64,000 nt of DNA from a virus (IMGVR_UViG_3300025810_000004:32001-96000); one strand, 5' to 3'; shown: positions 1 to 64,000, counted from the stretch's first letter. The notes: generated by a model not told the origin, from the letters alone. A program made the numbers and translations.

Positions 1-7
1 AAACGAG

Positions 8-553
8 GTGGAGAAGCTGATCCAGATAAGCGAGAAGGCCCACTGGAAGATGCTGGAGGAGAAGTCCAACGAGGAGAGGTCCCTGCTCCCAGCAAAAGAG
101 GTCGCCTCTCCCACGGGGATAGAAGGGTATGAGGCAGGAAAACTGCCAATTCTGCGGAAGACCAAAGACGTGAAGGTGTCGGAACTTGTGGGGCTGGATG
201 AAGAGGCCAGGTCAGCCTACACGTTCACTGCCTTGGCAACCACCCAAGGCAGAGTATCGGGCTCCCACGCCCTAAAAAAGAACCTTGAGGAACATCTGAG
301 GAAAAGAGGCTTCGAGGTATCTGAGTCCACCCTTCCAGAGGTCGCGGTTATAGACTGGAGCACCCAGTGCTTTGGGAAGGAATCGGTGGCACCGAATTGG
401 GATCCAGTGGCCAACGCGTTCTCGAAAATGTGTGCGGAGTTGGAAAAGGTCTGTAAGAAAGAAGTTCCCACCTCTGTGGAAGTTGTCCCAATAAGCGGGA
501 TTGCAGACAGAGTATTCGGTTGGAAACTCGTAGTGGGAGCCGAGGAATGTTGA
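8..553 (+). CDS. hypothetical phage protein
   Basis: 181-aa ORF, GAGG before GTG; no recognised motif. Confidence 0.5.
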   Translation: MEKLIQISEKAHWKMLEEKSNEERSLLPAKEVASPTGIEGYEAGKLPILRKTKDVKVSELVGLDEEARSAYTFTALATTQGRVSGSHALKKNLEEHLRKRGFEVSESTLPEVAVIDWSTQCFGKESVAPNWDPVANAFSKMCAELEKVCKKEVPTSVEVVPISGIADRVFGWKLVVGAEEC

Positions 554-555
554 CC

Positions 556-858
556 ATGACCTATGAAAATATCCGCAACAAGTTTCAGAATTCAGAAACC
601 GACGTCGTGATTGTCGCACCCGATGCCAAGGTGCAAGAAGTCGCACTTGGTCTTTCCACCCTGTTCGAACCGGGAAGCTATTCTGCCTCCCGCAGGGAGT
701 GGACGAACCACCGCAACGCCAAGGTGAAGGTGCGGGGTATCTGCAACCCCGAAGACCTCAGCCCGGATACAGAGGTCATCTTCTTCCCTGTGACCCGGCC
801 CTACACCGACACGGAGCGGAGGTTCATCAAGTCCTGGAGGATCACTCCCACTCGATAG
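556..858 (+). CDS. hypothetical protein
   Basis: ORF 520..858; likely ATG at 556 after GAGGA; convergent with guaA. Confidence 0.5.
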   Translation: MTYENIRNKFQNSETDVVIVAPDAKVQEVALGLSTLFEPGSYSASRREWTNHRNAKVKVRGICNPEDLSPDTEVIFFPVTRPYTDTERRFIKSWRITPTR

Positions 859-2356
859 TGCCGGGGGGCTTGGTGCTTATATCGTAGGTCACCCTGTTTA
901 TGCCCCGCACTTCGTTGATGATGCGGGTAGAAATCCGGGTGAGCACCGACCAAGGTATCTCCGCCACGTCAGCCGTCATGCCATCAGTTGAGTGGACCGC
1001 ACGTATGACGCACGTCTTCTCATACGTCCGCTGGTCCCCCATCACCCCCACGCTCTTCACTGGAAGCAAGACTGCGAGGCTCTGCCACAGACGTTCGTAC
1101 CAACCGGACTGTCTGATTTCGTAGTCCAATATAGCTTCGGCTTCCTGCAGAACGGCGACAGCCTCAGCCGTCACCTCACCGGGGATGCGGATAGACAGTC
1201 CGGGACCTGGGAAGGGATGCCTGTTCACACGCTTGTCGCTCAGGCCCAGTTCCTTGCCCAGCAGTCTGACCTCGTCCTTGAAAAGCTCCCTGAGGGGCTC
1301 TATGAGTTCGAATTCAAGGTCTTCCGGCAAACCCCCCACATTGTGGTGGGACTTGATGGTAGCGGAGGGACCACGGAAGGAAACCGACTCGATAACGTCC
1401 GGATAGAGAGTTCCCTGTGCAAGGAACTTCGCGCCCTGAACAGACCTGGCATAATCGCTGAAGACGTCCACGAACGTCTTCCCCACCGCTTTGCGCTTCT
1501 GCTCGGGGTCGGTGAGACCCGACAAAGCAGAATAGAACTTGTCCTTGGCGTCGACCACAGTGAGGTTGAGTTCAGAGAATTCTCGCTCGACCTCCTCCCT
1601 CTCGCCCTTCCTCAGGAGCCCGTTGTCGACAAACACACAGTGCAACCTGTCGCCTATGACCCCGTGGAGGAGAGAAGCGACAACAGAAGAGTCAACCCCG
1701 CCAGACAGACCGCATATGACCTTGTCTTCAGGGGAAACCTGAGACTCTATCTGGGCATGGGCTATGTCTATGTATGATCCCACGCTCCAGTCTTGTGCTA
1801 TGTCGCACTGGTCGACCCACTCTCTTATCAAGGTCGCACCATCTTGGGAGTGGGACACTTCCGGGTGAAATTGGAACCCGGTGAAACCAAGCTCTTCACT
1901 GCGTATCCCGGCGAACTGGCAGTCCACGGTGCTGTAGACGGTTTCCCAGTCTCCCATAGGGAGAGACATAACCTTGTCCCCGTGGGACATCCAGACTTTG
2001 GACCTGACACGGGGGTTCCCACCGGGTTCGCTGATGTAGGCGGGTCCATACTCTCTGGATTTGGTGGATACTACCTCACCACCCAGGTGGTGGACAACCA
2101 CTTGCATCCCATAACATATACCAAGGACCGGAACCCCCATTTCCAACCATTCGCGGTCAAATGGGGGAGCGCCCTCCTCGTACACGGAGGAGGGCCCACC
2201 GGATAACACCACCCCCCTGACGTTCCAGGGGTCGGTTATGCCGAAGGGGTGGTCGGTGCAGGGTCGGATAGAGCAGAAAACACCCAATTCCCGAATCCTA
2301 CGGGCTATGAGTTGGGTGTACTGACTGCCGAAATCTACTATTACGATCCGCTTCAT
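842..2356 (-). CDS. guaA: GMP synthase (glutamine-hydrolysing)
   Basis: DFGSQYTQLIARR, GICYGMQ nucleophile, QFHPE, SGGVDS PP-loop, IKSHHNV, C-terminal KPPGTIEWE; SD AGGAGG. Confidence 0.97.
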   Translation of the reverse strand: MKRIVIVDFGSQYTQLIARRIRELGVFCSIRPCTDHPFGITDPWNVRGVVLSGGPSSVYEEGAPPFDREWLEMGVPVLGICYGMQVVVHHLGGEVVSTKSREYGPAYISEPGGNPRVRSKVWMSHGDKVMSLPMGDWETVYSTVDCQFAGIRSEELGFTGFQFHPEVSHSQDGATLIREWVDQCDIAQDWSVGSYIDIAHAQIESQVSPEDKVICGLSGGVDSSVVASLLHGVIGDRLHCVFVDNGLLRKGEREEVEREFSELNLTVVDAKDKFYSALSGLTDPEQKRKAVGKTFVDVFSDYARSVQGAKFLAQGTLYPDVIESVSFRGPSATIKSHHNVGGLPEDLEFELIEPLRELFKDEVRLLGKELGLSDKRVNRHPFPGPGLSIRIPGEVTAEAVAVLQEAEAILDYEIRQSGWYERLWQSLAVLLPVKSVGVMGDQRTYEKTCVIRAVHSTDGMTADVAEIPWSVLTRISTRIINEVRGINRVTYDISTKPPGTIEWE

Positions 2357-2409
2357 GGCGTTGTCCTCCTGGTGTAGAGGACAGTACCCGCCGAGATACT
2401 TTTAGCTAA

Positions 2410-4344
2410 TTAGCTGTTATTCTTCAGAAGCCTAAGACGCTCTCGGTTGTCAAGCTCCATGAAGTGCTCAAGGGCGGGGTCGTCAGACTCGAACCCCGCA
2501 TCTTCAGCGGCCCTCCAGATGGCACCATCATCCTGGGCCAGGTACTTCAGACCCTTAATTCCGGGCTCGGGGCCGTCCCCGTCGTAGGAGTATCCGACAA
2601 TCTCGCCCGCCAGGATGTCCAGGTCTCTGCGGTCGAACGACAGGAAAATCCTGGAAGCGGACTTTCCTCGTGCGTGCTGAATGTTCTCTGCGCGTACAAC
2701 AGATTCCACCCCGCCGTTGCTCCACCGCACGGTCGGGTGACCCTTGAAGAAACCAGTCTCCGCAACGTCAACCACCTTGCCGTCAATAGGAGCACCAACC
2801 TGCATTCCCGTGTTCCGCAGGAACTTTCCAGTGTGTCGAACGATGTCCCCCACCTTGAAGTCTCCAGCCTTACCCCCAACCTTACCCAGTTGACTCACTA
2901 TGGACTTCTTCATGGCCTTTCTGATCGTATCCTGAATGCGGGTCAGGTCCTTGGTGGTAGGGTTGCCGCTTATTGCTCCCCCGATCATAGTTCCATACTT
3001 AAAGAGTACGGATTCAATGGCTCTGTCTATAGCCCTGTCTTCCCTCATATCGCTGCCGCTGCCGCGCTTCTTCCACCTCCGGGTGGACTGCTCCTCGCGG
3101 AAGTCCTGCAACACCTGAGTTCGGAGGCTCTTGACGCGTTCCTTGATGTCTTCCTCTCTGGTATGCTTGTAGAGAAGGTCTATCTTTGCCTTCTCCTCTT
3201 CGTCCTTCAGCTCTTGCTGGACACTTGCAAACACCTCGTCGAAAGACTGAATCAGAGCCTTCTTGGCCCCCTTCCAAGCCTTGGCCACGCGGGGAGCAGA
3301 GGGGACGTTGCCGCTTTCTCCCACGATGCCGTTCTCTTCCATATACTCGCGCACGTTTTTGACCCTGAGGCCAACGTCAGCACTGGACCCACCCCTGAAG
3401 ATGAAGGGGTCCCTTCCCTCTTCCTTCATCTTCATGGCAACCTCCACAACCTTCAGCTGGAAGGAATTGTTGCGGAGGTTCCAAAGCCAGTTGGGAACGG
3501 TCCGGTTGAACCACCCATCGAACTCAAGGAGATCTTCTGGTTCGAGGGGATCGGCGTCCTCAAAGATCTCGGCTATAACCTCAGGCCCAAGGAACTGAGC
3601 CTTGTAACCCTGGTCTATAGACTTCACCCACTTCCTGGCTATATTCTGGGCGGATTTACCGAGCTGTGAAACCAGCTTCTTGAGACCGGGCCGAGCCGGA
3701 GCGAGCTTCGTTATGATGCTCTCACCAACGGGGTAGAGAGGAGGACGGTCCTTGAACTTCTTCTGGGTGTTGTCCCAGATGTCTCCGGGAAGGGGAAGGC
3801 CACCCATGACCATGACGGCAGCTATGTCGTCAGGGGAAGCACCGCGTATGCCGGGAACGTGGTCGGCGTAGTGGGGCTTCCAGGAGTTGGCAAGCCCAGC
3901 AGACGCGCCGCCGTACAGGGCGTTGTACAATCCGGTTTCGTTCGGCATGAAGAAGGTGCCGATGAAGTCAAGGGCGTTGCCCTTCCGCATCTTGGACCAG
4001 AGTTCGGGGGCAGGATAACCCAACTCAGCCTCAGCGGCAGTTATGGCCTTCTTGTCCACCTTCTTGGGGTCGCCCCCCGCCAGTCGCATGACCACCTGGT
4101 TGAACTCCTTGGTCCTGTTTGCCTCGTCGGAGAGGGAGGCACCACTCAGGAACTGCCGCCTGAAGGACAGGGGGTTTTCGCCGAGTATGGCAGCAAGGTA
4201 ATCGCTTCTCATGAGGCGGTCCATGCTGGCAGCAGTTGCCTTCTTCAGGATAGAGGCCACCAACACTCTGGCGTTCTTCCTCAGGGAGACGTCGAGGAAT
4301 GGGGTGTTTGCGATTCTAACCAAAGGCGACAGGGTTGCGTACAT
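2410..4344 (-). CDS. modular hypothetical protein, possibly virion-associated; C-terminal SH3/KOW-like module
   Basis: 644 aa; N-terminus LVRIA..ILKKATA resembles the LIRLA leader; FKVGDIV..GKVVDV..TVRW module; CGGTCA-N6-TAT motif upstream. Confidence 0.55.
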   Translation of the reverse strand: MYATLSPLVRIANTPFLDVSLRKNARVLVASILKKATAASMDRLMRSDYLAAILGENPLSFRRQFLSGASLSDEANRTKEFNQVVMRLAGGDPKKVDKKAITAAEAELGYPAPELWSKMRKGNALDFIGTFFMPNETGLYNALYGGASAGLANSWKPHYADHVPGIRGASPDDIAAVMVMGGLPLPGDIWDNTQKKFKDRPPLYPVGESIITKLAPARPGLKKLVSQLGKSAQNIARKWVKSIDQGYKAQFLGPEVIAEIFEDADPLEPEDLLEFDGWFNRTVPNWLWNLRNNSFQLKVVEVAMKMKEEGRDPFIFRGGSSADVGLRVKNVREYMEENGIVGESGNVPSAPRVAKAWKGAKKALIQSFDEVFASVQQELKDEEEKAKIDLLYKHTREEDIKERVKSLRTQVLQDFREEQSTRRWKKRGSGSDMREDRAIDRAIESVLFKYGTMIGGAISGNPTTKDLTRIQDTIRKAMKKSIVSQLGKVGGKAGDFKVGDIVRHTGKFLRNTGMQVGAPIDGKVVDVAETGFFKGHPTVRWSNGGVESVVRAENIQHARGKSASRIFLSFDRRDLDILAGEIVGYSYDGDGPEPGIKGLKYLAQDDGAIWRAAEDAGFESDDPALEHFMELDNRERLRLLKNNS

Positions 4345-4383
4345 GTTGGATCCTCATAGCCGATTCTTATTACGATGAAGTAT

Positions 4384-4398
4384 ATAAAAGAATGACCG
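4384..4398 (-). promoter_or_regulatory. putative phage late promoter motif CGGTCA-N6-TAT
   Basis: matches recurring motif; ~40 nt upstream of the 4344 start. Confidence 0.5.
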
Positions 4399-4424
4399 AA
4401 TTGAGTTTGATGCCCCTCTGGGGG

Positions 4425-4453
4425 TTGACAGGGGTATGGGAACGTGTTAGAGT
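4425..4453 (+). promoter_or_regulatory. sigma70-type promoter
   Basis: TTGACA (4425-4430), 17-nt spacer, TG-n-TAGAGT (4448-4453). Confidence 0.75.
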
Positions 4454-4518
4454 TATTTCAGCTACCCGACCCAAAAACCTGTCTCCGTAGCTGCAACCCA
4501 AAATCCCCAGATTCCCGC

Positions 4519-5667
4519 ATGGGAACAAGGCTTGAAGTGAAAAAGTACACCCGGCTGATATCTGTCATAGAGTTCGTATTCTCCGCAAACCCCTCGGTCG
4601 AGGCCCAGTCCGCCCTTCTCTTGCGAGAGGCACTGAAGCAGCTTCCCGAATCCCACAACGTGCGCCGTCCGTCCTTCCGCCGTGACGTGGTCATGGCCCA
4701 CGGATACAAGAGCCAGACTGATCTCGCAAAGGACATCTTCGCGTTCTGGCAGGGCGACAACACGAGTCTGGTCGAGAAGATGCCCCAGAAGCATCGGGCC
4801 AGAGTCGAACACCTCCGGTCGAAGATGCGGAAGCCCAAGGTCAGGAGCTTCCGCGACTGGTTCAACTCCCAGAACCAGACGAAGCTCCTCAACAACATGG
4901 CGAGTGCACTGCAGCGCAGGTACCCCATGGAAGAATTCGACGACTGCCTCAGCATGGTGGGTATGTGCGTGAGTCGGTGGCTTGAAGAGGGCAACCTTGA
5001 CGAGAAGATCGAAGAGCGCGGCGACATGTCCGTGACCCTCCTGAACAGCTGGGTGCGTCGCCGCCACCTCAACACCGTCAACGGCAGGGGGAAAGAGCCT
5101 CTGTTCCGGATGCGGGGAGCCCGTACCAAGGAAGAGAAGACCTCCATCTGGCGGGATGGTAACGAATCCGGAATGCACCCGGATTCGGTTCAAGCCTCCG
5201 AGTGGGAAACCGCCATCGCCGGGTGTGAAGACGACGCCATCTTCGAATTCGAAGTCGTGAGCAACAACGACTCCCCAGAGCAGGAAGTCTCCTTCACCTC
5301 CGAGCTTCGCATCCTCAAGAACGCGAACGCGGAAGCGGTCGAAGCGGCTTGGCCGGATGCCTCCGACCGATATCTCTCCGTCCTCAACACCCTGGAAGAC
5401 GGTGGGGATAGGGTGGACATCGCCAGTTCGGAAAGATGCTCGGTGGCTCGTGCGGGCCACCTCGCCTGCAGGGTTCGGGGTGTTCTGCGGAAGACCAGTG
5501 AACTGGCCCCCTCCGTCATCGAAGCGATCCGTCAGGAGCCGTGGATCACCACGGAAGAACTGGCCGAAGACCTCGAACTGGAAGAGAAGCAGGTGCGCCA
5601 CACGGTGGCATACCTTCGGAGCCTCAAGCAGGTCGTGAGTCAGGGAGACAGCCACCGGGTGCGGTGA
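4519..5667 (+). CDS. putative sigma-factor-like / HTH transcription regulator
   Basis: ORF 4444..5667, start uncertain; two C-terminal HTH-like segments (DRVDIASSERCSVARA; ITTEELAEDLELEEKQVR); behind a host-type promoter. Confidence 0.45.
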   Translation: MGTRLEVKKYTRLISVIEFVFSANPSVEAQSALLLREALKQLPESHNVRRPSFRRDVVMAHGYKSQTDLAKDIFAFWQGDNTSLVEKMPQKHRARVEHLRSKMRKPKVRSFRDWFNSQNQTKLLNNMASALQRRYPMEEFDDCLSMVGMCVSRWLEEGNLDEKIEERGDMSVTLLNSWVRRRHLNTVNGRGKEPLFRMRGARTKEEKTSIWRDGNESGMHPDSVQASEWETAIAGCEDDAIFEFEVVSNNDSPEQEVSFTSELRILKNANAEAVEAAWPDASDRYLSVLNTLEDGGDRVDIASSERCSVARAGHLACRVRGVLRKTSELAPSVIEAIRQEPWITTEELAEDLELEEKQVRHTVAYLRSLKQVVSQGDSHRVR

Positions 5668-5707
5668 GAAGACTATGGGCAGGGTGGTGGAGCAAGGAGA
5701 CTCCCCC

Positions 5708-6102
5708 ATGAGAATCGCAATCCCCGCCATAGCACTGTTCCTCGTAGGATGCCCAGGACCGAAGCCTCCCCCCACACCCACGGTGTGTGAGGCCAGCGCA
5801 GACTGGATAGATTCCCCCTCCCAGCCGGGTGAGGTCCCGGAGACGGAGACCTTCTGCGGTTTCTATCAGTTCAGCTGGCAGTGGTTCCTTGCTCAGGTTT
5901 CGCCCGACCCGGCAAACGGGTTGCCACGGTTCCTCGAAAACCGGGTGTATCAGCCCTCAGGTGGAACGGGCCAGTGCAATTCCCAGCCTTATACCGGGAT
6001 TCTTGGGGTGCAGAGTGCACTTGCGCCACGCACAATCAAGTCGCAGGACTTCGAAGAAGTGCAGGCCGACACGAATGCACTGTACGACCAGAGAGTTGGA
6101 AG
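5708..6102 (+). pseudogene. 5' fragment of a lipoprotein / haem-c family gene, interrupted by the IS element
   Basis: SD AAGGAG, lipobox LVG-C, FYQFSWQWFL; frame runs into element left end after ALYDQR. Confidence 0.7.
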
Positions 6103-6152
6103 CTGTTCGCTGAAACCTGGGTGAACTTGGGCAACATCGGGCGAACCTGCCT

Positions 6153-6167
6153 CGGTAGATAGCCTAT
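6153..6167 (+). promoter_or_regulatory. CGGTAG-N6-TAT promoter-like motif inside the IS element
   Basis: cggtag atagcc tat, 33 nt upstream of the RHH ATG. Confidence 0.5.
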
Positions 6168-6199
6168 AAGACGCCGTAGAGTAGTAGGAGTACCGGCGC

Positions 6200-6349
6200 A
6201 TGGCCCGACGAGAAGAAATCCGACTCACGGTTGATCCTGATATGCTCGTCTGGCTGAGGGCTGAAGCCAAACGCCGTCGGGTCTCTATGTCCCACATCGT
6301 GCGGGACCTTATCCTTCAGGCCATGCCCGAAGAGGCCAAGACCCAGTGA
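6200..6349 (+). CDS. ribbon-helix-helix (CopG-like) protein, 49 aa, not in ORF track
   Basis: MARREEIRLTVDPDMLVWLRAEAKRRRVSMSHIVRDLILQAMPEEAKTQ; SD AGGAG; GTGA overlap with tnpB. Confidence 0.75.
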   Translation: MARREEIRLTVDPDMLVWLRAEAKRRRVSMSHIVRDLILQAMPEEAKTQ

Positions 6350-7638
6350 GGCTGGCCTACCGAGTGGAGATCAGGCCGACGCCTCGCCAGAGGCAGGCCC
6401 TCCTGCAACATGCAGGCAACGCTCGGTGGGCTTACAACTGGGGCCTCTCCCGCCACAAAGAAACCTACGACCAGTGGGTTGAAATCGGCAAGCCAAAGAA
6501 GTGGAAAGGCTGGCTCAACGCCGTCTCCCTTCACCGGGAGTTGAATCTTCTGAAGAAGGCTGCCCCAGAGGACGGCGGGGTCCCCTGGATGTACGAGGCC
6601 AGTAAAGCCGCTCCACAAGAGAGTCTGAGAGACCTTGACCGTGCGTTCAAGAACTTCCTCTCAGGGAGGGCCAAGTACCCCCGGTTCAAGTCCCGGAGCC
6701 GTGGGGTCGGCGGGTTCCGCCTGACCGGCACCATCAAGGTCGATCACCGGACGGTCCAACTCCCGAGGATCGGAAGGCTCCGGTTTCAGCCCGGCGAACA
6801 GGGCTACCTGCCCTGGGGTAAGCACACCCAGGTCTCCGTCTCTGAGAAGGCTGGCAGGTGGTTCGTCTCGATCGTTGGACCAGAGGTCTCGGAAGCAGAG
6901 CCGAACGGGAAAGATGCTGTAGGTCTGGATCTCGGCGTGACCCGGTTGGCTACGCTGTCGGACGGGACGGTCATCGAGAACCCTCGCGCTTTGAAGTCAG
7001 CCCAGCGGAAGATCAAGCGACTCCAGCAGGAGGTATCCAGAAAGAAGAAAGGCTCAGCGAACCGAGGCAAGGCCAGGGCGAAGCTCGCCCGTGCCCACGT
7101 CCGGGTCGCTAATGTAAGACGTGACACGCTTCACAAGGCCACGACCATGCTTGCCAAGAGCCACGGCAAGGTGATCATCGAGGACTTGAAGGTGCGGAAC
7201 ATGACTCGCTCGGGAGGCTCGCAGAAGCGGGGCCTCAACCGGGCCCTGCTCGATGCCGCCTTCGGGGAGTTCTGTCGCCTGTTGAAGTACAAGGGGAAGC
7301 TGTACGGCTGTGAAGTCGTGGCTGTCCCGCCGCAGTACACCTCGCAGCGATGTTCCGTTTGCGGTCACGTCGAGAAGGACAACCGGGTTTCTCAGTCGAG
7401 GTTCCTGTGTCTGTCCTGCGGCTTTGCGGTCAATGCTGATCTCAACGCCGCGATCAACATCTTGGAGGCCGCCAGTTCTACGGACTCCCTAAACGCCTGT
7501 GGAGAGGGCGTAAGACCTACTTCGACTTGTTCGGAGAGGCAGACCTCGTTGAAGCAGGAACCCGGCACCAACCTTCGGGTTGGGTCAGTCCGGGGGCCGT
7601 CCTCGCAAGAGGCGGCAGCCATGCCTGGGTTTACCTAA
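6346..7638 (+). CDS. tnpB: RNA-guided endonuclease TnpB
   Basis: N-terminal AYRVEIRPT..ARWAYNWGL; RuvC triad GLDLG / IEDL / NADLNAAINI intact; CSVC..CLSC zinc ribbon. Confidence 0.95.
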   Translation: MRLAYRVEIRPTPRQRQALLQHAGNARWAYNWGLSRHKETYDQWVEIGKPKKWKGWLNAVSLHRELNLLKKAAPEDGGVPWMYEASKAAPQESLRDLDRAFKNFLSGRAKYPRFKSRSRGVGGFRLTGTIKVDHRTVQLPRIGRLRFQPGEQGYLPWGKHTQVSVSEKAGRWFVSIVGPEVSEAEPNGKDAVGLDLGVTRLATLSDGTVIENPRALKSAQRKIKRLQQEVSRKKKGSANRGKARAKLARAHVRVANVRRDTLHKATTMLAKSHGKVIIEDLKVRNMTRSGGSQKRGLNRALLDAAFGEFCRLLKYKGKLYGCEVVAVPPQYTSQRCSVCGHVEKDNRVSQSRFLCLSCGFAVNADLNAAINILEAASSTDSLNACGEGVRPTSTCSERQTSLKQEPGTNLRVGSVRGPSSQEAAAMPGFT

Positions 7639-7652
7639 GTTTGGCTGAACGG

Positions 7653-7795
7653 CGTTTCTCTTGTGCTCCCAAGACGCCCACACCATTTCAGGGTGGTTGG
7701 GGGTCCAGATAGCCAGGTGAAGTCCCACGAGCCCAAGGTGGAGCTTCTCGCCCCCGTCCTCTTCGTCCACTGCTATGACGAAGAATTCACTGGCA
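7653..7795 (-). pseudogene. inverted middle fragment of the haem-c lipoprotein gene
   Basis: minus strand reads SEFFVIAV..LGLVGLHLAIWTPNHPEMVWASWEHKRNA and ends at the IS right end. Confidence 0.6.
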
Positions 7796-8313
7796 GCGGA
7801 CCGCCTTCCGAGGCTTGTTCTTCGTTTTCGTTCAACACCCCGGATTCGCTGCCGTCTGGGGCCGTTCCGGCCAAGGGAGAGCCAAACAACGTGTGTCGAG
7901 AGTATGCGCACGGCAACCAGCCGGGTGAGTCCATCAACGGGAACGACAACGCGGCAAACTTGGCAGCTATAGAGGAACTCAACAACGGGCTGGTGGGAGC
8001 AACGGGTCTCCTGACCATGCTCCCCGGCGAGAACCCTATGTCCGTGTGGGCAAACTACGAGATGGTGGGTGCCATCTGGACAAAGGACGGTGCCGCATCC
8101 GGAACGGCTCCGGTACCAAACACCCAGGGACCACCAAACGCAGACAGCCCACAGCGCGGGTCACTTGAACTGGCAAATATGTCCCTGGAGACGTTCCAGC
8201 AGGGCGACACGAGCGCGATCCCCAACTGCTTCGGGTGTCACGTTTACGACTCCTCGAAGCCGTTGGACGTGTCGCACATTCAGTCCCATCTTCTGGTGGA
8301 TGGGATTGACTGA
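7796..8313 (+). pseudogene. 3' fragment of haem-c lipoprotein gene
   Basis: NYEMVGAIW, LANMSLETFQQ, haem-binding CFGCH, terminal SH; no proper start. Confidence 0.7.
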
Positions 8314-8465
8314 AGCTCAACAGCGTGGTAAAAATACCGCAGGAAGCTATACGCTCTCAGGTTTGTAGGGTGGCGGGTCCCAAGCCCATATGCCAGCAAA
8401 GCCCCTATGAGTGCTGAGATCAGAGAAATCTGAACGGCAAGGAACACCGTCGCTTCCAACCACAC
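8280..8465 (-). CDS. small membrane protein
   Basis: 61 aa with a hydrophobic N-terminal helix. Confidence 0.3.
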   Translation of the reverse strand: MWLEATVFLAVQISLISALIGALLAYGLGTRHPTNLRAYSFLRYFYHAVELQSIPSTRRWD

Positions 8466-8490
8466 AGGGTGCTGGTAACACCCTGTGTGG
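8460..8490. other. 12-bp inverted repeat
   Basis: ccacacagggtg-ctggtaa-caccctgtgtgg at the edge of the A/C-rich region. Confidence 0.6.
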
Positions 8491-8980
8491 GAAGAAACCC
8501 AATCGAAGAAGGCAGGAACTTATAAGGATTGACCTAAATCTCCAAAAGAGACATGGTCCTTGGGAATAATCGTCACAGATGATCGATTCCCTTCAAACTA
8601 CGGGAATCCCCGACCCTCCAATTCCACACTTGGGAAAAGTAGAATTGGATCTTGAAAAAGAAAAGGGAAGGGGGAAACAGTTTAGTTTGAACCGAGCAAA
8701 AAAAACAAACACAACCACCCAGCTGAGCACGACGAACACTCTCACCTCCACTCCCACGGACACAGACACTCCCATCACTCCCACCCCCACTCCTACGAAC
8801 ACCAACACGTTTACCTTGAACGCCGACACCAAGTAAACAATAAAAGTTCAGAAACCCAAAGACAGTAGAAAAATGGTCGAGAATTTGCTTCTTCCCTTGT
8901 TTGGGAGGGGAAGATTGGACACGTGTATACGCGTTGGGTGTTGAATAAGTCACTCTTTGTGCAGATAGAAACAAAGAGGG

Positions 8981-9436
8981 TTGCTTTCAATGTCCAGATT
9001 CGACTATAGAGGTGGGGAAGCTCCCATACTGACTGCAGAACAGCTTGTCAGTCAACTCACTGTTCCTGTTTCTCTTCTGATTGCTGGGAAGGCAAACGTC
9101 TTCTTTCCCACCACGAATAGAAGCAAACCCTCTGTGTCTGTTGTCGTCAGATACGGTGGTGTGGAAGTTGTGAAGGTTCACTGGACTCAGTGGGGATCTG
9201 TTGTCGTCCCCGTGGTTGAAGACGATAGGTTGTCACACTGGCGTGGATTGCTTGTTCCGGGTGTTCCGGGTGTTCCGGGTGACTTTGAAACTCAAACTTC
9301 GAAGTTGAGGTCAGGGAAACTGTACAGTTGTGACTGGACCGAGTTGGTGAGACAGAATCCGTCCAGCAGATACAGTCAGTATCTGACACAGATCAGCGGT
9401 ATTATCCTGCAGAAAGCTCAATCTGCGGGATTCTGA
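8981..9436 (+). CDS. hypothetical protein with VPG x3 repeat
   Basis: 151-aa ORF heading the replication operon; gttccgggt x3. Confidence 0.5.
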   Translation: MLSMSRFDYRGGEAPILTAEQLVSQLTVPVSLLIAGKANVFFPTTNRSKPSVSVVVRYGGVEVVKVHWTQWGSVVVPVVEDDRLSHWRGLLVPGVPGVPGDFETQTSKLRSGKLYSCDWTELVRQNPSSRYSQYLTQISGIILQKAQSAGF

Positions 9437-9609
9437 TGAAGAACAACAAAGCCCTTGTGGGCAAAGAAGTGTGGGTCACCTGCAGGGCTGCTAGACCCTG
9501 TGAGGGTAATTCCGCAACCATACTGTTTGTAAAGAACATGAGTGGTGGTGGCAGGATTGTCAGGTACCAGTGCAAGAAGTGTAAACGGAAGTTCAACGTG
9601 AGAGTGTGA
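9436..9609 (+). CDS. small zinc-ribbon protein, 57 aa, not in ORF track
   Basis: MKNNKALVGKEVWVTCRAARPC..YQCKKCKRKFNVRV; overlaps both neighbours at stop/start. Confidence 0.6.
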   Translation: MKNNKALVGKEVWVTCRAARPCEGNSATILFVKNMSGGGRIVRYQCKKCKRKFNVRV

Positions 9610-10289
9610 AGCTCGTGTCCAGTGGTACCCCCTTTCTGTTTTATGGTCCAGGTGCTTTTGAAGCAGCTGTTGATCTGGCCGCTTCTCAGGGTGACCCACT
9701 TGAACCCGTTGGTCGAGAAGGACTGAAGGTACAGGACTCAAGGGATCTGGTTCAGATTGCCCTTGAAGGCGTGATTGGTGACAGACCACCCTCCGTGGTG
9801 GTTGGTCCCATGGATGAAGCCTCACCCGCAGCTGCAGACGCTCTGTTGAAGACGCTTGAAGAGGTGAGCGGGGTCAGGAGCCTGTGCATCGTGTTGTGGT
9901 GCAGGGGTCTGCACTCCGTCATCCCCACCATCATTTCGAGGTGCAACACGGTCTGGTCCCCCGGACAGCACACCGTGGATGACGCCGAGGAGTCCCTGCA
10001 CGTTGACGCCTTGGGATTCTTGGAATTTTACGCCGAGGGAAAGAACGCAGAGGCCATAGGTCTGCTGCTGACCCATTCCAAGGTATGGCCCAGGTTTCTG
10101 GACATCCTGGTGGGGGCCATGGCACAGGAAATCTCCAACCTCAGCGCAGACCCGACCGACGAAGCCAAGGAAAAAGCCTTGAAGGTACTTTCCTTGTGGG
10201 AACGGGCCAGACCCCTACTCTCACCCTCCGCTGCGAGGAGTGGTGTCTCTTTGGCCGTCTCTCAGCTTTTCGGACACACACTTCTATGA
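9606..10289 (+). CDS. holB: DNA polymerase III delta'-like clamp loader subunit
   Basis: DEASPAAADALLKTLEE and PTIISRC motifs; degenerate P-loop. Confidence 0.75.
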   Translation: MKLVSSGTPFLFYGPGAFEAAVDLAASQGDPLEPVGREGLKVQDSRDLVQIALEGVIGDRPPSVVVGPMDEASPAAADALLKTLEEVSGVRSLCIVLWCRGLHSVIPTIISRCNTVWSPGQHTVDDAEESLHVDALGFLEFYAEGKNAEAIGLLLTHSKVWPRFLDILVGAMAQEISNLSADPTDEAKEKALKVLSLWERARPLLSPSAARSGVSLAVSQLFGHTLL

Positions 10290-11281
10290 GCACCACCGTA
10301 GACTGGGAAGACCCACCCCCGTTCATAGTCGTGGGTGGGAGCGAGTGGCTTCGGATAAACAGGTTCAAGAACGACCTCGCTGAGTCGGCAAAGTCTGCCG
10401 GGATGTCCGTTGCTGCAGTCGACTCCGCATCCGACGTCGAGTCCTTGGTCTCCCCCAATCCTCTTTTCCAGACGGTCACCGACCAGAGGTATCTTGTCAT
10501 TTTCAGGGGGTGGAGGGCCGAGTCACAGCTCCCTGCAAACTTCAGTTTCCGGGGCAAGCACTGCATCCTGTACGTTTTGGAAGGCCGGATAAACAAGACT
10601 TCTTGCCCTGTACTCCCCCAGGTCGACTCCTCCCTGGTGGTGAAATTCAACAAGTTCTCCGGCTCCTACACCAAGAGCGTGGCCCACGCTGTGGAGTTCT
10701 TGGAGTCTGAGTTCTCCCGCCACGGGGTTCCGGACGTTAACTCCCAGCTTCTCACCTCAATGGCCAAGACCGCTGGCACCGATTTGGGGGTTCTCTCCTT
10801 CGAGGTTCAGAAGGCGGTCATGGCTTCCAACGGAGGGGAGATAACCGTCGGTGTGCTGAGGGACACCATAAAGCCGACCAACCACTTCGACTTCACCCCA
10901 CTCAGGACCTCTCTCTCCCAACTCAACCCCACCCAATTCCTGAAGTTCATGGACCGCGCCTATTCCCGGTCCGTGTCTGACCCCACCATGATCTTCCTCC
11001 GGGGAAGAGGGGGTGTGGGGGACCTCGCTATGGCTTGGCTCCAGACCAGCCTCCTGCTGAAGCAGGACGCCTCCCTCAAATACGTGGCGGAAGTCATAGG
11101 CGCTCCCGAATGGGCCGTGAAGCGGGATCACATACCCTCTGCTCGTAGGTGGGGTACAGTTAGACTGCTTAGGCTTGTTCGTGGGGTCGCCAGAGCAGAC
11201 AGCTCGTTTGTGTCCGGTTGCCCAAACCCGAGAATCGCTCTTGAGTCAGAAGTCGTTTCTGCCATGAAGGACCCTCGGTAG
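10286..11281 (+). CDS. holA: DNA polymerase III delta-like clamp loader subunit
   Basis: ATGA-coupled to holB-like gene; GTDLGVLSFEVQK and terminal RIALE resemble HolA. Confidence 0.6.
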   Translation: MSTTVDWEDPPPFIVVGGSEWLRINRFKNDLAESAKSAGMSVAAVDSASDVESLVSPNPLFQTVTDQRYLVIFRGWRAESQLPANFSFRGKHCILYVLEGRINKTSCPVLPQVDSSLVVKFNKFSGSYTKSVAHAVEFLESEFSRHGVPDVNSQLLTSMAKTAGTDLGVLSFEVQKAVMASNGGEITVGVLRDTIKPTNHFDFTPLRTSLSQLNPTQFLKFMDRAYSRSVSDPTMIFLRGRGGVGDLAMAWLQTSLLLKQDASLKYVAEVIGAPEWAVKRDHIPSARRWGTVRLLRLVRGVARADSSFVSGCPNPRIALESEVVSAMKDPR

Positions 11282-11290
11282 TTTATTGAT
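11276..11290 (+). promoter_or_regulatory. CGGTAG-N6-GAT promoter-like motif
   Basis: upstream of the RNR gene. Confidence 0.4.
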
Positions 11291-11334
11291 GCGGCTGAGT
11301 TAAAAGAGCGGTTTCTTAGAAAAAAACAAATCGA

Positions 11335-13332
11335 ATGAGGGGTGTAGCGGTGGCTGATTCTGCTAATGGTCTTTCTGTCTTTCCCAATGAGTTGTCTCAG
11401 TTCGTAATCACCCGGTCTTACTCCAGGTGGAACCCCGATTTGGGCCGGAGGGAGACTTATCCGGAGACGGTAGAAAGATACTGCAGTTTCATTTCCAAGC
11501 ACCGTGACATACCAGCCGAAATACTGGAAGAGATACGGTCTGGAATCCGGACCATGAACACACTCCCCTCCATGCGAGCGTTGTGGTCTGCGGGTACAGC
11601 GGCAGAGACCGACAACACCATGATCTACAACTGCTCTTTCCTCCCGCTCGACAATCTCAGAGCATTCTCCGAGATGCTCTACATCCTGATGATGGGGACT
11701 GGTGTGGGGTACTCCGTCGAAAGAACGTTCGTGGACAACCTTCCTAAGGTTTATCCCTCCAACGGACACACCCACCACATCACGGTGGAGGACAGCACGG
11801 CAGGATGGGCGGATTCCCTGTTTGAGGGATTGACCTACATGTGGAAGGGAAGCAAGGTCACATTCGACTATTCTCTCGTCCGTCCGGAAGGCTCAAGGTG
11901 CAAGACCAAGGGTGGCAGAGCTTCCGGACCCAAGCCGCTGAAGGACCTCCACGATTTCTGTCAGAACCTTCTGGACAACGCGAGGGGTCGCAAGCTCAGG
12001 TCCATAGAGGTCAGTGACATAGCTTGCATGATCGGGGAAATAGTCAAGGCAGGGGGAGTCCGGGGTGCTGCCCTTATTTGCTTCTCCGACCCTGACGACG
12101 AGGAAATGCGTCACGCCAAGGACTGGAGCCGGGGCGACTTTCCGAGTTACAGATACGTGGCGAACTTCAGCGGATTCTGGTCTGAGCGTCCAGACCGGAA
12201 GACCTTCGACAAGGAGTGGACTGCTCTCAGGAACTCCGGGTCTGGTGAGCGCGGCTTCTACATGTTCCCCCACCACAAGCGTTCTGAGCGCCGGGGTGAC
12301 TGCCGCTCCAACCCGTGTGGGGAAATCCTGCTCCGTTTCAAGAGGGCCGAGTGCCCCTGGACCGGAAGAGGCGGCGGGGGTCAGTTTTGCAACCTCTCTG
12401 CAGCTGTCATGCGTTCTTGGGACACCAAGGAGACTTTCGCCGCCAAGATCCGGGTCGCCACCTGGATCGGTGCCATACAGTCCAGCTTCACCGAGTTCCC
12501 GTATCTTCGCCCTGCCTGGAAGCAGCACTGTGAAGAGGACAGGCTTCTCGGTGTGGATATAACGGGCCACTGTGACAACCCCGCCCTTTCTGGTGACAAC
12601 GAGGCCATGGCCTACTTCAACACGGTCGCCAGGGATACTGCGTACGTCGCTGCGAAGCATCTGGACATAAACGTCCCAGCCATGATCACCTGTGGGAAGC
12701 CCAGCGGTAACTCCTCTCAGGCAGTGGACTGCGCAAGCGGTTTCCATACCCGTTGGAGCAAGTTCTACATCCGCAGAGTTCGCATCAACAACAGGGACCC
12801 CCTTTTCAGTCTTATCAAGGATGCCGGGGTCCCGGTCTTCAAGGACAACTCGTACAAGAACCTCCCCGACGAGGAGTGCCCTAGGTGGGTTGCGGAGTTC
12901 CCGGTCAAATCGCCTGAAGGCTGCATGACCAGAGACGACGAGACTGCCATCGAGCAGCTCAACCGCTACCTCAACATCATGGAGACTTGGCTTTCGGTCA
13001 AGGGACACAACCAGTCTGCCACCGTCTACGTTCGGGACCACGAGTGGGATGGAGTCGGTGACTGGCTTTACGAGAACTTCAACAAGGTCACCGGACTCTC
13101 CTTCCTCCCCTACGACGGCGGGAAGTACGAACTGGGACCCTACGAGACCATAACCGAAGAAGAGTACAACCGCCTCAGCGAGAGCTTCCCCCACATCGAC
13201 TATTCCCTCCTTCCCTCCTACGAGGTTGAGGACATGGGTACGGGTGCACAGGAGCTTGCTTGCATGGGCGGTTCTTGTGAATTGGGTGATTGGCTCGACG
13301 CCAAGAGCGAAGAAGTCTCCGCTTCTTTGTAG
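11335..13332 (+). CDS. nrdJ: class II (B12-dependent, RTPR-like) ribonucleotide reductase
   Basis: PSMRALW, YNCSF, GVGYS, NPCGEI thiyl motif, KPSGN, C-terminal ACMGGSC; no small-subunit gene nearby. Confidence 0.9.
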   Translation: MRGVAVADSANGLSVFPNELSQFVITRSYSRWNPDLGRRETYPETVERYCSFISKHRDIPAEILEEIRSGIRTMNTLPSMRALWSAGTAAETDNTMIYNCSFLPLDNLRAFSEMLYILMMGTGVGYSVERTFVDNLPKVYPSNGHTHHITVEDSTAGWADSLFEGLTYMWKGSKVTFDYSLVRPEGSRCKTKGGRASGPKPLKDLHDFCQNLLDNARGRKLRSIEVSDIACMIGEIVKAGGVRGAALICFSDPDDEEMRHAKDWSRGDFPSYRYVANFSGFWSERPDRKTFDKEWTALRNSGSGERGFYMFPHHKRSERRGDCRSNPCGEILLRFKRAECPWTGRGGGGQFCNLSAAVMRSWDTKETFAAKIRVATWIGAIQSSFTEFPYLRPAWKQHCEEDRLLGVDITGHCDNPALSGDNEAMAYFNTVARDTAYVAAKHLDINVPAMITCGKPSGNSSQAVDCASGFHTRWSKFYIRRVRINNRDPLFSLIKDAGVPVFKDNSYKNLPDEECPRWVAEFPVKSPEGCMTRDDETAIEQLNRYLNIMETWLSVKGHNQSATVYVRDHEWDGVGDWLYENFNKVTGLSFLPYDGGKYELGPYETITEEEYNRLSESFPHIDYSLLPSYEVEDMGTGAQELACMGGSCELGDWLDAKSEEVSASL

Positions 13333-13364
13333 GGCGGGTACTATTCCACGCAGGAGGAAATAAA

Positions 13365-13748
13365 GTGCCCACCTATGCCTACCACTGTGTGCAGTGCGCT
13401 CTCGACTTCGAGAAGATATTGCCTATATCTCGATACGACGAGCCACAAAATTGCCCCAACTGCGACGAGGGTCCCTGCAAGAAGATGGTGACCCTCCCCA
13501 ACTTCATACTGAAGGGCAACGGGTGGTCAGGCAAGAACCTGAGGATCAAGCGCCAGATGGCAGAGAAGAACAGGCGTCTTACCATCAAGGAACAGGAACG
13601 GAAGAACGACGGTTCTGGTGGGGTCCGGCTCGCCCCCAACGTCGATGGTGAGCAGGTGGACTCTTGGTCTGAGGCGAGCAAGCTCGCAAATTCGAAGGGC
13701 AAAGACACCAGCGGATACGACAGACTCGCGGCGAAAGAGAAGAAGTAA
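13365..13748 (+). CDS. FmdB-family zinc-ribbon protein
   Basis: MPTYAYHCVQC..CPNC..FILKGNGW; SD AGGAGG. Confidence 0.85.
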   Translation: MPTYAYHCVQCALDFEKILPISRYDEPQNCPNCDEGPCKKMVTLPNFILKGNGWSGKNLRIKRQMAEKNRRLTIKEQERKNDGSGGVRLAPNVDGEQVDSWSEASKLANSKGKDTSGYDRLAAKEKK

Positions 13749-13756
13749 CGTCGGTT

Positions 13757-13771
13757 CGTTGGGGGATTTAT
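13757..13771 (+). promoter_or_regulatory. CGTTGG-N6-TAT promoter-like motif
   Basis: intergenic, upstream of 13797. Confidence 0.45.
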
Positions 13772-13796
13772 CGGGGTTCTAAGGGAGGAGATAACA

Positions 13797-14480
13797 ATGC
13801 CTTCCACACCGAATCTCATAGAAAGGCACAGAGGCATCATAGAGCTTTCTGTTCCTTCCAAGTCCAACGTCTCCTCCTACGTTGTGGGAGCTGCTACGAG
13901 TTTGACCACTGCCTTTGCTGGCACCACCCAGCTTTTCACTGTGTCGAGGGGCGGATACTTCCGTTCCATGACCCTCAAGCGCAACAAGGTCAATCGGACT
14001 GACGAATCCGTGAGGGGCCTCACCAGAGCCTCCTTCAATTTGGATGACTTCGCATCTGCGACTGTTCCGGGTGACGGGGCCATTTCCTTCCTGAGGGTCA
14101 CCGAAGTGGACTCCACCGGGGCTTCTGGTCCAGAGGGGCCCATACTGGTGGTCCCACCCCCCGACTTCTACTCCTCTTCCAGGAAGGTCGTGTACCTCTC
14201 CGGTACCGCGCCAAACGTCGCCTCCACCACGAGCGGAGTTCCTCCTCAGGGGGCCATGGAGATCAAGTTCTCCAAGTTCGGGGACCGACTGGAGATAGTC
14301 AATTCCGGTGGTGCGGCTCTCTTTGTTGGCACTTCACCTGGTATGCCGGAGTTTTCTGTGGGTGCCGGAACCTCTCGCACCCTTGTTGAAGCTGGGGCTT
14401 CGCATCTGTTCCTTCACGGCGACGGGGCCACTCCGACCTTCGAGCTGTACCTTTCGGCCATAGACGGGATATCCCACTAA
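13797..14480 (+). CDS. hypothetical, probable virion structural protein
   Basis: S/T/G-rich, beta-type composition; strong SD. Confidence 0.5.
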   Translation: MPSTPNLIERHRGIIELSVPSKSNVSSYVVGAATSLTTAFAGTTQLFTVSRGGYFRSMTLKRNKVNRTDESVRGLTRASFNLDDFASATVPGDGAISFLRVTEVDSTGASGPEGPILVVPPPDFYSSSRKVVYLSGTAPNVASTTSGVPPQGAMEIKFSKFGDRLEIVNSGGAALFVGTSPGMPEFSVGAGTSRTLVEAGASHLFLHGDGATPTFELYLSAIDGISH

Positions 14481-14482
14481 CT

Positions 14483-14497
14483 CGTTAGGTCTTTGAT
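14483..14497 (+). promoter_or_regulatory. CGTTAG-N6-GAT promoter-like motif
   Basis: intergenic, upstream of 14541. Confidence 0.5.
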
Positions 14498-14540
14498 TAA
14501 CTTCCTAAAGTAGTGATCCCTTTCACTGGAGAAACTCACC

Positions 14541-15209
14541 ATGGCACACACCGCATACGTTTGCAGAATCCGAACCGACATCCCCGCTGGAGCCCTCCAG
14601 TGGACTGACGTTCGTCCCAACACCTCCCAGCGCAGCCTCGTTTACGATTCTGCTGGTCAGTCTGGTTACCTCGGCAGCCGAGCAACCAACAGCACTCTGG
14701 CTGCTCTCGTCGCAAATGCTACCGTGGCTGAATACACGGGAGTGGCTGCTTACCTGATCGACCACGTCATTGACGAAGTTTCGGGTGTCACCATCACCGT
14801 TACTGTTGCTAACGCTGCAGCCCTGGCCTTCATCGCCCAGATGGATTCTGGCCTCAGCATCGACATCAACGCTGCCATGGTCACCAGTGGTGGTGCTGGC
14901 GCTGGTACCACCCTCACCAACGCTGCTGGTTCCAACGGCTCCCTCAAGGAGCTTCTCAAGATCCTCTCGGGCGCTGAGTACACCCTCCCCTCCGGTTCCA
15001 CCGTTGGCGGCCTCGGTGCTGGTGCCGCCCTCGGGTCGTTCACCAACGACAGCGAGTACCGCCAGATGTACAGCTCCGGCTCCCTGCAGATGTCCTGCGG
15101 TGAGGGTCAGCTCGCCAGTTTCGCCCTGAGCACCTTCGAGTACGACGGAACCGCCAACCCCGCTCTGGTTGTCTACGACTACCAGGGTACGGCTCTCACC
15201 TCCCAGTGA
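14541..15209 (+). CDS. hypothetical, probable abundant virion protein
   Basis: A/G/T/S-rich, biased codons; own promoter motif and downstream hairpin. Confidence 0.55.
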   Translation: MAHTAYVCRIRTDIPAGALQWTDVRPNTSQRSLVYDSAGQSGYLGSRATNSTLAALVANATVAEYTGVAAYLIDHVIDEVSGVTITVTVANAAALAFIAQMDSGLSIDINAAMVTSGGAGAGTTLTNAAGSNGSLKELLKILSGAEYTLPSGSTVGGLGAGAALGSFTNDSEYRQMYSSGSLQMSCGEGQLASFALSTFEYDGTANPALVVYDYQGTALTSQ

Positions 15210-15228
15210 AATAGTCTAAGGGATCATT

Positions 15229-15274
15229 TCGGCCCCCGTCCTTCCTGGGTGACCTGGAAGGGTGCGGGGGCCGA
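15229..15274 (+). terminator. GC-rich hairpin, putative terminator
   Basis: tcggcccccg..cgggggccga stem after the 15209 stop; weak U-tract. Confidence 0.55.
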
Positions 15275-15298
15275 TCTGTATCCGGGTATAATGGGCAC

Positions 15299-15535
15299 AT
15301 GCCCTTTAGAACTTCGGATACCTACTTCGCCGCCTATCTTCTATCCGCCAAGGTTCCCATGGTCGGTATAGAGGATTCGGGAAGCGTGTTCACATTTGTA
15401 TTTGAAGAACAAGACTCAAGAGTAGTCAGGGAGCTGAAGACCGCTTACTTCTCGGGATACGCAAAGGTTTCGGCACTGGACTATTCCCAGAACCTGAAGT
15501 TCCTTAAATCCGGGATGAAGAGAAGGGAAAGGTGA
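15299..15535 (+). CDS. small DUF5659-like protein, probably leaderless
   Basis: FRTSDTYFAAYL; GGGTATAAT ends 7 nt before ATG. Confidence 0.6.
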   Translation: MPFRTSDTYFAAYLLSAKVPMVGIEDSGSVFTFVFEEQDSRVVRELKTAYFSGYAKVSALDYSQNLKFLKSGMKRRER

Positions 15536-16002
15536 AGCCGATTCTCGTGATTGTTGGCCTGTTCTGGAAAGACAAAGAGGGTCAACCCATGGTCCAGACC
15601 GAAGAAGGACACGTTGACCTTCTGAAGGAAATCAGCGCGTTCGAAGACTCTGTGGTCGACCTCAGTGTACACCACTATCCTCCAGGCCCCCCAGACCCAA
15701 CCGCAGTTGGCGGTGGCTGTTGCAAATGGGGGGAGGGCTGTCCTTTTGGACACGCAGAGGACCCTGAGTACATGTTCAGCTTCCAGTCCGAAGGAAACCT
15801 CTCGTTGGACGAGGAGGGTGTGAACGTGGGTGATTTGGCTGTACCTTTCCAGTTCATGGAAGGCCACCACGGCAGACTTGTCATTTTGAGAGAGCTTGAA
15901 ATTCCGAGTGGTGTCCCGGAAGACCTTGGGTCTATTGGTGACCTTGAGGCCGAGGCTCAACAACTCGAAGCCCTGCTTTCTGGGCTTAGGGAGATTCTAT
16001 GA
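15532..16002 (+). CDS. hypothetical protein
   Basis: coupled to both neighbours; Cys/His cluster CCKWGEGCPFGH. Confidence 0.6.
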   Translation: MKPILVIVGLFWKDKEGQPMVQTEEGHVDLLKEISAFEDSVVDLSVHHYPPGPPDPTAVGGGCCKWGEGCPFGHAEDPEYMFSFQSEGNLSLDEEGVNVGDLAVPFQFMEGHHGRLVILRELEIPSGVPEDLGSIGDLEAEAQQLEALLSGLREIL

Positions 16003-18233
16003 GTGTCAGTACCTTCAGCGGAAGAGTCCAGACCGTGCACTACAGCAGCGGTGACTTCCACATCGTGAAGGTTCGGTCCGACGACGGGACCATCATCACT
16101 GCCAAGGGCAACTTCCCCCTCCAGACCATCAGTATAGGGACTTGGGTTTCCTTTGAGGGGAAATGGTCCAAGCATGACACCTATGGCAAGCAGGTCTCTG
16201 TCACCAAGAGTCCTGTGGACAGCGGTGAATGGGATGACCCGAAGGTTCTCAGCGTCCTGAGTTCCAACGGGGTCGGTCCCGGAGTCCGCGCAAGTCTTCG
16301 GACCGTAGCCTCCATCAAGAACCAGAGTCTGTACGACCTGTTGAATGGGGGCGACCTGACTGAGAGCGACCTCGACGAGTTCACCCAAGAATTCGTCCTA
16401 TCCCGCTGGAACAGCACCCGCACCCTGTTCGAAGCCGCCCACTTCCTCGCCAACTCTGGGGTCCCCTCCAAGGTCGCTGGTAGCGTCTGGAGGATTCTCG
16501 GAGACGAGCTTGAGAGCAAGATCACCGAAGACCCCTGGGTTCTCGTTCGGGTGCCGGGAATCACCTTCACTCAGGCAGACGAGGTGGCGGTCAGGCTTGG
16601 GGTCCCCTTGACCAACCCAGGCAGGATCAGAGGTGCCGTTCTTTCCTCCGTTTCCTCGATCTACAGGGACGGGCACTCCTTCGCCAGCCCCGGTCAGGTC
16701 GTGTACAAGGTCAACTCCATGGTGCCGGGTGGGAGCTGTTCCAACGCCGACATAGCCAACGCTATCAAGCAGTTGTGCGAACAGAAGAAACTCACTTTGG
16801 AAAGGAAGCTGGGGGAGTCCTCAGCGCTGTACGACCCTTGGGTTGAGGATATGGAGGTCTTCTGTGCCCAAGAGTTTGTGAGCAGGTGTAGCGCCGAGAG
16901 CGGTATAGACCGTGAAGTTGCTGAGGAAGAGGTCAGGAAGTGGTCTGCGGGCCGCAGTATGTCCCTGACTGATACTCAGGTCAAAGCGGCTGTTGACTCT
17001 GTGGTCGAGTCTGTTTCTATTCTCACCGGGCTCCCCGGAACCGGAAAGACAACTACCCTGCAAGCCGTGGTTTCGGTTCTGAAAGACCTCTCTGTCCCCT
17101 ATCTTCTGGTCGCTCCCACTGGTATCGCTGCGAAGCGAATGGCCAATGTGACCGGGTCTGGGGCTTCCACCGTTCACCGGGCCTTCTCTGCCAAGGGTTT
17201 CAGCACCGAGGACAGGGACCACTCCTACGTTGGTATTACCAGCAGTTCCTCTTCCGAGGACACCTCAAGCACCAAGGACCAAGTTTGGGAATTCGGTCCT
17301 GAAAACCCCCACCCCGCAGACGTCATCATCGTTGACGAGAGTTCGATGGTGGACCTCCACATGCTCTACCGCATTCTCATGGGGACCAAGAAGGACTGTC
17401 GAATAGTCATGGTGGGCGACCCCTATCAGCTTCCCTCCGTTGGGGCTGGGGACGTTCTTCGAAGTCTGGTCAAATCCGGGCGATTTTGCCACACTCACCT
17501 GTCTGATATCTTCCGGCAGGAGAACACCTCCGATATTATCGCGGCGGCACACGACATCCACGTCGGCAAGACCCCCAAGATTTCCGGCAGCAAGGATTTC
17601 AAGCTCATACCCTGCAATTCTGAGTCTGAAGCTTGCGACATCATCAAGGCCGTCAGCTCGCGGCTTTTCGAAGCCAAGCGGAATTTTCAGGTTCTGTCCC
17701 CCAGACACATGGGCGACGCCGGGGTCACCAACCTCAACGAGGTTTTGAGGGTCGCCATCAACCCACCCTCCTTTGGCTCCAAAGAGTGTCGGGTCATGGG
17801 GTCTGTTATACGGGAAGGCGACCGGATCATGGTCACCAAGAACGACTACAACAAGGGTGTATACAACGGTGACGTGGGGAAAGTGTCGAGGATCGACAGG
17901 AGGGCAAAGGAGATAGAGCTGAGGATCTTCTCCGGTGGGGGAGTCAGGGATTTGCTTGTCAGATATCCGTACACCAAGGGGCCTATTCCTGTTCGCCTCG
18001 CCTATGCCCAGACGGTCCACAAAAGCCAGGGGCAGGAGTACGACACCATTGTTCTTCCCATCATGGGTTCGTTCGGGAGGCAGCTCCAGAGGAACCTTAT
18101 CTACACCGCTGTGACCCGTGCCAAAAAGAAAGTCATCCTGGTCGGCGAAGAGTCCGCTCTCACCAAAGCCGTTCTGAACGATGTGCAGGACAGCCGAAAC
18201 TCGTTGCTGGCTGAGAGGATAAGGAGGGTCTGA
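15999..18233 (+). CDS. recD2: RecD2-like SF1B helicase
   Basis: N-terminal OB/HhH region (GVGP, GITF..AD), GLPGTGKT, DESSM, GDPYQLPSV, YAQTVHKSQG, YTAVTRAK. Confidence 0.92.
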   Translation: MSVSTFSGRVQTVHYSSGDFHIVKVRSDDGTIITAKGNFPLQTISIGTWVSFEGKWSKHDTYGKQVSVTKSPVDSGEWDDPKVLSVLSSNGVGPGVRASLRTVASIKNQSLYDLLNGGDLTESDLDEFTQEFVLSRWNSTRTLFEAAHFLANSGVPSKVAGSVWRILGDELESKITEDPWVLVRVPGITFTQADEVAVRLGVPLTNPGRIRGAVLSSVSSIYRDGHSFASPGQVVYKVNSMVPGGSCSNADIANAIKQLCEQKKLTLERKLGESSALYDPWVEDMEVFCAQEFVSRCSAESGIDREVAEEEVRKWSAGRSMSLTDTQVKAAVDSVVESVSILTGLPGTGKTTTLQAVVSVLKDLSVPYLLVAPTGIAAKRMANVTGSGASTVHRAFSAKGFSTEDRDHSYVGITSSSSSEDTSSTKDQVWEFGPENPHPADVIIVDESSMVDLHMLYRILMGTKKDCRIVMVGDPYQLPSVGAGDVLRSLVKSGRFCHTHLSDIFRQENTSDIIAAAHDIHVGKTPKISGSKDFKLIPCNSESEACDIIKAVSSRLFEAKRNFQVLSPRHMGDAGVTNLNEVLRVAINPPSFGSKECRVMGSVIREGDRIMVTKNDYNKGVYNGDVGKVSRIDRRAKEIELRIFSGGGVRDLLVRYPYTKGPIPVRLAYAQTVHKSQGQEYDTIVLPIMGSFGRQLQRNLIYTAVTRAKKKVILVGEESALTKAVLNDVQDSRNSLLAERIRRV

Positions 18234-18270
18234 TGTGCCTGTATAACTCTCCATCATTGGAGGTTTAGTC

Positions 18271-18672
18271 ATGAACCGAAAGAAGCAGATTCAGGATGCG
18301 GTCAACCGCGTGAAGGGTGGTCTCACCATCACCAAGGTCACCAGCACCCGTGCGGTGAAGACGAAGAAATCGGGTGACTTCTTCGTTGGTATGAGCGCCG
18401 CCTGGAACAGCGTTCAGGACGACGCCGGGGGCATGGGGGCAGACGAGGATCTGACCCTCACCACTCAGGAGCAGTCTTCGGCTGGTATGTCGATCATCGA
18501 CGCCCAGATTGCTCAGCAGATCCTCAACAAGGAAGCCTCCATCGCCGCTTGGCGGAGTGCCCTGACCGAGGGCGCTATCTCGGAGAACGCTTTCCACGCC
18601 AAGGTTCGAGAGATCCGGGCCAACACCATCGCCCACATCGACCGCATTCTGCCGGAAGGTGGAAATGACTGA
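18271..18672 (+). CDS. hypothetical protein
   Basis: 133 aa, SD GGAGG. Confidence 0.6.
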   Translation: MNRKKQIQDAVNRVKGGLTITKVTSTRAVKTKKSGDFFVGMSAAWNSVQDDAGGMGADEDLTLTTQEQSSAGMSIIDAQIAQQILNKEASIAAWRSALTEGAISENAFHAKVREIRANTIAHIDRILPEGGND

Positions 18673-19483
18673 TTCCACCCTCCCCACTCTGGAACCCTCC
18701 TTCTTGGACTCTGTGTTCTCCAGATTGGCCACCATGGAGGTGGAACTGGACGGAGACCCTCTCCAGTTCGGCCCCAAGCGTCTGAACGGAAAGATCGCCA
18801 CGGCAAGGGGTATGCTCACCGAGTGCGAGCGGATCTACTTGCACGTGTCCCAGCTTCTGCAGAATTTCAAGACCAGCCACAGGACTCTGGAACTTGAATT
18901 CGACATCGACAAGAAGCACCTGTACGCCAACGACCCGGAGGTCATGGCTGGTCGGAATGTTGCCGACCGTGACGCCATCGCGACCGGGAAGCTGCTGGAG
19001 CAGGCCAGAGAACTCAACAACCTTGCCAAGAGCCTGTCCAACCTCGAAGCTGTGCTTTCGGTTGTGAAGTCCAAACGGGCCGATTTGAAGGACTTGCAGG
19101 GACGGATTCGCGACCAGATCAAGCTGTGCCACGAGGAAATCGGGCTGGGGGCAAAGTGGGGAAGCAAACCCCCTCCCGGCACCGAAGTCCCTGACCTCGA
19201 CAACACCCCGAAGGTTCCCAAGCAGACCATTCGGGATCTGCAGGACCTGTTCTCCGGTTCCAAGGCACCGGAGGTCACGGATTCAGAGGTCATAGCCCCG
19301 GACCCACAGGAATCGGCAGAGGAATCCACTCCCGCCCCCAACGACTCCGAAGAGGAGTTTGCTGGTGACAAATCGGATGAAGTCATGGACTCCTTCCTCG
19401 ATGCCATCAAGGACCACTCCAACGGGACGAAGAGTGCTTCCCCCGATAGCATTGAGAGCATCCTCGAAAGCATGAACCTGTGA
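18665..19483 (+). CDS. coiled-coil protein with acidic tail (possible recombination mediator)
   Basis: helical N-half, acidic C-terminus; sits before SSB/RuvC/RecA. Confidence 0.5.
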   Translation: MTDSTLPTLEPSFLDSVFSRLATMEVELDGDPLQFGPKRLNGKIATARGMLTECERIYLHVSQLLQNFKTSHRTLELEFDIDKKHLYANDPEVMAGRNVADRDAIATGKLLEQARELNNLAKSLSNLEAVLSVVKSKRADLKDLQGRIRDQIKLCHEEIGLGAKWGSKPPPGTEVPDLDNTPKVPKQTIRDLQDLFSGSKAPEVTDSEVIAPDPQESAEESTPAPNDSEEEFAGDKSDEVMDSFLDAIKDHSNGTKSASPDSIESILESMNL

Positions 19484-19579
19484 TGGGGGGTATGTCCTCT
19501 CCACACAGGATGTAACAAAATCTCGGCGCAACTGCAGAAACAGCCAAGCGCTTAAACTCAAACCGGAGAATTCCACATC

Positions 19580-20296
19580 ATGCCTGTCACCACTTTCACG
19601 TTCGGTCAGGACGACAACAACATCGGCAAGAAGGTCACTCGCTTCAAGGGTGAAACTGGCCGCACCTACCTCGTCTCCTTCGTGTCCTTCACGGACTACG
19701 GCGAAGACGGACTCCCCGCAGAGGGCGCGAACCCCGCCTTCGCCTCCGCCCACCGTATCTACAAGCAGGGCGTGGGCCACGTCATCGTGGACGACGCCAA
19801 CAAGTCGGCCATGGAGGCCCTCTTGAAGAAGGAGGCCCGCCACTACGTCGGCACCGTTCTGTGTGTCTGGCCCACCGACCGTCAGGGCGAGCTGGACGTC
19901 GAGTCCTTCAAGAAGGGCAAGGGATACAAGATCATGCCTTGGATCCTCTCGGCCACCCGCTACCCCGACCTCGCTCGCTGCCACAAGAAGTTCCCGCTTC
20001 CGAAGCACGACCTGTCCATGACCTGCAGCGACGGGCAGTACCAGTCGTTCACCATGGTCTCCGACCCGAAGTGCTGCCTCCGCATGTACCTCGATTCGAA
20101 GAACGAGGGCTTCCAGAAGATCGGTGCCAACATCGTCGCAGAGGCTCGCAAGGTCTTCGACAAGATCGGTCGTGAGTTCGGTCGGGAGATGACCTTGGAC
20201 GAGGTCCGCGAGGCGCTGGGAGAGGAGGTTTCCTCCCCCACCAACTCCACCTCTGCCGAGCAGATGGAGTCCATGCTGGACGACCTCGAAATCTGA
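19580..20296 (+). CDS. probable single-stranded DNA-binding protein (gp32-like)
   Basis: size, HDLSMTC..QYQSF motif, acidic tail MLDDLEI, context. Confidence 0.6.
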   Translation: MPVTTFTFGQDDNNIGKKVTRFKGETGRTYLVSFVSFTDYGEDGLPAEGANPAFASAHRIYKQGVGHVIVDDANKSAMEALLKKEARHYVGTVLCVWPTDRQGELDVESFKKGKGYKIMPWILSATRYPDLARCHKKFPLPKHDLSMTCSDGQYQSFTMVSDPKCCLRMYLDSKNEGFQKIGANIVAEARKVFDKIGREFGREMTLDEVREALGEEVSSPTNSTSAEQMESMLDDLEI

Positions 20297-20304
20297 GGCC
20301 CCAG

Positions 20305-20952
20305 ATGAAAGTATTGGGGCTCGACCCATCCCTGACCAACTACGGATGGGCAGTACTCGATACTACCGCCCCCTCTGGCCACCGGGACAGGTGTGTCAGC
20401 AGGGGGCGTTTCCGTACCAAGTCCAGTATGGAATTCGTGGAGCGATACTGCTTCTTCCGCACCAGTCTTCAAAACCTGCTGGACGAACACAAACCGGACA
20501 GAGTCGGGATTGAGTTCCCCGTATTCGACAGCATGTTCTCTTCTGGAATGTACGGTCTTTTCCTGTACTCCTGTGAGGCTCTGAAATCCAGGGGTATGGA
20601 CACGGTTTTCTGGTCCCCGCCTCAGGTCAAAGCCCACGCCAGGGATTCCATCGACCGACCACCAAAGTGGCCTATGGACAAGGCCGATATGGTGGAGGCA
20701 GCACAGAAGGACTGTGATGCCAGGATGAACCATAACGAAGCGGACGCTTATCTGATAGCCGTCCTCTCCGCGAGGTTTTGGGGGTTCTACGACGGGAACA
20801 TCTTCGAAGGGGATTTGACGAAGACCGAGAATCGGTATTTCAACAGGGTCCACACATACGTGCGGGGCAAAAAAGCTGGCAAGACTGTCAAGCGGGGTGT
20901 TGTTCACCGCGAGAATGACAGGTTCTTTTTGTGGTCCAACACCTCAAAATAG
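20305..20952 (+). CDS. ruvC: RuvC-like Holliday junction resolvase
   Basis: VLGLDPSLTNYGW, GIE, NEADA. Confidence 0.85.
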   Translation: MKVLGLDPSLTNYGWAVLDTTAPSGHRDRCVSRGRFRTKSSMEFVERYCFFRTSLQNLLDEHKPDRVGIEFPVFDSMFSSGMYGLFLYSCEALKSRGMDTVFWSPPQVKAHARDSIDRPPKWPMDKADMVEAAQKDCDARMNHNEADAYLIAVLSARFWGFYDGNIFEGDLTKTENRYFNRVHTYVRGKKAGKTVKRGVVHRENDRFFLWSNTSK

Positions 20953-20961
20953 GAAAACACC

Positions 20962-22146
20962 ATGGCAACACCAAGCAAGAACAAGGGAACCAGATTCCGC
21001 GATATGCAGGACGACCCCATCACCAAGATGAGGGAACACCTCCGGAAGAAGCGGGGCAAGGAATACGAGAACATCCGGGTCGCACTCAACGACGACGTGC
21101 TGAAGCAGAGTCTCCCCCACATCAGCTCCGGTTCGATCACCATCGACTTTCTGATTGGTGGGGAACCCAACATGTTTGGGGTCGCACCCTGTCCGGGGTT
21201 CCCCCGTGGTCGTGTCGCTCAGGTCTGGGGTCACGAGTCCGCAGGAAAGACCACTCTTTGCTTGGAAGCCGTTGCTGAGGTTTGCCGCCAGGGAGGGACG
21301 GCAGTCTACATCGATTGGGAGAACGACATTGTCCCCGATTATGCCGCAGCCCTGGGTGTCCCCATCAACGACGAGTCCAAATTCGAGCTTCTTCAGCCGG
21401 AAACGTTGGAAGACGGAATCAAGTATGCCATGGCATTCGCAGCCGCTGGTGTGGACTTGGTCGTATTTGACTCCGTTGGTTCTGCTGTTCCGAGGCGCAT
21501 CGCTGAGCGTGACGCCATGGAAGTGGCAGAGCAGGGGAAGATCGCGGAACTCCAGTCAATCTGGTCTCAGGAACTCCCCAACCTCAAGAATCTGATTGCC
21601 CAGACCGGAACCGCAATCGTTGGAATCTCCCAGGTCCGAGCTACCATGGCTCAGATGGGTAAGAAGACCAAGCCCCAGGGTGGTAACGCTTGGAAGTTCT
21701 ATTCTTCTGTTCGTCTGGAATTGACTCGCATCAAGAACGAGAAGTCCAAGGAGCACAACTTCCTCACCCACCGCGCCGACGAGCGGGTCATCGGTGGCAT
21801 CATCCGGGCTACTGCCATCAAGAACAAACTCTCCAAGTCGCAGGGTCGACAGGAACTGTTCTACATTCGTTGGGGGGAGGGTATCGACAACATCCGCACC
21901 CTGATTGAAATCGCCAAGGCACACGGAATCATCAAGGCTTCTGGTTCTTGGCTGAATTGGGAAGACGGACCTGACGGGCCCATTAAGGTTCTCGGGGTGG
22001 AAAAGTTCCGCAAGCACTTTGTGGATAACGAGGCCCATCGCGATGCCCTCCACCAGAGGGTAACTCCGCTGCTTGGGGCTGGTAAATCCCTGGAGGGCTT
22101 CGAAGAGGACTCCGAAGAGGAAGAATTCGGCGGGCTGGACATCTGA
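20962..22146 (+). CDS. recA: RecA recombinase
   Basis: GHESAGKTT, VFDSV, ISQVR, GGNAWKFYSSVR, KNK. Confidence 0.95.
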   Translation: MATPSKNKGTRFRDMQDDPITKMREHLRKKRGKEYENIRVALNDDVLKQSLPHISSGSITIDFLIGGEPNMFGVAPCPGFPRGRVAQVWGHESAGKTTLCLEAVAEVCRQGGTAVYIDWENDIVPDYAAALGVPINDESKFELLQPETLEDGIKYAMAFAAAGVDLVVFDSVGSAVPRRIAERDAMEVAEQGKIAELQSIWSQELPNLKNLIAQTGTAIVGISQVRATMAQMGKKTKPQGGNAWKFYSSVRLELTRIKNEKSKEHNFLTHRADERVIGGIIRATAIKNKLSKSQGRQELFYIRWGEGIDNIRTLIEIAKAHGIIKASGSWLNWEDGPDGPIKVLGVEKFRKHFVDNEAHRDALHQRVTPLLGAGKSLEGFEEDSEEEEFGGLDI

Positions 22147-22154
22147 GGTGAGTG

Positions 22155-23375
22155 ATGGCCGTTGAAGTCAGAATCAAAAATTTCCAGTCCATTGAAGACG
22201 CGACCTTGGTTGTGGACGGACTAACGGTCATAACTGGAATCAACAATAGTGGCAAGACAGCCGCTATCAGAGCCATCAAGGGGGTTTTCACCAACCCCCC
22301 TGCTGGTGCTCTCGTGCGTCACGGTTGTGCTTACCTCAGCGTAACCCTCGTATTTGATGATGGCACAACCGTGACTTGGGAGAAGGGCTGGGAGAAACCC
22401 AACCAGAAGGGCAAGACCATCAACAGGTATCTGTTGAATGGGAAAGAACTGGCTGGGGTCGGGAGTGGCGTCCCACCGGAGGTGGAAGACCTGGGGGTCA
22501 AAGAGGTCAGGGCGGCTTCCGACAGGATCTGGCCACAGATCGCGGATCAATTCGATGGCTCTTTGTTCTTGGTCAACAGGCCCGGTTCGGCTACCGCAGA
22601 GGCTCTGTCTGACGTGGAGCGAGTGGGTTCGCTGACGGCGGCGCTGAAAGCCTCGGAGAAGGACAAAAGGTCCGTGGACTCCGAGTTGAAGATTCGCAGG
22701 AAGGACGTCCAGGAACAGACCGAAGAGTTGTCGAAGTATGATGGTCTGGGAGAAGTGGGGGAATTGGTAGAGGACCTGTCCCTCATGGACACCACCATAA
22801 AGTCCAAGGAATCCGAGATCTCCAAGCTGGAGGGGCTGAAGTCCTCCTACGACGATTCCAGGACTTCTCACGATTTGTACTCTGATTTTGATACAGAGAT
22901 CGTTCCTGACCCAACCAGGGTTCAGAGACTCGGTAAGGCTGTGAGGAAGGTCACCGGATTGTCTTCCAGACTGGAATCCTCCACCAAGGACCTGGATCGA
23001 TTCGAAGGGTTCGTGTCCGTTTCCCTTCCAGATCCTTCGGGTCTGCAGACCCTATCGGACAGTATAGCCTCCGTACAAGGGTTCGCTTCGAAGCTGGGGG
23101 ACACAGAAGCCCTGCTTTCGAGTCTTGTGGGTTGTGAAGTGGAAATCCCGGATTCTGGGGAGGTCGAACGACTCAGCGAATCTTTGACCATGGTGTCGGG
23201 GTTCGTGGAATCCCTGGGTGCTCTCCAGAGGGAGATCCAGACACTGGGAGAATCCCTCACTCTTTGCCTTTCTGAATTTGAAGACTCGGAATCCGAAGTG
23301 TCCTCCATCTTGGGGGAAATGGGTATGTGCCCTGTTTGCAACACGGTACACTCCAACACAGGAGCTTCAGTATGA
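22155..23375 (+). CDS. SbcC/Rad50-like ATPase, N-terminal half
   Basis: IKNFQSI, Walker A GINNSGKT, coiled coil, ends just after CPVC hook; no Walker B. Confidence 0.8.
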   Translation: MAVEVRIKNFQSIEDATLVVDGLTVITGINNSGKTAAIRAIKGVFTNPPAGALVRHGCAYLSVTLVFDDGTTVTWEKGWEKPNQKGKTINRYLLNGKELAGVGSGVPPEVEDLGVKEVRAASDRIWPQIADQFDGSLFLVNRPGSATAEALSDVERVGSLTAALKASEKDKRSVDSELKIRRKDVQEQTEELSKYDGLGEVGELVEDLSLMDTTIKSKESEISKLEGLKSSYDDSRTSHDLYSDFDTEIVPDPTRVQRLGKAVRKVTGLSSRLESSTKDLDRFEGFVSVSLPDPSGLQTLSDSIASVQGFASKLGDTEALLSSLVGCEVEIPDSGEVERLSESLTMVSGFVESLGALQREIQTLGESLTLCLSEFEDSESEVSSILGEMGMCPVCNTVHSNTGASV

Positions 23376-23578
23376 AAGTTAGCGTAAAGAAACTCTCGGT
23401 GGAAATACCCATCAAGAACAAGGGCATCGAGATCGAAGTTCGGGAAACAGACGGTTCCCACCTTGGGGATCTGGTCATCACCAAGTCCGGTTTGACCTGG
23501 TGCAAAGGCCGCACCCGCCGAGAAAATGGCAAGTTCGTTTCTTGGGGGAAGTTCATCGACCTCCTGTCGGGTGGGTGA
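23372..23578 (+). CDS. small hypothetical protein
   Basis: MKVSVKKLSVE..GDLVITKSGLTWCKG; ATGA overlap. Confidence 0.65.
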   Translation: MKVSVKKLSVEIPIKNKGIEIEVRETDGSHLGDLVITKSGLTWCKGRTRRENGKFVSWGKFIDLLSGG

Positions 23579-23581
23579 CCC

Positions 23582-24559
23582 GTGAGCATCAACCTCGTTT
23601 GGCGCACCGACGTTCACCTGTCCGACCGAGCACCCTCGTCCCGCACGGACGATTGGACCGATGCCGTGTTCGACAAACTCGGGCAAGTTCGTGACCTCGC
23701 CCGTGAGGTCAATGCCGCCGCTATCATCGACGGCGGTGACTTCTTCCACATCAAGTCCCCCGGTCGGAACAGCCATGCGCTCGTCAACCGGACGGCAGAG
23801 CACCACAGCACCTATCCGTGCCCGGTCTACTGCACACCGGGGAACCACGACTCCGTATACGGCGATTATTCTTTCCTGCCGCAGCAGCCTTTGGGCGTCC
23901 TGTACTCGACGGGCGTGTTCAAGCGGCTGTATGACGAACATGAGGCTGTGTTCCGTCGGTCTGGTGGGGTCACCGTCCGCGTGGTCGGTGTCCCGTACCA
24001 CGGCACGTCCTACGATATGGAGCGGTTCACCTCCATCGAGAAGGGCGACGAGGACATTCTGATCTGCGTGGCCCACGTGCTCGCCTCCCACAAGGGCGGC
24101 ACCATGTTTGAGGGCGAGGACATCATCAAATACGCCGACCTCTTGGACACCGCTCCCGATGTGTACCTGTTCGGCCACTGGCACAAGAACCAAGGCGTCG
24201 AGACTCTGGGAGGCAAGCAGTTCGTGAACATCGGCTCACTGACCCGTGGGTCGCTCTCGCAGGACAACCTCGATAGGATTCCTTCTGCGGCTGTGCTCCG
24301 CTGCACCGAGAAGGGGGTCGAGGTCGAGGTTGCACCACTCAACGTCCGTCCCGCAGAGGAAGTGTTTGACGTGGAGGGTCGGGAGCGACAGGTCAGGAGA
24401 CAGATGGAAATGGACTCGTTTGTGGACGCCATACGCGAGTCCCTGCAACCCCCCGAAGACGGCGAAACTCTCGCTGACGTGGTGGCTGGTATGGGCGACG
24501 TCCCCAACGAAGTGAAGGAGCGAGCCCTTTCCTATCTGGAGCACGTGGGTACAGTGTAG
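23582..24559 (+). CDS. sbcD: SbcD/Mre11-like metallophosphoesterase nuclease
   Basis: DVH, GGDFFH, GNHD, GHWH motifs. Confidence 0.88.
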   Translation: MSINLVWRTDVHLSDRAPSSRTDDWTDAVFDKLGQVRDLAREVNAAAIIDGGDFFHIKSPGRNSHALVNRTAEHHSTYPCPVYCTPGNHDSVYGDYSFLPQQPLGVLYSTGVFKRLYDEHEAVFRRSGGVTVRVVGVPYHGTSYDMERFTSIEKGDEDILICVAHVLASHKGGTMFEGEDIIKYADLLDTAPDVYLFGHWHKNQGVETLGGKQFVNIGSLTRGSLSQDNLDRIPSAAVLRCTEKGVEVEVAPLNVRPAEEVFDVEGRERQVRRQMEMDSFVDAIRESLQPPEDGETLADVVAGMGDVPNEVKERALSYLEHVGTV

Positions 24560-24575
24560 ACACTGGAGGTACCCC

Positions 24576-25529
24576 GTGAACGAGTCATCCACCTTATACT
24601 GGTCCCACTTCAAGATGTACGAGGATTGTCCTCAGCTACTCTTGTGGACAAAGGGCTGGGACGGGATAGACTGTGGGGGAGGCGTGGGAAGACCCAAGCC
24701 AAACCCGTCAGAGGATTCCAAAGAGCATGCTGTGATGGGAATAGCCATCCAGTACGCTGTGGAGAGGATGTACAACGGGGAGCTTTACAAGAACCCAAAG
24801 AACCTCCTCGAAACCATGCAGAAAATAGCCAGGGACGAGTTCGAAAGGCAGGAATCCAAGCCTCGCAACAACATCAACTGGCAAAACTCCAGGATAACCC
24901 GCGCTGAAGCTCTTCAAGTGGTGGAAGACGGGGTTCACGGCTATCTGAAGACCATGAAGGCCCATAGGTTTCTGGGTCCCTATGCCAAGGCGGAAGTCAA
25001 CATCTACGGCTGGATCAACAAGTGGACCTCCATCGGGGGGAGGGCCGACACCATAATCCGGCGTGACGACACTGGCATCACGATCATCGACGGCAAGAAC
25101 ACCAAATGGAAGATGAAGTACACCGACCCGGACCAGCTCCGGTGGTACGCCCTCTTGTTCAAGCTGTCGTACAACAAGATGCCAAACCGTCTTGCTTTCG
25201 TCTGGTATAGGTTCCCCCACGGAATGGTGACCCATGCCGAGGACGGGACCGAGGTGGTCGAGACTGGAGTGGAATGGGTCGACTTCGACGAAGAGGACCT
25301 GCAGGGTCTGGCGCAGCGCGTTCTGAAAGTGAAGAAGGCCATGAGGCAGGGGAAATTCGCCCCCAACCCCGTTCCTTCCAGGTGCAGACTGTGCGACTAC
25401 GAATCTGTCTGCCCTGAACGTCAGTCCCAGAGAGCCGCCAACGCCGCCAAGCGCAAGAAGAAGGCCCCGGTTGAGCTGGAAATAGACCCGACCAGAGAAG
25501 AAGGCGGGGTCAAGTTCTTCACCCTTTAG
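24576..25529 (+). CDS. PD-(D/E)xK nuclease, Cas4/AddB-like, probable Fe-S cluster
   Basis: N-terminal CP, GRAD..IIDGK, QLRWY, CRLCDYESVC. Confidence 0.8.
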   Translation: MNESSTLYWSHFKMYEDCPQLLLWTKGWDGIDCGGGVGRPKPNPSEDSKEHAVMGIAIQYAVERMYNGELYKNPKNLLETMQKIARDEFERQESKPRNNINWQNSRITRAEALQVVEDGVHGYLKTMKAHRFLGPYAKAEVNIYGWINKWTSIGGRADTIIRRDDTGITIIDGKNTKWKMKYTDPDQLRWYALLFKLSYNKMPNRLAFVWYRFPHGMVTHAEDGTEVVETGVEWVDFDEEDLQGLAQRVLKVKKAMRQGKFAPNPVPSRCRLCDYESVCPERQSQRAANAAKRKKKAPVELEIDPTREEGGVKFFTL

Positions 25530-25579
25530 GGGTGCGGAGGGTTATTTTCCGTTGTAATTTGGACAAAACGAGGTTAATT

Positions 25580-25852
25580 ATGGAAGAGACCCTTGACGAT
25601 GACACCAGACTCAAACTCGCCATCGAGAAGAGGGACAAGCTTCAGGCGAAGTCCCAGAAGATCGCTGGAAAGAAGGAAGCAGCAGCTTCGCGTCTGGAGG
25701 CCGTCAGGAAAGAGATCTCCGACAACAATCTCGACCCCGACACCCTCTCTGAAACCCTGCAGAAGTTGAAGTCCGCTCTGAGATCCTCGCTCGAAGAATT
25801 CGAGTCGAAGCTGGAGGACGCCGCCTCTGCCCTTGAAAAGTACGAGGCATAA
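25580..25852 (+). CDS. small coiled-coil protein
   Basis: heptad pattern; SD GAGG. Confidence 0.6.
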   Translation: MEETLDDDTRLKLAIEKRDKLQAKSQKIAGKKEAAASRLEAVRKEISDNNLDPDTLSETLQKLKSALRSSLEEFESKLEDAASALEKYEA

Positions 25853-25854
25853 CC

Positions 25855-27012
25855 ATGGAACTCAAGGTCGCTCCTGATTATCTTCTCTCCGCTCTCCGAA
25901 TCGCCAACCTTTGTGTGGGCAAGGGGGGTATTTCTGCTCACTTCCTGTTCCGGGTCAGGGACGGGTCCGCAGAGATCCTCAGCAAGTCCACCAGGACGTT
26001 CTCCGTGTGCCCCGTGACGTGCACCACGGAGGTCGAGGAAGACGAGGACCCGCGATTCACCGTGGAGGCTTGGCGGCTTATCAAGTGGGTCAACACCATC
26101 AACAGCGGGAACAACGCCATCACCCTTTCCCACAAAGACGGTGAGGTCACCGCCAAGTGCGGCAGGAGCAAGGTCAAGTTCCGCAGCCTCGACCCAAACG
26201 GTTTCAGGGGGTGGGACTCCCTCTACCAGCAGGCAGAAGATTGCTGCGAGGTCGACCCCCCGGTTTTCTCCAGAGCCATCGCCGCAGGTCGGATCATGGT
26301 CTCACAGGAAGACACGCTGAAGCCCGAAAACTGCCAGTTGGTGGCTTGGGGCGAATCCCTGGCTGCTACGGACCAGAAGGGCGTGGTGAACGTCGGTTTG
26401 CCGTACGAGGGTCTGAACCTCCGGGTTCCCTTCAAGGACATTTCCACCATCCAGAAGTTCATCGAGGACAAGGACACGGTGGAAAACCCGATCTACATCA
26501 AGGAAGCCAAGAGGGTCAAGGAGGACGGGGGCTCGGAATTCGACTTCTTCGTCAGGCCCGATGGGACCTACATCGGGGTTGCGCGACTCGCCCTTCTTCC
26601 CGCGAAGGTCCTGACTCCTGGCAAGGACCAGAAGTGCCATGCCTACATCAACCTCCACAGTGAGGAATTCCAGACCGGGTTGGCTGTTCTGACTGCTTCG
26701 GCTCCCAAGGGGCACCACACCGCCCACTTCTCCATCAGCGGGGAATCGGTCACCCTTTCCATGCCTTCTGCGGCTGGGGGCAAGGACTCATATCCCATGA
26801 TCCACACCCAGGCGGAAGAGGGTGGTGAGGACCTTGAATTCTTCATCGACTACCACTACTTCATCGACCTGTTCGGGCTCTTCAATGTGTCTGAGCTGAG
26901 GGTGGGGGTGTACAAGGCCGGGGACAAGGGGTATGTCTCTGTGTACCACGATGACTCCGACGACGATGCCAACTCCTATTCCTTCGCTATCGGGTGCCTC
27001 TTTGAGACTTGA
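25855..27012 (+). CDS. DNA sliding clamp (Pol III beta-like)
   Basis: 385 aa; LAATDQ motif, beta-clamp-like spacing; clamp-loader genes in same window. Confidence 0.6.
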   Translation: MELKVAPDYLLSALRIANLCVGKGGISAHFLFRVRDGSAEILSKSTRTFSVCPVTCTTEVEEDEDPRFTVEAWRLIKWVNTINSGNNAITLSHKDGEVTAKCGRSKVKFRSLDPNGFRGWDSLYQQAEDCCEVDPPVFSRAIAAGRIMVSQEDTLKPENCQLVAWGESLAATDQKGVVNVGLPYEGLNLRVPFKDISTIQKFIEDKDTVENPIYIKEAKRVKEDGGSEFDFFVRPDGTYIGVARLALLPAKVLTPGKDQKCHAYINLHSEEFQTGLAVLTASAPKGHHTAHFSISGESVTLSMPSAAGGKDSYPMIHTQAEEGGEDLEFFIDYHYFIDLFGLFNVSELRVGVYKAGDKGYVSVYHDDSDDDANSYSFAIGCLFET

Positions 27013-27631
27013 GGAAATCAAGTCGAGGTATCTGCAGCTGGACACCCTCCGGAGTTCCTGTGCCAGCACCTTGGCTTCCACTGAGGCCAAGGTCATAAAG
27101 CTGGAAGGGGAGTCGGAGATTCTGGCGCGGGTTTCCGACCTGTTCCGGGTGCTGATAGACAAAGAGGTCATAAACAACGTCAGGGCGGTTGAAAGCCTCC
27201 TGACGGAGGGCCTGCAGGCTGTGTTTGACGACCTGGACCTGTCTGTGTCTTCCGAGATCTCTGTCAAACGGGGGAAGGTTTCAGTTGAACTCTCCACCGT
27301 TCAGAAGCTCCCAGATGGCACCGTGACCGAGGGGTCTTGCATCGACTCGTGTGGGGGCTCAATCGCGACTGTAGAATCCGTTCTGCTTCGGATAGTCGTG
27401 GTGAACCGCAGGAACATGCGCCCACTTCTCCTTCTGGACGAGTCGCTTGCTGCTGTGTCTGAACACTATGTGCCTCGTGTGGGTACTTTTCTATCACTGC
27501 TATGCGACCGATTGGGGATGGACATACTTAGTGTGACCCACAACCCCGCGTTGGTTGAGGCGGCAGACACGGCCTACAGGATCAAGAATTCCGGGGGTCG
27601 AGCTACCTTCAGGAAGTTGGGCAACGGATGA
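27002..27631 (+). CDS. SbcC/Rad50-like ATPase, C-terminal half
   Basis: signature SCGG, Walker B LLLLDE, H-loop VTHN; start (TTG 27002) uncertain. Confidence 0.8.
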   Translation: MRLEEIKSRYLQLDTLRSSCASTLASTEAKVIKLEGESEILARVSDLFRVLIDKEVINNVRAVESLLTEGLQAVFDDLDLSVSSEISVKRGKVSVELSTVQKLPDGTVTEGSCIDSCGGSIATVESVLLRIVVVNRRNMRPLLLLDESLAAVSEHYVPRVGTFLSLLCDRLGMDILSVTHNPALVEAADTAYRIKNSGGRATFRKLGNG

Positions 27632-28128
27632 AGACAGAAGGCGAAATCAGACGCAAACTTCAGCAGGCGCAGTATCGCCATGTGAAGAAGATTCTGCGTA
27701 CCAAATTTCGCCACCTCGGTGACGGCGAGTGGCCCTCCAACGAAGTGGAGAGCATCAAGTCGGACTACAAGGAGTTCTTTTCTGTCTCCCCCACCCACGT
27801 CATAGCTCAACAGTTCCCAGACGTGGCCGCTCTGATGTGGGTATTGGAGGCACAGCCCGACCAGCCCCTCATGCCCAACGGCTCCCTCGTGGGTCGTATG
27901 GGTGGGGTCATGCTTTGGGCAGACTCCGAAGAGGACGCGGACTTGGCCCGGTCCATGATCGACAAGATCGTGGAAGCCGCCACACGCGAGCCTGACCCCC
28001 CGGAACCCAAGACCACCGAGACCAACTGGGGTCGGGCACATACTGAGAGCGGCACCAGCGTGGTTCCTGTGAGTGAGACGGGTCTGGAGCCCGTGAAGAA
28101 GTCGTGGTGGCATAGGTTGTTCGGATGA
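27628..28128 (+). CDS. hypothetical protein
   Basis: ATGA-coupled; ends KKSWWHRLFG. Confidence 0.6.
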   Translation: MKTEGEIRRKLQQAQYRHVKKILRTKFRHLGDGEWPSNEVESIKSDYKEFFSVSPTHVIAQQFPDVAALMWVLEAQPDQPLMPNGSLVGRMGGVMLWADSEEDADLARSMIDKIVEAATREPDPPEPKTTETNWGRAHTESGTSVVPVSETGLEPVKKSWWHRLFG

Positions 28129-28646
28129 ATTCTAACCTCTTGGTGGTCGTTCCCCTCCACCACAAGAAGACCCCTATCATGCTCGACCGGGTTCCTGCTC
28201 CTGCTGGCCCCGATGCAGGGCCATTTCTGGTTTCCTCCAGTCGGTCCCTTATGTGGGTGTCCAGAGCTTTCGAAGGTGGCTTCCTCCGTCTCGCCATCAG
28301 AAACACCGACACCGACACCCTGTATAGAGAGATAGTGGAGTCGGTCGCTCAGGAGGGACTGGAAAAGGGCTGGGGGAACGTTCAGCCCCCCACCAAGGAA
28401 GGTGTGCTGGAGGGCATGAACCACCTCTCCTATTATGGATTTTCCGAGTTCACCCTCCTGTACGGGGAAGACTTTGATATAGGCTTGTGCCCCAACATGA
28501 ACAGGTCCCCGGCCTCGTGGCTCCCAAGCTCCTGGGCGGTCATGGTACCAGACCGAGAATACGTCGGGGTGGTCTACAAGTTCGACGGGGGGAAGGTCGG
28601 GACCTTGGTCCACAACCCCTCACGAGGGATCGTGGTGATAAAGTGA
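28125..28646 (+). CDS. hypothetical protein
   Basis: ATGA-coupled ORF. Confidence 0.6.
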   Translation: MNSNLLVVVPLHHKKTPIMLDRVPAPAGPDAGPFLVSSSRSLMWVSRAFEGGFLRLAIRNTDTDTLYREIVESVAQEGLEKGWGNVQPPTKEGVLEGMNHLSYYGFSEFTLLYGEDFDIGLCPNMNRSPASWLPSSWAVMVPDREYVGVVYKFDGGKVGTLVHNPSRGIVVIK

Positions 28647-28879
28647 TCCCTCCTGTTGTTCTGTCGGTATTTTCTGATTTTCCCCACGTCCAGACTGTGG
28701 TTTGGGACGGAGAAGTTGAGGTCAACGGGTCCAAAGTGGGGAACCCAGAAATCTTTGAACCATTGTGGGACTTCTTTGTCGAAACTCCGCACGTTCGTTA
28801 TGACCGTGCGGAGGTAAGCGCCGAATCCCCGACTGGTATACTCCCCAACCCCCTAACAACCTTAGGATCAGACTCATGA
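28643..28879 (+). CDS. small hypothetical protein
   Basis: GTGA/ATGA overlaps on both sides. Confidence 0.4.
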   Translation: MIPPVVLSVFSDFPHVQTVVWDGEVEVNGSKVGNPEIFEPLWDFFVETPHVRYDRAEVSAESPTGILPNPLTTLGSDS

Positions 28880-29955
28880 GTGGTAGAAAGAGAGAAGTGG
28901 TTGCTGTCATTGGCGCACAATTCGGCAGTGAGGGCAAGGGCAAGGTCGTTGACTGCCTTGTCAAGAACATGGACGGTGGAAACGGGTTCGACGTTGCCGT
29001 TCGGACTGGTGGTCCCAACGCTGGGCACACCTTCTACACCAAGGACGGCAAGGCGTGGGTCATGCAGTCCATCCCGTGTGCTTGGGAAGACCCCACCACC
29101 AAGCTCGTCATCGGTGCGGGTGCTCTGTTCGACCCGGAGCAGATCAACGCAGAGATCGACCGCATCGAGGCCGAATACGGTGAGGGCTACATCACCAACC
29201 GCCTCTACGTTGATCCCAACGCTGCCGTCATCGCTCAGGACCACCGCGACTTCGAGGGCGGCACCAAGGGTGACGCCCACGCCAAGATCGGCTCCACGGG
29301 CAAGGGGGTTGGTATCGCTCGCGCTGTCCATATCGCTCGTGGGCTCGGCTGGCACGGCGAACTCTCCACTGGCACCGTCGCTTCCCGTGGGCTGAAGGGT
29401 CGCTGGATCGAGGCCGACACCGTTGAGATCATCCAGCAGGGCGACCGCATCCTGCTGGAGGGCACCCAGGGTGCTGGTCTCTCGCTTCTCCACGGTCCTT
29501 GGCCGAAGACCACCAGCGCCGACATTGGTGTCGCCTCCATGATGTCCGAGGCCGGTGTCCCCCCCGGTGACCGCCCCGTGGTCGTCTGGTACGCCACCCG
29601 CACTATGCCGATCCGCGTCGCTGGTCCCTCCGGTCCTCTCCCCGGCGAAATGACCTGGGAAGAGGTGTCCAAGTCCGCAGGCCGCGTGGTCATCGAGCGC
29701 ACCACCGTGACCAAGAAGGTCCGCCGCATCGGTCGCTTCGATATGAAGGAGTTCAAGCGCTCTGTGGCCCGCAATGGTGCGGGCAAGGTGCTTTTGACCT
29801 TCTGCGACTACCTCGACGGCGGCAAGCCCGTCAATGAGGACGGATCCCTCGCTCCCGAGACTCAGGCTCTCGTGGACGAGATCAATGGGGTGTCCGGGAT
29901 CACTGTCGCCGGTATCAGCATTGGGCCGAAGGCCAGCGAAACCATCCTCTTTTAG
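28876..29955 (+). CDS. purZ: adenylosuccinate synthetase homologue with PurZ/PurZ0 signatures
   Basis: QFGSEGKG (Ser in place of PurA catalytic Asp), PNAGHT, IGSTGKGVG, EGTQG, RTMPIRVAGPSGP, ERTTVTKKVRR, TFCDY; compact 359 aa. Confidence 0.75.
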   Translation: MSGRKREVVAVIGAQFGSEGKGKVVDCLVKNMDGGNGFDVAVRTGGPNAGHTFYTKDGKAWVMQSIPCAWEDPTTKLVIGAGALFDPEQINAEIDRIEAEYGEGYITNRLYVDPNAAVIAQDHRDFEGGTKGDAHAKIGSTGKGVGIARAVHIARGLGWHGELSTGTVASRGLKGRWIEADTVEIIQQGDRILLEGTQGAGLSLLHGPWPKTTSADIGVASMMSEAGVPPGDRPVVVWYATRTMPIRVAGPSGPLPGEMTWEEVSKSAGRVVIERTTVTKKVRRIGRFDMKEFKRSVARNGAGKVLLTFCDYLDGGKPVNEDGSLAPETQALVDEINGVSGITVAGISIGPKASETILF

Positions 29956-29972
29956 AACGGAGAACAGACGAA

Positions 29973-30701
29973 ATGTCTGATGAAAACACCCGCCAGTTCC
30001 TTGCAGGGGTCAAAGATCGAATTGACGAAGCCTTTGCGGTCATGACCGAGAAGGCAGAACTTCGTGGTACTTCCAATCTTGACGACCAGGGAGTCCACGG
30101 TGTCTTGGGTCGCATGATCCACGACAAGGGTGTTCGCATCAGACGCTGGCTGGAGACTGGTGAAGAGGACTTCGAAGCTGTCCGCGACGACGTTCTCGAC
30201 ACCATCAACTACGCCGCCATCGCGTTGTTCATGGGTGACACCAATCGAGGGGCTGGTCCCGGTCCCTCGATTGGCAATCCCCTCGTCACCCACGGCGAGT
30301 TCGAAAGAGCCCACGAAACCGACGCTGGCTGGGACGTGTACACCAGCGAAGACGTCGTGGTTCCTCCCCACACCCACTCCAACGTTCCCAGCGGCACCCG
30401 CATGGTCCCGCCCCCCGGAACGTGGCTGTTCCTCGTGGGGCGCAGCAGCACGTGGTCGAAGCACAAGCTGATGGTCATTCCCGGTGTCATCGACGCCGGG
30501 TACTCCGGTGAGCTGTTCGCCATGGTCCACAACCCCACCGACCAGCCCGTCACCCTCCCCAAGGGGTCGCGGGTCGTGCAGGCCATCCCCATCCCCATCC
30601 CGGCTCTCAAGGTCGTGGCTGGCTCGATGGAGGACGTTCATGCTGCCGCTGAGCGGTACGGAGACCGTGGCTCCAAGGGGTTTGGTTCCTCAGGAACCTG
30701 A
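29973..30701 (+). CDS. dut: fusion: all-alpha NTP-pyrophosphatase-like (DUF1599/Nmad1-type) domain + trimeric dUTPase
   Basis: N-half GVLGRMIHDK..EAVRDDVLDTINYA; C-half AGWD, GRSS, GVIDAGYSGE, RVVQ, RGSKGFGSSG. Confidence 0.8.
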   Translation: MSDENTRQFLAGVKDRIDEAFAVMTEKAELRGTSNLDDQGVHGVLGRMIHDKGVRIRRWLETGEEDFEAVRDDVLDTINYAAIALFMGDTNRGAGPGPSIGNPLVTHGEFERAHETDAGWDVYTSEDVVVPPHTHSNVPSGTRMVPPPGTWLFLVGRSSTWSKHKLMVIPGVIDAGYSGELFAMVHNPTDQPVTLPKGSRVVQAIPIPIPALKVVAGSMEDVHAAAERYGDRGSKGFGSSGT

Positions 30702-30711
30702 ATGACCTTTT

Positions 30712-30759
30712 CGTTAGGGTTTTTTATAGTCCCGGTTGGGTGTTCTTTCATCCAACCGG
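30712..30759 (+). promoter_or_regulatory. CGTTAG-N7-TAT motif plus hairpin
   Basis: ccggttgggtg-ttcttt-catccaaccgg overlaps GGAG SD of 30770. Confidence 0.6.
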
Positions 30760-30846
30760 AGAAATAAGTATGAAGAATCTCACTGCTTCCGATCGCAAGG
30801 TCCTCATTCGACTCGCTTCTTCGCTCCCGAAGGGAGACAAGTCGCG
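30732..30846 (+). repeat. 115-bp exact repeat, copy 1 (copy 2 at 49106-49220)
   Basis: ccggttgggtg..gacaagtcgcg identical in both places. Confidence 0.9.
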
Positions 30847-31369
30847 CAGGACTATCTTGTCTGGTCTCAGCAAAGTCGCAGCCAAGAAGGTCGTTCTTGA
30901 GGGCCTGGACCCCCGCACCCACAAGGAAATACTGGATGCAATTGGCAAGGTGAAGCGGGTCCTTGGGGACTCTGAGTTCGTTGCCTACAACGACATCTGG
31001 TCCGGCAAGTTCCTTGATGAAGCTTCCCCAACCCGCTATGTGGAGAAGGAACAGGAAGAGTACAACCAGTCAGCCGGGTTCGGCTTGATAGGCTCTATCC
31101 TTCCCCTTCTCAGGGGTTCTGCCAGAAAAGAGGTTGAGGAGGCCCTTAGGTCACAGGGTGTTGCTGTTGTCAGCACCAAGAGTGCTCTGGAATTGGCCAA
31201 GAGCGGGCACGAAGGCGGAGGTGGCTGGAGGTGGGAAGACACCACAGCCACCTGGGGAGACTTGTGGAGACTCGTCAAAGGTAAAGCTGTAGACGCTGTG
31301 GCTGTGTCCAAGTTGGTCGGCAAGCTTGAGGACGAGTATGAGGACGAGGACGAAGACGAGGATTGGTAG
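30770..31369 (+). CDS. LIRLA-leader family protein 1
   Basis: MKNLTASDRKVLIRLASSLPKGDKSRRTILSGL then unique domain with acidic tail. Confidence 0.8.
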   Translation: MKNLTASDRKVLIRLASSLPKGDKSRRTILSGLSKVAAKKVVLEGLDPRTHKEILDAIGKVKRVLGDSEFVAYNDIWSGKFLDEASPTRYVEKEQEEYNQSAGFGLIGSILPLLRGSARKEVEEALRSQGVAVVSTKSALELAKSGHEGGGGWRWEDTTATWGDLWRLVKGKAVDAVAVSKLVGKLEDEYEDEDEDEDW

Positions 31370-31411
31370 AAGGGGTACGGTATCTCCAACACCCACTAGG
31401 AGGTACCCACA

Positions 31412-32464
31412 ATGAAGCTCCGTTCCAACACCCCCGCCCTCACATACGACGACGTTCTTCTCGTCCCGGCTCATTCGAGGTGTCTGCCAAACGAGGTGGA
31501 CACCTCGGTGCGTCTTGGGGGTCTGGACCTCAGAATCCCTATTCTTTCCTCCGCCATGGACACGGTCACTGAGTCCACGATGGCTATCGCCCTTGCTGAG
31601 GAAGGGGGACTGGGGGTCATCCACAAGAATCTGTCTGTCGAGGAGCAGGTTCGTCAGGTTTCCGAGGTCAAGTCCAAGGGGCTTCTGGTCGGTGCCGCAG
31701 TTGGGATCGGGGAATCTGGTCTGAGCCGTGCCCACGCCCTTGTGGAAGCTGGCGTCGACCTCCTCTGTGTGGACACAGCGCATGGGCACTCAGAAGGCGT
31801 TCTCCGTGCCGTTTCCTTGGCCAGAAAGGCTTTCCCCGGCATGAATATCCTGGCTGGGTCCGTGGCCACACGGGAGGGCGCGGAAGCGGTCGCGAAGGCG
31901 GGTGCTAATATCCTCAAAGTCGGGATAGGTCCGGGCTCCATATGTACCACCAGGGTTGTGTCTGGGGTGGGTTTCCCGCAGCTTTCCGCCATAGACGAAG
32001 CTTTTGATTTCTGCTTCAACAACGACGTCGATATAGTCGCAGATGGTGGTATCAAAGTTTCCGGCGACATAGCCAAGGCAATAGGCGTCGGAGCCACTGT
32101 GGTCATGGTGGGTTCTCTCCTGTCTGGTACCGACGAGTCACCCGGCGAGGTGTTTGAACACGGGGGTCGGAAGTACAAGACCTATCGGGGTATGGGCTCC
32201 ATAGACGCCATGAAGGCTGGGTCCTCTGACAGGTATTTCCAGGACAACACCAAGAAGCTTGTGGCCGAAGGTATCAAGTCTCGTGTCCCCTACAAGGGCT
32301 CTGTTCGGGACATCGTGTACCAGCTCGTCGGTGGCTTGCGTTCCGCCATGGGTTACACCGGACACCCCAACCTCAGCACCATGATCGGCAACTGCGAGTT
32401 TGTCCGCATAACCAGCAGCGGGATCGTGGAGAGTCGCCCCCACAGCGTCGAGCAGGTTGACTGA
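31412..32464 (+). CDS. guaB: IMP dehydrogenase, CBS-less
   Basis: LTYDDVLLVP, SAMDTVTE, DTAHGHS, GIGPGSICTT, ADGGI, YRGMGS. Confidence 0.95.
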   Translation: MKLRSNTPALTYDDVLLVPAHSRCLPNEVDTSVRLGGLDLRIPILSSAMDTVTESTMAIALAEEGGLGVIHKNLSVEEQVRQVSEVKSKGLLVGAAVGIGESGLSRAHALVEAGVDLLCVDTAHGHSEGVLRAVSLARKAFPGMNILAGSVATREGAEAVAKAGANILKVGIGPGSICTTRVVSGVGFPQLSAIDEAFDFCFNNDVDIVADGGIKVSGDIAKAIGVGATVVMVGSLLSGTDESPGEVFEHGGRKYKTYRGMGSIDAMKAGSSDRYFQDNTKKLVAEGIKSRVPYKGSVRDIVYQLVGGLRSAMGYTGHPNLSTMIGNCEFVRITSSGIVESRPHSVEQVD

Positions 32465-32598
32465 TTTCTCGTTGAAGATGGAGGTGTTCCCCGTGGAACG
32501 GGATCCCTACGAAATCAGCGTGACCATTTCCGCAAAGGTCCGCTGAACTGCTCCAGACTGTATAAGAGGATGCCCCCGTAACCCATTGGAGCACTCTC

Positions 32599-33114
32599 AT
32601 GAGCGTGGTATTTCCTGAGTCATCGGACCCTATGTCTTGGGTCACCAAGGATGGTCGAGTCCACAACATCTCGAAGATGGAGGACCGCCACATCCACAAG
32701 GCATTGAAGCACCTGTACTCTCTTTCTGAGTCCGACGTCAGACAGGGTCTTCACCGTATGGTCAACGACCTCGAAAAGGAACACGGTGGTCCCACCGTGT
32801 TCTCCATGCGGCTCCATAAGGTTGCCTCCTTCGGCTCCCTTCGTGAGGCCAGAGTCTCCTACACCCCCCAGCTTCCCCACCTGGAAGCCGAAGCTGAACT
32901 GAGGAACATTGGTGGGTGGAGGTACCTCGTGTCCGACTCTCAGGTGCACAAGTCTCTGGGGGAGGTGCTTGGCGGCGCGGCCAACATCGTGAAGACCTAC
33001 AAGTCCCTGGGCCACAACCCCAACGTTCCCATCAAGGCAGAGATCGAGAGCATCGTGAACGCAGTCGAACTCCTGGAGAAGGCTGGGTACCGATTTGAGT
33101 CCTACCCCCGTTAG
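32599..33114 (+). CDS. hypothetical protein
   Basis: WVTKDGRVHNISKMEDRHI N-terminus; SD GGAG. Confidence 0.6.
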   Translation: MSVVFPESSDPMSWVTKDGRVHNISKMEDRHIHKALKHLYSLSESDVRQGLHRMVNDLEKEHGGPTVFSMRLHKVASFGSLREARVSYTPQLPHLEAEAELRNIGGWRYLVSDSQVHKSLGEVLGGAANIVKTYKSLGHNPNVPIKAEIESIVNAVELLEKAGYRFESYPR

Positions 33115-33117
33115 GAT

Positions 33118-33885
33118 TCACTCCTCGTCGGAAAAATCGATCACCCTTTTGGAAGCGTGTACCACGCACCGCTCCGGTCCATCGTGGTAGTATCGGCAGT
33201 TGTTCCCCAGACCACCTATGTACAGTCCGGTGGCTGGGTCGCAGCACAGACCGGGCCAACCCTCGTTGTGTTTTGTCGGCTTTCTTCTCATGGCTTCCGG
33301 AACTGGTTCGTAGAGCCCTCTGACCTTCCAATTCACGCCGAGGTGGGCTCGCCGCTTCCGGTTGACCATATTTGGGTTGAGCCTCCAAGCGTCCAGGGTG
33401 GCCTCCCTCAGGGCTTGGCAACAATATTCTTCGGCTCTGGCCTCCACCTGCAGTGGGCTGTCCTCGGTTATTCCGTGGTGCTTGTAATTGGTGTGTCCGC
33501 ATTTGAACACGGTCGGGAGTCCGAAGTCGCAGTCCGGGGACAATTCCACCCCCTGGTCTTCAGAGATTTCGATGTCTTCCGATGTCCCCGATGAGATGGG
33601 AGATGTCATGACTTGGGCCGCCGGACGGCCTTTGGTGCTCTTGGGGCTTTTCTTGACCTTGGTAGACTTCTTCTTGACCTTGGTAGACTTCTTCTTGACC
33701 TTGGTAGACTTCTTCTTGACTTTCTTGTCGGTTCTACCACTCAGGTCTTCCGGTACCCTCAAGTCATTCGAATTCGGCGAATTCAGAACTTGAGAGAATT
33801 CCTTCGAGGTCATTTCCAATTCGGGACTGGGCTTGGCGGGCTTCTTCTTCACCCACCCTTCTATCAGAGAATTTACGTTCCTCAT
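33118..33885 (-). CDS. hypothetical Lys-rich, Cys-containing protein
   Basis: KKKSTKV tandem repeat; Cys/His-rich C-half. Confidence 0.6.
   Translation of the reverse strand: MRNVNSLIEGWVKKKPAKPSPELEMTSKEFSQVLNSPNSNDLRVPEDLSGRTDKKVKKKSTKVKKKSTKVKKKSTKVKKSPKSTKGRPAAQVMTSPISSGTSEDIEISEDQGVELSPDCDFGLPTVFKCGHTNYKHHGITEDSPLQVEARAEEYCCQALREATLDAWRLNPNMVNRKRRAHLGVNWKVRGLYEPVPEAMRRKPTKHNEGWPGLCCDPATGLYIGGLGNNCRYYHDGPERCVVHASKRVIDFSDEE
33650..33720. repeat. 21-bp tandem repeat x3.4
   Basis: ttcttgaccttggtagacttc, encodes KKKSTKV on minus strand. Confidence 0.9.
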
Positions 33886-33895
33886 GTTCTTCCAG

Positions 33896-33910
33896 CGTTA
33901 GGTGAGTTAT
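33896..33910 (+). promoter_or_regulatory. CGTTAG-N6-TAT promoter-like motif
   Basis: upstream of baseplate operon. Confidence 0.6.
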
Positions 33911-33934
33911 ACGGCTCTTAGTTTAGAGGTGGAA

Positions 33935-35086
33935 TTGAGTAAAGAAATACAAATAGGGTTTCCCTGCCCTCACCTTGTGGTTGAGGAACCAGTTTCCCTG
34001 GGGAGCGACCGTCGGTCACTCGATACCAGAGCCCCTGTGTCCAATTCCAACACAGTCAGGGTCTTGGTAAACGACTCTTTCTATGTCCCTCCTTCCGGTC
34101 TCTATAACCAAGCTACCCTGTACAGTCCGGAGGGGCCTTTCAGGATAAGACCCTGCCTGGGCCTCGCTGGTCCGGATGCCAACCTGTTCACGGTCACCAC
34201 CAGCGCTGGCGAGGTCACGGTCAGGCTCCCCACCGGGGACCGGGTGTCTGTGACGAGGATAGTGGAATTCCTGAAGCTGAAGTTGGACGGGTTCTGCCTG
34301 GTCAGAGTATCCGACAACAAGTTCACCCTTTCCGACCCCTACGAAGCTGGCCGGGGGTCTTTTGTGAGGGTGGGGGGTGAGGCTTCCGACACACTCAGAT
34401 TCTCCCAGAAGATGGCCAGAGGGAAGGAGCTGTACCCCGCTTGGAACCTGGAGTCGAGAGACGAGGTTTTCCCCGCTTCCACCATAGGCAGGGTGGTCAT
34501 AGTCAAGGCTCGATACCCCAAATTCGTGTCTCCCATCAGGGGGAACCCCACGTTCAAGGTCACCTATTCTGCCATGCCGGAAAGGTGTCCGAGGTGCCAA
34601 GCCACATATGTGGAGAATGACTACAGGTTCAACCCGTCCGGGGAATTGCTGACCATAGTGAACGAGAATCTGCTCCAGCAGGTTTGTCTCAAGGCTATAC
34701 TCACCGTTCGGGGGTCCAATCCCTTCCACCCTGGGTATGGTTCAAGGATAATGGAACGGGTGGGGTCAAAGTCCGTTCGGGCCGTGGCCGCAAGGATAAG
34801 AGAAGATGTGGTGAACGCCCTGAACACAGTCCAAGAGCTGCAGAGGAAGCAGGGGGCCTTCCAGCAGGTCACCAACAAGGAGCGGCTGTATAGGGTGGTG
34901 ACTGTGGACGTCAAGCCGGGTCCGGACCCCACTGTCTTCAACATATCGGTAGTAGTTACCAACGGTTCCGGTTCCCCCGTCAGAACCACTGTGATCTATA
35001 CAGCGCCTGGTGCCGTGGCCCTCGCAGGCTCCAACGGCCAGTCCCTGGGGAAACAGCCAACCCGTGTGATACTGGGTGAGTCATGA
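33935..35086 (+). CDS. baseplate wedge protein with C-terminal gp25/GPW-like domain
   Basis: LKAILTVRGSNPFHPGYGS; TTG start after GAGGTGG; adjacent to baseplate J-like gene. Confidence 0.7.
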   Translation: MSKEIQIGFPCPHLVVEEPVSLGSDRRSLDTRAPVSNSNTVRVLVNDSFYVPPSGLYNQATLYSPEGPFRIRPCLGLAGPDANLFTVTTSAGEVTVRLPTGDRVSVTRIVEFLKLKLDGFCLVRVSDNKFTLSDPYEAGRGSFVRVGGEASDTLRFSQKMARGKELYPAWNLESRDEVFPASTIGRVVIVKARYPKFVSPIRGNPTFKVTYSAMPERCPRCQATYVENDYRFNPSGELLTIVNENLLQQVCLKAILTVRGSNPFHPGYGSRIMERVGSKSVRAVAARIREDVVNALNTVQELQRKQGAFQQVTNKERLYRVVTVDVKPGPDPTVFNISVVVTNGSGSPVRTTVIYTAPGAVALAGSNGQSLGKQPTRVILGES

Positions 35087-38000
35087 GCGTCGCTATCAAG
35101 GGACCCGACGGGGTTTCCTACCAGGAATTGTTCTATTCCACGAATCTACAGGCTGTCTTCCTGAGCGGGAGCATACCCTCCTCCGCCGTGGAAGTGCAGG
35201 TAGACTTCAACGACTCAGGGTACAACTCCTATCAAGGTCTTGTGCGGTGGGGGGACGGAACCTGGACCTTCCCGGACCCCTCCTACGAGCCCGATGGTAT
35301 AGCGCTTTCTGTGGGAGTCAACTCCTTCAAGATCCGTGCTATCCTCCCCAATGGGTCGGTGACTCCCCCCGCCACGGCCAGTATAAGGTTCCTTGACAAT
35401 TCCGGAGCAGTGGCCAACTCCCCCACCTCCGTGTCTGTGGAGCAGAACAACAACTCTGTCTCCATCAACGTGGAACCCCCCGATGACCCCAACGGGTACC
35501 TTCGGGGCATAAACTTCTACGCCTCCACTTTTCCTGGGGGTGGGAGTTCTGGGTACTTCCGAATAAACGTCAACACGGTTTCCACTTCCAGCACCATCCA
35601 GAAGACCTCCCAGTTCGCCAATTCCCAGTTTGACGTTACGGTCAAGGCGGATGCCAACGGCAATCACGTTGCCGACCCCATGTACTTCAGGGTGGCGGGG
35701 TCACAAGAGGACTCAGACGAGGTTCTCCTTCAATCTGACTTCTCCGAGAAGTACGAAATACCAGAGTCTGCTGTTTCCATAAGGTACGTTTCTCAGCTCG
35801 AAGAGATCCGCACGGTCGAGGTCTTCAGCTTTGACCACAACCGCAGTTTCGGCCCCACCTCTGTCGTCCCAACCGTTGGCGTATCCGAATTCCGGTCTCT
35901 CTCAAACACCGAGCCTCTGTACTACGTGGCGACTGCAGTCTTCTACGACCCCATCCAGAAGCTCGAATACGAGTCTGCCTTTTCGGCTGAGGTCGTTGCC
36001 CATCCCGCGACGGTCACCCGCCTCCTCGGTTCGATAGGCACCGCTTCCAGGCAGGATATACTCCAGCAGTTCGTCACTGCCATATTCCGGAGCAACCCTC
36101 AGGTCAAGGTGGAGGTGGGGTCAGTCCTTCGCGACACGGTCATAGACCCCTTCACCTCCGAGTCTGAGAAGCTCCGGTTCATATTGGACTTCTACAACCG
36201 GGCCAGAACCCCGGCCCTTCTCCTTCAGATAGACGACCCCGACGGTTCCGGAACCAGCGTCCCCGTTTCCCAGAGCACCTACAAATCGGGACTGAAGTCC
36301 GCGTTGTACTTCGACACCGATTCCCAGGTGCAGGACCTCATAGACTCGGCTTTCGAGTCTTACGCCTCAAACTTCGGTGTCACCCGCAAGGCTGGGGTCT
36401 CGGCCAGAGGTGAAGTCACCTTCTTCACCTCCACCAGACCCCAGACCACGGTTTCCATACCTATAGGAACTCAGGTTTCCGGTGGGGGCCAGACCTTTTC
36501 CGTCACCCAGAACGTTTCCATACCCGTGGGGCAGCTGGCTTCCTATTATGACCCGGTTTCTGGGTTCTACAAGGTGAACGCCCCCATCCGGTCTGTAGAA
36601 GTCGGAACTCAGACCAACCTGGGTGCTGGTCAGATAAACAAGATCCTGTCCAACGTGGGCTCCAAAATTCGCGTCACGAATTCCGCCTCTACCTTTGGGG
36701 GTCAGGAAGGGGAGAGCAACCTTTCCCTCACCACCAGAGTGCAGAACCGACTGTCCTCTGTGGACTCAGGCACCAAGCAAGGGTACCAGCAGTCTGCTGC
36801 GAACACCCCCGGTGTCATAAAGTCAGGTGTCGTGGCGGCTGGGGACCCACTCATGCAGCGGGACCTCGACCAGACGGGGACCCATAGGGGTGGGAAGGTG
36901 GACGTTTGGGTGCAGGGAACCAACCTCACCACGGTCACCGATTCCTTCGCCTTCACGTTTGAGATCAAGTCGGACGTTCAATTCGAGGTTCTGGATACCG
37001 CCTCTTTGACGTTCAGGGCCATAGACTCCGACCTGTCCGAGTTTGACCCCATCATTGAAATGCTGGACAACTCCGTTATAGGCTATGAGTTCGTAAACGC
37101 CTCCACCGGGCAGGCTTTCGATTTGCAGGGAGTCAAGATAGTCTCCTACAACACCATAGAGTTGGACACTAGTTTGGTCCAACCGTCTGTGGACCTCACG
37201 GACGTGGTGTTGGGTTCTTATCGGAAACGCACTGGCACGGATTTCGTCTTCGTCAGACAGCCCGTCTTTGGGGTCACCTCCCTTGAAGGAGCTGTAAGCG
37301 GCGACATTCCCAGCTCGGCGTACACTCTCGTTCATCCCAATGCCCCCTTGTCTTACGGCAGGTCTATCCTGGCTGGGGACTTCTTGTCGGTGGTCGGGTA
37401 CACAGACGACAGCGGAAACTCCGTCCCCAGTGGTGACACGAATTCCGTGACGGACGAGCAGCACGTTCTGGTGGGTCAGTACCCGGAGTTTCTGGACAGC
37501 CTGGGGACCAACTTCCTCACCATAGTGGTGAAAAGCTCCGATGGCCTCACCACCTATGCTGGACCACTCGATCCGGGTGGCGCTCCCGACTACCAGATAA
37601 CCCTCGGTACCCAGACCACTGCGGTGAGCATAACCAGAACGGATTCAAGTTCCATACCGAGTGGGGCGATAGTTCTCGTATCGTACGAACACGACGAGAA
37701 TTTCACCGTGACCTACACCACCAACCTGATAGTCAAAACCACCCAGGACTCCATAGACCAGACCAAACACGCTACTGCAGATGTCCTTGTGAAGGAGGCA
37801 GTTCCCATTCCCATAGACGTGGAAGCCACCATACTTCTGTCTCCGGGCGTGGATACCGGGGTGGCTGACACCTCGCTCAGAACAAACCTCAACAACTTCT
37901 TCGGCCAGCTTCGGTTGGGGGACCCAGTAAGGCAGTCGGACATCATAAACGTCATCGAGGGAACCAGTGGCGTTTCATACGTGGTCGTTCCCCTCACAAA

Positions 38001-38538
38001 GATGGTCCGTCAGGAAGGCAGCACCGTCGTCAGGGAGCAACTGTCGACCGATACAGCTGCGGAAAGCACCCTTCTCACGGGGTTGGTGGCTTCGGCTTCT
38101 TCTGTGTTTATCCTCAACCAGGAGTTCTCCGCCGCAACCGTTGACGGCGGGGGTCAGGAAGGGGACTTCAAGGCGGTATTCCAAGACGATTTGGAGCTAG
38201 AACTTTTGCCCTCCTCCTCCACTCTTCAGTCCCTCGCTTTGGGTCCCGGTTACGCCTTCATTATTGGTGAAAAGGGTATGTCTATACCGGGATTTTCGGA
38301 TGACGCCACCCTCGAAGCTGAGGGGTATACCACCGAGTCTGCCAAATCCTCCCGCAGAAAAGAAATAACTGCCAACAGGGCTGTGGTTTCCGTCGCGGTT
38401 GGGGACTCCCCCGTCAACCACGAGTATTCGGTCACCTACATCGTGGGGAACGACACTGGCTCAAAGAACATAGACCCAGGCGGGGCCGAATTCTGTCAGG
38501 TGGGAACCCTGACCCTGACCTACGACGAGGACTCCTGA
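35083..38538 (+). CDS. baseplate J/gp6-like protein
   Basis: NFGVTRKAG..ARGEVTF, IPIGT, VTN..TFGGQEGES, GKVDVWV, LGDPVRQSDI. Confidence 0.8.
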   Translation: MSVAIKGPDGVSYQELFYSTNLQAVFLSGSIPSSAVEVQVDFNDSGYNSYQGLVRWGDGTWTFPDPSYEPDGIALSVGVNSFKIRAILPNGSVTPPATASIRFLDNSGAVANSPTSVSVEQNNNSVSINVEPPDDPNGYLRGINFYASTFPGGGSSGYFRINVNTVSTSSTIQKTSQFANSQFDVTVKADANGNHVADPMYFRVAGSQEDSDEVLLQSDFSEKYEIPESAVSIRYVSQLEEIRTVEVFSFDHNRSFGPTSVVPTVGVSEFRSLSNTEPLYYVATAVFYDPIQKLEYESAFSAEVVAHPATVTRLLGSIGTASRQDILQQFVTAIFRSNPQVKVEVGSVLRDTVIDPFTSESEKLRFILDFYNRARTPALLLQIDDPDGSGTSVPVSQSTYKSGLKSALYFDTDSQVQDLIDSAFESYASNFGVTRKAGVSARGEVTFFTSTRPQTTVSIPIGTQVSGGGQTFSVTQNVSIPVGQLASYYDPVSGFYKVNAPIRSVEVGTQTNLGAGQINKILSNVGSKIRVTNSASTFGGQEGESNLSLTTRVQNRLSSVDSGTKQGYQQSAANTPGVIKSGVVAAGDPLMQRDLDQTGTHRGGKVDVWVQGTNLTTVTDSFAFTFEIKSDVQFEVLDTASLTFRAIDSDLSEFDPIIEMLDNSVIGYEFVNASTGQAFDLQGVKIVSYNTIELDTSLVQPSVDLTDVVLGSYRKRTGTDFVFVRQPVFGVTSLEGAVSGDIPSSAYTLVHPNAPLSYGRSILAGDFLSVVGYTDDSGNSVPSGDTNSVTDEQHVLVGQYPEFLDSLGTNFLTIVVKSSDGLTTYAGPLDPGGAPDYQITLGTQTTAVSITRTDSSSIPSGAIVLVSYEHDENFTVTYTTNLIVKTTQDSIDQTKHATADVLVKEAVPIPIDVEATILLSPGVDTGVADTSLRTNLNNFFGQLRLGDPVRQSDIINVIEGTSGVSYVVVPLTKMVRQEGSTVVREQLSTDTAAESTLLTGLVASASSVFILNQEFSAATVDGGGQEGDFKAVFQDDLELELLPSSSTLQSLALGPGYAFIIGEKGMSIPGFSDDATLEAEGYTTESAKSSRRKEITANRAVVSVAVGDSPVNHEYSVTYIVGNDTGSKNIDPGGAEFCQVGTLTLTYDEDS

Positions 38539-38694
38539 TTGTGGCTTCCTTTGATATGGCATGTTTGGTCTGCTACAACCTCATATCACATGGGCTCCGC
38601 AAGAGCGAGATCGCCGCTGCGATGAACGAACCCCCCGACTTCGTTTCCAAGGTGATGCGGGCCATCCGAAAGGTCGCCGCCGATTGGCGGGATC

Positions 38695-38949
38695 ATGTCG
38701 GCATCTGACCAGAACCAGACACAAGCGAAGCCACCCGGCCACACCTGCCCCACCATCGACAAGGCCCAGCGGTCGATGCGCCGTCTCGCGTGGCGAGCAC
38801 GGCAACCGGAGCGGACGGCGGACACCTCCGAAGTGCTGGCAGAGGGGCTGGCACTACTGGAGTCCGTCAGGGCCGAGAACGCTGCGATGCGGAAGGCGTA
38901 CTACGAGATGCGTAGCAGACTGCGGGAGGTGGAAGATGGCAAGGCGTGA
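38695..38949 (+). CDS. hypothetical protein
   Basis: PGHTCPTID then coiled coil. Confidence 0.55.
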   Translation: MSASDQNQTQAKPPGHTCPTIDKAQRSMRRLAWRARQPERTADTSEVLAEGLALLESVRAENAAMRKAYYEMRSRLREVEDGKA

Positions 38950-39136
38950 GGCTCACTGTCTGGTATGCGGTCGGAAGTACATCGACTATGACGCCGCACC
39001 CCGCTTCTTCTGCTCCGTGGGTTGTGCGGCGGACGCTGGCGACCTCTCCCACGAGCGGGTCCATCGAGATACTGGACGAACCCGCCCAGCCCGAGTCGTC
39101 CGGTCCATCAAGAAGGCGACGGTGAGTGATGACTGA
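38936..39136 (+). CDS. small zinc-finger protein
   Basis: CLVCG..FCSVGC; SD GGAGG. Confidence 0.55.
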   Translation: MARREAHCLVCGRKYIDYDAAPRFFCSVGCAADAGDLSHERVHRDTGRTRPARVVRSIKKATVSDD

Positions 39137-39506
39137 CCCCCACCGAGAACTCCGCGACAACCTGTCGAACATCGACCCCGCATGGCGAGGGGAGATCGAG
39201 TCCCTGCTGGCCGACCGGGACCACCTTCTCCGCGTTCTACGGGTGGAGAAGGTGGTCACATCGGCGGCACCCGAGGGGTGGACCTATCTGCCCAAGGAAC
39301 CCACTGAGATGTGGGTGTGGAACGGACCCTTCACCCACAACGTCCGACCCGTCATCGTCCGCAAGAGTGCGCGGGTGTGGGAACTCCGACAGAAACCCGA
39401 TGGGGGGATGGCGCTGTCCTTCCCGACTGCGCTGGAGGCCATGCTCGCTGAGCCTCCGTGGGCGTCCATCGAGGACGGGGACACGCAGGAGATCACGCTG
39501 TGGTGA
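39129..39506 (+). CDS. hypothetical protein
   Basis: overlaps upstream gene end. Confidence 0.5.
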   Translation: MTDPHRELRDNLSNIDPAWRGEIESLLADRDHLLRVLRVEKVVTSAAPEGWTYLPKEPTEMWVWNGPFTHNVRPVIVRKSARVWELRQKPDGGMALSFPTALEAMLAEPPWASIEDGDTQEITLW

Positions 39507-39510
39507 GTGA

Positions 39511-40704
39511 CTACGCCTTGGGCGGTCTCCACCCCACAGGGTCAGCCACCCACGGATGATCTACACCCTCGCCACGGCACAGGGGTGAGTCCTCTGGCGT
39601 CCAGTGACACCGTGCCTTCCCGCGTTTGGAGTGCTTGAGCCTATACTCTGCACGGAGGGCTTCGGAGCGGCTGTAGTACGGGCCGTAGCAGGCTCGGGCG
39701 ACCCACGGACGGTGCTTGGAAGTCCACTTTCCTCCTCCCTTCTTGCCCATCTTGCCGTTGGCGTAGCGCCCGTTGTGCTCACGGAGCCGTCGAGCCGGAT
39801 CTGTGGTCATCCCAACGTAAAAGTAGCCGGGGAGGACTCGACCCGTCTTGGGACTCACCCGCTTCTGCTCACTTTGCAAGACGTACACCCAGTAGAGGCG
39901 GGACCGCTTCTCCTTGACTTTCACATTTAGGCAGTTGGGGTCGTCCATGTGTTCCTCGATGATCTGGGACTCGACCTCAAGAGCCTCGTCGTCGGTGTCG
40001 CACTCCACCAGTACCCGCCATGTGGCGGTGCTCCAGTCCTGCTCGTTGAGGGCGGCTGTGTGACACCCCCTCGCAGATTTGCTCTTGTGGACATTGAACC
40101 GAAGGTCAGGACGGGTTGACTTGCCGTAGTAGTAGCAGCCATTGGCGAATGTAATGCAGTACACCCGTGGGCGCTTCGTGGCTTCCCTCTTGGCTCTCAG
40201 GGAATCCTTGTTCGCTTCCCGGTACTCGCGTTGGTACGCCGCCCTCATCTCCCGTCTGGCTCTCTCTGTGGCAACGATCCGCTCCTTGTTCGCTTCCCGG
40301 TACTCCCGCGCATGAGCCGCCTTCATCTCCCGTCTGGCTTTGCGGTACTCGCGTTGGTACGCCACATTCTTCGCCCGATTCGCCTCTCGGTAGGCTCTCT
40401 CTGTGGCAACGATCCGCTCCTTGTTCGCTTCCCGGTAGGCTGCAACCCGAACACTAATCTTCTCTTTGTTCGCTTCCCAGTACGCCTTCCCGCGAGCAGC
40501 GATTCGCTCCTTATTCGCTTCCCTGTAGGCTTTCAGACAAGCCTTGCAGTAGACCTGCAAGCCATCCTTCCGATTGCGGTCACGGTTGTACTCGGAGAGA
40601 GGCTTGTCCTCGCCGCACTTGCTACAGGTCTTCGTCGTCGGGGCGGCGGGATCCCGTTCAATCCCGAACAGGTCAAACACATCAAGGGTATCGTAGGGCA
40701 GCAT
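39511..40704 (-). CDS. endonuclease with Zn finger, helical repeats and two GIY-YIG domains
   Basis: CSKC..CKAC; YREANKERI repeats; VYCI..YYYGKS..RFNVH and VYVL..FYVGMTTDPARRLREHN. Confidence 0.85.
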   Translation of the reverse strand: MLPYDTLDVFDLFGIERDPAAPTTKTCSKCGEDKPLSEYNRDRNRKDGLQVYCKACLKAYREANKERIAARGKAYWEANKEKISVRVAAYREANKERIVATERAYREANRAKNVAYQREYRKARREMKAAHAREYREANKERIVATERARREMRAAYQREYREANKDSLRAKREATKRPRVYCITFANGCYYYGKSTRPDLRFNVHKSKSARGCHTAALNEQDWSTATWRVLVECDTDDEALEVESQIIEEHMDDPNCLNVKVKEKRSRLYWVYVLQSEQKRVSPKTGRVLPGYFYVGMTTDPARRLREHNGRYANGKMGKKGGGKWTSKHRPWVARACYGPYYSRSEALRAEYRLKHSKRGKARCHWTPEDSPLCRGEGVDHPWVADPVGWRPPKA

Positions 40705-40775
40705 CGCTTACCTCTGGTACAGGTTCGTGGTGTCAGAGACGGCGGGGTGTTGGCGCACCTCGTCGTCTCGCCCCT

Positions 40776-40799
40776 ACCGGGCGCATAGGCTGGCTACCG
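40776..40799 (-). repeat. 24-bp direct repeat containing CGGTAG-N6-TAT (copy 1)
   Basis: accgggcgcataggctggctaccg, identical at 41333-41356. Confidence 0.85.
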
Positions 40800-40875
40800 A
40801 GCCGAGATCAACGCCTCTGTGATGGCTGAGATCACCGAGTAGAAGGGGATTAGAACCGCTTCTCAACCCAAGCAT

Positions 40876-41304
40876 TCAGAGCGTCCAGTTGCCGCGACTG
40901 TCGCGGATCGTTCCTTGGTAACCCCAACTGCCGTCGTTGAGCACCGAGTAGACCTCGATACGCCTTGGGTCACCCGGAACGGTGTTCAATGCTGTGGTGC
41001 GAGGGCCATACCCCTTCAAGTCCCACTCAAACTTCGTGGCCCAGATGCGAGCCGCGTCCTTGTGCTCGTAGACGCTATCGACCTTGATCAGCTTCCCGCC
41101 CTGCTTTCGGAGGTACACCTCACGAGCCTCGGTAGCGCCAGAGACGTTCTCTGGTTTGCGGGTGGGGACGAACCCCGACAGGGGATTCCTACCTGCGTAG
41201 ACCAAGCCAGCCAGAACCGCACGGCGTTCATCGGAGCCCTTCACCATGGTCGAAGCCAAGCGAATGAGAGCAGATCGGTCAGCGGCAGTAAGGGAACGGG
41301 ACAT
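40876..41304 (-). CDS. LIRLA-leader family protein 2
   Basis: MSRSLTAADRSALIRLASTMVKGSDERRAVLAGL then unique domain. Confidence 0.8.
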   Translation of the reverse strand: MSRSLTAADRSALIRLASTMVKGSDERRAVLAGLVYAGRNPLSGFVPTRKPENVSGATEAREVYLRKQGGKLIKVDSVYEHKDAARIWATKFEWDLKGYGPRTTALNTVPGDPRRIEVYSVLNDGSWGYQGTIRDSRGNWTL

Positions 41305-41332
41305 GATGGGGTCACTCCAAGGTGTCTGCCCC

Positions 41333-41356
41333 ACCGGGCGCATAGGCTGGCTACCG
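41333..41356 (-). repeat. 24-bp direct repeat containing CGGTAG-N6-TAT (copy 2)
   Basis: upstream of the 41304 start. Confidence 0.85.
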
Positions 41357-41418
41357 TGTAGTAGCCCCAGTCGCAGTCACAGGGGTCACAGCCGCAGCAG
41401 GGGGCGCATGAACAACTC

Positions 41419-41988
41419 CTATTTTCTGTTGAACCAGGACTTTATTCTAAGCAGGAGCCTGCCCAGAAAGGACATTCGCCAGAGCGTGTTATACAGTCTC
41501 ATGACGTCCTCTGTATCCTTCAGGGCGGTGTGGGCGTCCTTCTTGTCCCATCCAAGGAAGTCCCTCACACTGTCCAGTGAAGCGCGTTTGAGACCTATGG
41601 GGGTCAGGTGCTCAAATACCAGAGTCACCGTGTCTATCTTGTGGTACGGGATCTTCCTGTTTATCCCGTGACGGAGGAACACAGCCTTTATTATGGACTC
41701 GTCAAAAGACACGTTGTGTCCCACGAGGGTACAATTCTCAAGTATGGTAACCACCCTTCCGGCGATTTCCTCTATAGTGGGGGCGTCCTCCCACTTTTCC
41801 GGGTCATACCCGTTTATGGCAAGGGATTTGGGGTTGGCATTGATCATTTCCTCCTTCGTGGGCTTCACGAAGGAGTGGAATCTGTCCACCTCCACACCTT
41901 CTTCCACCCTTATGATGGCTATTTCCAGTATGGCCGCTTTGTTTGGGTCAAGTTCTGTGGTTTCCGTGTCTATAAAGGCCAGTTTCAT
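41419..41988 (-). CDS. DEDDh 3'-5' exonuclease (Pol III epsilon-like)
   Basis: IDTETT, GHNVSFD, HTALKD. Confidence 0.9.
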   Translation of the reverse strand: MKLAFIDTETTELDPNKAAILEIAIIRVEEGVEVDRFHSFVKPTKEEMINANPKSLAINGYDPEKWEDAPTIEEIAGRVVTILENCTLVGHNVSFDESIIKAVFLRHGINRKIPYHKIDTVTLVFEHLTPIGLKRASLDSVRDFLGWDKKDAHTALKDTEDVMRLYNTLWRMSFLGRLLLRIKSWFNRK

Positions 41989-42014
41989 GGTTTGGTTCCT
42001 TCGGAGAGGTTCTT

Positions 42015-42308
42015 GTGTCTAAAGAAGGCGATGGAAACAGTAACGTGGTCAATATTGATGACCACAGAGTAAGATACCCTCTCGCATACTTCGAAGCTGT
42101 ATGGGGGGAGTCAGAATTCGGCTGGAACGCCAAAATCGTTGATATCGAGAGCCTGAGGAGGAATGTACCCCTCCAGAACCTGACCATGCGACCCCCCGAA
42201 ACTTCGTACGAGGTTGAACTTATAATCAGGCATCTGAGAGCCGCTGCCAACGACATAGCCAAAGGCCACAGGCTCAATCATCTGGTGAAGCCCGAAGACG
42301 ACATCTAA
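42015..42308 (+). CDS. hypothetical protein
   Basis: 97 aa, SD GGAGAGG. Confidence 0.5.
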   Translation: MSKEGDGNSNVVNIDDHRVRYPLAYFEAVWGESEFGWNAKIVDIESLRRNVPLQNLTMRPPETSYEVELIIRHLRAAANDIAKGHRLNHLVKPEDDI

Positions 42309-42373
42309 TAGCTCTTCTATGGGTAAAATAGGTATCGGGGTTATGAGCCCCGTCACCCCAAAGAGGTACGAAA

Positions 42374-42568
42374 ATGGAAAACGAGTTCACTTTTGTCGAG
42401 GTCATCGACTCCATGATCGCAAAGCTCCAGGAGGCCAAGACGGACGCCGCCAAGTGCGACGGCGGTCAGGCCGGAAACCCCGGTACTCGCGTCCGGAAGG
42501 CCATGGCCGAGGTCCGGGAAACCGCTGGTCAGATCCGCAAAGACATCCTTGCTGCTCGCAAGGGCTGA
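42374..42568 (+). CDS. small Hc1/histone H1-like nucleoid protein
   Basis: DAAKCDGGQAGNPGTRVRKAMAEVR..IRKDI. Confidence 0.6.
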   Translation: MENEFTFVEVIDSMIAKLQEAKTDAAKCDGGQAGNPGTRVRKAMAEVRETAGQIRKDILAARKG

Positions 42569-42600
42569 GCTTCGCATCCTCCACGATACGGAGGACTAAC

Positions 42601-42634
42601 GGGGGGAGCGGGAAGTCTACTTCTTGCTTCCCCC
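42601..42634. terminator. hairpin between convergent genes
   Basis: gggggagcgggaagt-ct-acttcttgcttcccc with GU pairs. Confidence 0.45.
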
Positions 42635-43207
42635 GCCCTGTATAAGGGCTTTGGCTTCAGCCAGTCTCTCTGCTGTGTTTGCCCTGGACTTGGCCTCTCC
42701 CTCTCGTATCTTTCTCAGGTCTCTTTTTTCCGAGCCTGAGAACCTGTTGTTGCCCGTGAGGGTCAACTGCTCGGTGTCCCTGTCTATCCACCGAGAGGTA
42801 AGACCAGTCGCCCCCGGCTTTATCGCCTTCACGACCTTTGGGTCCATGGCCAGAACAGCTATGTCCCACACCATATCGAAGAAAACACCGTCTGCCACCT
42901 GTATTGGCTTCCCATCGTAGACGGTCGGCTGTCTTTCCGAGAACAGCTTCATGCCTGCCCCGGTCTGCAGCTCCAGGTCTATGAAGTGGAGCGGGGTCGG
43001 GACTTCTGGTCTGTCGAACGACAAGCGGAAGGCTAAGGCTATCCTGAGGTCCCCGAACTTCACCTTCAGATTCTGGGCTTCCCCGTATCCCTTCACCACA
43101 ACTTTGAGGTCTTGGGCGTTGACGAGTCGGCTTATGACTTCCTGCTCGTCTTCTGACATTGGGGTGTAGGCAGAACCCTTCCTGCCCCCGAATCTGTTCT
43201 TTTCCAT
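42617..43207 (-). CDS. hypothetical protein
   Basis: TAATG-coupled to cold-shock gene. Confidence 0.6.
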   Translation of the reverse strand: MEKNRFGGRKGSAYTPMSEDEQEVISRLVNAQDLKVVVKGYGEAQNLKVKFGDLRIALAFRLSFDRPEVPTPLHFIDLELQTGAGMKLFSERQPTVYDGKPIQVADGVFFDMVWDIAVLAMDPKVVKAIKPGATGLTSRWIDRDTEQLTLTGNNRFSGSEKRDLRKIREGEAKSRANTAERLAEAKALIQGGGSKK

Positions 43208-43626
43208 TACACGTCCTCTTTTACGTAGCAAGCTCTTGGGCGGCCCTTTTTCCATCCCTTATAGAACTTTACCCTGCTCCCCTTTATCGGGATCCACCCT
43301 TCCGATATGTCCGAGACGTGCAGATAGACTTTCGTCTGGTCCCCATACTCGCGTATGAATCCCCACCCATTTGCTGGGTCAAAGGATTCCACCACACCCG
43401 AAGCTACCACCACGGGTGAAGAGCGCTTTATCTCCTTGGCGACAGGAGAACCCCCCTCCCTGTCTTCAGTGTGACCCACAGATACTATTTCCCCAGATAC
43501 GGGCATGGGGAAGTCTGGTCCCCTTCTAAAGAAGTGCTCCCCTCTAAAGAAGTACCTCTTGCCCGATTCGTCTTCTACGAATCCGTACCCCTTCTCTTCC
43601 AGATAGAAGTCTACATAGTATGTCAT
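43207..43626 (-). CDS. tandem cold-shock-domain protein
   Basis: KGYGFV..YFF and NGWGFI..VYLHVSDI RNP1/RNP2 motifs. Confidence 0.85.
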   Translation of the reverse strand: MTYYVDFYLEEKGYGFVEDESGKRYFFRGEHFFRRGPDFPMPVSGEIVSVGHTEDREGGSPVAKEIKRSSPVVVASGVVESFDPANGWGFIREYGDQTKVYLHVSDISEGWIPIKGSRVKFYKGWKKGRPRACYVKEDV

Positions 43627-43666
43627 GCACTTCACTCTGGCAGGTTGAAGGAATGGTACAGGTACC

Positions 43667-43996
43667 TTAGGAATTGATCTCTGCGAGAATGTCCGACTTG
43701 GTCATGCCGGACTTCACCTCTATGCCCATAGACTCGGCTGCTGCGACGAGTTCGGCCTTCGTGTTGTCCATGGACCAAGAGACCTCTTCTTCGGGCTCAG
43801 GGGTGGGCTCAGGGGCGGGGGCCGGAGCAGGCTCCGGTGCGGGTGCCGGGGCAGGGGTGGGTGCAGGCTCAGGAGCCGGGGCTGCAGCCAGAGCCGCGTT
43901 TGCAGCAAGACGGCGTTCCTCTTGCTTCCGCAACAGCATCTTCCGCTTGTTTACTTTTCCGCCTCTTCCGGCCAGTGCTTTGGATACCTTTGTCAT
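43667..43996 (-). CDS. Pro/Ala-linker protein with C-terminal HeH/Rho-N-like domain
   Basis: basic N-terminus, (PA/PE)n linker, TKAELVAAAESMGIEVKSGMTKSDIL. Confidence 0.65.
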   Translation of the reverse strand: MTKVSKALAGRGGKVNKRKMLLRKQEERRLAANAALAAAPAPEPAPTPAPAPAPEPAPAPAPEPTPEPEEEVSWSMDNTKAELVAAAESMGIEVKSGMTKSDILAEINS

Positions 43997-43997
43997 T

Positions 43998-44333
43998 TCA
44001 CTCTCCTCTACGGGGGTTTACCTGTTTGGCTTGGATGTAGTCGTAGTAATCTTGGTGGGAAATTATGGGCTTGAAAGCCCTGGGATGCTTCTTCATCAAG
44101 TTTCGAATTCTGGTCTGGCTCGCCTCGTCCAGTTGTGGCAATAACCTCAACAGGTCCTTCTGGGCGATCTTCGAAGTCTGTACCGAAAACAGTATGAACT
44201 CGTCTTCAAGGACTGCAGGGTTCTCCTTGTCCTTTATGGTTTGAATTCTACCATCCGGAAGTTCCACTTTCGAACTCTCGGATCCAACCAAACCGTTTTT
44301 TTGACCGAAAGTCCAGAATCCGAAATTAGGCAT
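43998..44333 (-). CDS. hypothetical protein
   Basis: 111 aa behind CGTTGA-N6-TAT. Confidence 0.55.
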   Translation of the reverse strand: MPNFGFWTFGQKNGLVGSESSKVELPDGRIQTIKDKENPAVLEDEFILFSVQTSKIAQKDLLRLLPQLDEASQTRIRNLMKKHPRAFKPIISHQDYYDYIQAKQVNPRRGE

Positions 44334-44358
44334 GATGCTTCCCCACACATCACACGTG

Positions 44359-44388
44359 ATAAAAGACTCAACGCGTTAGGAGTTTCAT
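44359..44388. promoter_or_regulatory. back-to-back promoter-like motifs
   Basis: CGTTGA-N6-TAT on minus (44373-44359) and CGTTAG-N6-CAT on plus (44374-44388) around palindrome AACGCGTT. Confidence 0.55.
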
Positions 44389-44417
44389 AACTTTCCTTCC
44401 AATAGGAAGGTACCACA

Positions 44418-44798
44418 GTGCACAAACTTACCCCGTATGTTTACAACGCCGAGGTGGTTTCCGTCTATGATGGGGACTCCATCACAGTTTTGCTCGATCT
44501 CGGCATGAAGATGACCGTGAAGGCCAGCTGCAGGCTCTTCGGTCTGGACACTCCCGAAATCCGGTCCAAGGTCGCTGGCGAAAAGGAAGTGGCAAACAAA
44601 GCCAAAGACAGAGTCAAGTCCCTTGTGCTCGGCAAGAACGTAGTCGTTCAGTCTGTACAGAAACCGGACAAATACGGACGACTGCTTGTGAAGGTCTGGA
44701 CCGAGGAAGGATTGTGCTTGAACGACTTGCTGATAGAAGAAAAGCTCGCCATAGCCTACGATGGCGGCCCCAAGATTTCTTGGGCCAACTGGCCCTGA
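44418..44798 (+). CDS. thermonuclease (SNase-like)
   Basis: VYDGDSI, RLFGLDTPE, DKYGRLL. Confidence 0.9.
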   Translation: MHKLTPYVYNAEVVSVYDGDSITVLLDLGMKMTVKASCRLFGLDTPEIRSKVAGEKEVANKAKDRVKSLVLGKNVVVQSVQKPDKYGRLLVKVWTEEGLCLNDLLIEEKLAIAYDGGPKISWANWP

Positions 44799-44800
44799 CT

Positions 44801-44815
44801 CGTTAGCCCCTCTAT
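44801..44815 (+). promoter_or_regulatory. CGTTAG-N6-TAT promoter-like motif
   Basis: upstream of putative tail tube gene. Confidence 0.6.
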
Positions 44816-44846
44816 AAACTTCGTGGGATAACAAAAGGGAAAAGCG

Positions 44847-45626
44847 ATGCCTACTAACAACGACCTAAACCCCGGTTCTCCTGGCGGCGTTCAGGGATCC
44901 TCCCAGATCTACAAGTTCGGTACTTCCCCGAATACTCGCGCTGTTGTTTCCCAGCGGGTCAGGATTCTGACCCCTGCCTACGGTGGCACTGGTCTCCTCC
45001 AGATGGGGGTTCTGAGTTCCTTTGGGATCACCGACGGTCGTGGCGTTGAGGCTATCTCTGGCATCGGTTTCGGTGACCAGGTTGCCGAGCTTGTCCCCGG
45101 AATGTCGGACCCCATGACCGCTTCCATCGAGCGAGCACTTCTCTACCTGTCCAACTTGTGGCAGGCCAGCGGATACGCTGCTGGCGTTTCCGGTCCCGTT
45201 CGCGCCCTGAAGCACCACCGCTGGCCTTTCGACATCGAGCAGCAGATCGTCTTTTCCCGCATCGCTGACGCTGAGCTGACTGGTGACGGAACCGGGTCGG
45301 AGACCGGGTTCAGTGCTTCCACCGGGTCGTACGGCTCTTTGAAGTACAACGGCGCAGTCGGTGGCGGCGGGGCATACGGAAGTGGGGGTTCCCTTTCCCA
45401 CAACATTCTGATCTCGTACTACGAAGCCTGCTGGTGGACCTCCTGGAACGCCACCTTCGCCAAGGACTCCGTTGTGGTCATGGAATCCGGCGACGTTACC
45501 ATCACCGACGTCCACGACTTCGGCACCACCCAGTACGGCGAGTTCCTCGCAACGGGCAACGACCCGACCATCGGTCAGACTGGCTCGCTTATCTACAACA
45601 ACGACCTGACTCAGGGCGCTGGCTGA
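44847..45626 (+). CDS. putative tail tube protein
   Basis: IGFGDQVAELVPG, PFDIEQ, YYEACWWTSW..VMES pattern resembling myophage tube proteins. Confidence 0.55.
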   Translation: MPTNNDLNPGSPGGVQGSSQIYKFGTSPNTRAVVSQRVRILTPAYGGTGLLQMGVLSSFGITDGRGVEAISGIGFGDQVAELVPGMSDPMTASIERALLYLSNLWQASGYAAGVSGPVRALKHHRWPFDIEQQIVFSRIADAELTGDGTGSETGFSASTGSYGSLKYNGAVGGGGAYGSGGSLSHNILISYYEACWWTSWNATFAKDSVVVMESGDVTITDVHDFGTTQYGEFLATGNDPTIGQTGSLIYNNDLTQGAG

Positions 45627-46414
45627 TGGATAAGGAGGCCGCACTCAAGGAGTGGCTGAGCTGGATGGCGCAGCCACTCTCTGTGATTCTCAAGGAGCAC
45701 AAGGACTTCATATACGGTCCTGTGAATGACCTTATGGACGAGGTCATCCGTAAGCTGGCTCCGAAGATAGTGGAATCGGTCGGTGAGCGCGAAATCGACG
45801 AGGACGTCGAAGAGTTCACCGACGGTGCCAGAGAGGGTCGATTTGAAGCCCTTCAGGGTTTCTTCAGGGACCCGGAGCGCGGCCAATCAGACGACTACTA
45901 CGCTGGGTACGAGTGGGGCTTCAGCGCTGCCCACAGCTGGGACGGCAAAGAACTGCCTTCTCAGGTGAAGCGATGGGTGGTCAAGGAGCAGATCCAAGAA
46001 TTCCAGAGTCAGGTCACCGAGAAGGTGGTGTCTGACCTCATGAAGAAGGCTTGGAGCGCTGTTTCCCCAGCCCACACTCTGAAGGTCATGGTTTCGGCTG
46101 TGAAGAAGCACGGCTGGAAGATAGGTCTTAGCTTCGCCCTGTTCGAGATAGTCGAACACACCATCCTCCCAGCGGTCATGATTAAGCTCACGGGCGACCC
46201 CGAATGGGCTGTACTCGGAACCCTCCCCATTGGGGAGATAATCTACGCTCTTGTTCTGAGGGCCATAGGCAGAGCCGACAACAAACTGGACGAGATCACG
46301 GAAGACGGACACCTCGATTGGTACGTCGAAAAGTACGGGCCAGTCCGGTTGGCCCACAGCCGTGGTTTGAACTGTGGTCGGGTTGCCCACAAGTGGGCTT
46401 CCCAAAATGTCTGA
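45626..46414 (+). CDS. hypothetical protein
   Basis: TGATG coupling; C-terminal RVAHKW motif. Confidence 0.6.
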   Translation: MDKEAALKEWLSWMAQPLSVILKEHKDFIYGPVNDLMDEVIRKLAPKIVESVGEREIDEDVEEFTDGAREGRFEALQGFFRDPERGQSDDYYAGYEWGFSAAHSWDGKELPSQVKRWVVKEQIQEFQSQVTEKVVSDLMKKAWSAVSPAHTLKVMVSAVKKHGWKIGLSFALFEIVEHTILPAVMIKLTGDPEWAVLGTLPIGEIIYALVLRAIGRADNKLDEITEDGHLDWYVEKYGPVRLAHSRGLNCGRVAHKWASQNV

Positions 46415-46429
46415 ATACGCTCTGGGGTT

Positions 46430-46490
46430 GGTGAACCTCGGTAGAGCACCGAGAACGGCTGCTTAGCTTTGCCTAAGTTTCGGAGAACGG
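46430..46490 (+). mobile_element. miniature remnant resembling both ends of the TnpB element
   Basis: tttgcctaagtttcggagaacgg matches the element right end at 19/23; ggtgaacctcggtaga resembles its left-end region. Confidence 0.5.
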
Positions 46491-46532
46491 AGTTTATAGG
46501 TATGATACGGGTAGACCCATGAGGAGTCTTCC

Positions 46533-47762
46533 TTGTTTGCCAACCTAACAGAGTCCATAAAACGGAGAGTCATTCAAGAAGTCAGGTACTTCTGGTCCAA
46601 GGACCCTCAGTACAAGGATTCTCTGGCTCCCAACATACAAGGTCGGTTTTCGTTCCAGGAACGACCTCAACAGGCAATAGTCATAAAGGGTGGCTCCGCC
46701 AGCCCTTTCCAGTTCTCTGCGGATCACTTCCAGGGGACCGTGGTCTCGTACTGTCATCTGACCAAGGTTTACGGGCAGAACGGAACCAGCATAGAGTGGG
46801 TCAGGGAAAACGGGTTGGCCATCCGAAATAACGGGGGTGTTTTTCCTTCTCCTCCGGGGATTTACTACGTCGAAGTGAGGGAAGAAGTCGTAGAGGTCAG
46901 GGGTGTGCCCTCTGAACGGCTCGTGTTCTACGTGGACCCACTCCTTGAAGTCATAGACGAACGGGCCACGGTGCTTGAGCCTCTTTTGTACGAGGTTAGC
47001 TCTGGGTCCTTCCACCCCGGCAGTCTCAGGGTGTATGAGATGCCTGGAAACATATTGTACGAGGACGGTATAAACTACACAGCCGACCCCACCACCGGAA
47101 GGATAACGCTCGAAAGCCCGTTGTTGTCGGGCACCTACCTTTCCGTCGACTATCGATACGTCGGTACGACCGTGGGGCCCGTCCCCCTCCCTGAAAACGG
47201 TGCCGTGGACAACGTCATACCCGGTGTGGTGATGGCGTTCGGGAGAAGGGCATCCGACGGCGACATAATGGCCGTCGTGGTCGGGGACAGGAGAGAGGAA
47301 GTCGCCAACGAGTTCGGCGGCAAGTGGGAAATGAGCCTGGACCTCGACATAATGGCGAGGGACCTGTATGCACAGGGCGAAATAACCGACAGAACCCTCA
47401 TGTTCCTGTACACCGAAGCCAGAGACAGGTTTTCCCAAGAAGGTATAGAACTGACCGAAGCCAGCGCTGGCGGGGAAGCCGAAGAAGTCTACGACGAGAA
47501 CGGCGACGACTACTATTACACCTCTTCCCTCTCCATTTCCATAATGACCGATTGGTCCATACAGGTCCCCACCGGACGCAGGATCTCTCGTGTCAACACG
47601 AACACCCACCAGCAGCTTGAAGAGGTAGCTGGTATGACTGACGACGAGATTGCCGCCAGCGGCACCCCGTCGAATCTCAGGGTCTCGGACAATCTCGGTT
47701 TGTTGTCTATAAGGGACCCGTGGTACTCAGGCCGAAACAAGAACTTCGAACTTATCAAATAA
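46533..47762 (+). CDS. probable tail/neck structural protein
   Basis: 409 aa; NYTADPTTGRITL..VDY beta module; tail-completion-like C-terminus. Confidence 0.5.
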   Translation: MFANLTESIKRRVIQEVRYFWSKDPQYKDSLAPNIQGRFSFQERPQQAIVIKGGSASPFQFSADHFQGTVVSYCHLTKVYGQNGTSIEWVRENGLAIRNNGGVFPSPPGIYYVEVREEVVEVRGVPSERLVFYVDPLLEVIDERATVLEPLLYEVSSGSFHPGSLRVYEMPGNILYEDGINYTADPTTGRITLESPLLSGTYLSVDYRYVGTTVGPVPLPENGAVDNVIPGVVMAFGRRASDGDIMAVVVGDRREEVANEFGGKWEMSLDLDIMARDLYAQGEITDRTLMFLYTEARDRFSQEGIELTEASAGGEAEEVYDENGDDYYYTSSLSISIMTDWSIQVPTGRRISRVNTNTHQQLEEVAGMTDDEIAASGTPSNLRVSDNLGLLSIRDPWYSGRNKNFELIK

Positions 47763-47775
47763 CAGGAGAACAATC

Positions 47776-48600
47776 ATGCCCTCTACCATCCGAAAGGGAT
47801 CTCGCGGCAGTGACGTCATACTCTGTCAGGACAGCCTCACCAAGAAGGGGTACCCCTGCGAGGCAGATGGTACCTTTGGTTCGGGAACCGAGTCGAAGGT
47901 CAAGCAGTTCCAGGCCGCAAATGGGCTCATAGCCGATGGTATCGTGGGCAACGCCACATGGGGCAAACTCCTCGCAGAGAACCCAGCTGACGTGACCATC
48001 GCTGCTCCGTCCCCCCTCCCCCCGGTCATCGCTCACGCTCAGAGCCTCGGCTACGAGACTTGGGGTGACCCGTGGCGTCTGTTCCTGTTCGGCGTCCGCT
48101 CTTCGGTGCGGAAGGCCGACGCCTTCGACGATATGTTGGGGTGCGCCTACGTCAACGACGAGGGGCTGTGGGAAGCCCACTATTGGCCCGGTACGACGGA
48201 CCCCGGCGCGTACTACCTTGAGCACCCGATGAACAGCGCGGGCTGTGCCATCCTCGTGGCGGGGCAATACCTCGACACCTGGACCATCGACCTCCACGCT
48301 GGGAAGTACGAAGCTCTGTGCCAGAGGGCAGGGGAGGTAGAAGTCTACCGTGACCCCAGCATGGACGACAAACTGAACCTCGACCCCGGCACCATCTCCA
48401 AAGGCTTCTTCGGGATCAACCTCCACGCCGCAACCCGCACCGAGCACCAGACTTCCACTGTCGTCGGACGGTGGAGCGCAGGGTGCCAGGTCCACGCTTC
48501 GGCAGACGGGTTTGCCAAGATGATGGAGCTGGCTCACATGCAGAAGGACAAGACGGGTCTCAAGACGTTCAGCTACACCCTCATGGACAAGTGGTGGTAG
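47776..48600 (+). CDS. endolysin-like: peptidoglycan-binding domain + His/Cys catalytic domain
   Basis: DGTFGSGTESKVKQFQAANGLIADGIVGNATW; GINLH..WSAGCQV. Confidence 0.8.
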   Translation: MPSTIRKGSRGSDVILCQDSLTKKGYPCEADGTFGSGTESKVKQFQAANGLIADGIVGNATWGKLLAENPADVTIAAPSPLPPVIAHAQSLGYETWGDPWRLFLFGVRSSVRKADAFDDMLGCAYVNDEGLWEAHYWPGTTDPGAYYLEHPMNSAGCAILVAGQYLDTWTIDLHAGKYEALCQRAGEVEVYRDPSMDDKLNLDPGTISKGFFGINLHAATRTEHQTSTVVGRWSAGCQVHASADGFAKMMELAHMQKDKTGLKTFSYTLMDKWW

Positions 48601-48601
48601 A

Positions 48602-49081
48602 ATGGAAGACCCCAAGAGACAGGCTATCAGAAGAGTCATGGCCTCCGGCAAGAAGCCGGAGAGGGCCATATACTCGGCTGTCTTCTTGGAGGACCCCAAG
48701 GAACTCATGAGGTGGTGGGAGAGCAACGTCGGCAGTCCCTTGCACCCCAAGGCGTTTTCCCACCATATGACTATAAAGTACAAGCCCGACCCGGACGAGG
48801 TCACGAGTCTCCCCATAGGCTCCCCCGTGAGGCTGAAGATAGTCGGTTGGGCCGAAGACGAGCGGGGTCAAGCCGTGGTCGTGGAGCCTCACGGCGTCAG
48901 GAGTACCAACGCTATACCCCACATAACAGTGGCCACGAATGGTGCTCCCCCCTCCTACTCCAACGAGCTGTTGGAAAGAGGGTGGGACCCAGCCCGTGGT
49001 TCTCTCAGTGGCCGAGTGGGGTACAAGGGAACGAAAGGAAGCGAGGTTTTTGACCTCACCGGCACTGTGTACGACCTTTAG
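48602..49081 (+). CDS. 2H phosphoesterase
   Basis: two HxT motifs: HHMTI and PHITV. Confidence 0.75.
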   Translation: MEDPKRQAIRRVMASGKKPERAIYSAVFLEDPKELMRWWESNVGSPLHPKAFSHHMTIKYKPDPDEVTSLPIGSPVRLKIVGWAEDERGQAVVVEPHGVRSTNAIPHITVATNGAPPSYSNELLERGWDPARGSLSGRVGYKGTKGSEVFDLTGTVYDL

Positions 49082-49086
49082 GACCT

Positions 49087-49141
49087 CGTTAGAGTGTTTA
49101 TTTCTCCGGTTGGGTGTTCTTTCATCCAACCGGAGAAATAA
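49087..49141 (+). promoter_or_regulatory. CGTTAG-N6-TAT motif plus 16-bp hairpin covering the SD
   Basis: ttatttctccggttgg (49098-49113) / ccaaccggagaaataa (49126-49141). Confidence 0.7.
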
Positions 49142-49220
49142 GTATGAAGAATCTCACTGCTTCCGATCGCAAGGTCCTCATTCGACTCGCTTCTTCGCTC
49201 CCGAAGGGAGACAAGTCGCG
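49106..49220 (+). repeat. 115-bp exact repeat, copy 2
   Basis: identical to 30732-30846. Confidence 0.9.
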
Positions 49221-49649
49221 TCGCGCCATTCTGGCTGGGCTGAGGTCTACCACGGCGAGTGCCTCAGAACTCCGGAAATTCTGCAGAAAATAGAGGCTGA
49301 CATAGACCGGGAAAACCCGGAGATCGACTACGATTACCCCAACAAGTGGTTCGACATACTTGAAGAGAACAAGAGGGCAATAGAGTCGGTTATATCGAAG
49401 TTGGGGCCTGCGGACGCCAAGAATGCCTTGAGGACCCTGAAGGAAGGGGAGAGGGACATAATCAACACTGGGTACAAGCACGCATGGAGCTTCTTGTACG
49501 CGTTGGATGCCGACGACGAAGTGGAAATGGAAATGACCCCGTTCGAAGATCAGAGGGACATCGATCGTGCCATGAAGGAAGTAGAAAATTACAAGTCCAA
49601 GGCCGAGAAGATGTTCAAGAGTTTCCAGTCTTCAATAAGTAAAAGGTAG
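49144..49649 (+). pseudogene. LIRLA-leader family protein 3, frameshifted
   Basis: leader frame stops at TAG 49291-49293; cargo EILQKIEADID.. continues in the -1 frame to 49649. Confidence 0.7.
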
Positions 49650-49660
49650 ACAGAAATACT

Positions 49661-49713
49661 CGTTAGGGTTTTTATGGTCCCGGTTGGATAACTTTCCCAA
49701 CCGGGACCATAAA
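49661..49713 (+). promoter_or_regulatory. CGTTAG-N6-TAT motif plus 17-bp hairpin next to the start codon
   Basis: tttatggtcccggttgg (49671-49687) / ccaaccgggaccataaa (49697-49713). Confidence 0.7.
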
Positions 49714-49714
49714 T

Positions 49715-50062
49715 ATGAAAAACCTCACCGCATCTGACCGAAAGAACCTCATTCGCCTGGCCTCGAAGATGGAGAAGGGTTCTCCCGAGCGTCGGGCTAT
49801 CCTCGCTGGCCTCAAGAAGAATGCCGAGAGCCTCGCTGACCTTCCCGACGCTCCCATGGGATACAAGTGGGAGGACGTTTCTGACGAGTGGGGAGATACC
49901 GCTTTCACTCTGTACCGTCGCGGCCACGAGGTGGGTTCCGTCGTGGACAATGGCCGCAGCTGGTTGACCTATGTTGCCGGTGAGGAGTGGCCCATAGGTC
50001 GCGGACAGAGCGACATCTGGGACGCTGCTATCCAGCTTCTGGACTACCTCGGGCTTGCCTGA
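49715..50062 (+). CDS. LIRLA-leader family protein 4
   Basis: MKNLTASDRKNLIRLASKMEKGSPERRAILAGL then unique acidic domain. Confidence 0.8.
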   Translation: MKNLTASDRKNLIRLASKMEKGSPERRAILAGLKKNAESLADLPDAPMGYKWEDVSDEWGDTAFTLYRRGHEVGSVVDNGRSWLTYVAGEEWPIGRGQSDIWDAAIQLLDYLGLA

Positions 50063-50107
50063 GCAAGTCCCGCCATCGGGTAGGAAATTCCTATCAAGGA
50101 GCAGTAT

Positions 50108-51670
50108 ATGGCTGGGAAAAAGGCCAAAGCAGACGTTGTTCCGGTTCGTCAGCAGAACCAGTACAACTGTATGACCACGAGCCTCTGCATGGCTCTCCGT
50201 GCCCTTGGTGTGCCCGAAGAGGAGTGCTCTATCCAGCAGGTGAACAAGGTCGTTGGGGCTATGCCCCTCCGAGGCGCGGCTTGGGAGCCCCTGCTTGCAG
50301 CGGCAAACCATTATGGGATGCGAGCCATCTTGACTTTGCCCTCTACGGTTCGGCAGCTGAAGAAGTGGACCGACGCTGGCAGTCCCATAGTCATCGCCTG
50401 GAACCCCGAGGGCCGCGAGTGGAGCCACGCTTCTCTGGTGTTTGACGTCACCGAAGACGACGAGCACGGGTTCTTGGTTCACGTCGCTGACCCGAATATA
50501 CCGGACCCCGATGAAACCGTGCGGGTTGTACCGAAGGGCGAGTTCTACCAGAAGTGGTACGAAAAGTCACCTCAGGGTTTCTTGATCCGTAGACCAGCTT
50601 GCGCAATAGAGCGGGAGATCACTCCCGAAGGGAGACAAGTCATGGCAAGCATGAAGAAATCAGCGGCGCGTCGTGGCCCCCCGTCTCAGGTAGGATCTTC
50701 TGCCCTCCTGAAGCGGCAGGGCTACACCCCCGTCGATGTCATGTTCGGCGAGGCGCTGCCACACCGTCGCCCCATCGTCTCCAAGGGCGATGGGATCATG
50801 GACCGGCGCGGCGACGTGTATCTGTTTGCAGGCATCGCAGGCGACGGCTCACCGATCCTGGCGAAGGATGAACGGGAACTGGAACGGCTCTCGAAGAAGG
50901 TCATCGAAGACCGCTTGCACGTGGTCACCGCAGCAGGCAAAGATTACACCGTTGAGATGCGGGGGGAAGCTGACAACTTCCGTTCTGCTACCTCTGCCAA
51001 GAGGGTCCTCGCACGTTGGGCTCGTACCAGCAAGACCGCCGCTGAATTGAAGGACATCTGGGTCGTCACCGAGCCCGGTGAGGACGACGAAATTGTGGGG
51101 ATAGTGTCCCAGATTTCTGACCCCCGGACGCTTGGGGACCTGATACGGGGCATGGGCAGGAGGTGGGATACCGACCTCCCGGCTCTCCACGACTCTCAGG
51201 ATTCCGCTGAGAAGGACGCCATGCGCCGACTTGAAAAGGTTCACAAGGGTGACGTGCCCGATTGGGTTCTGCAGGACAAGGGTGACTACAAACTGGCTTC
51301 GGTCAGGCGTCTGATCCAGGCTTACACCAAGCAGTCCAACCGCTTCCAGAAGAGGATGGACAGAAAGCTGAAGTCCCTCATAAACCACAGCTTTGAGCGT
51401 ATAGGGCTGGACGGGAACACCAGATTCAACACCCCACAGCAGGGTTATTCTCGTGCTGTGGACCTCATGGGTGAGTACGGTGTGGAGCTGGCGGAGGTGC
51501 CTAATTCGTTCGACTTCAAGCACCGACCGACTGGGACAGTGCGGGTTGACGTGGCCTTCACCAACCAAGAGGACATTTTCTCCCCGTACGAGATCACCAA
51601 CTCCATGCTGGTTATCCAGTACACGGAACTGCGTGAAGATGTTTTCGAGGTCATAGCTTATATGTCTTGA
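50108..51670 (+). CDS. modular protein with N-terminal C39-like cysteine peptidase
   Basis: QQNQYNC, SHASLV, VADPN; further modules separated by KSA/KTA/KLA linkers. Confidence 0.7.
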   Translation: MAGKKAKADVVPVRQQNQYNCMTTSLCMALRALGVPEEECSIQQVNKVVGAMPLRGAAWEPLLAAANHYGMRAILTLPSTVRQLKKWTDAGSPIVIAWNPEGREWSHASLVFDVTEDDEHGFLVHVADPNIPDPDETVRVVPKGEFYQKWYEKSPQGFLIRRPACAIEREITPEGRQVMASMKKSAARRGPPSQVGSSALLKRQGYTPVDVMFGEALPHRRPIVSKGDGIMDRRGDVYLFAGIAGDGSPILAKDERELERLSKKVIEDRLHVVTAAGKDYTVEMRGEADNFRSATSAKRVLARWARTSKTAAELKDIWVVTEPGEDDEIVGIVSQISDPRTLGDLIRGMGRRWDTDLPALHDSQDSAEKDAMRRLEKVHKGDVPDWVLQDKGDYKLASVRRLIQAYTKQSNRFQKRMDRKLKSLINHSFERIGLDGNTRFNTPQQGYSRAVDLMGEYGVELAEVPNSFDFKHRPTGTVRVDVAFTNQEDIFSPYEITNSMLVIQYTELREDVFEVIAYMS

Positions 51671-51679
51671 GGAGCGGTT

Positions 51680-54481
51680 GTGAGTTCGATCAAGAGGATA
51701 GTGGCTCGCTTCTTGGAAGCAGACCTGAACCCCCCACTCGGGTATCCAGGTGGCTCTTGCTATTTCCAAGAGAGGGTTCGGGAGGAAGTCGGAAGCGACA
51801 AGCTGGTGAACCAGATAATGCTGAAGCACCTTCAGAACAAGAAGCTCACTCCCGTCGAAGAGAAGTCCATATACGACGATATGTACTGGGAGGGGAAGGT
51901 CAAAGGCACTTTCTTCGAACTCTTCTTGACTGCTCACGCCCAGTACCGCATGGACCTGCGCGGAGTCACAGTCAGTGACGTAAAGAACTCCCTGAGAGAA
52001 TTCCAGAAGGAGTGGTCCAAAGCACAGAGTCGGGGTGGTCCCAACTATTACACCAACCTCCTCCTGAACAGGGACGTGAGGTGGAAGTCCACCAACCCAC
52101 GGTTTGAGATGTTCTTCACTGTCCTTAAGTTCGTTCCCAAGGACAAGGAACGCGGTCAGAAGATGGAGGTGAGGATTCGTGTCGACTCGGTGTTCTTCTC
52201 TGGGGGTGTGCCGGAGGACCCCGTTCTTCCCAAGAATTGTGATACCTGGAAGAATTGGGAAGGGTGGTCCGGGGAGTACGAAGAGCACGGTCTGGACCGA
52301 ATCCTCCCGGTTCTCCCGAATCGCAGGAACGCAGACTTGAACCCCCCACTCGGATATCCGGGAGGCTCTTGCCACACCATTCAGCGGGTGCACGAAGAGG
52401 TCAGGAACCCAAATCTTAGGGATAACCTGGTAGACAAACTGGAAGAGGGGAAAAGCCTCTCCAATTCAGAAGCTCGCAAGGTCTACAAGGCCCCCCAGGT
52501 TGAAAGCGGAACCCAGTCCAAGCTGCTGAAAGACATCGTCATAACCTCCCACGCCCAGTACCGCATGGACCAGAGGGGTATAACCGCTGTCGAGATACGT
52601 CTGGCACTGAAGCAATTCGTCAAGGCTTTCTACGACGGGAAGTCCCAGAAGTCGGTCGAGTTCATGGACTGGTCCACGGCCATGGCTTACGGCGAGCCTA
52701 TCAGGTGGGTTGCCAAGGTCCCCAAGGGTTTGACTGTAATGTTCCAGATTTCTTCTGGGACCGCCACCGTAGTGACCGTGTACTGGGAGAAGGAACAGGA
52801 CCCCCGCCCTCAGTCTGAAGAGAGCTGTGGCTTCCCTTCAGCGGGTCGCGTGGCTCGCAAGTACGCCATGCGTATAACCCCCACCCCCGGTGTCCAAACC
52901 TTCGTCACCGAGAAGTCCCAAGAGGGGCTCCCAACGAGTGTTGACCATGAAAAGCAGGTGGTCCTCCCTCCAGGCTCTGCGACTCCGGGAGGCGAAGGAA
53001 GGAACATCGGCCCTTTTTCCTATAATGGCCCCGACTCTGAGTCGGACATCTCACCTCGTACCCTTGGTACTCCGGGTGAGGAGCGGGGCCATCCCACGAA
53101 TTTCGTAACTCCTGGCACTATGTCCCGCCGCACCATGACCTCCTCCAGAGCCACCATATTCTGGGAAGAAGAATACGAAGATTTGGAGGGAGACCCCTGG
53201 GAAGTAGCAGAGTCTGCTGGCATAAACATACTCAGGGGCAAGGAGTTCAGGGCTGGGTTCCAAGTTGACGGGGAAATAGTCGCGGTTCTGTTCGACGAGT
53301 CAGACAGAGACGGGTACTCATTCGACATAGCCGTTAGCCCTAACCACAGGAGACAGGGATTCGCCAAGAGGCTGCTGGACATAGCTCTTGACCTTTATGA
53401 GGACAACAGAGAAGCCTACGGCGAAGAGTACACTCTGAACCTTGACGTGGTTAGCCCAATCATGGAAAAGGTGCTGAAGGGAAAAGGCTTCGTGGAAGTC
53501 GGAAGGCAGGGTGGTCACACCATGATGACCAGGGTGGCCTCCTCCTCGATTCCGAATGCCAGGACTCTGCAGCAGGAATTGGTGGACCTGAAATCTTATA
53601 CCGACCACTTTGAAAGGGACTCGGACGGATACCCACTGTGGTACTTCGTTTCTCAGGGAAGTCTGACTTCCACCCCTGACTATGGTGTTTCCAACGCGGC
53701 CCTGCCCCGTGGTGCCGAGGGCAACGAGATAATGAAGACCGAAGAGGAGGTCGAGGGCACGGGGAAAACAGCCTACAAGCGCAGGTGGAAGCCTGGTCAG
53801 AGGCAGCGCAAGTCCAGGGGTAGGACCAAGACCAAGCGCAAAGAGTACAACCGCAAGAACAGGGCAAAGCGCAGACGGTACTCTCAAAAGTGGCGGGACA
53901 AGAACAAGAATAAGGGGGCGTTTCGGTCCAGTGAGAAGAAGAGGAGAAGGTCCAACCGCAGAAGGAGAGGGTCTGTCCTCACCGTTCCGGACATAGCCTT
54001 CCTTATCGGCCCCGAAATGCTGATGGGGTATATACACTCTATTTCTCCCATCAGTGGCATGGTGACCATAGAGCTGGAGGGTTCCAACGTTTCTCAGCTC
54101 GATTCGCTCCCGGTCGAGGTGTTCCTGCGAATGGCGGTATTCCTGACCGAGCAAGACATAAACTCGTTCTTCGAGTTGGTCGACGTCGAGATAGGCCCAC
54201 AAGCCTACGAGGATATGGACGAAAGCATGGTCAAGGACTGTGCTCGCAGATACGACCGTGACCCGGACTCCGACGATTTCAAGAACGATTGTTTCGAACT
54301 CACCGACGAGTACGAGCTTTCTTCCATGGGTGCAGACCAGCTCGAAGCGGTCACCACCAGCATAGTGCAAGGCAACATAGACGACGGCTTCTCCCGGTCC
54401 GTAGAAGACGCAGACGACCCAGAAATTGGCGACGAGTACGACCCCCACCTCTTTTATGGCGAGGTGGAAGTTGACCGATAG
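51680..54481 (+). CDS. multidomain protein: 2x DUF4258-like domains, GNAT acetyltransferase, basic tract, acidic tail
   Basis: DLNPPLGYPGGSC and TxHAQYRMDxRG each twice; IAVSPNHRRQGFAKRLL acetyl-CoA motif. Confidence 0.7.
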   Translation: MSSIKRIVARFLEADLNPPLGYPGGSCYFQERVREEVGSDKLVNQIMLKHLQNKKLTPVEEKSIYDDMYWEGKVKGTFFELFLTAHAQYRMDLRGVTVSDVKNSLREFQKEWSKAQSRGGPNYYTNLLLNRDVRWKSTNPRFEMFFTVLKFVPKDKERGQKMEVRIRVDSVFFSGGVPEDPVLPKNCDTWKNWEGWSGEYEEHGLDRILPVLPNRRNADLNPPLGYPGGSCHTIQRVHEEVRNPNLRDNLVDKLEEGKSLSNSEARKVYKAPQVESGTQSKLLKDIVITSHAQYRMDQRGITAVEIRLALKQFVKAFYDGKSQKSVEFMDWSTAMAYGEPIRWVAKVPKGLTVMFQISSGTATVVTVYWEKEQDPRPQSEESCGFPSAGRVARKYAMRITPTPGVQTFVTEKSQEGLPTSVDHEKQVVLPPGSATPGGEGRNIGPFSYNGPDSESDISPRTLGTPGEERGHPTNFVTPGTMSRRTMTSSRATIFWEEEYEDLEGDPWEVAESAGINILRGKEFRAGFQVDGEIVAVLFDESDRDGYSFDIAVSPNHRRQGFAKRLLDIALDLYEDNREAYGEEYTLNLDVVSPIMEKVLKGKGFVEVGRQGGHTMMTRVASSSIPNARTLQQELVDLKSYTDHFERDSDGYPLWYFVSQGSLTSTPDYGVSNAALPRGAEGNEIMKTEEEVEGTGKTAYKRRWKPGQRQRKSRGRTKTKRKEYNRKNRAKRRRYSQKWRDKNKNKGAFRSSEKKRRRSNRRRRGSVLTVPDIAFLIGPEMLMGYIHSISPISGMVTIELEGSNVSQLDSLPVEVFLRMAVFLTEQDINSFFELVDVEIGPQAYEDMDESMVKDCARRYDRDPDSDDFKNDCFELTDEYELSSMGADQLEAVTTSIVQGNIDDGFSRSVEDADDPEIGDEYDPHLFYGEVEVDR

Positions 54482-55835
54482 TTTGAGGACTCTCAGGTCC
54501 TACATAGGAGACTTGCACTCCCTTTTCGAGTCCGAGGACTACGACGTTCTCATTGAAAAGGCAGAATCTTCCAAAGAGGTGTCACGCCTTTCTCGTATGA
54601 TAGGAGACGTTGACGAGTACCTGACGGGCAACAGGCGTCCGTCTGATTCCAGGTACAACAGAGACGCTTCTGAACTTCTGGAGGGGGGCCGACCTGTGGT
54701 ACATCTGTCTGACGGTGGATACTCTCGTCTCACTCTCTCCATGGACAGGAAACCCCACATGTGGATAGACAAGGGTATCTCCACCAAAAGAGTGGTGGAA
54801 AAGTGGGAAAGTTCCAAGTCTGCTGGGGACATAATCCTGTACGACCAGGAAAACCCCTCAAACAACGAGATAAAGCAACCGGGTCCGGACGTTGGATACA
54901 GAGCTGAGGGCCCGACGACCTACGCCATTTCTCCGGACGAGAAGGAGGGGGTTCCTGCAGGAGGGGGAGTTGGCTTTGGTCTGTATGAAGACGCCCCACC
55001 CGCAAGCTCCAGAGTCATCCCCCAGCAGATGAAGCAGAATCTGGAGGAAAACTACTCCAAGTTCAGCGCTCGCAGGAGAAAGCCCACGAGGTTCAACAAG
55101 AACCTCGTCCTCAACGTCATATACGACCAGTCCAGGGACCCAGAGGGTATAGAGTGGGGGTCAGCCCACGTAATTTCTCCCCACGGGGAAACTGACTGGC
55201 TGGTTTCCTACCGCACCTACACCGGGAAGACGAGGAAGGTCATAGTCGGGGGGCACGAAACCGGACCGGGCAGGGTGTACCTGTCCATCCGACCCTACAA
55301 TTCCAGGCAAGCCGCCCTCATATCCGAGGTTATGGCTAATTGTGGTCCGGAGATTGTGGAGAGGTCCAAAGGTATCTCCTTCAGAAGGACCCGGATCATA
55401 CCCGCCAAGCAGATTCTCACCTACGAGGTGACCGGATCCACGGGGGACAAGTACAAGGTCTATCTGAAGGGCGTGAAGAAGGGGAACGTGAAGGCCATAG
55501 CCAAGATGCCCATAAGGGTGTCTTGTACCTGCAACTTCTTCCGCTGGTCTGGGCCAGAGCATTGGGCCAAGTCGAACGGGTTCCTGTATGGACGCCCGGT
55601 TGGAACTGCCTCTAAGCCAGTGGTAAGAGACCCCAAGGGCAAACATTGGGTTTGTAAGCACGTCTACGCTATTCTTGACGCCAAGAAAAACCTGAAATTC
55701 GCAAACTGGAACCCCGGTGCCGCCTCTGGAACTCCGGTACCAATGTCCAGAGAAGAAGTTCTGGAGCTGGTGACGCCGGAAATAATGCCGGACATCGTAA
55801 CCCGCGTGGCGACCCGATACCTCCTGAAGGGCTGA
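54471..55835 (+). CDS. modular protein with C-terminal SWIM zinc finger
   Basis: CTCNFF..VCKH; terminal RVATRY; start uncertain. Confidence 0.7.
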   Translation: MTDSLRTLRSYIGDLHSLFESEDYDVLIEKAESSKEVSRLSRMIGDVDEYLTGNRRPSDSRYNRDASELLEGGRPVVHLSDGGYSRLTLSMDRKPHMWIDKGISTKRVVEKWESSKSAGDIILYDQENPSNNEIKQPGPDVGYRAEGPTTYAISPDEKEGVPAGGGVGFGLYEDAPPASSRVIPQQMKQNLEENYSKFSARRRKPTRFNKNLVLNVIYDQSRDPEGIEWGSAHVISPHGETDWLVSYRTYTGKTRKVIVGGHETGPGRVYLSIRPYNSRQAALISEVMANCGPEIVERSKGISFRRTRIIPAKQILTYEVTGSTGDKYKVYLKGVKKGNVKAIAKMPIRVSCTCNFFRWSGPEHWAKSNGFLYGRPVGTASKPVVRDPKGKHWVCKHVYAILDAKKNLKFANWNPGAASGTPVPMSREEVLELVTPEIMPDIVTRVATRYLLKG

Positions 55836-55838
55836 ACT

Positions 55839-56666
55839 TCAGAGGGTGTGAAACTTATCCGTTTCCTTGTCCAGAACGAGGTTGGGATAACCGTCCTGCT
55901 CCGAAGACTGCTGAGCGTAGGGTTCCACTGTCCCGTCGGAAGAAGGCTGTCTGAAGGCGCTGTCTATGATGTACACGAGATACTGCACACACAGTTTCTC
56001 CGAGTACAGAACCGGGTCGTAGGACGCCTTCATACCCTCTCCTCTCGTGGCTTGGACTATTTCGGACAGTTCTTCGTTGAGCTGTTCGTACAAGTCCGAG
56101 AGCTTTATTATCCTCTCCTCCAGTCTCACCCTCTTCTGGTACATCTCCTTCTTCGTCCAACCTCGAAGTTGCTTTATGGGTGTCCAGACCCTCTCCTCTC
56201 CGGTTTCCACTTCCCCACCCACCACGCTGGGTTTGAACCCAGACAGGTTGGAGTCTGAGTTCTCGTTCGCCGATGCGAACGAGTAGGAGAATCCCACCCT
56301 ATAGGCAACACCCAGCCCCGGCTGTTGGTCGTCGACCAGTATTCCTTCGTCTGAGACCTTGGCCTGGTTTGGTACCAAGAACATCGAAATATCGAACGGG
56401 TTTCCACCGAGTGCCACATAAGCCTTCAGCAACTTTCCTATGGCGCAGTCCTGAACCCCTTCCACCAGGACTCCCACCCTTTCTTCGGTCTTGAGTCCGT
56501 TGGTTTCGTCCGTTCCGTACAGGATGATTATCCGGCCTATCCGGCGCTGCTCGGCCAGTATGATTTTCTCCCTGTTCCCACAGTCTTTTCTTTCCTGTGT
56601 GACGAACTCCCTGAATACCCTCCACTGCCCCTCTCTGAAGGTGGAGCCCCACTCAAAAGAAGGCAT
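55839..56666 (-). CDS. hypothetical, probable virion protein
   Basis: coupled to upstream gene in a motif-headed operon. Confidence 0.55.
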   Translation of the reverse strand: MPSFEWGSTFREGQWRVFREFVTQERKDCGNREKIILAEQRRIGRIIILYGTDETNGLKTEERVGVLVEGVQDCAIGKLLKAYVALGGNPFDISMFLVPNQAKVSDEGILVDDQQPGLGVAYRVGFSYSFASANENSDSNLSGFKPSVVGGEVETGEERVWTPIKQLRGWTKKEMYQKRVRLEERIIKLSDLYEQLNEELSEIVQATRGEGMKASYDPVLYSEKLCVQYLVYIIDSAFRQPSSDGTVEPYAQQSSEQDGYPNLVLDKETDKFHTL

Positions 56667-59158
56667 CAGTCTTCTCCTCCGCTCAAAGCGAGCACCAAGA
56701 TTTCCAAGAGTATGTCTGAGAGCCCACCAAATATGAACAGCGCACCCGCCCCATACGTCAGTCTGGAGTCCTCTGGTTTGTTCTCCGAGGCAATCAGTCC
56801 GTTGATGACCCCGTTTGTTCCGTTTTCCACCAGAAGCAGACCGCTGAAGGAAGGAAGGTCGAAGAACTGAAGGGACTTCAGGAGGGCTCTGATCTTCTCT
56901 ATCAGAGCCTGCAGCTGGAATATCCGGGCCTGTATGGCTTCTATGTACGCGACTATCTTATCTATCAGACCCTGCAGACCGTCCAATATCCCCAACAGGA
57001 TCTTCTCCACGTTGACCAGAACGTCATCCAGAGGAGCCAGAGCTTCTTCGAAGAACCTCTTCGTTATCCACTGGCTGTCCCCTTCTGGTCTGCTGAGCCT
57101 TGCTCCCGCTATCTGCAGTACAGCCTTGGCGGCCAGAAGAACGCTCCCATCGTCGTACTCCAGGAGGGATTTCCTCACAAAGTCTATCTCCGAGAAGAGC
57201 GCGGGGCTCGTCTTGGAATAGACCACCGGACTCCAGTCTCCAGACCCCTGACCAAACATCCAAATGAACTCAGAAGACCCAGGAGTGGTGTCGTAAACTC
57301 CGTCCCTCGACGGACCCTGCATGAACAGACTGCCGCTTCTTATACCACACCCAGCTGGATTCGAGGCTATGCCCGAATTCGGGTCTTTCGAAGACAGCGA
57401 CTCCAGTATGGTCTGCTCCGGGTATTCAGGTTTGACCTGGTTCCACTTGAAGTTCACCAGCTTGTCCGCAGACTCATACACCAAGTCCATAAGCTCGTTG
57501 GAGGGAGTCGTGTCGAGGAGTATCTGAGACACTCTCTGGACCACAACAAGCAGCTTTCTCCTGAACGAAACGGCGTCGTCTGTGCTGTAGAACTTCTTCG
57601 GGTTTATCCCGAATCTTGGGTACATGGCTCTGGAGCCCTCCAACCCGGTGGGCCTTCCCTTCAGGTGTGTGTTAAAGGCCCAATAAGCGTTGCCCTCGTC
57701 GTTCGTGGGTTGCTCAGCGAAGTCTATCCTGCATAGTATAGCCACTATAACCGCCGATTGTACTGCAGTTATGTAGTCCTTCATTGAGGCGGAAGGGAAG
57801 GCGACCTGTGCGGGGGAGCTTGGGCTCGTGAACTCCTCGAAAGATATCTCCAACCCAGGAGGGTCGGGGAAAATCGCTCTACCTGATTTCTGGGACAGGA
57901 TGTTGTCGTAGTTGAAATTGTAGAGGTGCAGGTTGTTCTTCCCTATGGGGACCGGGGCTGCGGGGGGAGCGGAATCGATACCGATACCCTGCACGTATTC
58001 CTTGGAAAGGGCAGTAACCCGCACGAAATACTTGTTGGTGTCGAAGGTGGTGACCACAGAACTCCCGTCTGGGCTCGCGGTCACCTCTATCCCCATCGGA
58101 AGTTGGTCCTTGCTGAGGAAGGCGTTGAAGGACTGGTTGGCACCCATCTTTGCAAAGAATCCCGCCTTCACAAAGTAAGTGGCTCCACCAACGGGCTTTC
58201 CATCGTTTTCTTCTGCGGTGAGCAAAGAGGGTTTGAACGGTGGTGTGTTCTGCCCCACAGTCAGCAGCAACTTCACCCCGTGCTCGTCAGTGGTTTCCAG
58301 CCTTGAGAAATCCTGAGCCCTCTCCCCTGTTCCCAGGTCGCACACTCCTCCGTACAGCTTCAGCGGACCTCCGGTTGTTGGGTCTATCCCCACCAGGAAG
58401 TCACTGCTTATGTCTTCCACCTCGGAGGACTGTTCCGACTTCGGCCTCTTCACCAGAACGTTGAACCCGTCCGGAAGGGTGGAAACGTGTATGAGGAACC
58501 CCTTGGGGGCGGGGGTGAACAGCTTCCCGTTTGTGGGCTGTTGCCAATTTATAGAGATGCTGTCTGGCACTGTTTCGGCGCTCAGGGACTTGCTGAGATT
58601 TCTGAAGTTCAGAGTTCCCTGAGGCCCAAACAGTATGCTTGGGGTGGTGGGGGTGGGGTAAATTCGGGTGTTGGCGGGAGAGTTATCCCCGAAGAACGCT
58701 ATAATCTTGAATATGAGCTTCAGCAGGAATACGGCGTCCTCTGCAGAACGGTAGGCGAACAGGGCAAGAACCGCTGAAGAGGTAGAAAAATTGGGTCGGT
58801 TGGGGTCGGTCGAATCAAGGAGTCTGGCGAGCATCCTCCGCTCGTAAGCGTCGTATCCCCCAACCAGGTCCTCGAAGGGTGCCTGGAACAGGTTCTTGTC
58901 TGACGTCATATAGACGCCCATCTGCCTCAGGTCGTTGACTATGTTCCGTATCAGAGTTATGATGGCTTCCACTATCGCTCGGATAGGGTCCAATAGGCCG
59001 ACCAGGAACACTTTGATGATGGATAGAATGGCCTGAACTATGTTGAGCACAGCTATCAGGAAGGATAGAACAGAGTCTATCTGTTCTACGACTTCGTTGA
59101 TGGGCTCAAGTATGGGGTCGAGGTTGGGTTGTATGGTAACCCATTCTTTGTCAGCCAC
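56666..59158 (-). CDS. large hypothetical, probable virion protein with amphipathic helical termini
   Basis: 830 aa; I/L-rich helices at both ends. Confidence 0.6.
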   Translation of the reverse strand: MADKEWVTIQPNLDPILEPINEVVEQIDSVLSFLIAVLNIVQAILSIIKVFLVGLLDPIRAIVEAIITLIRNIVNDLRQMGVYMTSDKNLFQAPFEDLVGGYDAYERRMLARLLDSTDPNRPNFSTSSAVLALFAYRSAEDAVFLLKLIFKIIAFFGDNSPANTRIYPTPTTPSILFGPQGTLNFRNLSKSLSAETVPDSISINWQQPTNGKLFTPAPKGFLIHVSTLPDGFNVLVKRPKSEQSSEVEDISSDFLVGIDPTTGGPLKLYGGVCDLGTGERAQDFSRLETTDEHGVKLLLTVGQNTPPFKPSLLTAEENDGKPVGGATYFVKAGFFAKMGANQSFNAFLSKDQLPMGIEVTASPDGSSVVTTFDTNKYFVRVTALSKEYVQGIGIDSAPPAAPVPIGKNNLHLYNFNYDNILSQKSGRAIFPDPPGLEISFEEFTSPSSPAQVAFPSASMKDYITAVQSAVIVAILCRIDFAEQPTNDEGNAYWAFNTHLKGRPTGLEGSRAMYPRFGINPKKFYSTDDAVSFRRKLLVVVQRVSQILLDTTPSNELMDLVYESADKLVNFKWNQVKPEYPEQTILESLSSKDPNSGIASNPAGCGIRSGSLFMQGPSRDGVYDTTPGSSEFIWMFGQGSGDWSPVVYSKTSPALFSEIDFVRKSLLEYDDGSVLLAAKAVLQIAGARLSRPEGDSQWITKRFFEEALAPLDDVLVNVEKILLGILDGLQGLIDKIVAYIEAIQARIFQLQALIEKIRALLKSLQFFDLPSFSGLLLVENGTNGVINGLIASENKPEDSRLTYGAGALFIFGGLSDILLEILVLALSGGED

Positions 59159-59387
59159 TGGTGCCCCCTCCGTTCTTTATACGTTGCAGGGCTATATGCA
59201 GGTCAGCTGCTGTCTGCTTATCCTTCTCCAGTTGGCTTTGGAGAATTCCTTCGATCTTCTTTAGGGCGTCTGCCTGTTCCTTGACTATCTTGGGCATGAC
59301 TCCCTTCTTGCTCTCGGTCTGCTTCCAAGAGCCGTCCACAGGTACTCCTGCTTCCCTGAGTCGTCTTTTTATTTCCTCTGCATCCAT
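59151..59387 (-). CDS. small coiled-coil protein
   Basis: first gene after CATTAG-N6-TAT. Confidence 0.6.
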   Translation of the reverse strand: MDAEEIKRRLREAGVPVDGSWKQTESKKGVMPKIVKEQADALKKIEGILQSQLEKDKQTAADLHIALQRIKNGGGTSG

Positions 59388-59401
59388 ACTTCTTCCCGAC
59401 T

Positions 59402-59416
59402 ATAGTTCATCTAATG
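59402..59416 (-). promoter_or_regulatory. CATTAG-N6-TAT promoter-like motif
   Basis: 15 nt upstream of the 59387 start. Confidence 0.5.
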
Positions 59417-59438
59417 AGGGCTTTGGGTACCATTCCTC

Positions 59439-59864
59439 ATGGCTTTCGAACTGTACAGGATCAAGATAGAGGGTGCCCATACCTTCCAACTATACCTGGA
59501 AGGGAACCCTGTTGTTTCTCACCCAGGAGGGACCTCGGTCCACTCCGTCATGGTGGACGAGGAGGAACTGGGGCAACTCAGGGACCAGATTTCCCAGCTG
59601 GGAAACTCTGTGGAAGTGTTAGACCCCGTTCTTCAGGACCCCGACCAAGAGCGAGAGCGACTCGCTTTGTTGGGGGCGGGGAGAGAGAACGAGGTGTGGC
59701 CAAGTGCTTCTTGCCCCAATTGTTCTTGGTTTGACCCCACCCTCTCAAGGGTATTCTGTGGTAGGTCGGCTTGGCCTACCGAGATGGTCTCCTCGTTTGA
59801 ATCCCATGACTTCTCCACAAAAGACCTGGAGAATTGCCCCGTACCGCACGTGTGGTCCCAATAG
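59439..59864 (+). CDS. hypothetical Cys-containing protein, probably leaderless
   Basis: CPNC..C..C; GGGTACCAT just upstream of ATG. Confidence 0.6.
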   Translation: MAFELYRIKIEGAHTFQLYLEGNPVVSHPGGTSVHSVMVDEEELGQLRDQISQLGNSVEVLDPVLQDPDQERERLALLGAGRENEVWPSASCPNCSWFDPTLSRVFCGRSAWPTEMVSSFESHDFSTKDLENCPVPHVWSQ

Positions 59865-59872
59865 GTGAAAGT

Positions 59873-60064
59873 ATGCCCGTGTACGAATACCGCTGTCCCA
59901 AGTGCGGTGCTGAATTCGAAAAGCTGCTCCGAGTCAGCGAGCGAGATGAACCGCAGCCCTGCCCCAACGAGAAGTGTGACGAGAAACACACCAAGAAGCT
60001 GATTTCTCGTTCCTCCTTCTCTCTCAAGGGAGGGGGATGGGCCAGCGACGGGTACTCGGGGTAA
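59873..60064 (+). CDS. FmdB-family zinc-ribbon protein
   Basis: MPVYEYRCPKCG..CPNEKC..FSLKGGGWASDGY. Confidence 0.88.
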   Translation: MPVYEYRCPKCGAEFEKLLRVSERDEPQPCPNEKCDEKHTKKLISRSSFSLKGGGWASDGYSG

Positions 60065-60150
60065 GCCATGGTTATCCCCTTGGTATACCAGCTCGCAATC
60101 GTGATCTTGATATGCCTTTTCATCCTTTGGATGATGGGAAAGGACAAGCC

Positions 60151-60372
60151 ATGAGCAAGCGCTTGATGAACCACCTGTCGCGGAAGATGGGTCGCAACAC
60201 CACGGCCACCCCCGCTGATAGGGAGACACGCACGGTCACCCTCACACGGTCGGATTTGGGCTTAATCGTGAAGTGGTTTGAGGGCACCCTGAGCGACCAC
60301 GAACGTCACATGGACCCCAACGAAGCCGCTCACATGCGAGAGGTCGTCCACAAGGTCAAGGCAGCAGGGTGA
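60151..60372 (+). CDS. hypothetical protein
   Basis: 73 aa, SD AAGGA. Confidence 0.5.
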   Translation: MSKRLMNHLSRKMGRNTTATPADRETRTVTLTRSDLGLIVKWFEGTLSDHERHMDPNEAAHMREVVHKVKAAG

Positions 60373-60476
60373 TCCACTTCCTTCTCGGCATGGCTACGGG
60401 TGTGTTCGTGTGCACCGCCGTATTCGGGTACGTCGTCTATCACCTCTACAAGTTATTCAAATACGGAGCCTGACCA

Positions 60477-61805
60477 ATGAGCACCGAAGCATACGACTAC
60501 CTGTACGCCACCTACATCTGGATCGACGGCGGCTCCCCTACCCAGACCCTCCGGTCGAAGACCCGCGTGATCATCGACGTGGTGCAAGGCCGGATGCTGG
60601 GGTCCGCGACCGCGAACGCGAACTGGGTTCTGGACCTGGGCGGCGAGTGGGACTGGTCCTTCGACGGGAGCAGCACCATGCAGGCGGACGGGGACTCCTC
60701 CGACTGCGTGCTCAAGCCCATCCGGTTCTTCCGTGACCCCCTTCGCCCCCGGACCCCGTGTCCCGAGACGGGAGAGCCCCGCCATCACCTGCTGGTGCTC
60801 TGCGAGGTCTTCGGTGCCGATGGCGAGCCACACCCGTCCAACTACCGGGCTCGCCTCCGTGACGTGGAGCACGCCATCGAGGAGGAGGCCGAAGACCCGA
60901 CCGGGTGTTGGTTCGGCTACGAGCAGGAGTACACGCTGTTCAAGGGCTCCCGTCCGCTGGGCTTCGGTGAGGATCGGAGGTTCCCCGCAGCGCAGGGTCC
61001 CTACTACTGCGGCGTGGGGGCCGACGAGGTGAAGGGGCGTGATCTGGTCGAGGAGCACATGGAGATGTGCGCCCGTGCGGGCATCCACCTGACCGGAATC
61101 AACGCCGAGGTCATGCCCGGCCAGTGGGAGTTCCAAGTCGGTGGTCCTGGTGCTTATGGGACGCTGGCGGGGGATCATCTGTGGATGGCCCGCTGGCTCC
61201 TGTACCGCTTGGGCGAGAAGTACGGCATCCACGCCACGCTCGATCCCAAGCCCGTCCCCGGTGACTGGAACGGAGCCGGGATGCACACCAACTTCTCGAC
61301 CCCCGCGATGCGCGAGAATCCCGTCTCTGATGACGGCAGCGAATCCGACAGCAGCAAGGGCATCCACGCCATCCACGCGTGGTGCCGAGAAGCCCGGTTC
61401 CGAGTCAGTGACCACCTGTCCGAGTACGGGGACGGCATCGAGATGCGCCTCACCGGGAAGCATGAGACGTGCTCCTACCGTGAGTTCAAGTGGGGGGTCA
61501 GCGACCGCACCGCTTCGATTCGCATTCCCATCGCCACCGCGAAGGCGGGCAAGGGGTACCTGGAGGACCGCAGGCCGAACGCGAACGCCTGCCCCTACCG
61601 GGTGGCCGTCGCCATGCTCAAGACCGCCTACGGGCTCTGGGGGCTCTCCCACGAGCGTCCTGAACCTCTGGAGGACAACCCGTTCGGAGACACCTACGAG
61701 GTGGTCTACACCGAGTACGGCGGAGGGTCGATCGGAAACGTGAGCGACCAGTTGTGGCTGTTCAACCTCAACGACTACACGATCACCACGGAAGGTGACA
61801 AGTGA
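60477..61805 (+). CDS. glnII: glutamine synthetase type II
   Basis: YIWIDG..LRSKT, WSFDGSSTMQA, EQEY, QGPYYCGVG, NAEVMPGQWEFQVG, GDWNGAGMHTNFS, RLTGKHET, YLEDRRP. Confidence 0.93.
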   Translation: MSTEAYDYLYATYIWIDGGSPTQTLRSKTRVIIDVVQGRMLGSATANANWVLDLGGEWDWSFDGSSTMQADGDSSDCVLKPIRFFRDPLRPRTPCPETGEPRHHLLVLCEVFGADGEPHPSNYRARLRDVEHAIEEEAEDPTGCWFGYEQEYTLFKGSRPLGFGEDRRFPAAQGPYYCGVGADEVKGRDLVEEHMEMCARAGIHLTGINAEVMPGQWEFQVGGPGAYGTLAGDHLWMARWLLYRLGEKYGIHATLDPKPVPGDWNGAGMHTNFSTPAMRENPVSDDGSESDSSKGIHAIHAWCREARFRVSDHLSEYGDGIEMRLTGKHETCSYREFKWGVSDRTASIRIPIATAKAGKGYLEDRRPNANACPYRVAVAMLKTAYGLWGLSHERPEPLEDNPFGDTYEVVYTEYGGGSIGNVSDQLWLFNLNDYTITTEGDK

Positions 61806-62008
61806 GCCGCGTGAAGACCATCCGTAGTCGCGGAGGCCACGAGGTCGAGGTCGTGGCCCGACCCCCGTCGAGGAAGCGGCAGGCGCGGGAGTCCCAGCGT
61901 CCGATGTTCGGCGGTCCCGAGTCCGTCATCGGTGAGCGGGTCCAGAAGGATCTGGACAACGAGGTGGTCTACGCCGCCCTCGGTGACATCTTGAACCGGG
62001 GTGAGTGA
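61802..62008 (+). CDS. hypothetical protein
   Basis: GTGA-coupled small ORF. Confidence 0.5.
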   Translation: MSRVKTIRSRGGHEVEVVARPPSRKRQARESQRPMFGGPESVIGERVQKDLDNEVVYAALGDILNRGE

Positions 62009-62226
62009 TGTCTGAGTGGCGAGAAGACGACCCCCGCGAGTCCGTGATGAAGCGTGCCACCATCGCGATCTGCGTCGATAGACTCATCTTCGGGGGGCTG
62101 GTAGAAACCAAACACGCATGGACGATACACCTCCAAAGCACCGACTACCCTGCGGGGGTCGTATCGGCAGACGACCCTTGGCCGAAGGGTTGGCGCTGGG
62201 TCTTCCTACCCGACACTCGGAGGTGA
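62005..62226 (+). CDS. hypothetical protein
   Basis: coupled small ORF. Confidence 0.45.
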   Translation: MMSEWREDDPRESVMKRATIAICVDRLIFGGLVETKHAWTIHLQSTDYPAGVVSADDPWPKGWRWVFLPDTRR

Positions 62227-62502
62227 GTGATGTCTGACGATAAGCCCCGCATCCGATGGTCTGCCACCGAGAAGTACGGCATCGGCATCGACAACCCAGA
62301 GAGGACCCGCAAGACGAAGGACGGCAAGACCGTCTTCATGCCGACCACGCTCACGATCAAGTCATCGTTCAAGGTCACCGAGGAAGACCTGCTCAACGAC
62401 GACCCGATCTTCCCGTTCACGACCCGTCCCAGCGATGTCGCAGCGGAGATCACGGAGATCGAAGACGAGCGGATTCTGGCGACCCTACTGGGGGAGGACT
62501 GA
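62227..62502 (+). CDS. hypothetical protein
   Basis: SD GGAGG; coupled. Confidence 0.5.
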   Translation: MMSDDKPRIRWSATEKYGIGIDNPERTRKTKDGKTVFMPTTLTIKSSFKVTEEDLLNDDPIFPFTTRPSDVAAEITEIEDERILATLLGED

Positions 62503-62771
62503 TGGCTGAACGACTCAATGAGTGCCCGAAGTGCGGCAAGTACCAGTATACGGACATCGTGGTGAAGGCACACAACCCCGACACCACCGACATGAACATG
62601 CGGGCCACCCTCCGGTGTGGTGGGACGGTCCTCGTGATGAAGGACCACCCGACATGGGAGGGCCGGAAGGTCGAGAGTCCGCACGAGGTCGAGGGCTGCG
62701 GCCACGAGTGGGAGGGCATGGTCACATCGCCTCACCACGAACGCCAACGCCGACGAGGATGGGTGATCTGA
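62502..62771 (+). CDS. small zinc-ribbon protein
   Basis: CPKCG..C..CGHEW; SD GGAGGA. Confidence 0.55.
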   Translation: MAERLNECPKCGKYQYTDIVVKAHNPDTTDMNMRATLRCGGTVLVMKDHPTWEGRKVESPHEVEGCGHEWEGMVTSPHHERQRRRGWVI

Positions 62772-62871
62772 TGAAGAACACGACGGGTATTCCTTCTCCG
62801 AAGGAACCATAGCACCGTTCTCCGATGTTATTGGCACAAAAGCCTTCAGTATCTCCTTTCTATGTCCCCTT

Positions 62872-63171
62872 TCACAGGGTGGGATCCTGGGAGTAGAAGG
62901 CGGGACCCATGGTGTGGGGCGACCCGGAGGTCGTCTGTACCACCACCTTGGTGGACCCTGCCAATAGGGCGGAGACCTTTTCACAGGCTTGGCCTATGCT
63001 CCCAGCTTTGACGTGAACGTGGGTTTCGTCAAAGTGGTCTTCAGTATGGTACCAGGGGGTCATGGGGCCTTCCGTTGCCGGGTTGGCGTCCTCTGGTCTT
63101 GGGGGGATGTTGTCGCCTTCTTTCATGAGCACCACTCTGTCTGCTTCTCTATGAAAGTAGTACCACCGCAT
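62872..63171 (-). CDS. hypothetical protein
   Basis: 99 aa, SD GGAG. Confidence 0.5.
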   Translation of the reverse strand: MRWYYFHREADRVVLMKEGDNIPPRPEDANPATEGPMTPWYHTEDHFDETHVHVKAGSIGQACEKVSALLAGSTKVVVQTTSGSPHTMGPAFYSQDPTL

Positions 63172-63375
63172 TTTCTACTTGCTCCGTATTTCTTCTTCAC
63201 AGTTGTAGCGAGGTGTACAACAATATACCGACAAGAACCATTATAATTACTCCCAGAAATTCCAAGACTGGGAGTTTGTCTTCTTTTTCTTCTATAGGTG
63301 CCAGTCCCCTCAACAGGACTTTCCAGAATTCTTCCACACCAATTCCCCTTGTGGGGAAACTCCTCTATGGGGGGA

Positions 63376-63972
63376 TTACTTCACTATGTAGGTCCTGCTG
63401 TTCTCCAGGTTCTTGGTCCCCCTCATATACGGCATGACCCACCTCCGCTTGGAGTTGAGCTTTTCCTCCAGTTCCAGCAGTTCATCCCTGAACTTTTCCA
63501 CCTTCCACTGGAGATACTCTTTTCTGGTATCGGACGCAGATTCGATTTCCAGAGTCAGGGACTTTATATCCTGCTCTTTGCGGTTGAGCTTGTTCTTGAT
63601 GGTGGCCTTCTTCGGCCACCAGTGTCCCCTAACCCAGTGCCTTCTTGGGGAACCCTTATCCCCCGGCTGACCCTCGGTCGGCCCTCCCCAGGACATACCC
63701 CCAACCCAGGTCACCACGTCTCTGGGGATTTTGTCCAGTTTCCTCTGGAGCTTCTTCCCTTTCCCCCTCTTGGGGTCCTTTGTCCTGTTCAGGGAGTCTT
63801 CCAGAGCCTTAATCTTGGTTGCGTTGTCTTCCGTGGCTGGGTCCAGCTCCAGCACCGGGTCTGAGCTGTCCATGTAGAGGAAGGTTCCAAACACGATCCG
63901 AAGCGTGTCTATGATGTGCTTTCGAGCTTCCTGGCCTTCTGGCAGTTCGGTCACCAGACCCAGCTTGCTCAT
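63376..63972 (-). CDS. hypothetical phage protein
   Basis: SPRRHWVRGHW..WVMPYMRG motif. Confidence 0.6.
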   Translation of the reverse strand: MSKLGLVTELPEGQEARKHIIDTLRIVFGTFLYMDSSDPVLELDPATEDNATKIKALEDSLNRTKDPKRGKGKKLQRKLDKIPRDVVTWVGGMSWGGPTEGQPGDKGSPRRHWVRGHWWPKKATIKNKLNRKEQDIKSLTLEIESASDTRKEYLQWKVEKFRDELLELEEKLNSKRRWVMPYMRGTKNLENSRTYIVK

Positions 63973-64000
63973 TACCTCTGGATTCTCTATATCCTCCAGA

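Follow-up and report, generated by a model that had tools for sequence, protein, structure and literature searches.

A huge, uncultured myovirus has probably added a private route from IMP to GMP, comprising an IMP dehydrogenase (IMPDH) devoid of the CBS regulatory subdomain and the GMP synthase GuaA, to the substrate of a PurZ0-like synthase with a DutZ-type partner, a reading to which we assign a probability of roughly 0.7. Since guaB and guaA travel with Ser-type PurZ across phages, their products most likely feed PurZ, as judged from sequence comparison. In general, a PurZ0-like synthase together with a DutZ-type diphosphatase constitutes the known start of dZTP (2-aminoadenine, Z) synthesis from dGMP, and Z-DNA biosynthesis as described encompasses PurZ and pool-editing hydrolases, while dGMP is supplied by the host. 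A link of guaB or guaA to PurZ was not reported in the literature searched.

The window, i.e. the whole stretch of 64,000 nucleotides analysed (IMGVR_UViG_3300025810_000004:32001-96000), is part of a 159-kb fragment with a CheckV completeness of 36%; the source phage is a huge myovirus, far larger than this fragment, and about two thirds of its genome are missing. A DNA similarity search against cultured phages returned nothing useful. In line with a previous sequence-only reading of the window, guaA, a class II ribonucleotide reductase (RNR) gene, guaB and glnII are present and apparently intact, and these genes as well as purZ and dut form open frames with strong family matches:

842-2356, minus strand: guaA, glutamine-hydrolysing GMP synthase, 504 aa, full length (NF000848, 699.7 bits, cut-off 400; GATase and GMP_synt_C domains)
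2381-2388, minus strand: matching copy of the upstream motif before guaA
11335-13332, plus strand: class II RTPR-like (monomeric, B12-type) ribonucleotide reductase (phrog_367, 448.7 bits over nearly the whole profile)
28835-28842, plus strand: upstream motif GGTATACT, 41 nt before purZ
28876-29955, plus strand: purZ, homologue of purZ/purZ0-type succino-aminodeoxyadenylate synthases, 359 aa (Ser18 replaces PurA Asp13)
29973-30701, plus strand: dut, fusion of two domains, DUF1599-like at the N-terminus (residues 1-110) and DutZ-like dUTPase thereafter (111-242)
30770-31369, plus strand: 199-aa gene between dut and guaB, the inserted cassette of the previous reading, no Pfam match
31374-31381, plus strand: matching copy of the upstream motif before guaB
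31412-32464, plus strand: guaB, IMPDH catalytic core without the CBS/Bateman regulatory subdomain, 350 aa (PF00478, 461 bits, single stretch)
60477-61805, plus strand: glnII, GlnII-type glutamine synthetase, 442 aa (Streptomyces coelicolor GlnII structure 4BAX, E 5e-104)

The purZ-dut-guaB cluster and guaA

The synthase is an adenylosuccinate synthetase homologue (PF00709, E 4e-46; phrog_1211), though not an ordinary PurA: as had been suspected, it is of the Ser-type PurZ/PurZ0-like kind, carrying GSEGKG in place of the GDEGKG of PurA, in addition to the motifs PIRVAG and ERTTVTKKVRR, and Ser18 is invariant in an alignment of 31 homologues. Its best PDB match is the phage PurA-like enzyme 7VF6 (E 2e-46), behind which archaeal PurA and the PurZ proteins of phiVC8 and S-2L rank. 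The NCBIfam PurZ model NF038379 yields 213 bits, below its cut-off of 300, and identity to characterised PurZ/PurZ0 enzymes amounts to 31-36%. A quick tree separates the protein from Asp-type PurA and places it in a large clade of Ser-type metagenomic sequences, on a long branch whose position relative to the Ghobes PurZ0 is not firm.

A gap of 17 nt separates purZ from the dut gene that follows it. Among phage proteins, the Dut domain is matched best by the Dut of PurZ0 actinophages (42-49% identity), while two full-length homologues of the entire fusion, P0266 and P0176, match PF07659. An AF2 model of the DUF1599-like N-domain features three long helices at moderate confidence (mean pLDDT 69); profile comparison of the fusion family with S-2L MazZ and a MazG-like protein of jumbo phage G077 gave no signal (probability 0.2). 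By analogy to DutZ, which hydrolyses dATP and dGTP to monophosphates as shown for the Ghobes and Wayne enzymes only, and which is present in every PurZ0 genome surveyed (PMC12884076), the fusion is a candidate dATP/dGTP diphosphatase making dGMP for PurZ. The arrangement thus resembles the PurZ0-DutZ(-DmtZ) system of Arthrobacter phage Wayne and Gordonia phage Ghobes (PMC12884076; 7VF6) in its Ser-type PurA homologue with an adjacent Dut homologue; the Dut domain is 40-49% identical to the Dut of these phages, and among solved structures the synthase likewise matches their type best. On the contrary, Wayne and Ghobes are siphoviruses of approximately 40-45 kb instead of a huge myovirus, they possess DpoZ, which is not seen in the present fragment, and their Dut is often fused to the NDT-like DmtZ rather than to a DUF1599-like domain. 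Moreover, the present phage adds IMPDH and GuaA upstream in the pathway.

As described in the sequence-only reading, guaB is located two genes after purZ-dut when the inserted cassette is counted: the order is purZ, dut, the 199-aa gene and guaB, with gaps of 17, 68 and 42 nt. This synteny, with a variable gene at the third position, is kept in two closer relatives, and a 168-kb relative harbours two different small genes where the 199-aa gene sits, which as far as can be told lies outside the pathway. Neither a terminator nor a sigma-70 promoter signal above chance was detected in the purZ-guaB cluster.

The 350-aa length of the guaB product had raised the question of a GMP reductase (GMPR). 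However, the protein keeps the Cys loop GIGPGSICTT and the water-activating Arg-Tyr dyad (SSDRYF), which is absent from GMP reductase, and is therefore an IMPDH, in agreement with 417 bits on TIGR01302 versus 226 bits on GMPR models. The designation as guaB accordingly stands, though not as an ordinary GuaB, as the regulatory domain is missing. The Bateman domain is the seat of nucleotide control in IMPDH; no CBS/Bateman subdomain is found in the guaB product, which is therefore classed as a CBS-less IMPDH variant. Residues 9-347 align end to end with the engineered CBS-deleted crystal constructs 5UPY and 4MY1, and the junction at the missing domain comprises 3 residues, with the natural sequence VKSKGLL at the site of their short artificial linker. 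In contrast to these constructs, the CBS-less form is natural here; similar short forms exist in some streamlined bacteria, and the presence of CBS-less IMPDHs in cellular genomes rules out CBS loss as a phage-specific trait.

In GuaA, the GATase triad Cys81, His164 and Glu166 and the SGGVDS loop of the ATP-PPase are invariant in the corresponding alignment (A3). The two enzymes are those of the bacterial guaBA operon, with all catalytic motifs and 50-62% identity to their cellular counterparts; the differences are the lack of the Bateman domain and the separation of the two phage genes by 27 kb and onto opposite strands. That guaA is also 27 kb away from purZ, and not on its strand, weighs against a joint role.

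Linkage of guaB and guaA to Ser-type PurZ

Backbone relatives of the phage were represented by 34 IMG/VR contigs (marker protein 61-85% identical), many of them of 200-600 kb and 7 at least 90% complete. GuaA, IMPDH with the flap motif and Ser-type PurZ were each found in 0/34, so that no case of guaAB independent of the Ser-type synthase emerged in this set, an outcome that favours the sequence-only reading. Instead, 6/34 encode a mirror pair of Asp-type PurA (GDEGKG) and a GMPR-like protein, the genes of which are adjacent in G148. Single-protein scans of IMG/VR returned near-identical relatives only, and alignment-based scans were needed for the wider comparison. The large phages thereby found with GuaA and IMPDH, G056 (371 kb), G073 (315 kb) and G077 (308 kb), all encode a Ser-type PurZ (3/3); only G051 departs from this pattern, a fragment of 43% completeness that yielded no PurZ and whose GuaA and IMPDH are identical to those of G077. 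All IMPDHs compared from phages with PurZ and GuaA are devoid of CBS and keep both the Cys loop and the Arg-Tyr dyad.

The proposal that guaB and guaA serve PurZ gains weight from their physical clustering with Z-pathway genes in two other lineages. L011, an unrelated contig carrying a full-length phage-family protein, has a PurZ of 48% identity and a contiguous purZ-dut-DUF1599-guaA-guaB array (guaB 371 aa, no CBS), and just these five genes are shared with the present genome. G077 features an operon of HD(YfbR-like), MazG-like, guaB and guaA genes, in addition to PurB. G056 has only seven genes in common with the present genome (GuaA, RNR, RecA, PurZ, Dut, IMPDH and a GIY-YIG endonuclease), while its PurZ, like that of G077, falls on the S-2L/phiVC8 branch of the quick tree. 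As the backbones of G073 and G077 are distantly related to that of this phage, about three independent events are to be counted rather than five, and the GuaB tree does not separate a single from an independent gain of the phage copies.

Complete PurZ contigs of ordinary size encoded IMPDH in 0/24 cases. PurZ therefore works without guaAB, and guaB constitutes an add-on of large phages, which runs against the idea that guaAB is a feature of Z phages in general. Conversely, G075, a complete 104-kb phage, contains GuaA and lacks both IMPDH and PurZ. A tblastn search with GuaA against NCBI phages returned unannotated multi-contig host-named records, predicted prophages and metagenome fragments, read as host DNA or contamination; the matches included no genome of a jumbo or lytic phage.

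These distributions bear on generic nucleotide boosting, i.e. that GuaA, IMPDH, RNR and glutamine synthetase are ordinary auxiliary metabolic genes with which huge phages enlarge purine and dNTP pools for bulk synthesis of DNA and RNA, and which PurZ accompanies by coincidence, as may happen where gene repertoires are large. Such an origin would suit the wide occurrence of RNR in phages, GlnII in huge phages without PurZ, GuaA alone in G075, the small Z phages managing without guaB and the spread of the genes over 60 kb. It is nevertheless unlikely, given that GuaA or a true IMPDH occurs in 0/34 backbone relatives despite their often large genomes, that the near-complete phages found with both enzymes all have a Ser-type PurZ, that guaA and guaB lie inside the Z gene cluster in two lineages, and that an Asp-type PurA, where relatives have one, comes with a GMPR-like protein and hence with the opposite enzyme. 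Even less probable is a supply of guanine for ends other than Z, such as countering dGTP/GTP-depleting defences, escaping stringent-response control of IMPDH or sustaining GTP-hungry functions, with PurZ as a separate anti-restriction trait. An IMPDH that has lost its Bateman domain would escape nucleotide control by the host irrespective of what its product is used for, and the HD and MazG genes beside guaBA in G077 are readable as general pool editing; yet this explanation accounts neither for the occurrence of guaBA with Ser-type PurZ only nor for the position of guaA-guaB right after purZ-dut-DUF1599 in L011. Finally, a Ser-type synthase of large phages that ligates a guanine nucleotide to a product other than Z is very improbable, for although it would fit the score below the curated PurZ cut-off, the 31-36% identity to characterised enzymes and the failure to find DpoZ and DatZ in the contig, neither the signature Ser nor the remaining PurZ motifs vary, the neighbouring Dut has its closest counterpart in the DutZ of PurZ0 phages, and the purZ-dut pairing fits the rule laid down in PMC12884076.

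Predicted purine flow towards Z

Gene identities, catalytic motifs, gene order and the linkage of guaB and guaA to Ser-type PurZ are shown by the comparisons above, whereas we infer the enzyme activities, the deregulation of IMPDH and the presence of Z in the phage DNA, which together would form the following pathway for the preferred reading, a private guanine supply to PurZ. The Bateman-less IMPDH would pull IMP into XMP in a feedback-insensitive manner, and GuaA would convert XMP to GMP. Host kinases and the phage RTPR-like reductase would then yield dGTP, which the DUF1599-DutZ fusion may return to dGMP while destroying dATP. Subsequently, PurZ in conjunction with host PurB, kinases and polymerase would direct dGMP into DNA as Z. 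If A were replaced by Z, all purines would therefore come from the guanine branch, which would then have to provide half of the nucleotides, or 1.75-fold what G alone normally demands at a G+C content of 57%.

The same logic of a dGTP-to-dGMP hydrolase, dATP removal and PurZ underlies the datZ-mazZ-purZ cluster of cyanophage S-2L and Vibrio phage phiVC8 (PMC8342488, PMC8065100), which, unlike the present phage, is devoid of IMP-to-GMP enzymes. Jumbo phage G077 likewise has HD and MazG genes, directly before guaB-guaA, whereas no HD or DUF550/MazG gene is recognisable in the contig of the window. Within this contig, DatZ/HD, DUF550 MazZ, PolA-type DpoZ, PurB and guanylate kinase were searched for and none was recognisable; as it represents about one third of the genome, this constitutes weak evidence rather than absence. 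Another gene of the phage specifies an N6_N4-type DNA methylase, which would be odd beside a Z-containing genome if adenine were its target.

The opposite direction of purine flow is represented by jumbo and marine phages such as Bacillus phage G, Xanthomonas phage XacN1 and Caulobacter phage Cr30, whose GMP reductase genes (plus PurA) share with guaB the use of the IMPDH/GMPR fold in phage metabolism. Phage GMPR proteins are 30-38% identical to the guaB product in jumbo phages and backbone relatives and 42-46% in a marine group; those aligned or scanned are devoid of the Arg-Tyr flap motif and are paired with an Asp-type PurA where a PurA homologue is present. GMPR with Asp-type PurA would thus oppose IMPDH, GuaA and PurZ. 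Tentatively, and at somewhat less than even odds, huge phages may steer host purine metabolism via such alternative sets, with CBS-less IMPDH, GuaA and Ser-type PurZ, accompanied by DutZ or by DatZ/MazZ, leading to guanine and Z, and the sister set of GMPR and Asp-type PurA to adenine; guaB and guaA would then be repeatedly recruited fourth and fifth components of the Z pathway for very large genomes.

If this were true, fully Z-substituted genomes would exist in jumbo myoviruses, for which no report of Z-DNA was found in the literature searched, and the addition of a deregulated IMP-to-GMP branch by large phages would reveal the limiting point of the pathway. Ser-type PurZ, CBS-less IMPDH and GuaA would moreover provide a simple genomic marker set for metagenomic Z phages and suggest parts for engineering efficient Z-DNA-making strains, while the mirror pairing of GMPR and PurA in sister phages would make it testable in which direction a phage rewires purine metabolism.

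Ribonucleotide reductase, glutamine synthetase and the upstream motif

In the sequence-only reading, RNR and GlnII were further members of a guanine supply chain, a role not borne out for either. The sole PDB sequence match of the RNR is 1L1L, a monomeric triphosphate reductase, and its score on the RTPR model TIGR02505 is 222 bits against a cut-off of 340. RNR is a generic dNTP supplier and a common phage gene, not specific to guanine. GlnII keeps the metal and substrate motifs of 4BAX (EQEYT, NAEVMPGQWEFQ, HTNFS, SDR.ASIRIP and EDRRP.AN); three insertions and some 60 additional aa at the C-terminus place it below the equivalog cut-off of NF041605 (409 versus 500 bits). The other records with PurZ and GuaAB encode GlnII in 0/5 cases, and its homologues are confined to huge phages that have neither PurZ nor GuaA. 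Hence, GlnII is not demonstrably part of the module, though it may supply glutamine to GuaA.

The motif GGTANNNT is indeed located 32-41 nt upstream of guaA, purZ and guaB, as had been noted, while the co-regulation hinted at is not supported: as the motif stands before 13 or more genes with various functions and is absent upstream of glnII, it is no sign of a guanine regulon. GGTANNNT is a generic upstream motif, with a total in the window equal to chance (66 versus 66.7) and an enrichment by position only, 13/178 genes carrying it at -50 to -22 compared with 4.1 +/- 2.0 in shuffles.

Guanine-branch and PurZ-associated genes

All genes that a sequence-only reading had assembled into a guanine supply chain for the PurZ substrate are present in the window and intact by appearance.

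Nucleotide-metabolism genes of the window
842-2356, minus strand: GuaA (GMP synthase); scores far above the cut-off of the NCBIfam equivalog model, catalytic residues kept
11335-13332: phage-family ribonucleotide reductase (RNR); its sole solved sequence relative is the monomeric triphosphate reductase 1L1L
28876-29955: Ser-type PurA homologue; GSEGKG at the site where PurA reads GDEGKG
31412-32464: guaB; 350-aa IMP dehydrogenase (IMPDH) core without the CBS/Bateman subdomain
60477-61805: GlnII-type glutamine synthetase; match to a Streptomyces GlnII structure at E 5e-104, active-site motifs in place, under the curated cut-off because of insertions and a C-terminal tail

The synthetase is of the Ser type rather than an ordinary PurA, as had been proposed, and the Ser of GSEGKG is invariant across 31 homologues. 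Among solved structures the synthetase matches the phage enzyme 7VF6 best, and among cultured phages the PurZ0-type actinophages (~35% identity). A 242-aa protein starts 17 bases downstream of purZ; in its C-terminal Dut domain it shares 42-49% identity with the Dut proteins of the same actinophages. The Dut homologue encoded beside PurZ0, DutZ, hydrolyzes dATP and dGTP to monophosphates and is carried by all 98 PurZ0 genomes surveyed (PMC12884076). The N-terminal 110 residues of the 242-aa protein (window 29973-30302) align with a family in which the remaining members match Pfam DUF1599 ('nucleotide modification associated domain 1'), which constitutes a separate gene right after purZ-dut in two unrelated contigs (L011:11298-11753 and L012:11508-12077); a literature search found no paper connecting DUF1599 with phages bearing 2-aminoadenine (Z) in their DNA.

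The name guaB holds insofar as the product is an IMP dehydrogenase, retaining the catalytic Cys loop as well as the Arg-Tyr dyad by which IMPDH differs from GMP reductase (GMPR), but not in the sense of an ordinary GuaB, the CBS/Bateman subdomain being absent from the 350-aa protein. Residues 9-347 align with the engineered CBS-deleted crystal constructs 5UPY and 4MY1. The GuaB tree did not resolve the branching. CBS-less IMPDH is not confined to phages, as cells have it too: the Actinobacteria-like cellular contigs L094 (2671-6471), L095 and L096 encode a 372-aa IMPDH that naturally lacks the CBS subdomain, with another gene of the IMPDH family and guaA downstream of it.

Co-occurrence of PurZ, IMPDH and GuaA

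A conserved 568-aa marker retrieved 275 relatives, and the clade profile covers 34 relatives whose contigs span 75-619 kb, with a marker identity of 61-85% and a completeness of 90% or more in seven; none of the 34 carries GuaA. A PurA-family gene occurs in six of the 34 (G148, G128, G129, G130, G136 and G137) and an IMPDH/GMPR-family gene in exactly those six and none of the other 28. Here PurA is of the Asp type (GDEGKG), and its partner shares only 32-38% identity with the IMPDH of the window; a flap-motif scan of the six partner proteins found none with the Arg-Tyr flap. In G148 the two genes are adjacent (L400/L410; 57421-59458 of the contig). The same pairing, likewise without GuaA, is found in a large marine phage group (loci L248-L255; ~180 kb estimated). 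This mirror pair, in which a GMP-reductase-like protein without the Arg-Tyr flap joins Asp-type PurA, suggests guanine-to-adenine conversion. Hence, clade relatives carry either neither set or the mirror pair, and Ser-type PurZ, true IMPDH and GuaA occur jointly only in the sub-lineage of the window, comprising the window, contig G001 and a 168-kb contig from ENA whose gene order is purZ-dut-x-x-guaB. Occurrence of guaAB without the Ser-type synthetase, which would speak against a link between them, was seen in none of the 34 relatives, favouring the sequence-only reading.

Among 50 IMG/VR contigs with PurZ relatives, only a close relative of the window encodes IMPDH, and none of the 24 that are at least 90% complete, mostly of 30-60 kb, does so; PurZ can thus do without guaB. 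The next-nearest PurZ on a long contig (L011; 48% identical) belongs to one block of purZ, dut, DUF1599, guaA and a 371-aa CBS-less guaB, and these five are the only genes common to L011 and the window's genome. A phage-only protein family is matched full-length in L011.

Full-length GuaA is very rare among viral contigs and mostly located at provirus edges. An internal GuaA is carried by the large contigs G056 (371 kb, terminal repeats), G073 (315 kb) and G077 (308 kb) and by the 184-kb fragment G051, whose GuaA and IMPDH are identical to the G077 copies. All four encode a CBS-less IMPDH with Cys loop and Arg-Tyr dyad. Ser-type PurZ (GSSGKG or GSCGKG) is present in G056, G073 and G077, and the G051 fragment, which is 43% complete, yielded no gene of the PurA family. 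In a quick tree, the three PurZ proteins group with those of phiVC8 and S-2L, apart from the window's protein. Only seven genes are common to G056 and the window's genome, five of which are GuaA, IMPDH, PurZ, Dut and RNR. In G077, an HD gene (YfbR-like, 70 bits), a MazG-like gene, guaB and guaA follow one another on one strand, and purZ adjoins a dNMP-kinase-like gene and ThyX; PurB homologues occur in both G077 and G073. The complete 104-kb phage G075 has GuaA alone. Since G073 and G077 have 36-38 genes in common with the window's phage, the comparative support amounts to the clade profile and about three independent backbones.

An intein-like insertion bearing a LAGLIDADG-type motif splits the PurZ homologue of G073 (L153, ~286.3-288.4 kb of the contig) near the P-loop. 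In G056, PurZ directly adjoins a protein of 555 aa that combines Mom-family and REase_MTES_1575 domains (L281:12218-13885); Mom enzymes modify adenine N6, and such a domain beside an adenine-replacing pathway is curious.

Proposed route from IMP to Z

From sequence, we infer all enzyme activities as well as the presence of Z in the DNA of the window's phage. The CBS-less IMPDH would convert IMP to XMP and GuaA XMP to GMP, from which host kinases and the RTPR-like phage reductase would yield GTP and dGTP. DutZ would then hydrolyze dGTP to dGMP, also removing dATP, and PurZ would form the succino intermediate, which host PurB and kinases would process to dZMP and dZTP. If Z takes the place of A, the guanine branch would have to supply 50% of nucleotides versus 28.5%, a 1.75-fold rise computed from the G+C of 57.0%. 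At a genome size of several hundred kilobases, this demand may exceed the output of the feedback-controlled host IMPDH, and, by the established regulation of IMPDH, loss of the Bateman domain would free the enzyme from feedback control. The finding would thereby add a deregulated IMP-to-GMP branch to the upstream end of the known Z-DNA pathway in very large phages. Full-text literature searches found no paper joining PurZ with jumbo or huge phages, nor one that brings phage GMP synthase and IMP dehydrogenase together with 2-aminoadenine.

Genes with unsupported linkage and the source genome

For other members of the proposed chain, a tie to PurZ is not supported. GlnII homologues in the NCBI phage set are confined to four huge-phage records, two without a PurA homologue and one with canonical Asp-type PurA, and GuaA is absent from all four. 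Five large contigs with GuaA, three of them also with PurZ, were inspected for glutamine synthetase, and none encodes it. RNR is common in phages and not specific to guanine supply. The motif GGTANNNT, taken earlier as a hint of co-regulation, occurs 66 times in the window versus 66.7 expected and is about threefold enriched between -50 and -22 relative to gene starts (13 genes versus 4.1 +/- 2.0). It also precedes a nuclease and small unknown genes and is absent before glnII, which argues against that role; it probably acts as a promoter-like element for one class of genes rather than for a guanine regulon.

The source contig, of which the window spans bases 32001-96000, is single, linear and 158,946 bp long (IMG/VR), and its CheckV completeness estimate of 36% marks it as a fragment of a much larger phage, contractile-tailed as judged by baseplate and sheath-initiator genes. 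No PurB, guanylate kinase, HD gene, DUF550 gene or PolA was found within this 36% complete fragment. A codon-usage gene call gives 178 genes. Immediately upstream of the purZ cluster lies a recombination block (20962-25529; RecA-like, SbcC-like ATPase, SbcD-like phosphoesterase, PD-(D/E)XK nuclease), which is kept in the 168-kb relative. On its own strand guaA is directly preceded, after a 53-nt gap, by a 644-aa gene without Pfam or PHROG match (2410-4344, minus strand). An N6_N4-type DNA methylase fragment with a Hint/LAGLIDADG intein, located beyond the window (genome 26194-28029; L259:6194-8029), would fit oddly with a Z-substituted genome if its target is adenine. The window also encodes a GIY-YIG homing-endonuclease-like gene (39511-40704, minus strand) with an N-terminal zinc-ribbon-like match and homologues in G073 and G056, and a complete TnpB/IS605 OrfB-type gene (6346-7638) with HTH, OrfB and Cas12f-like TNB domains.
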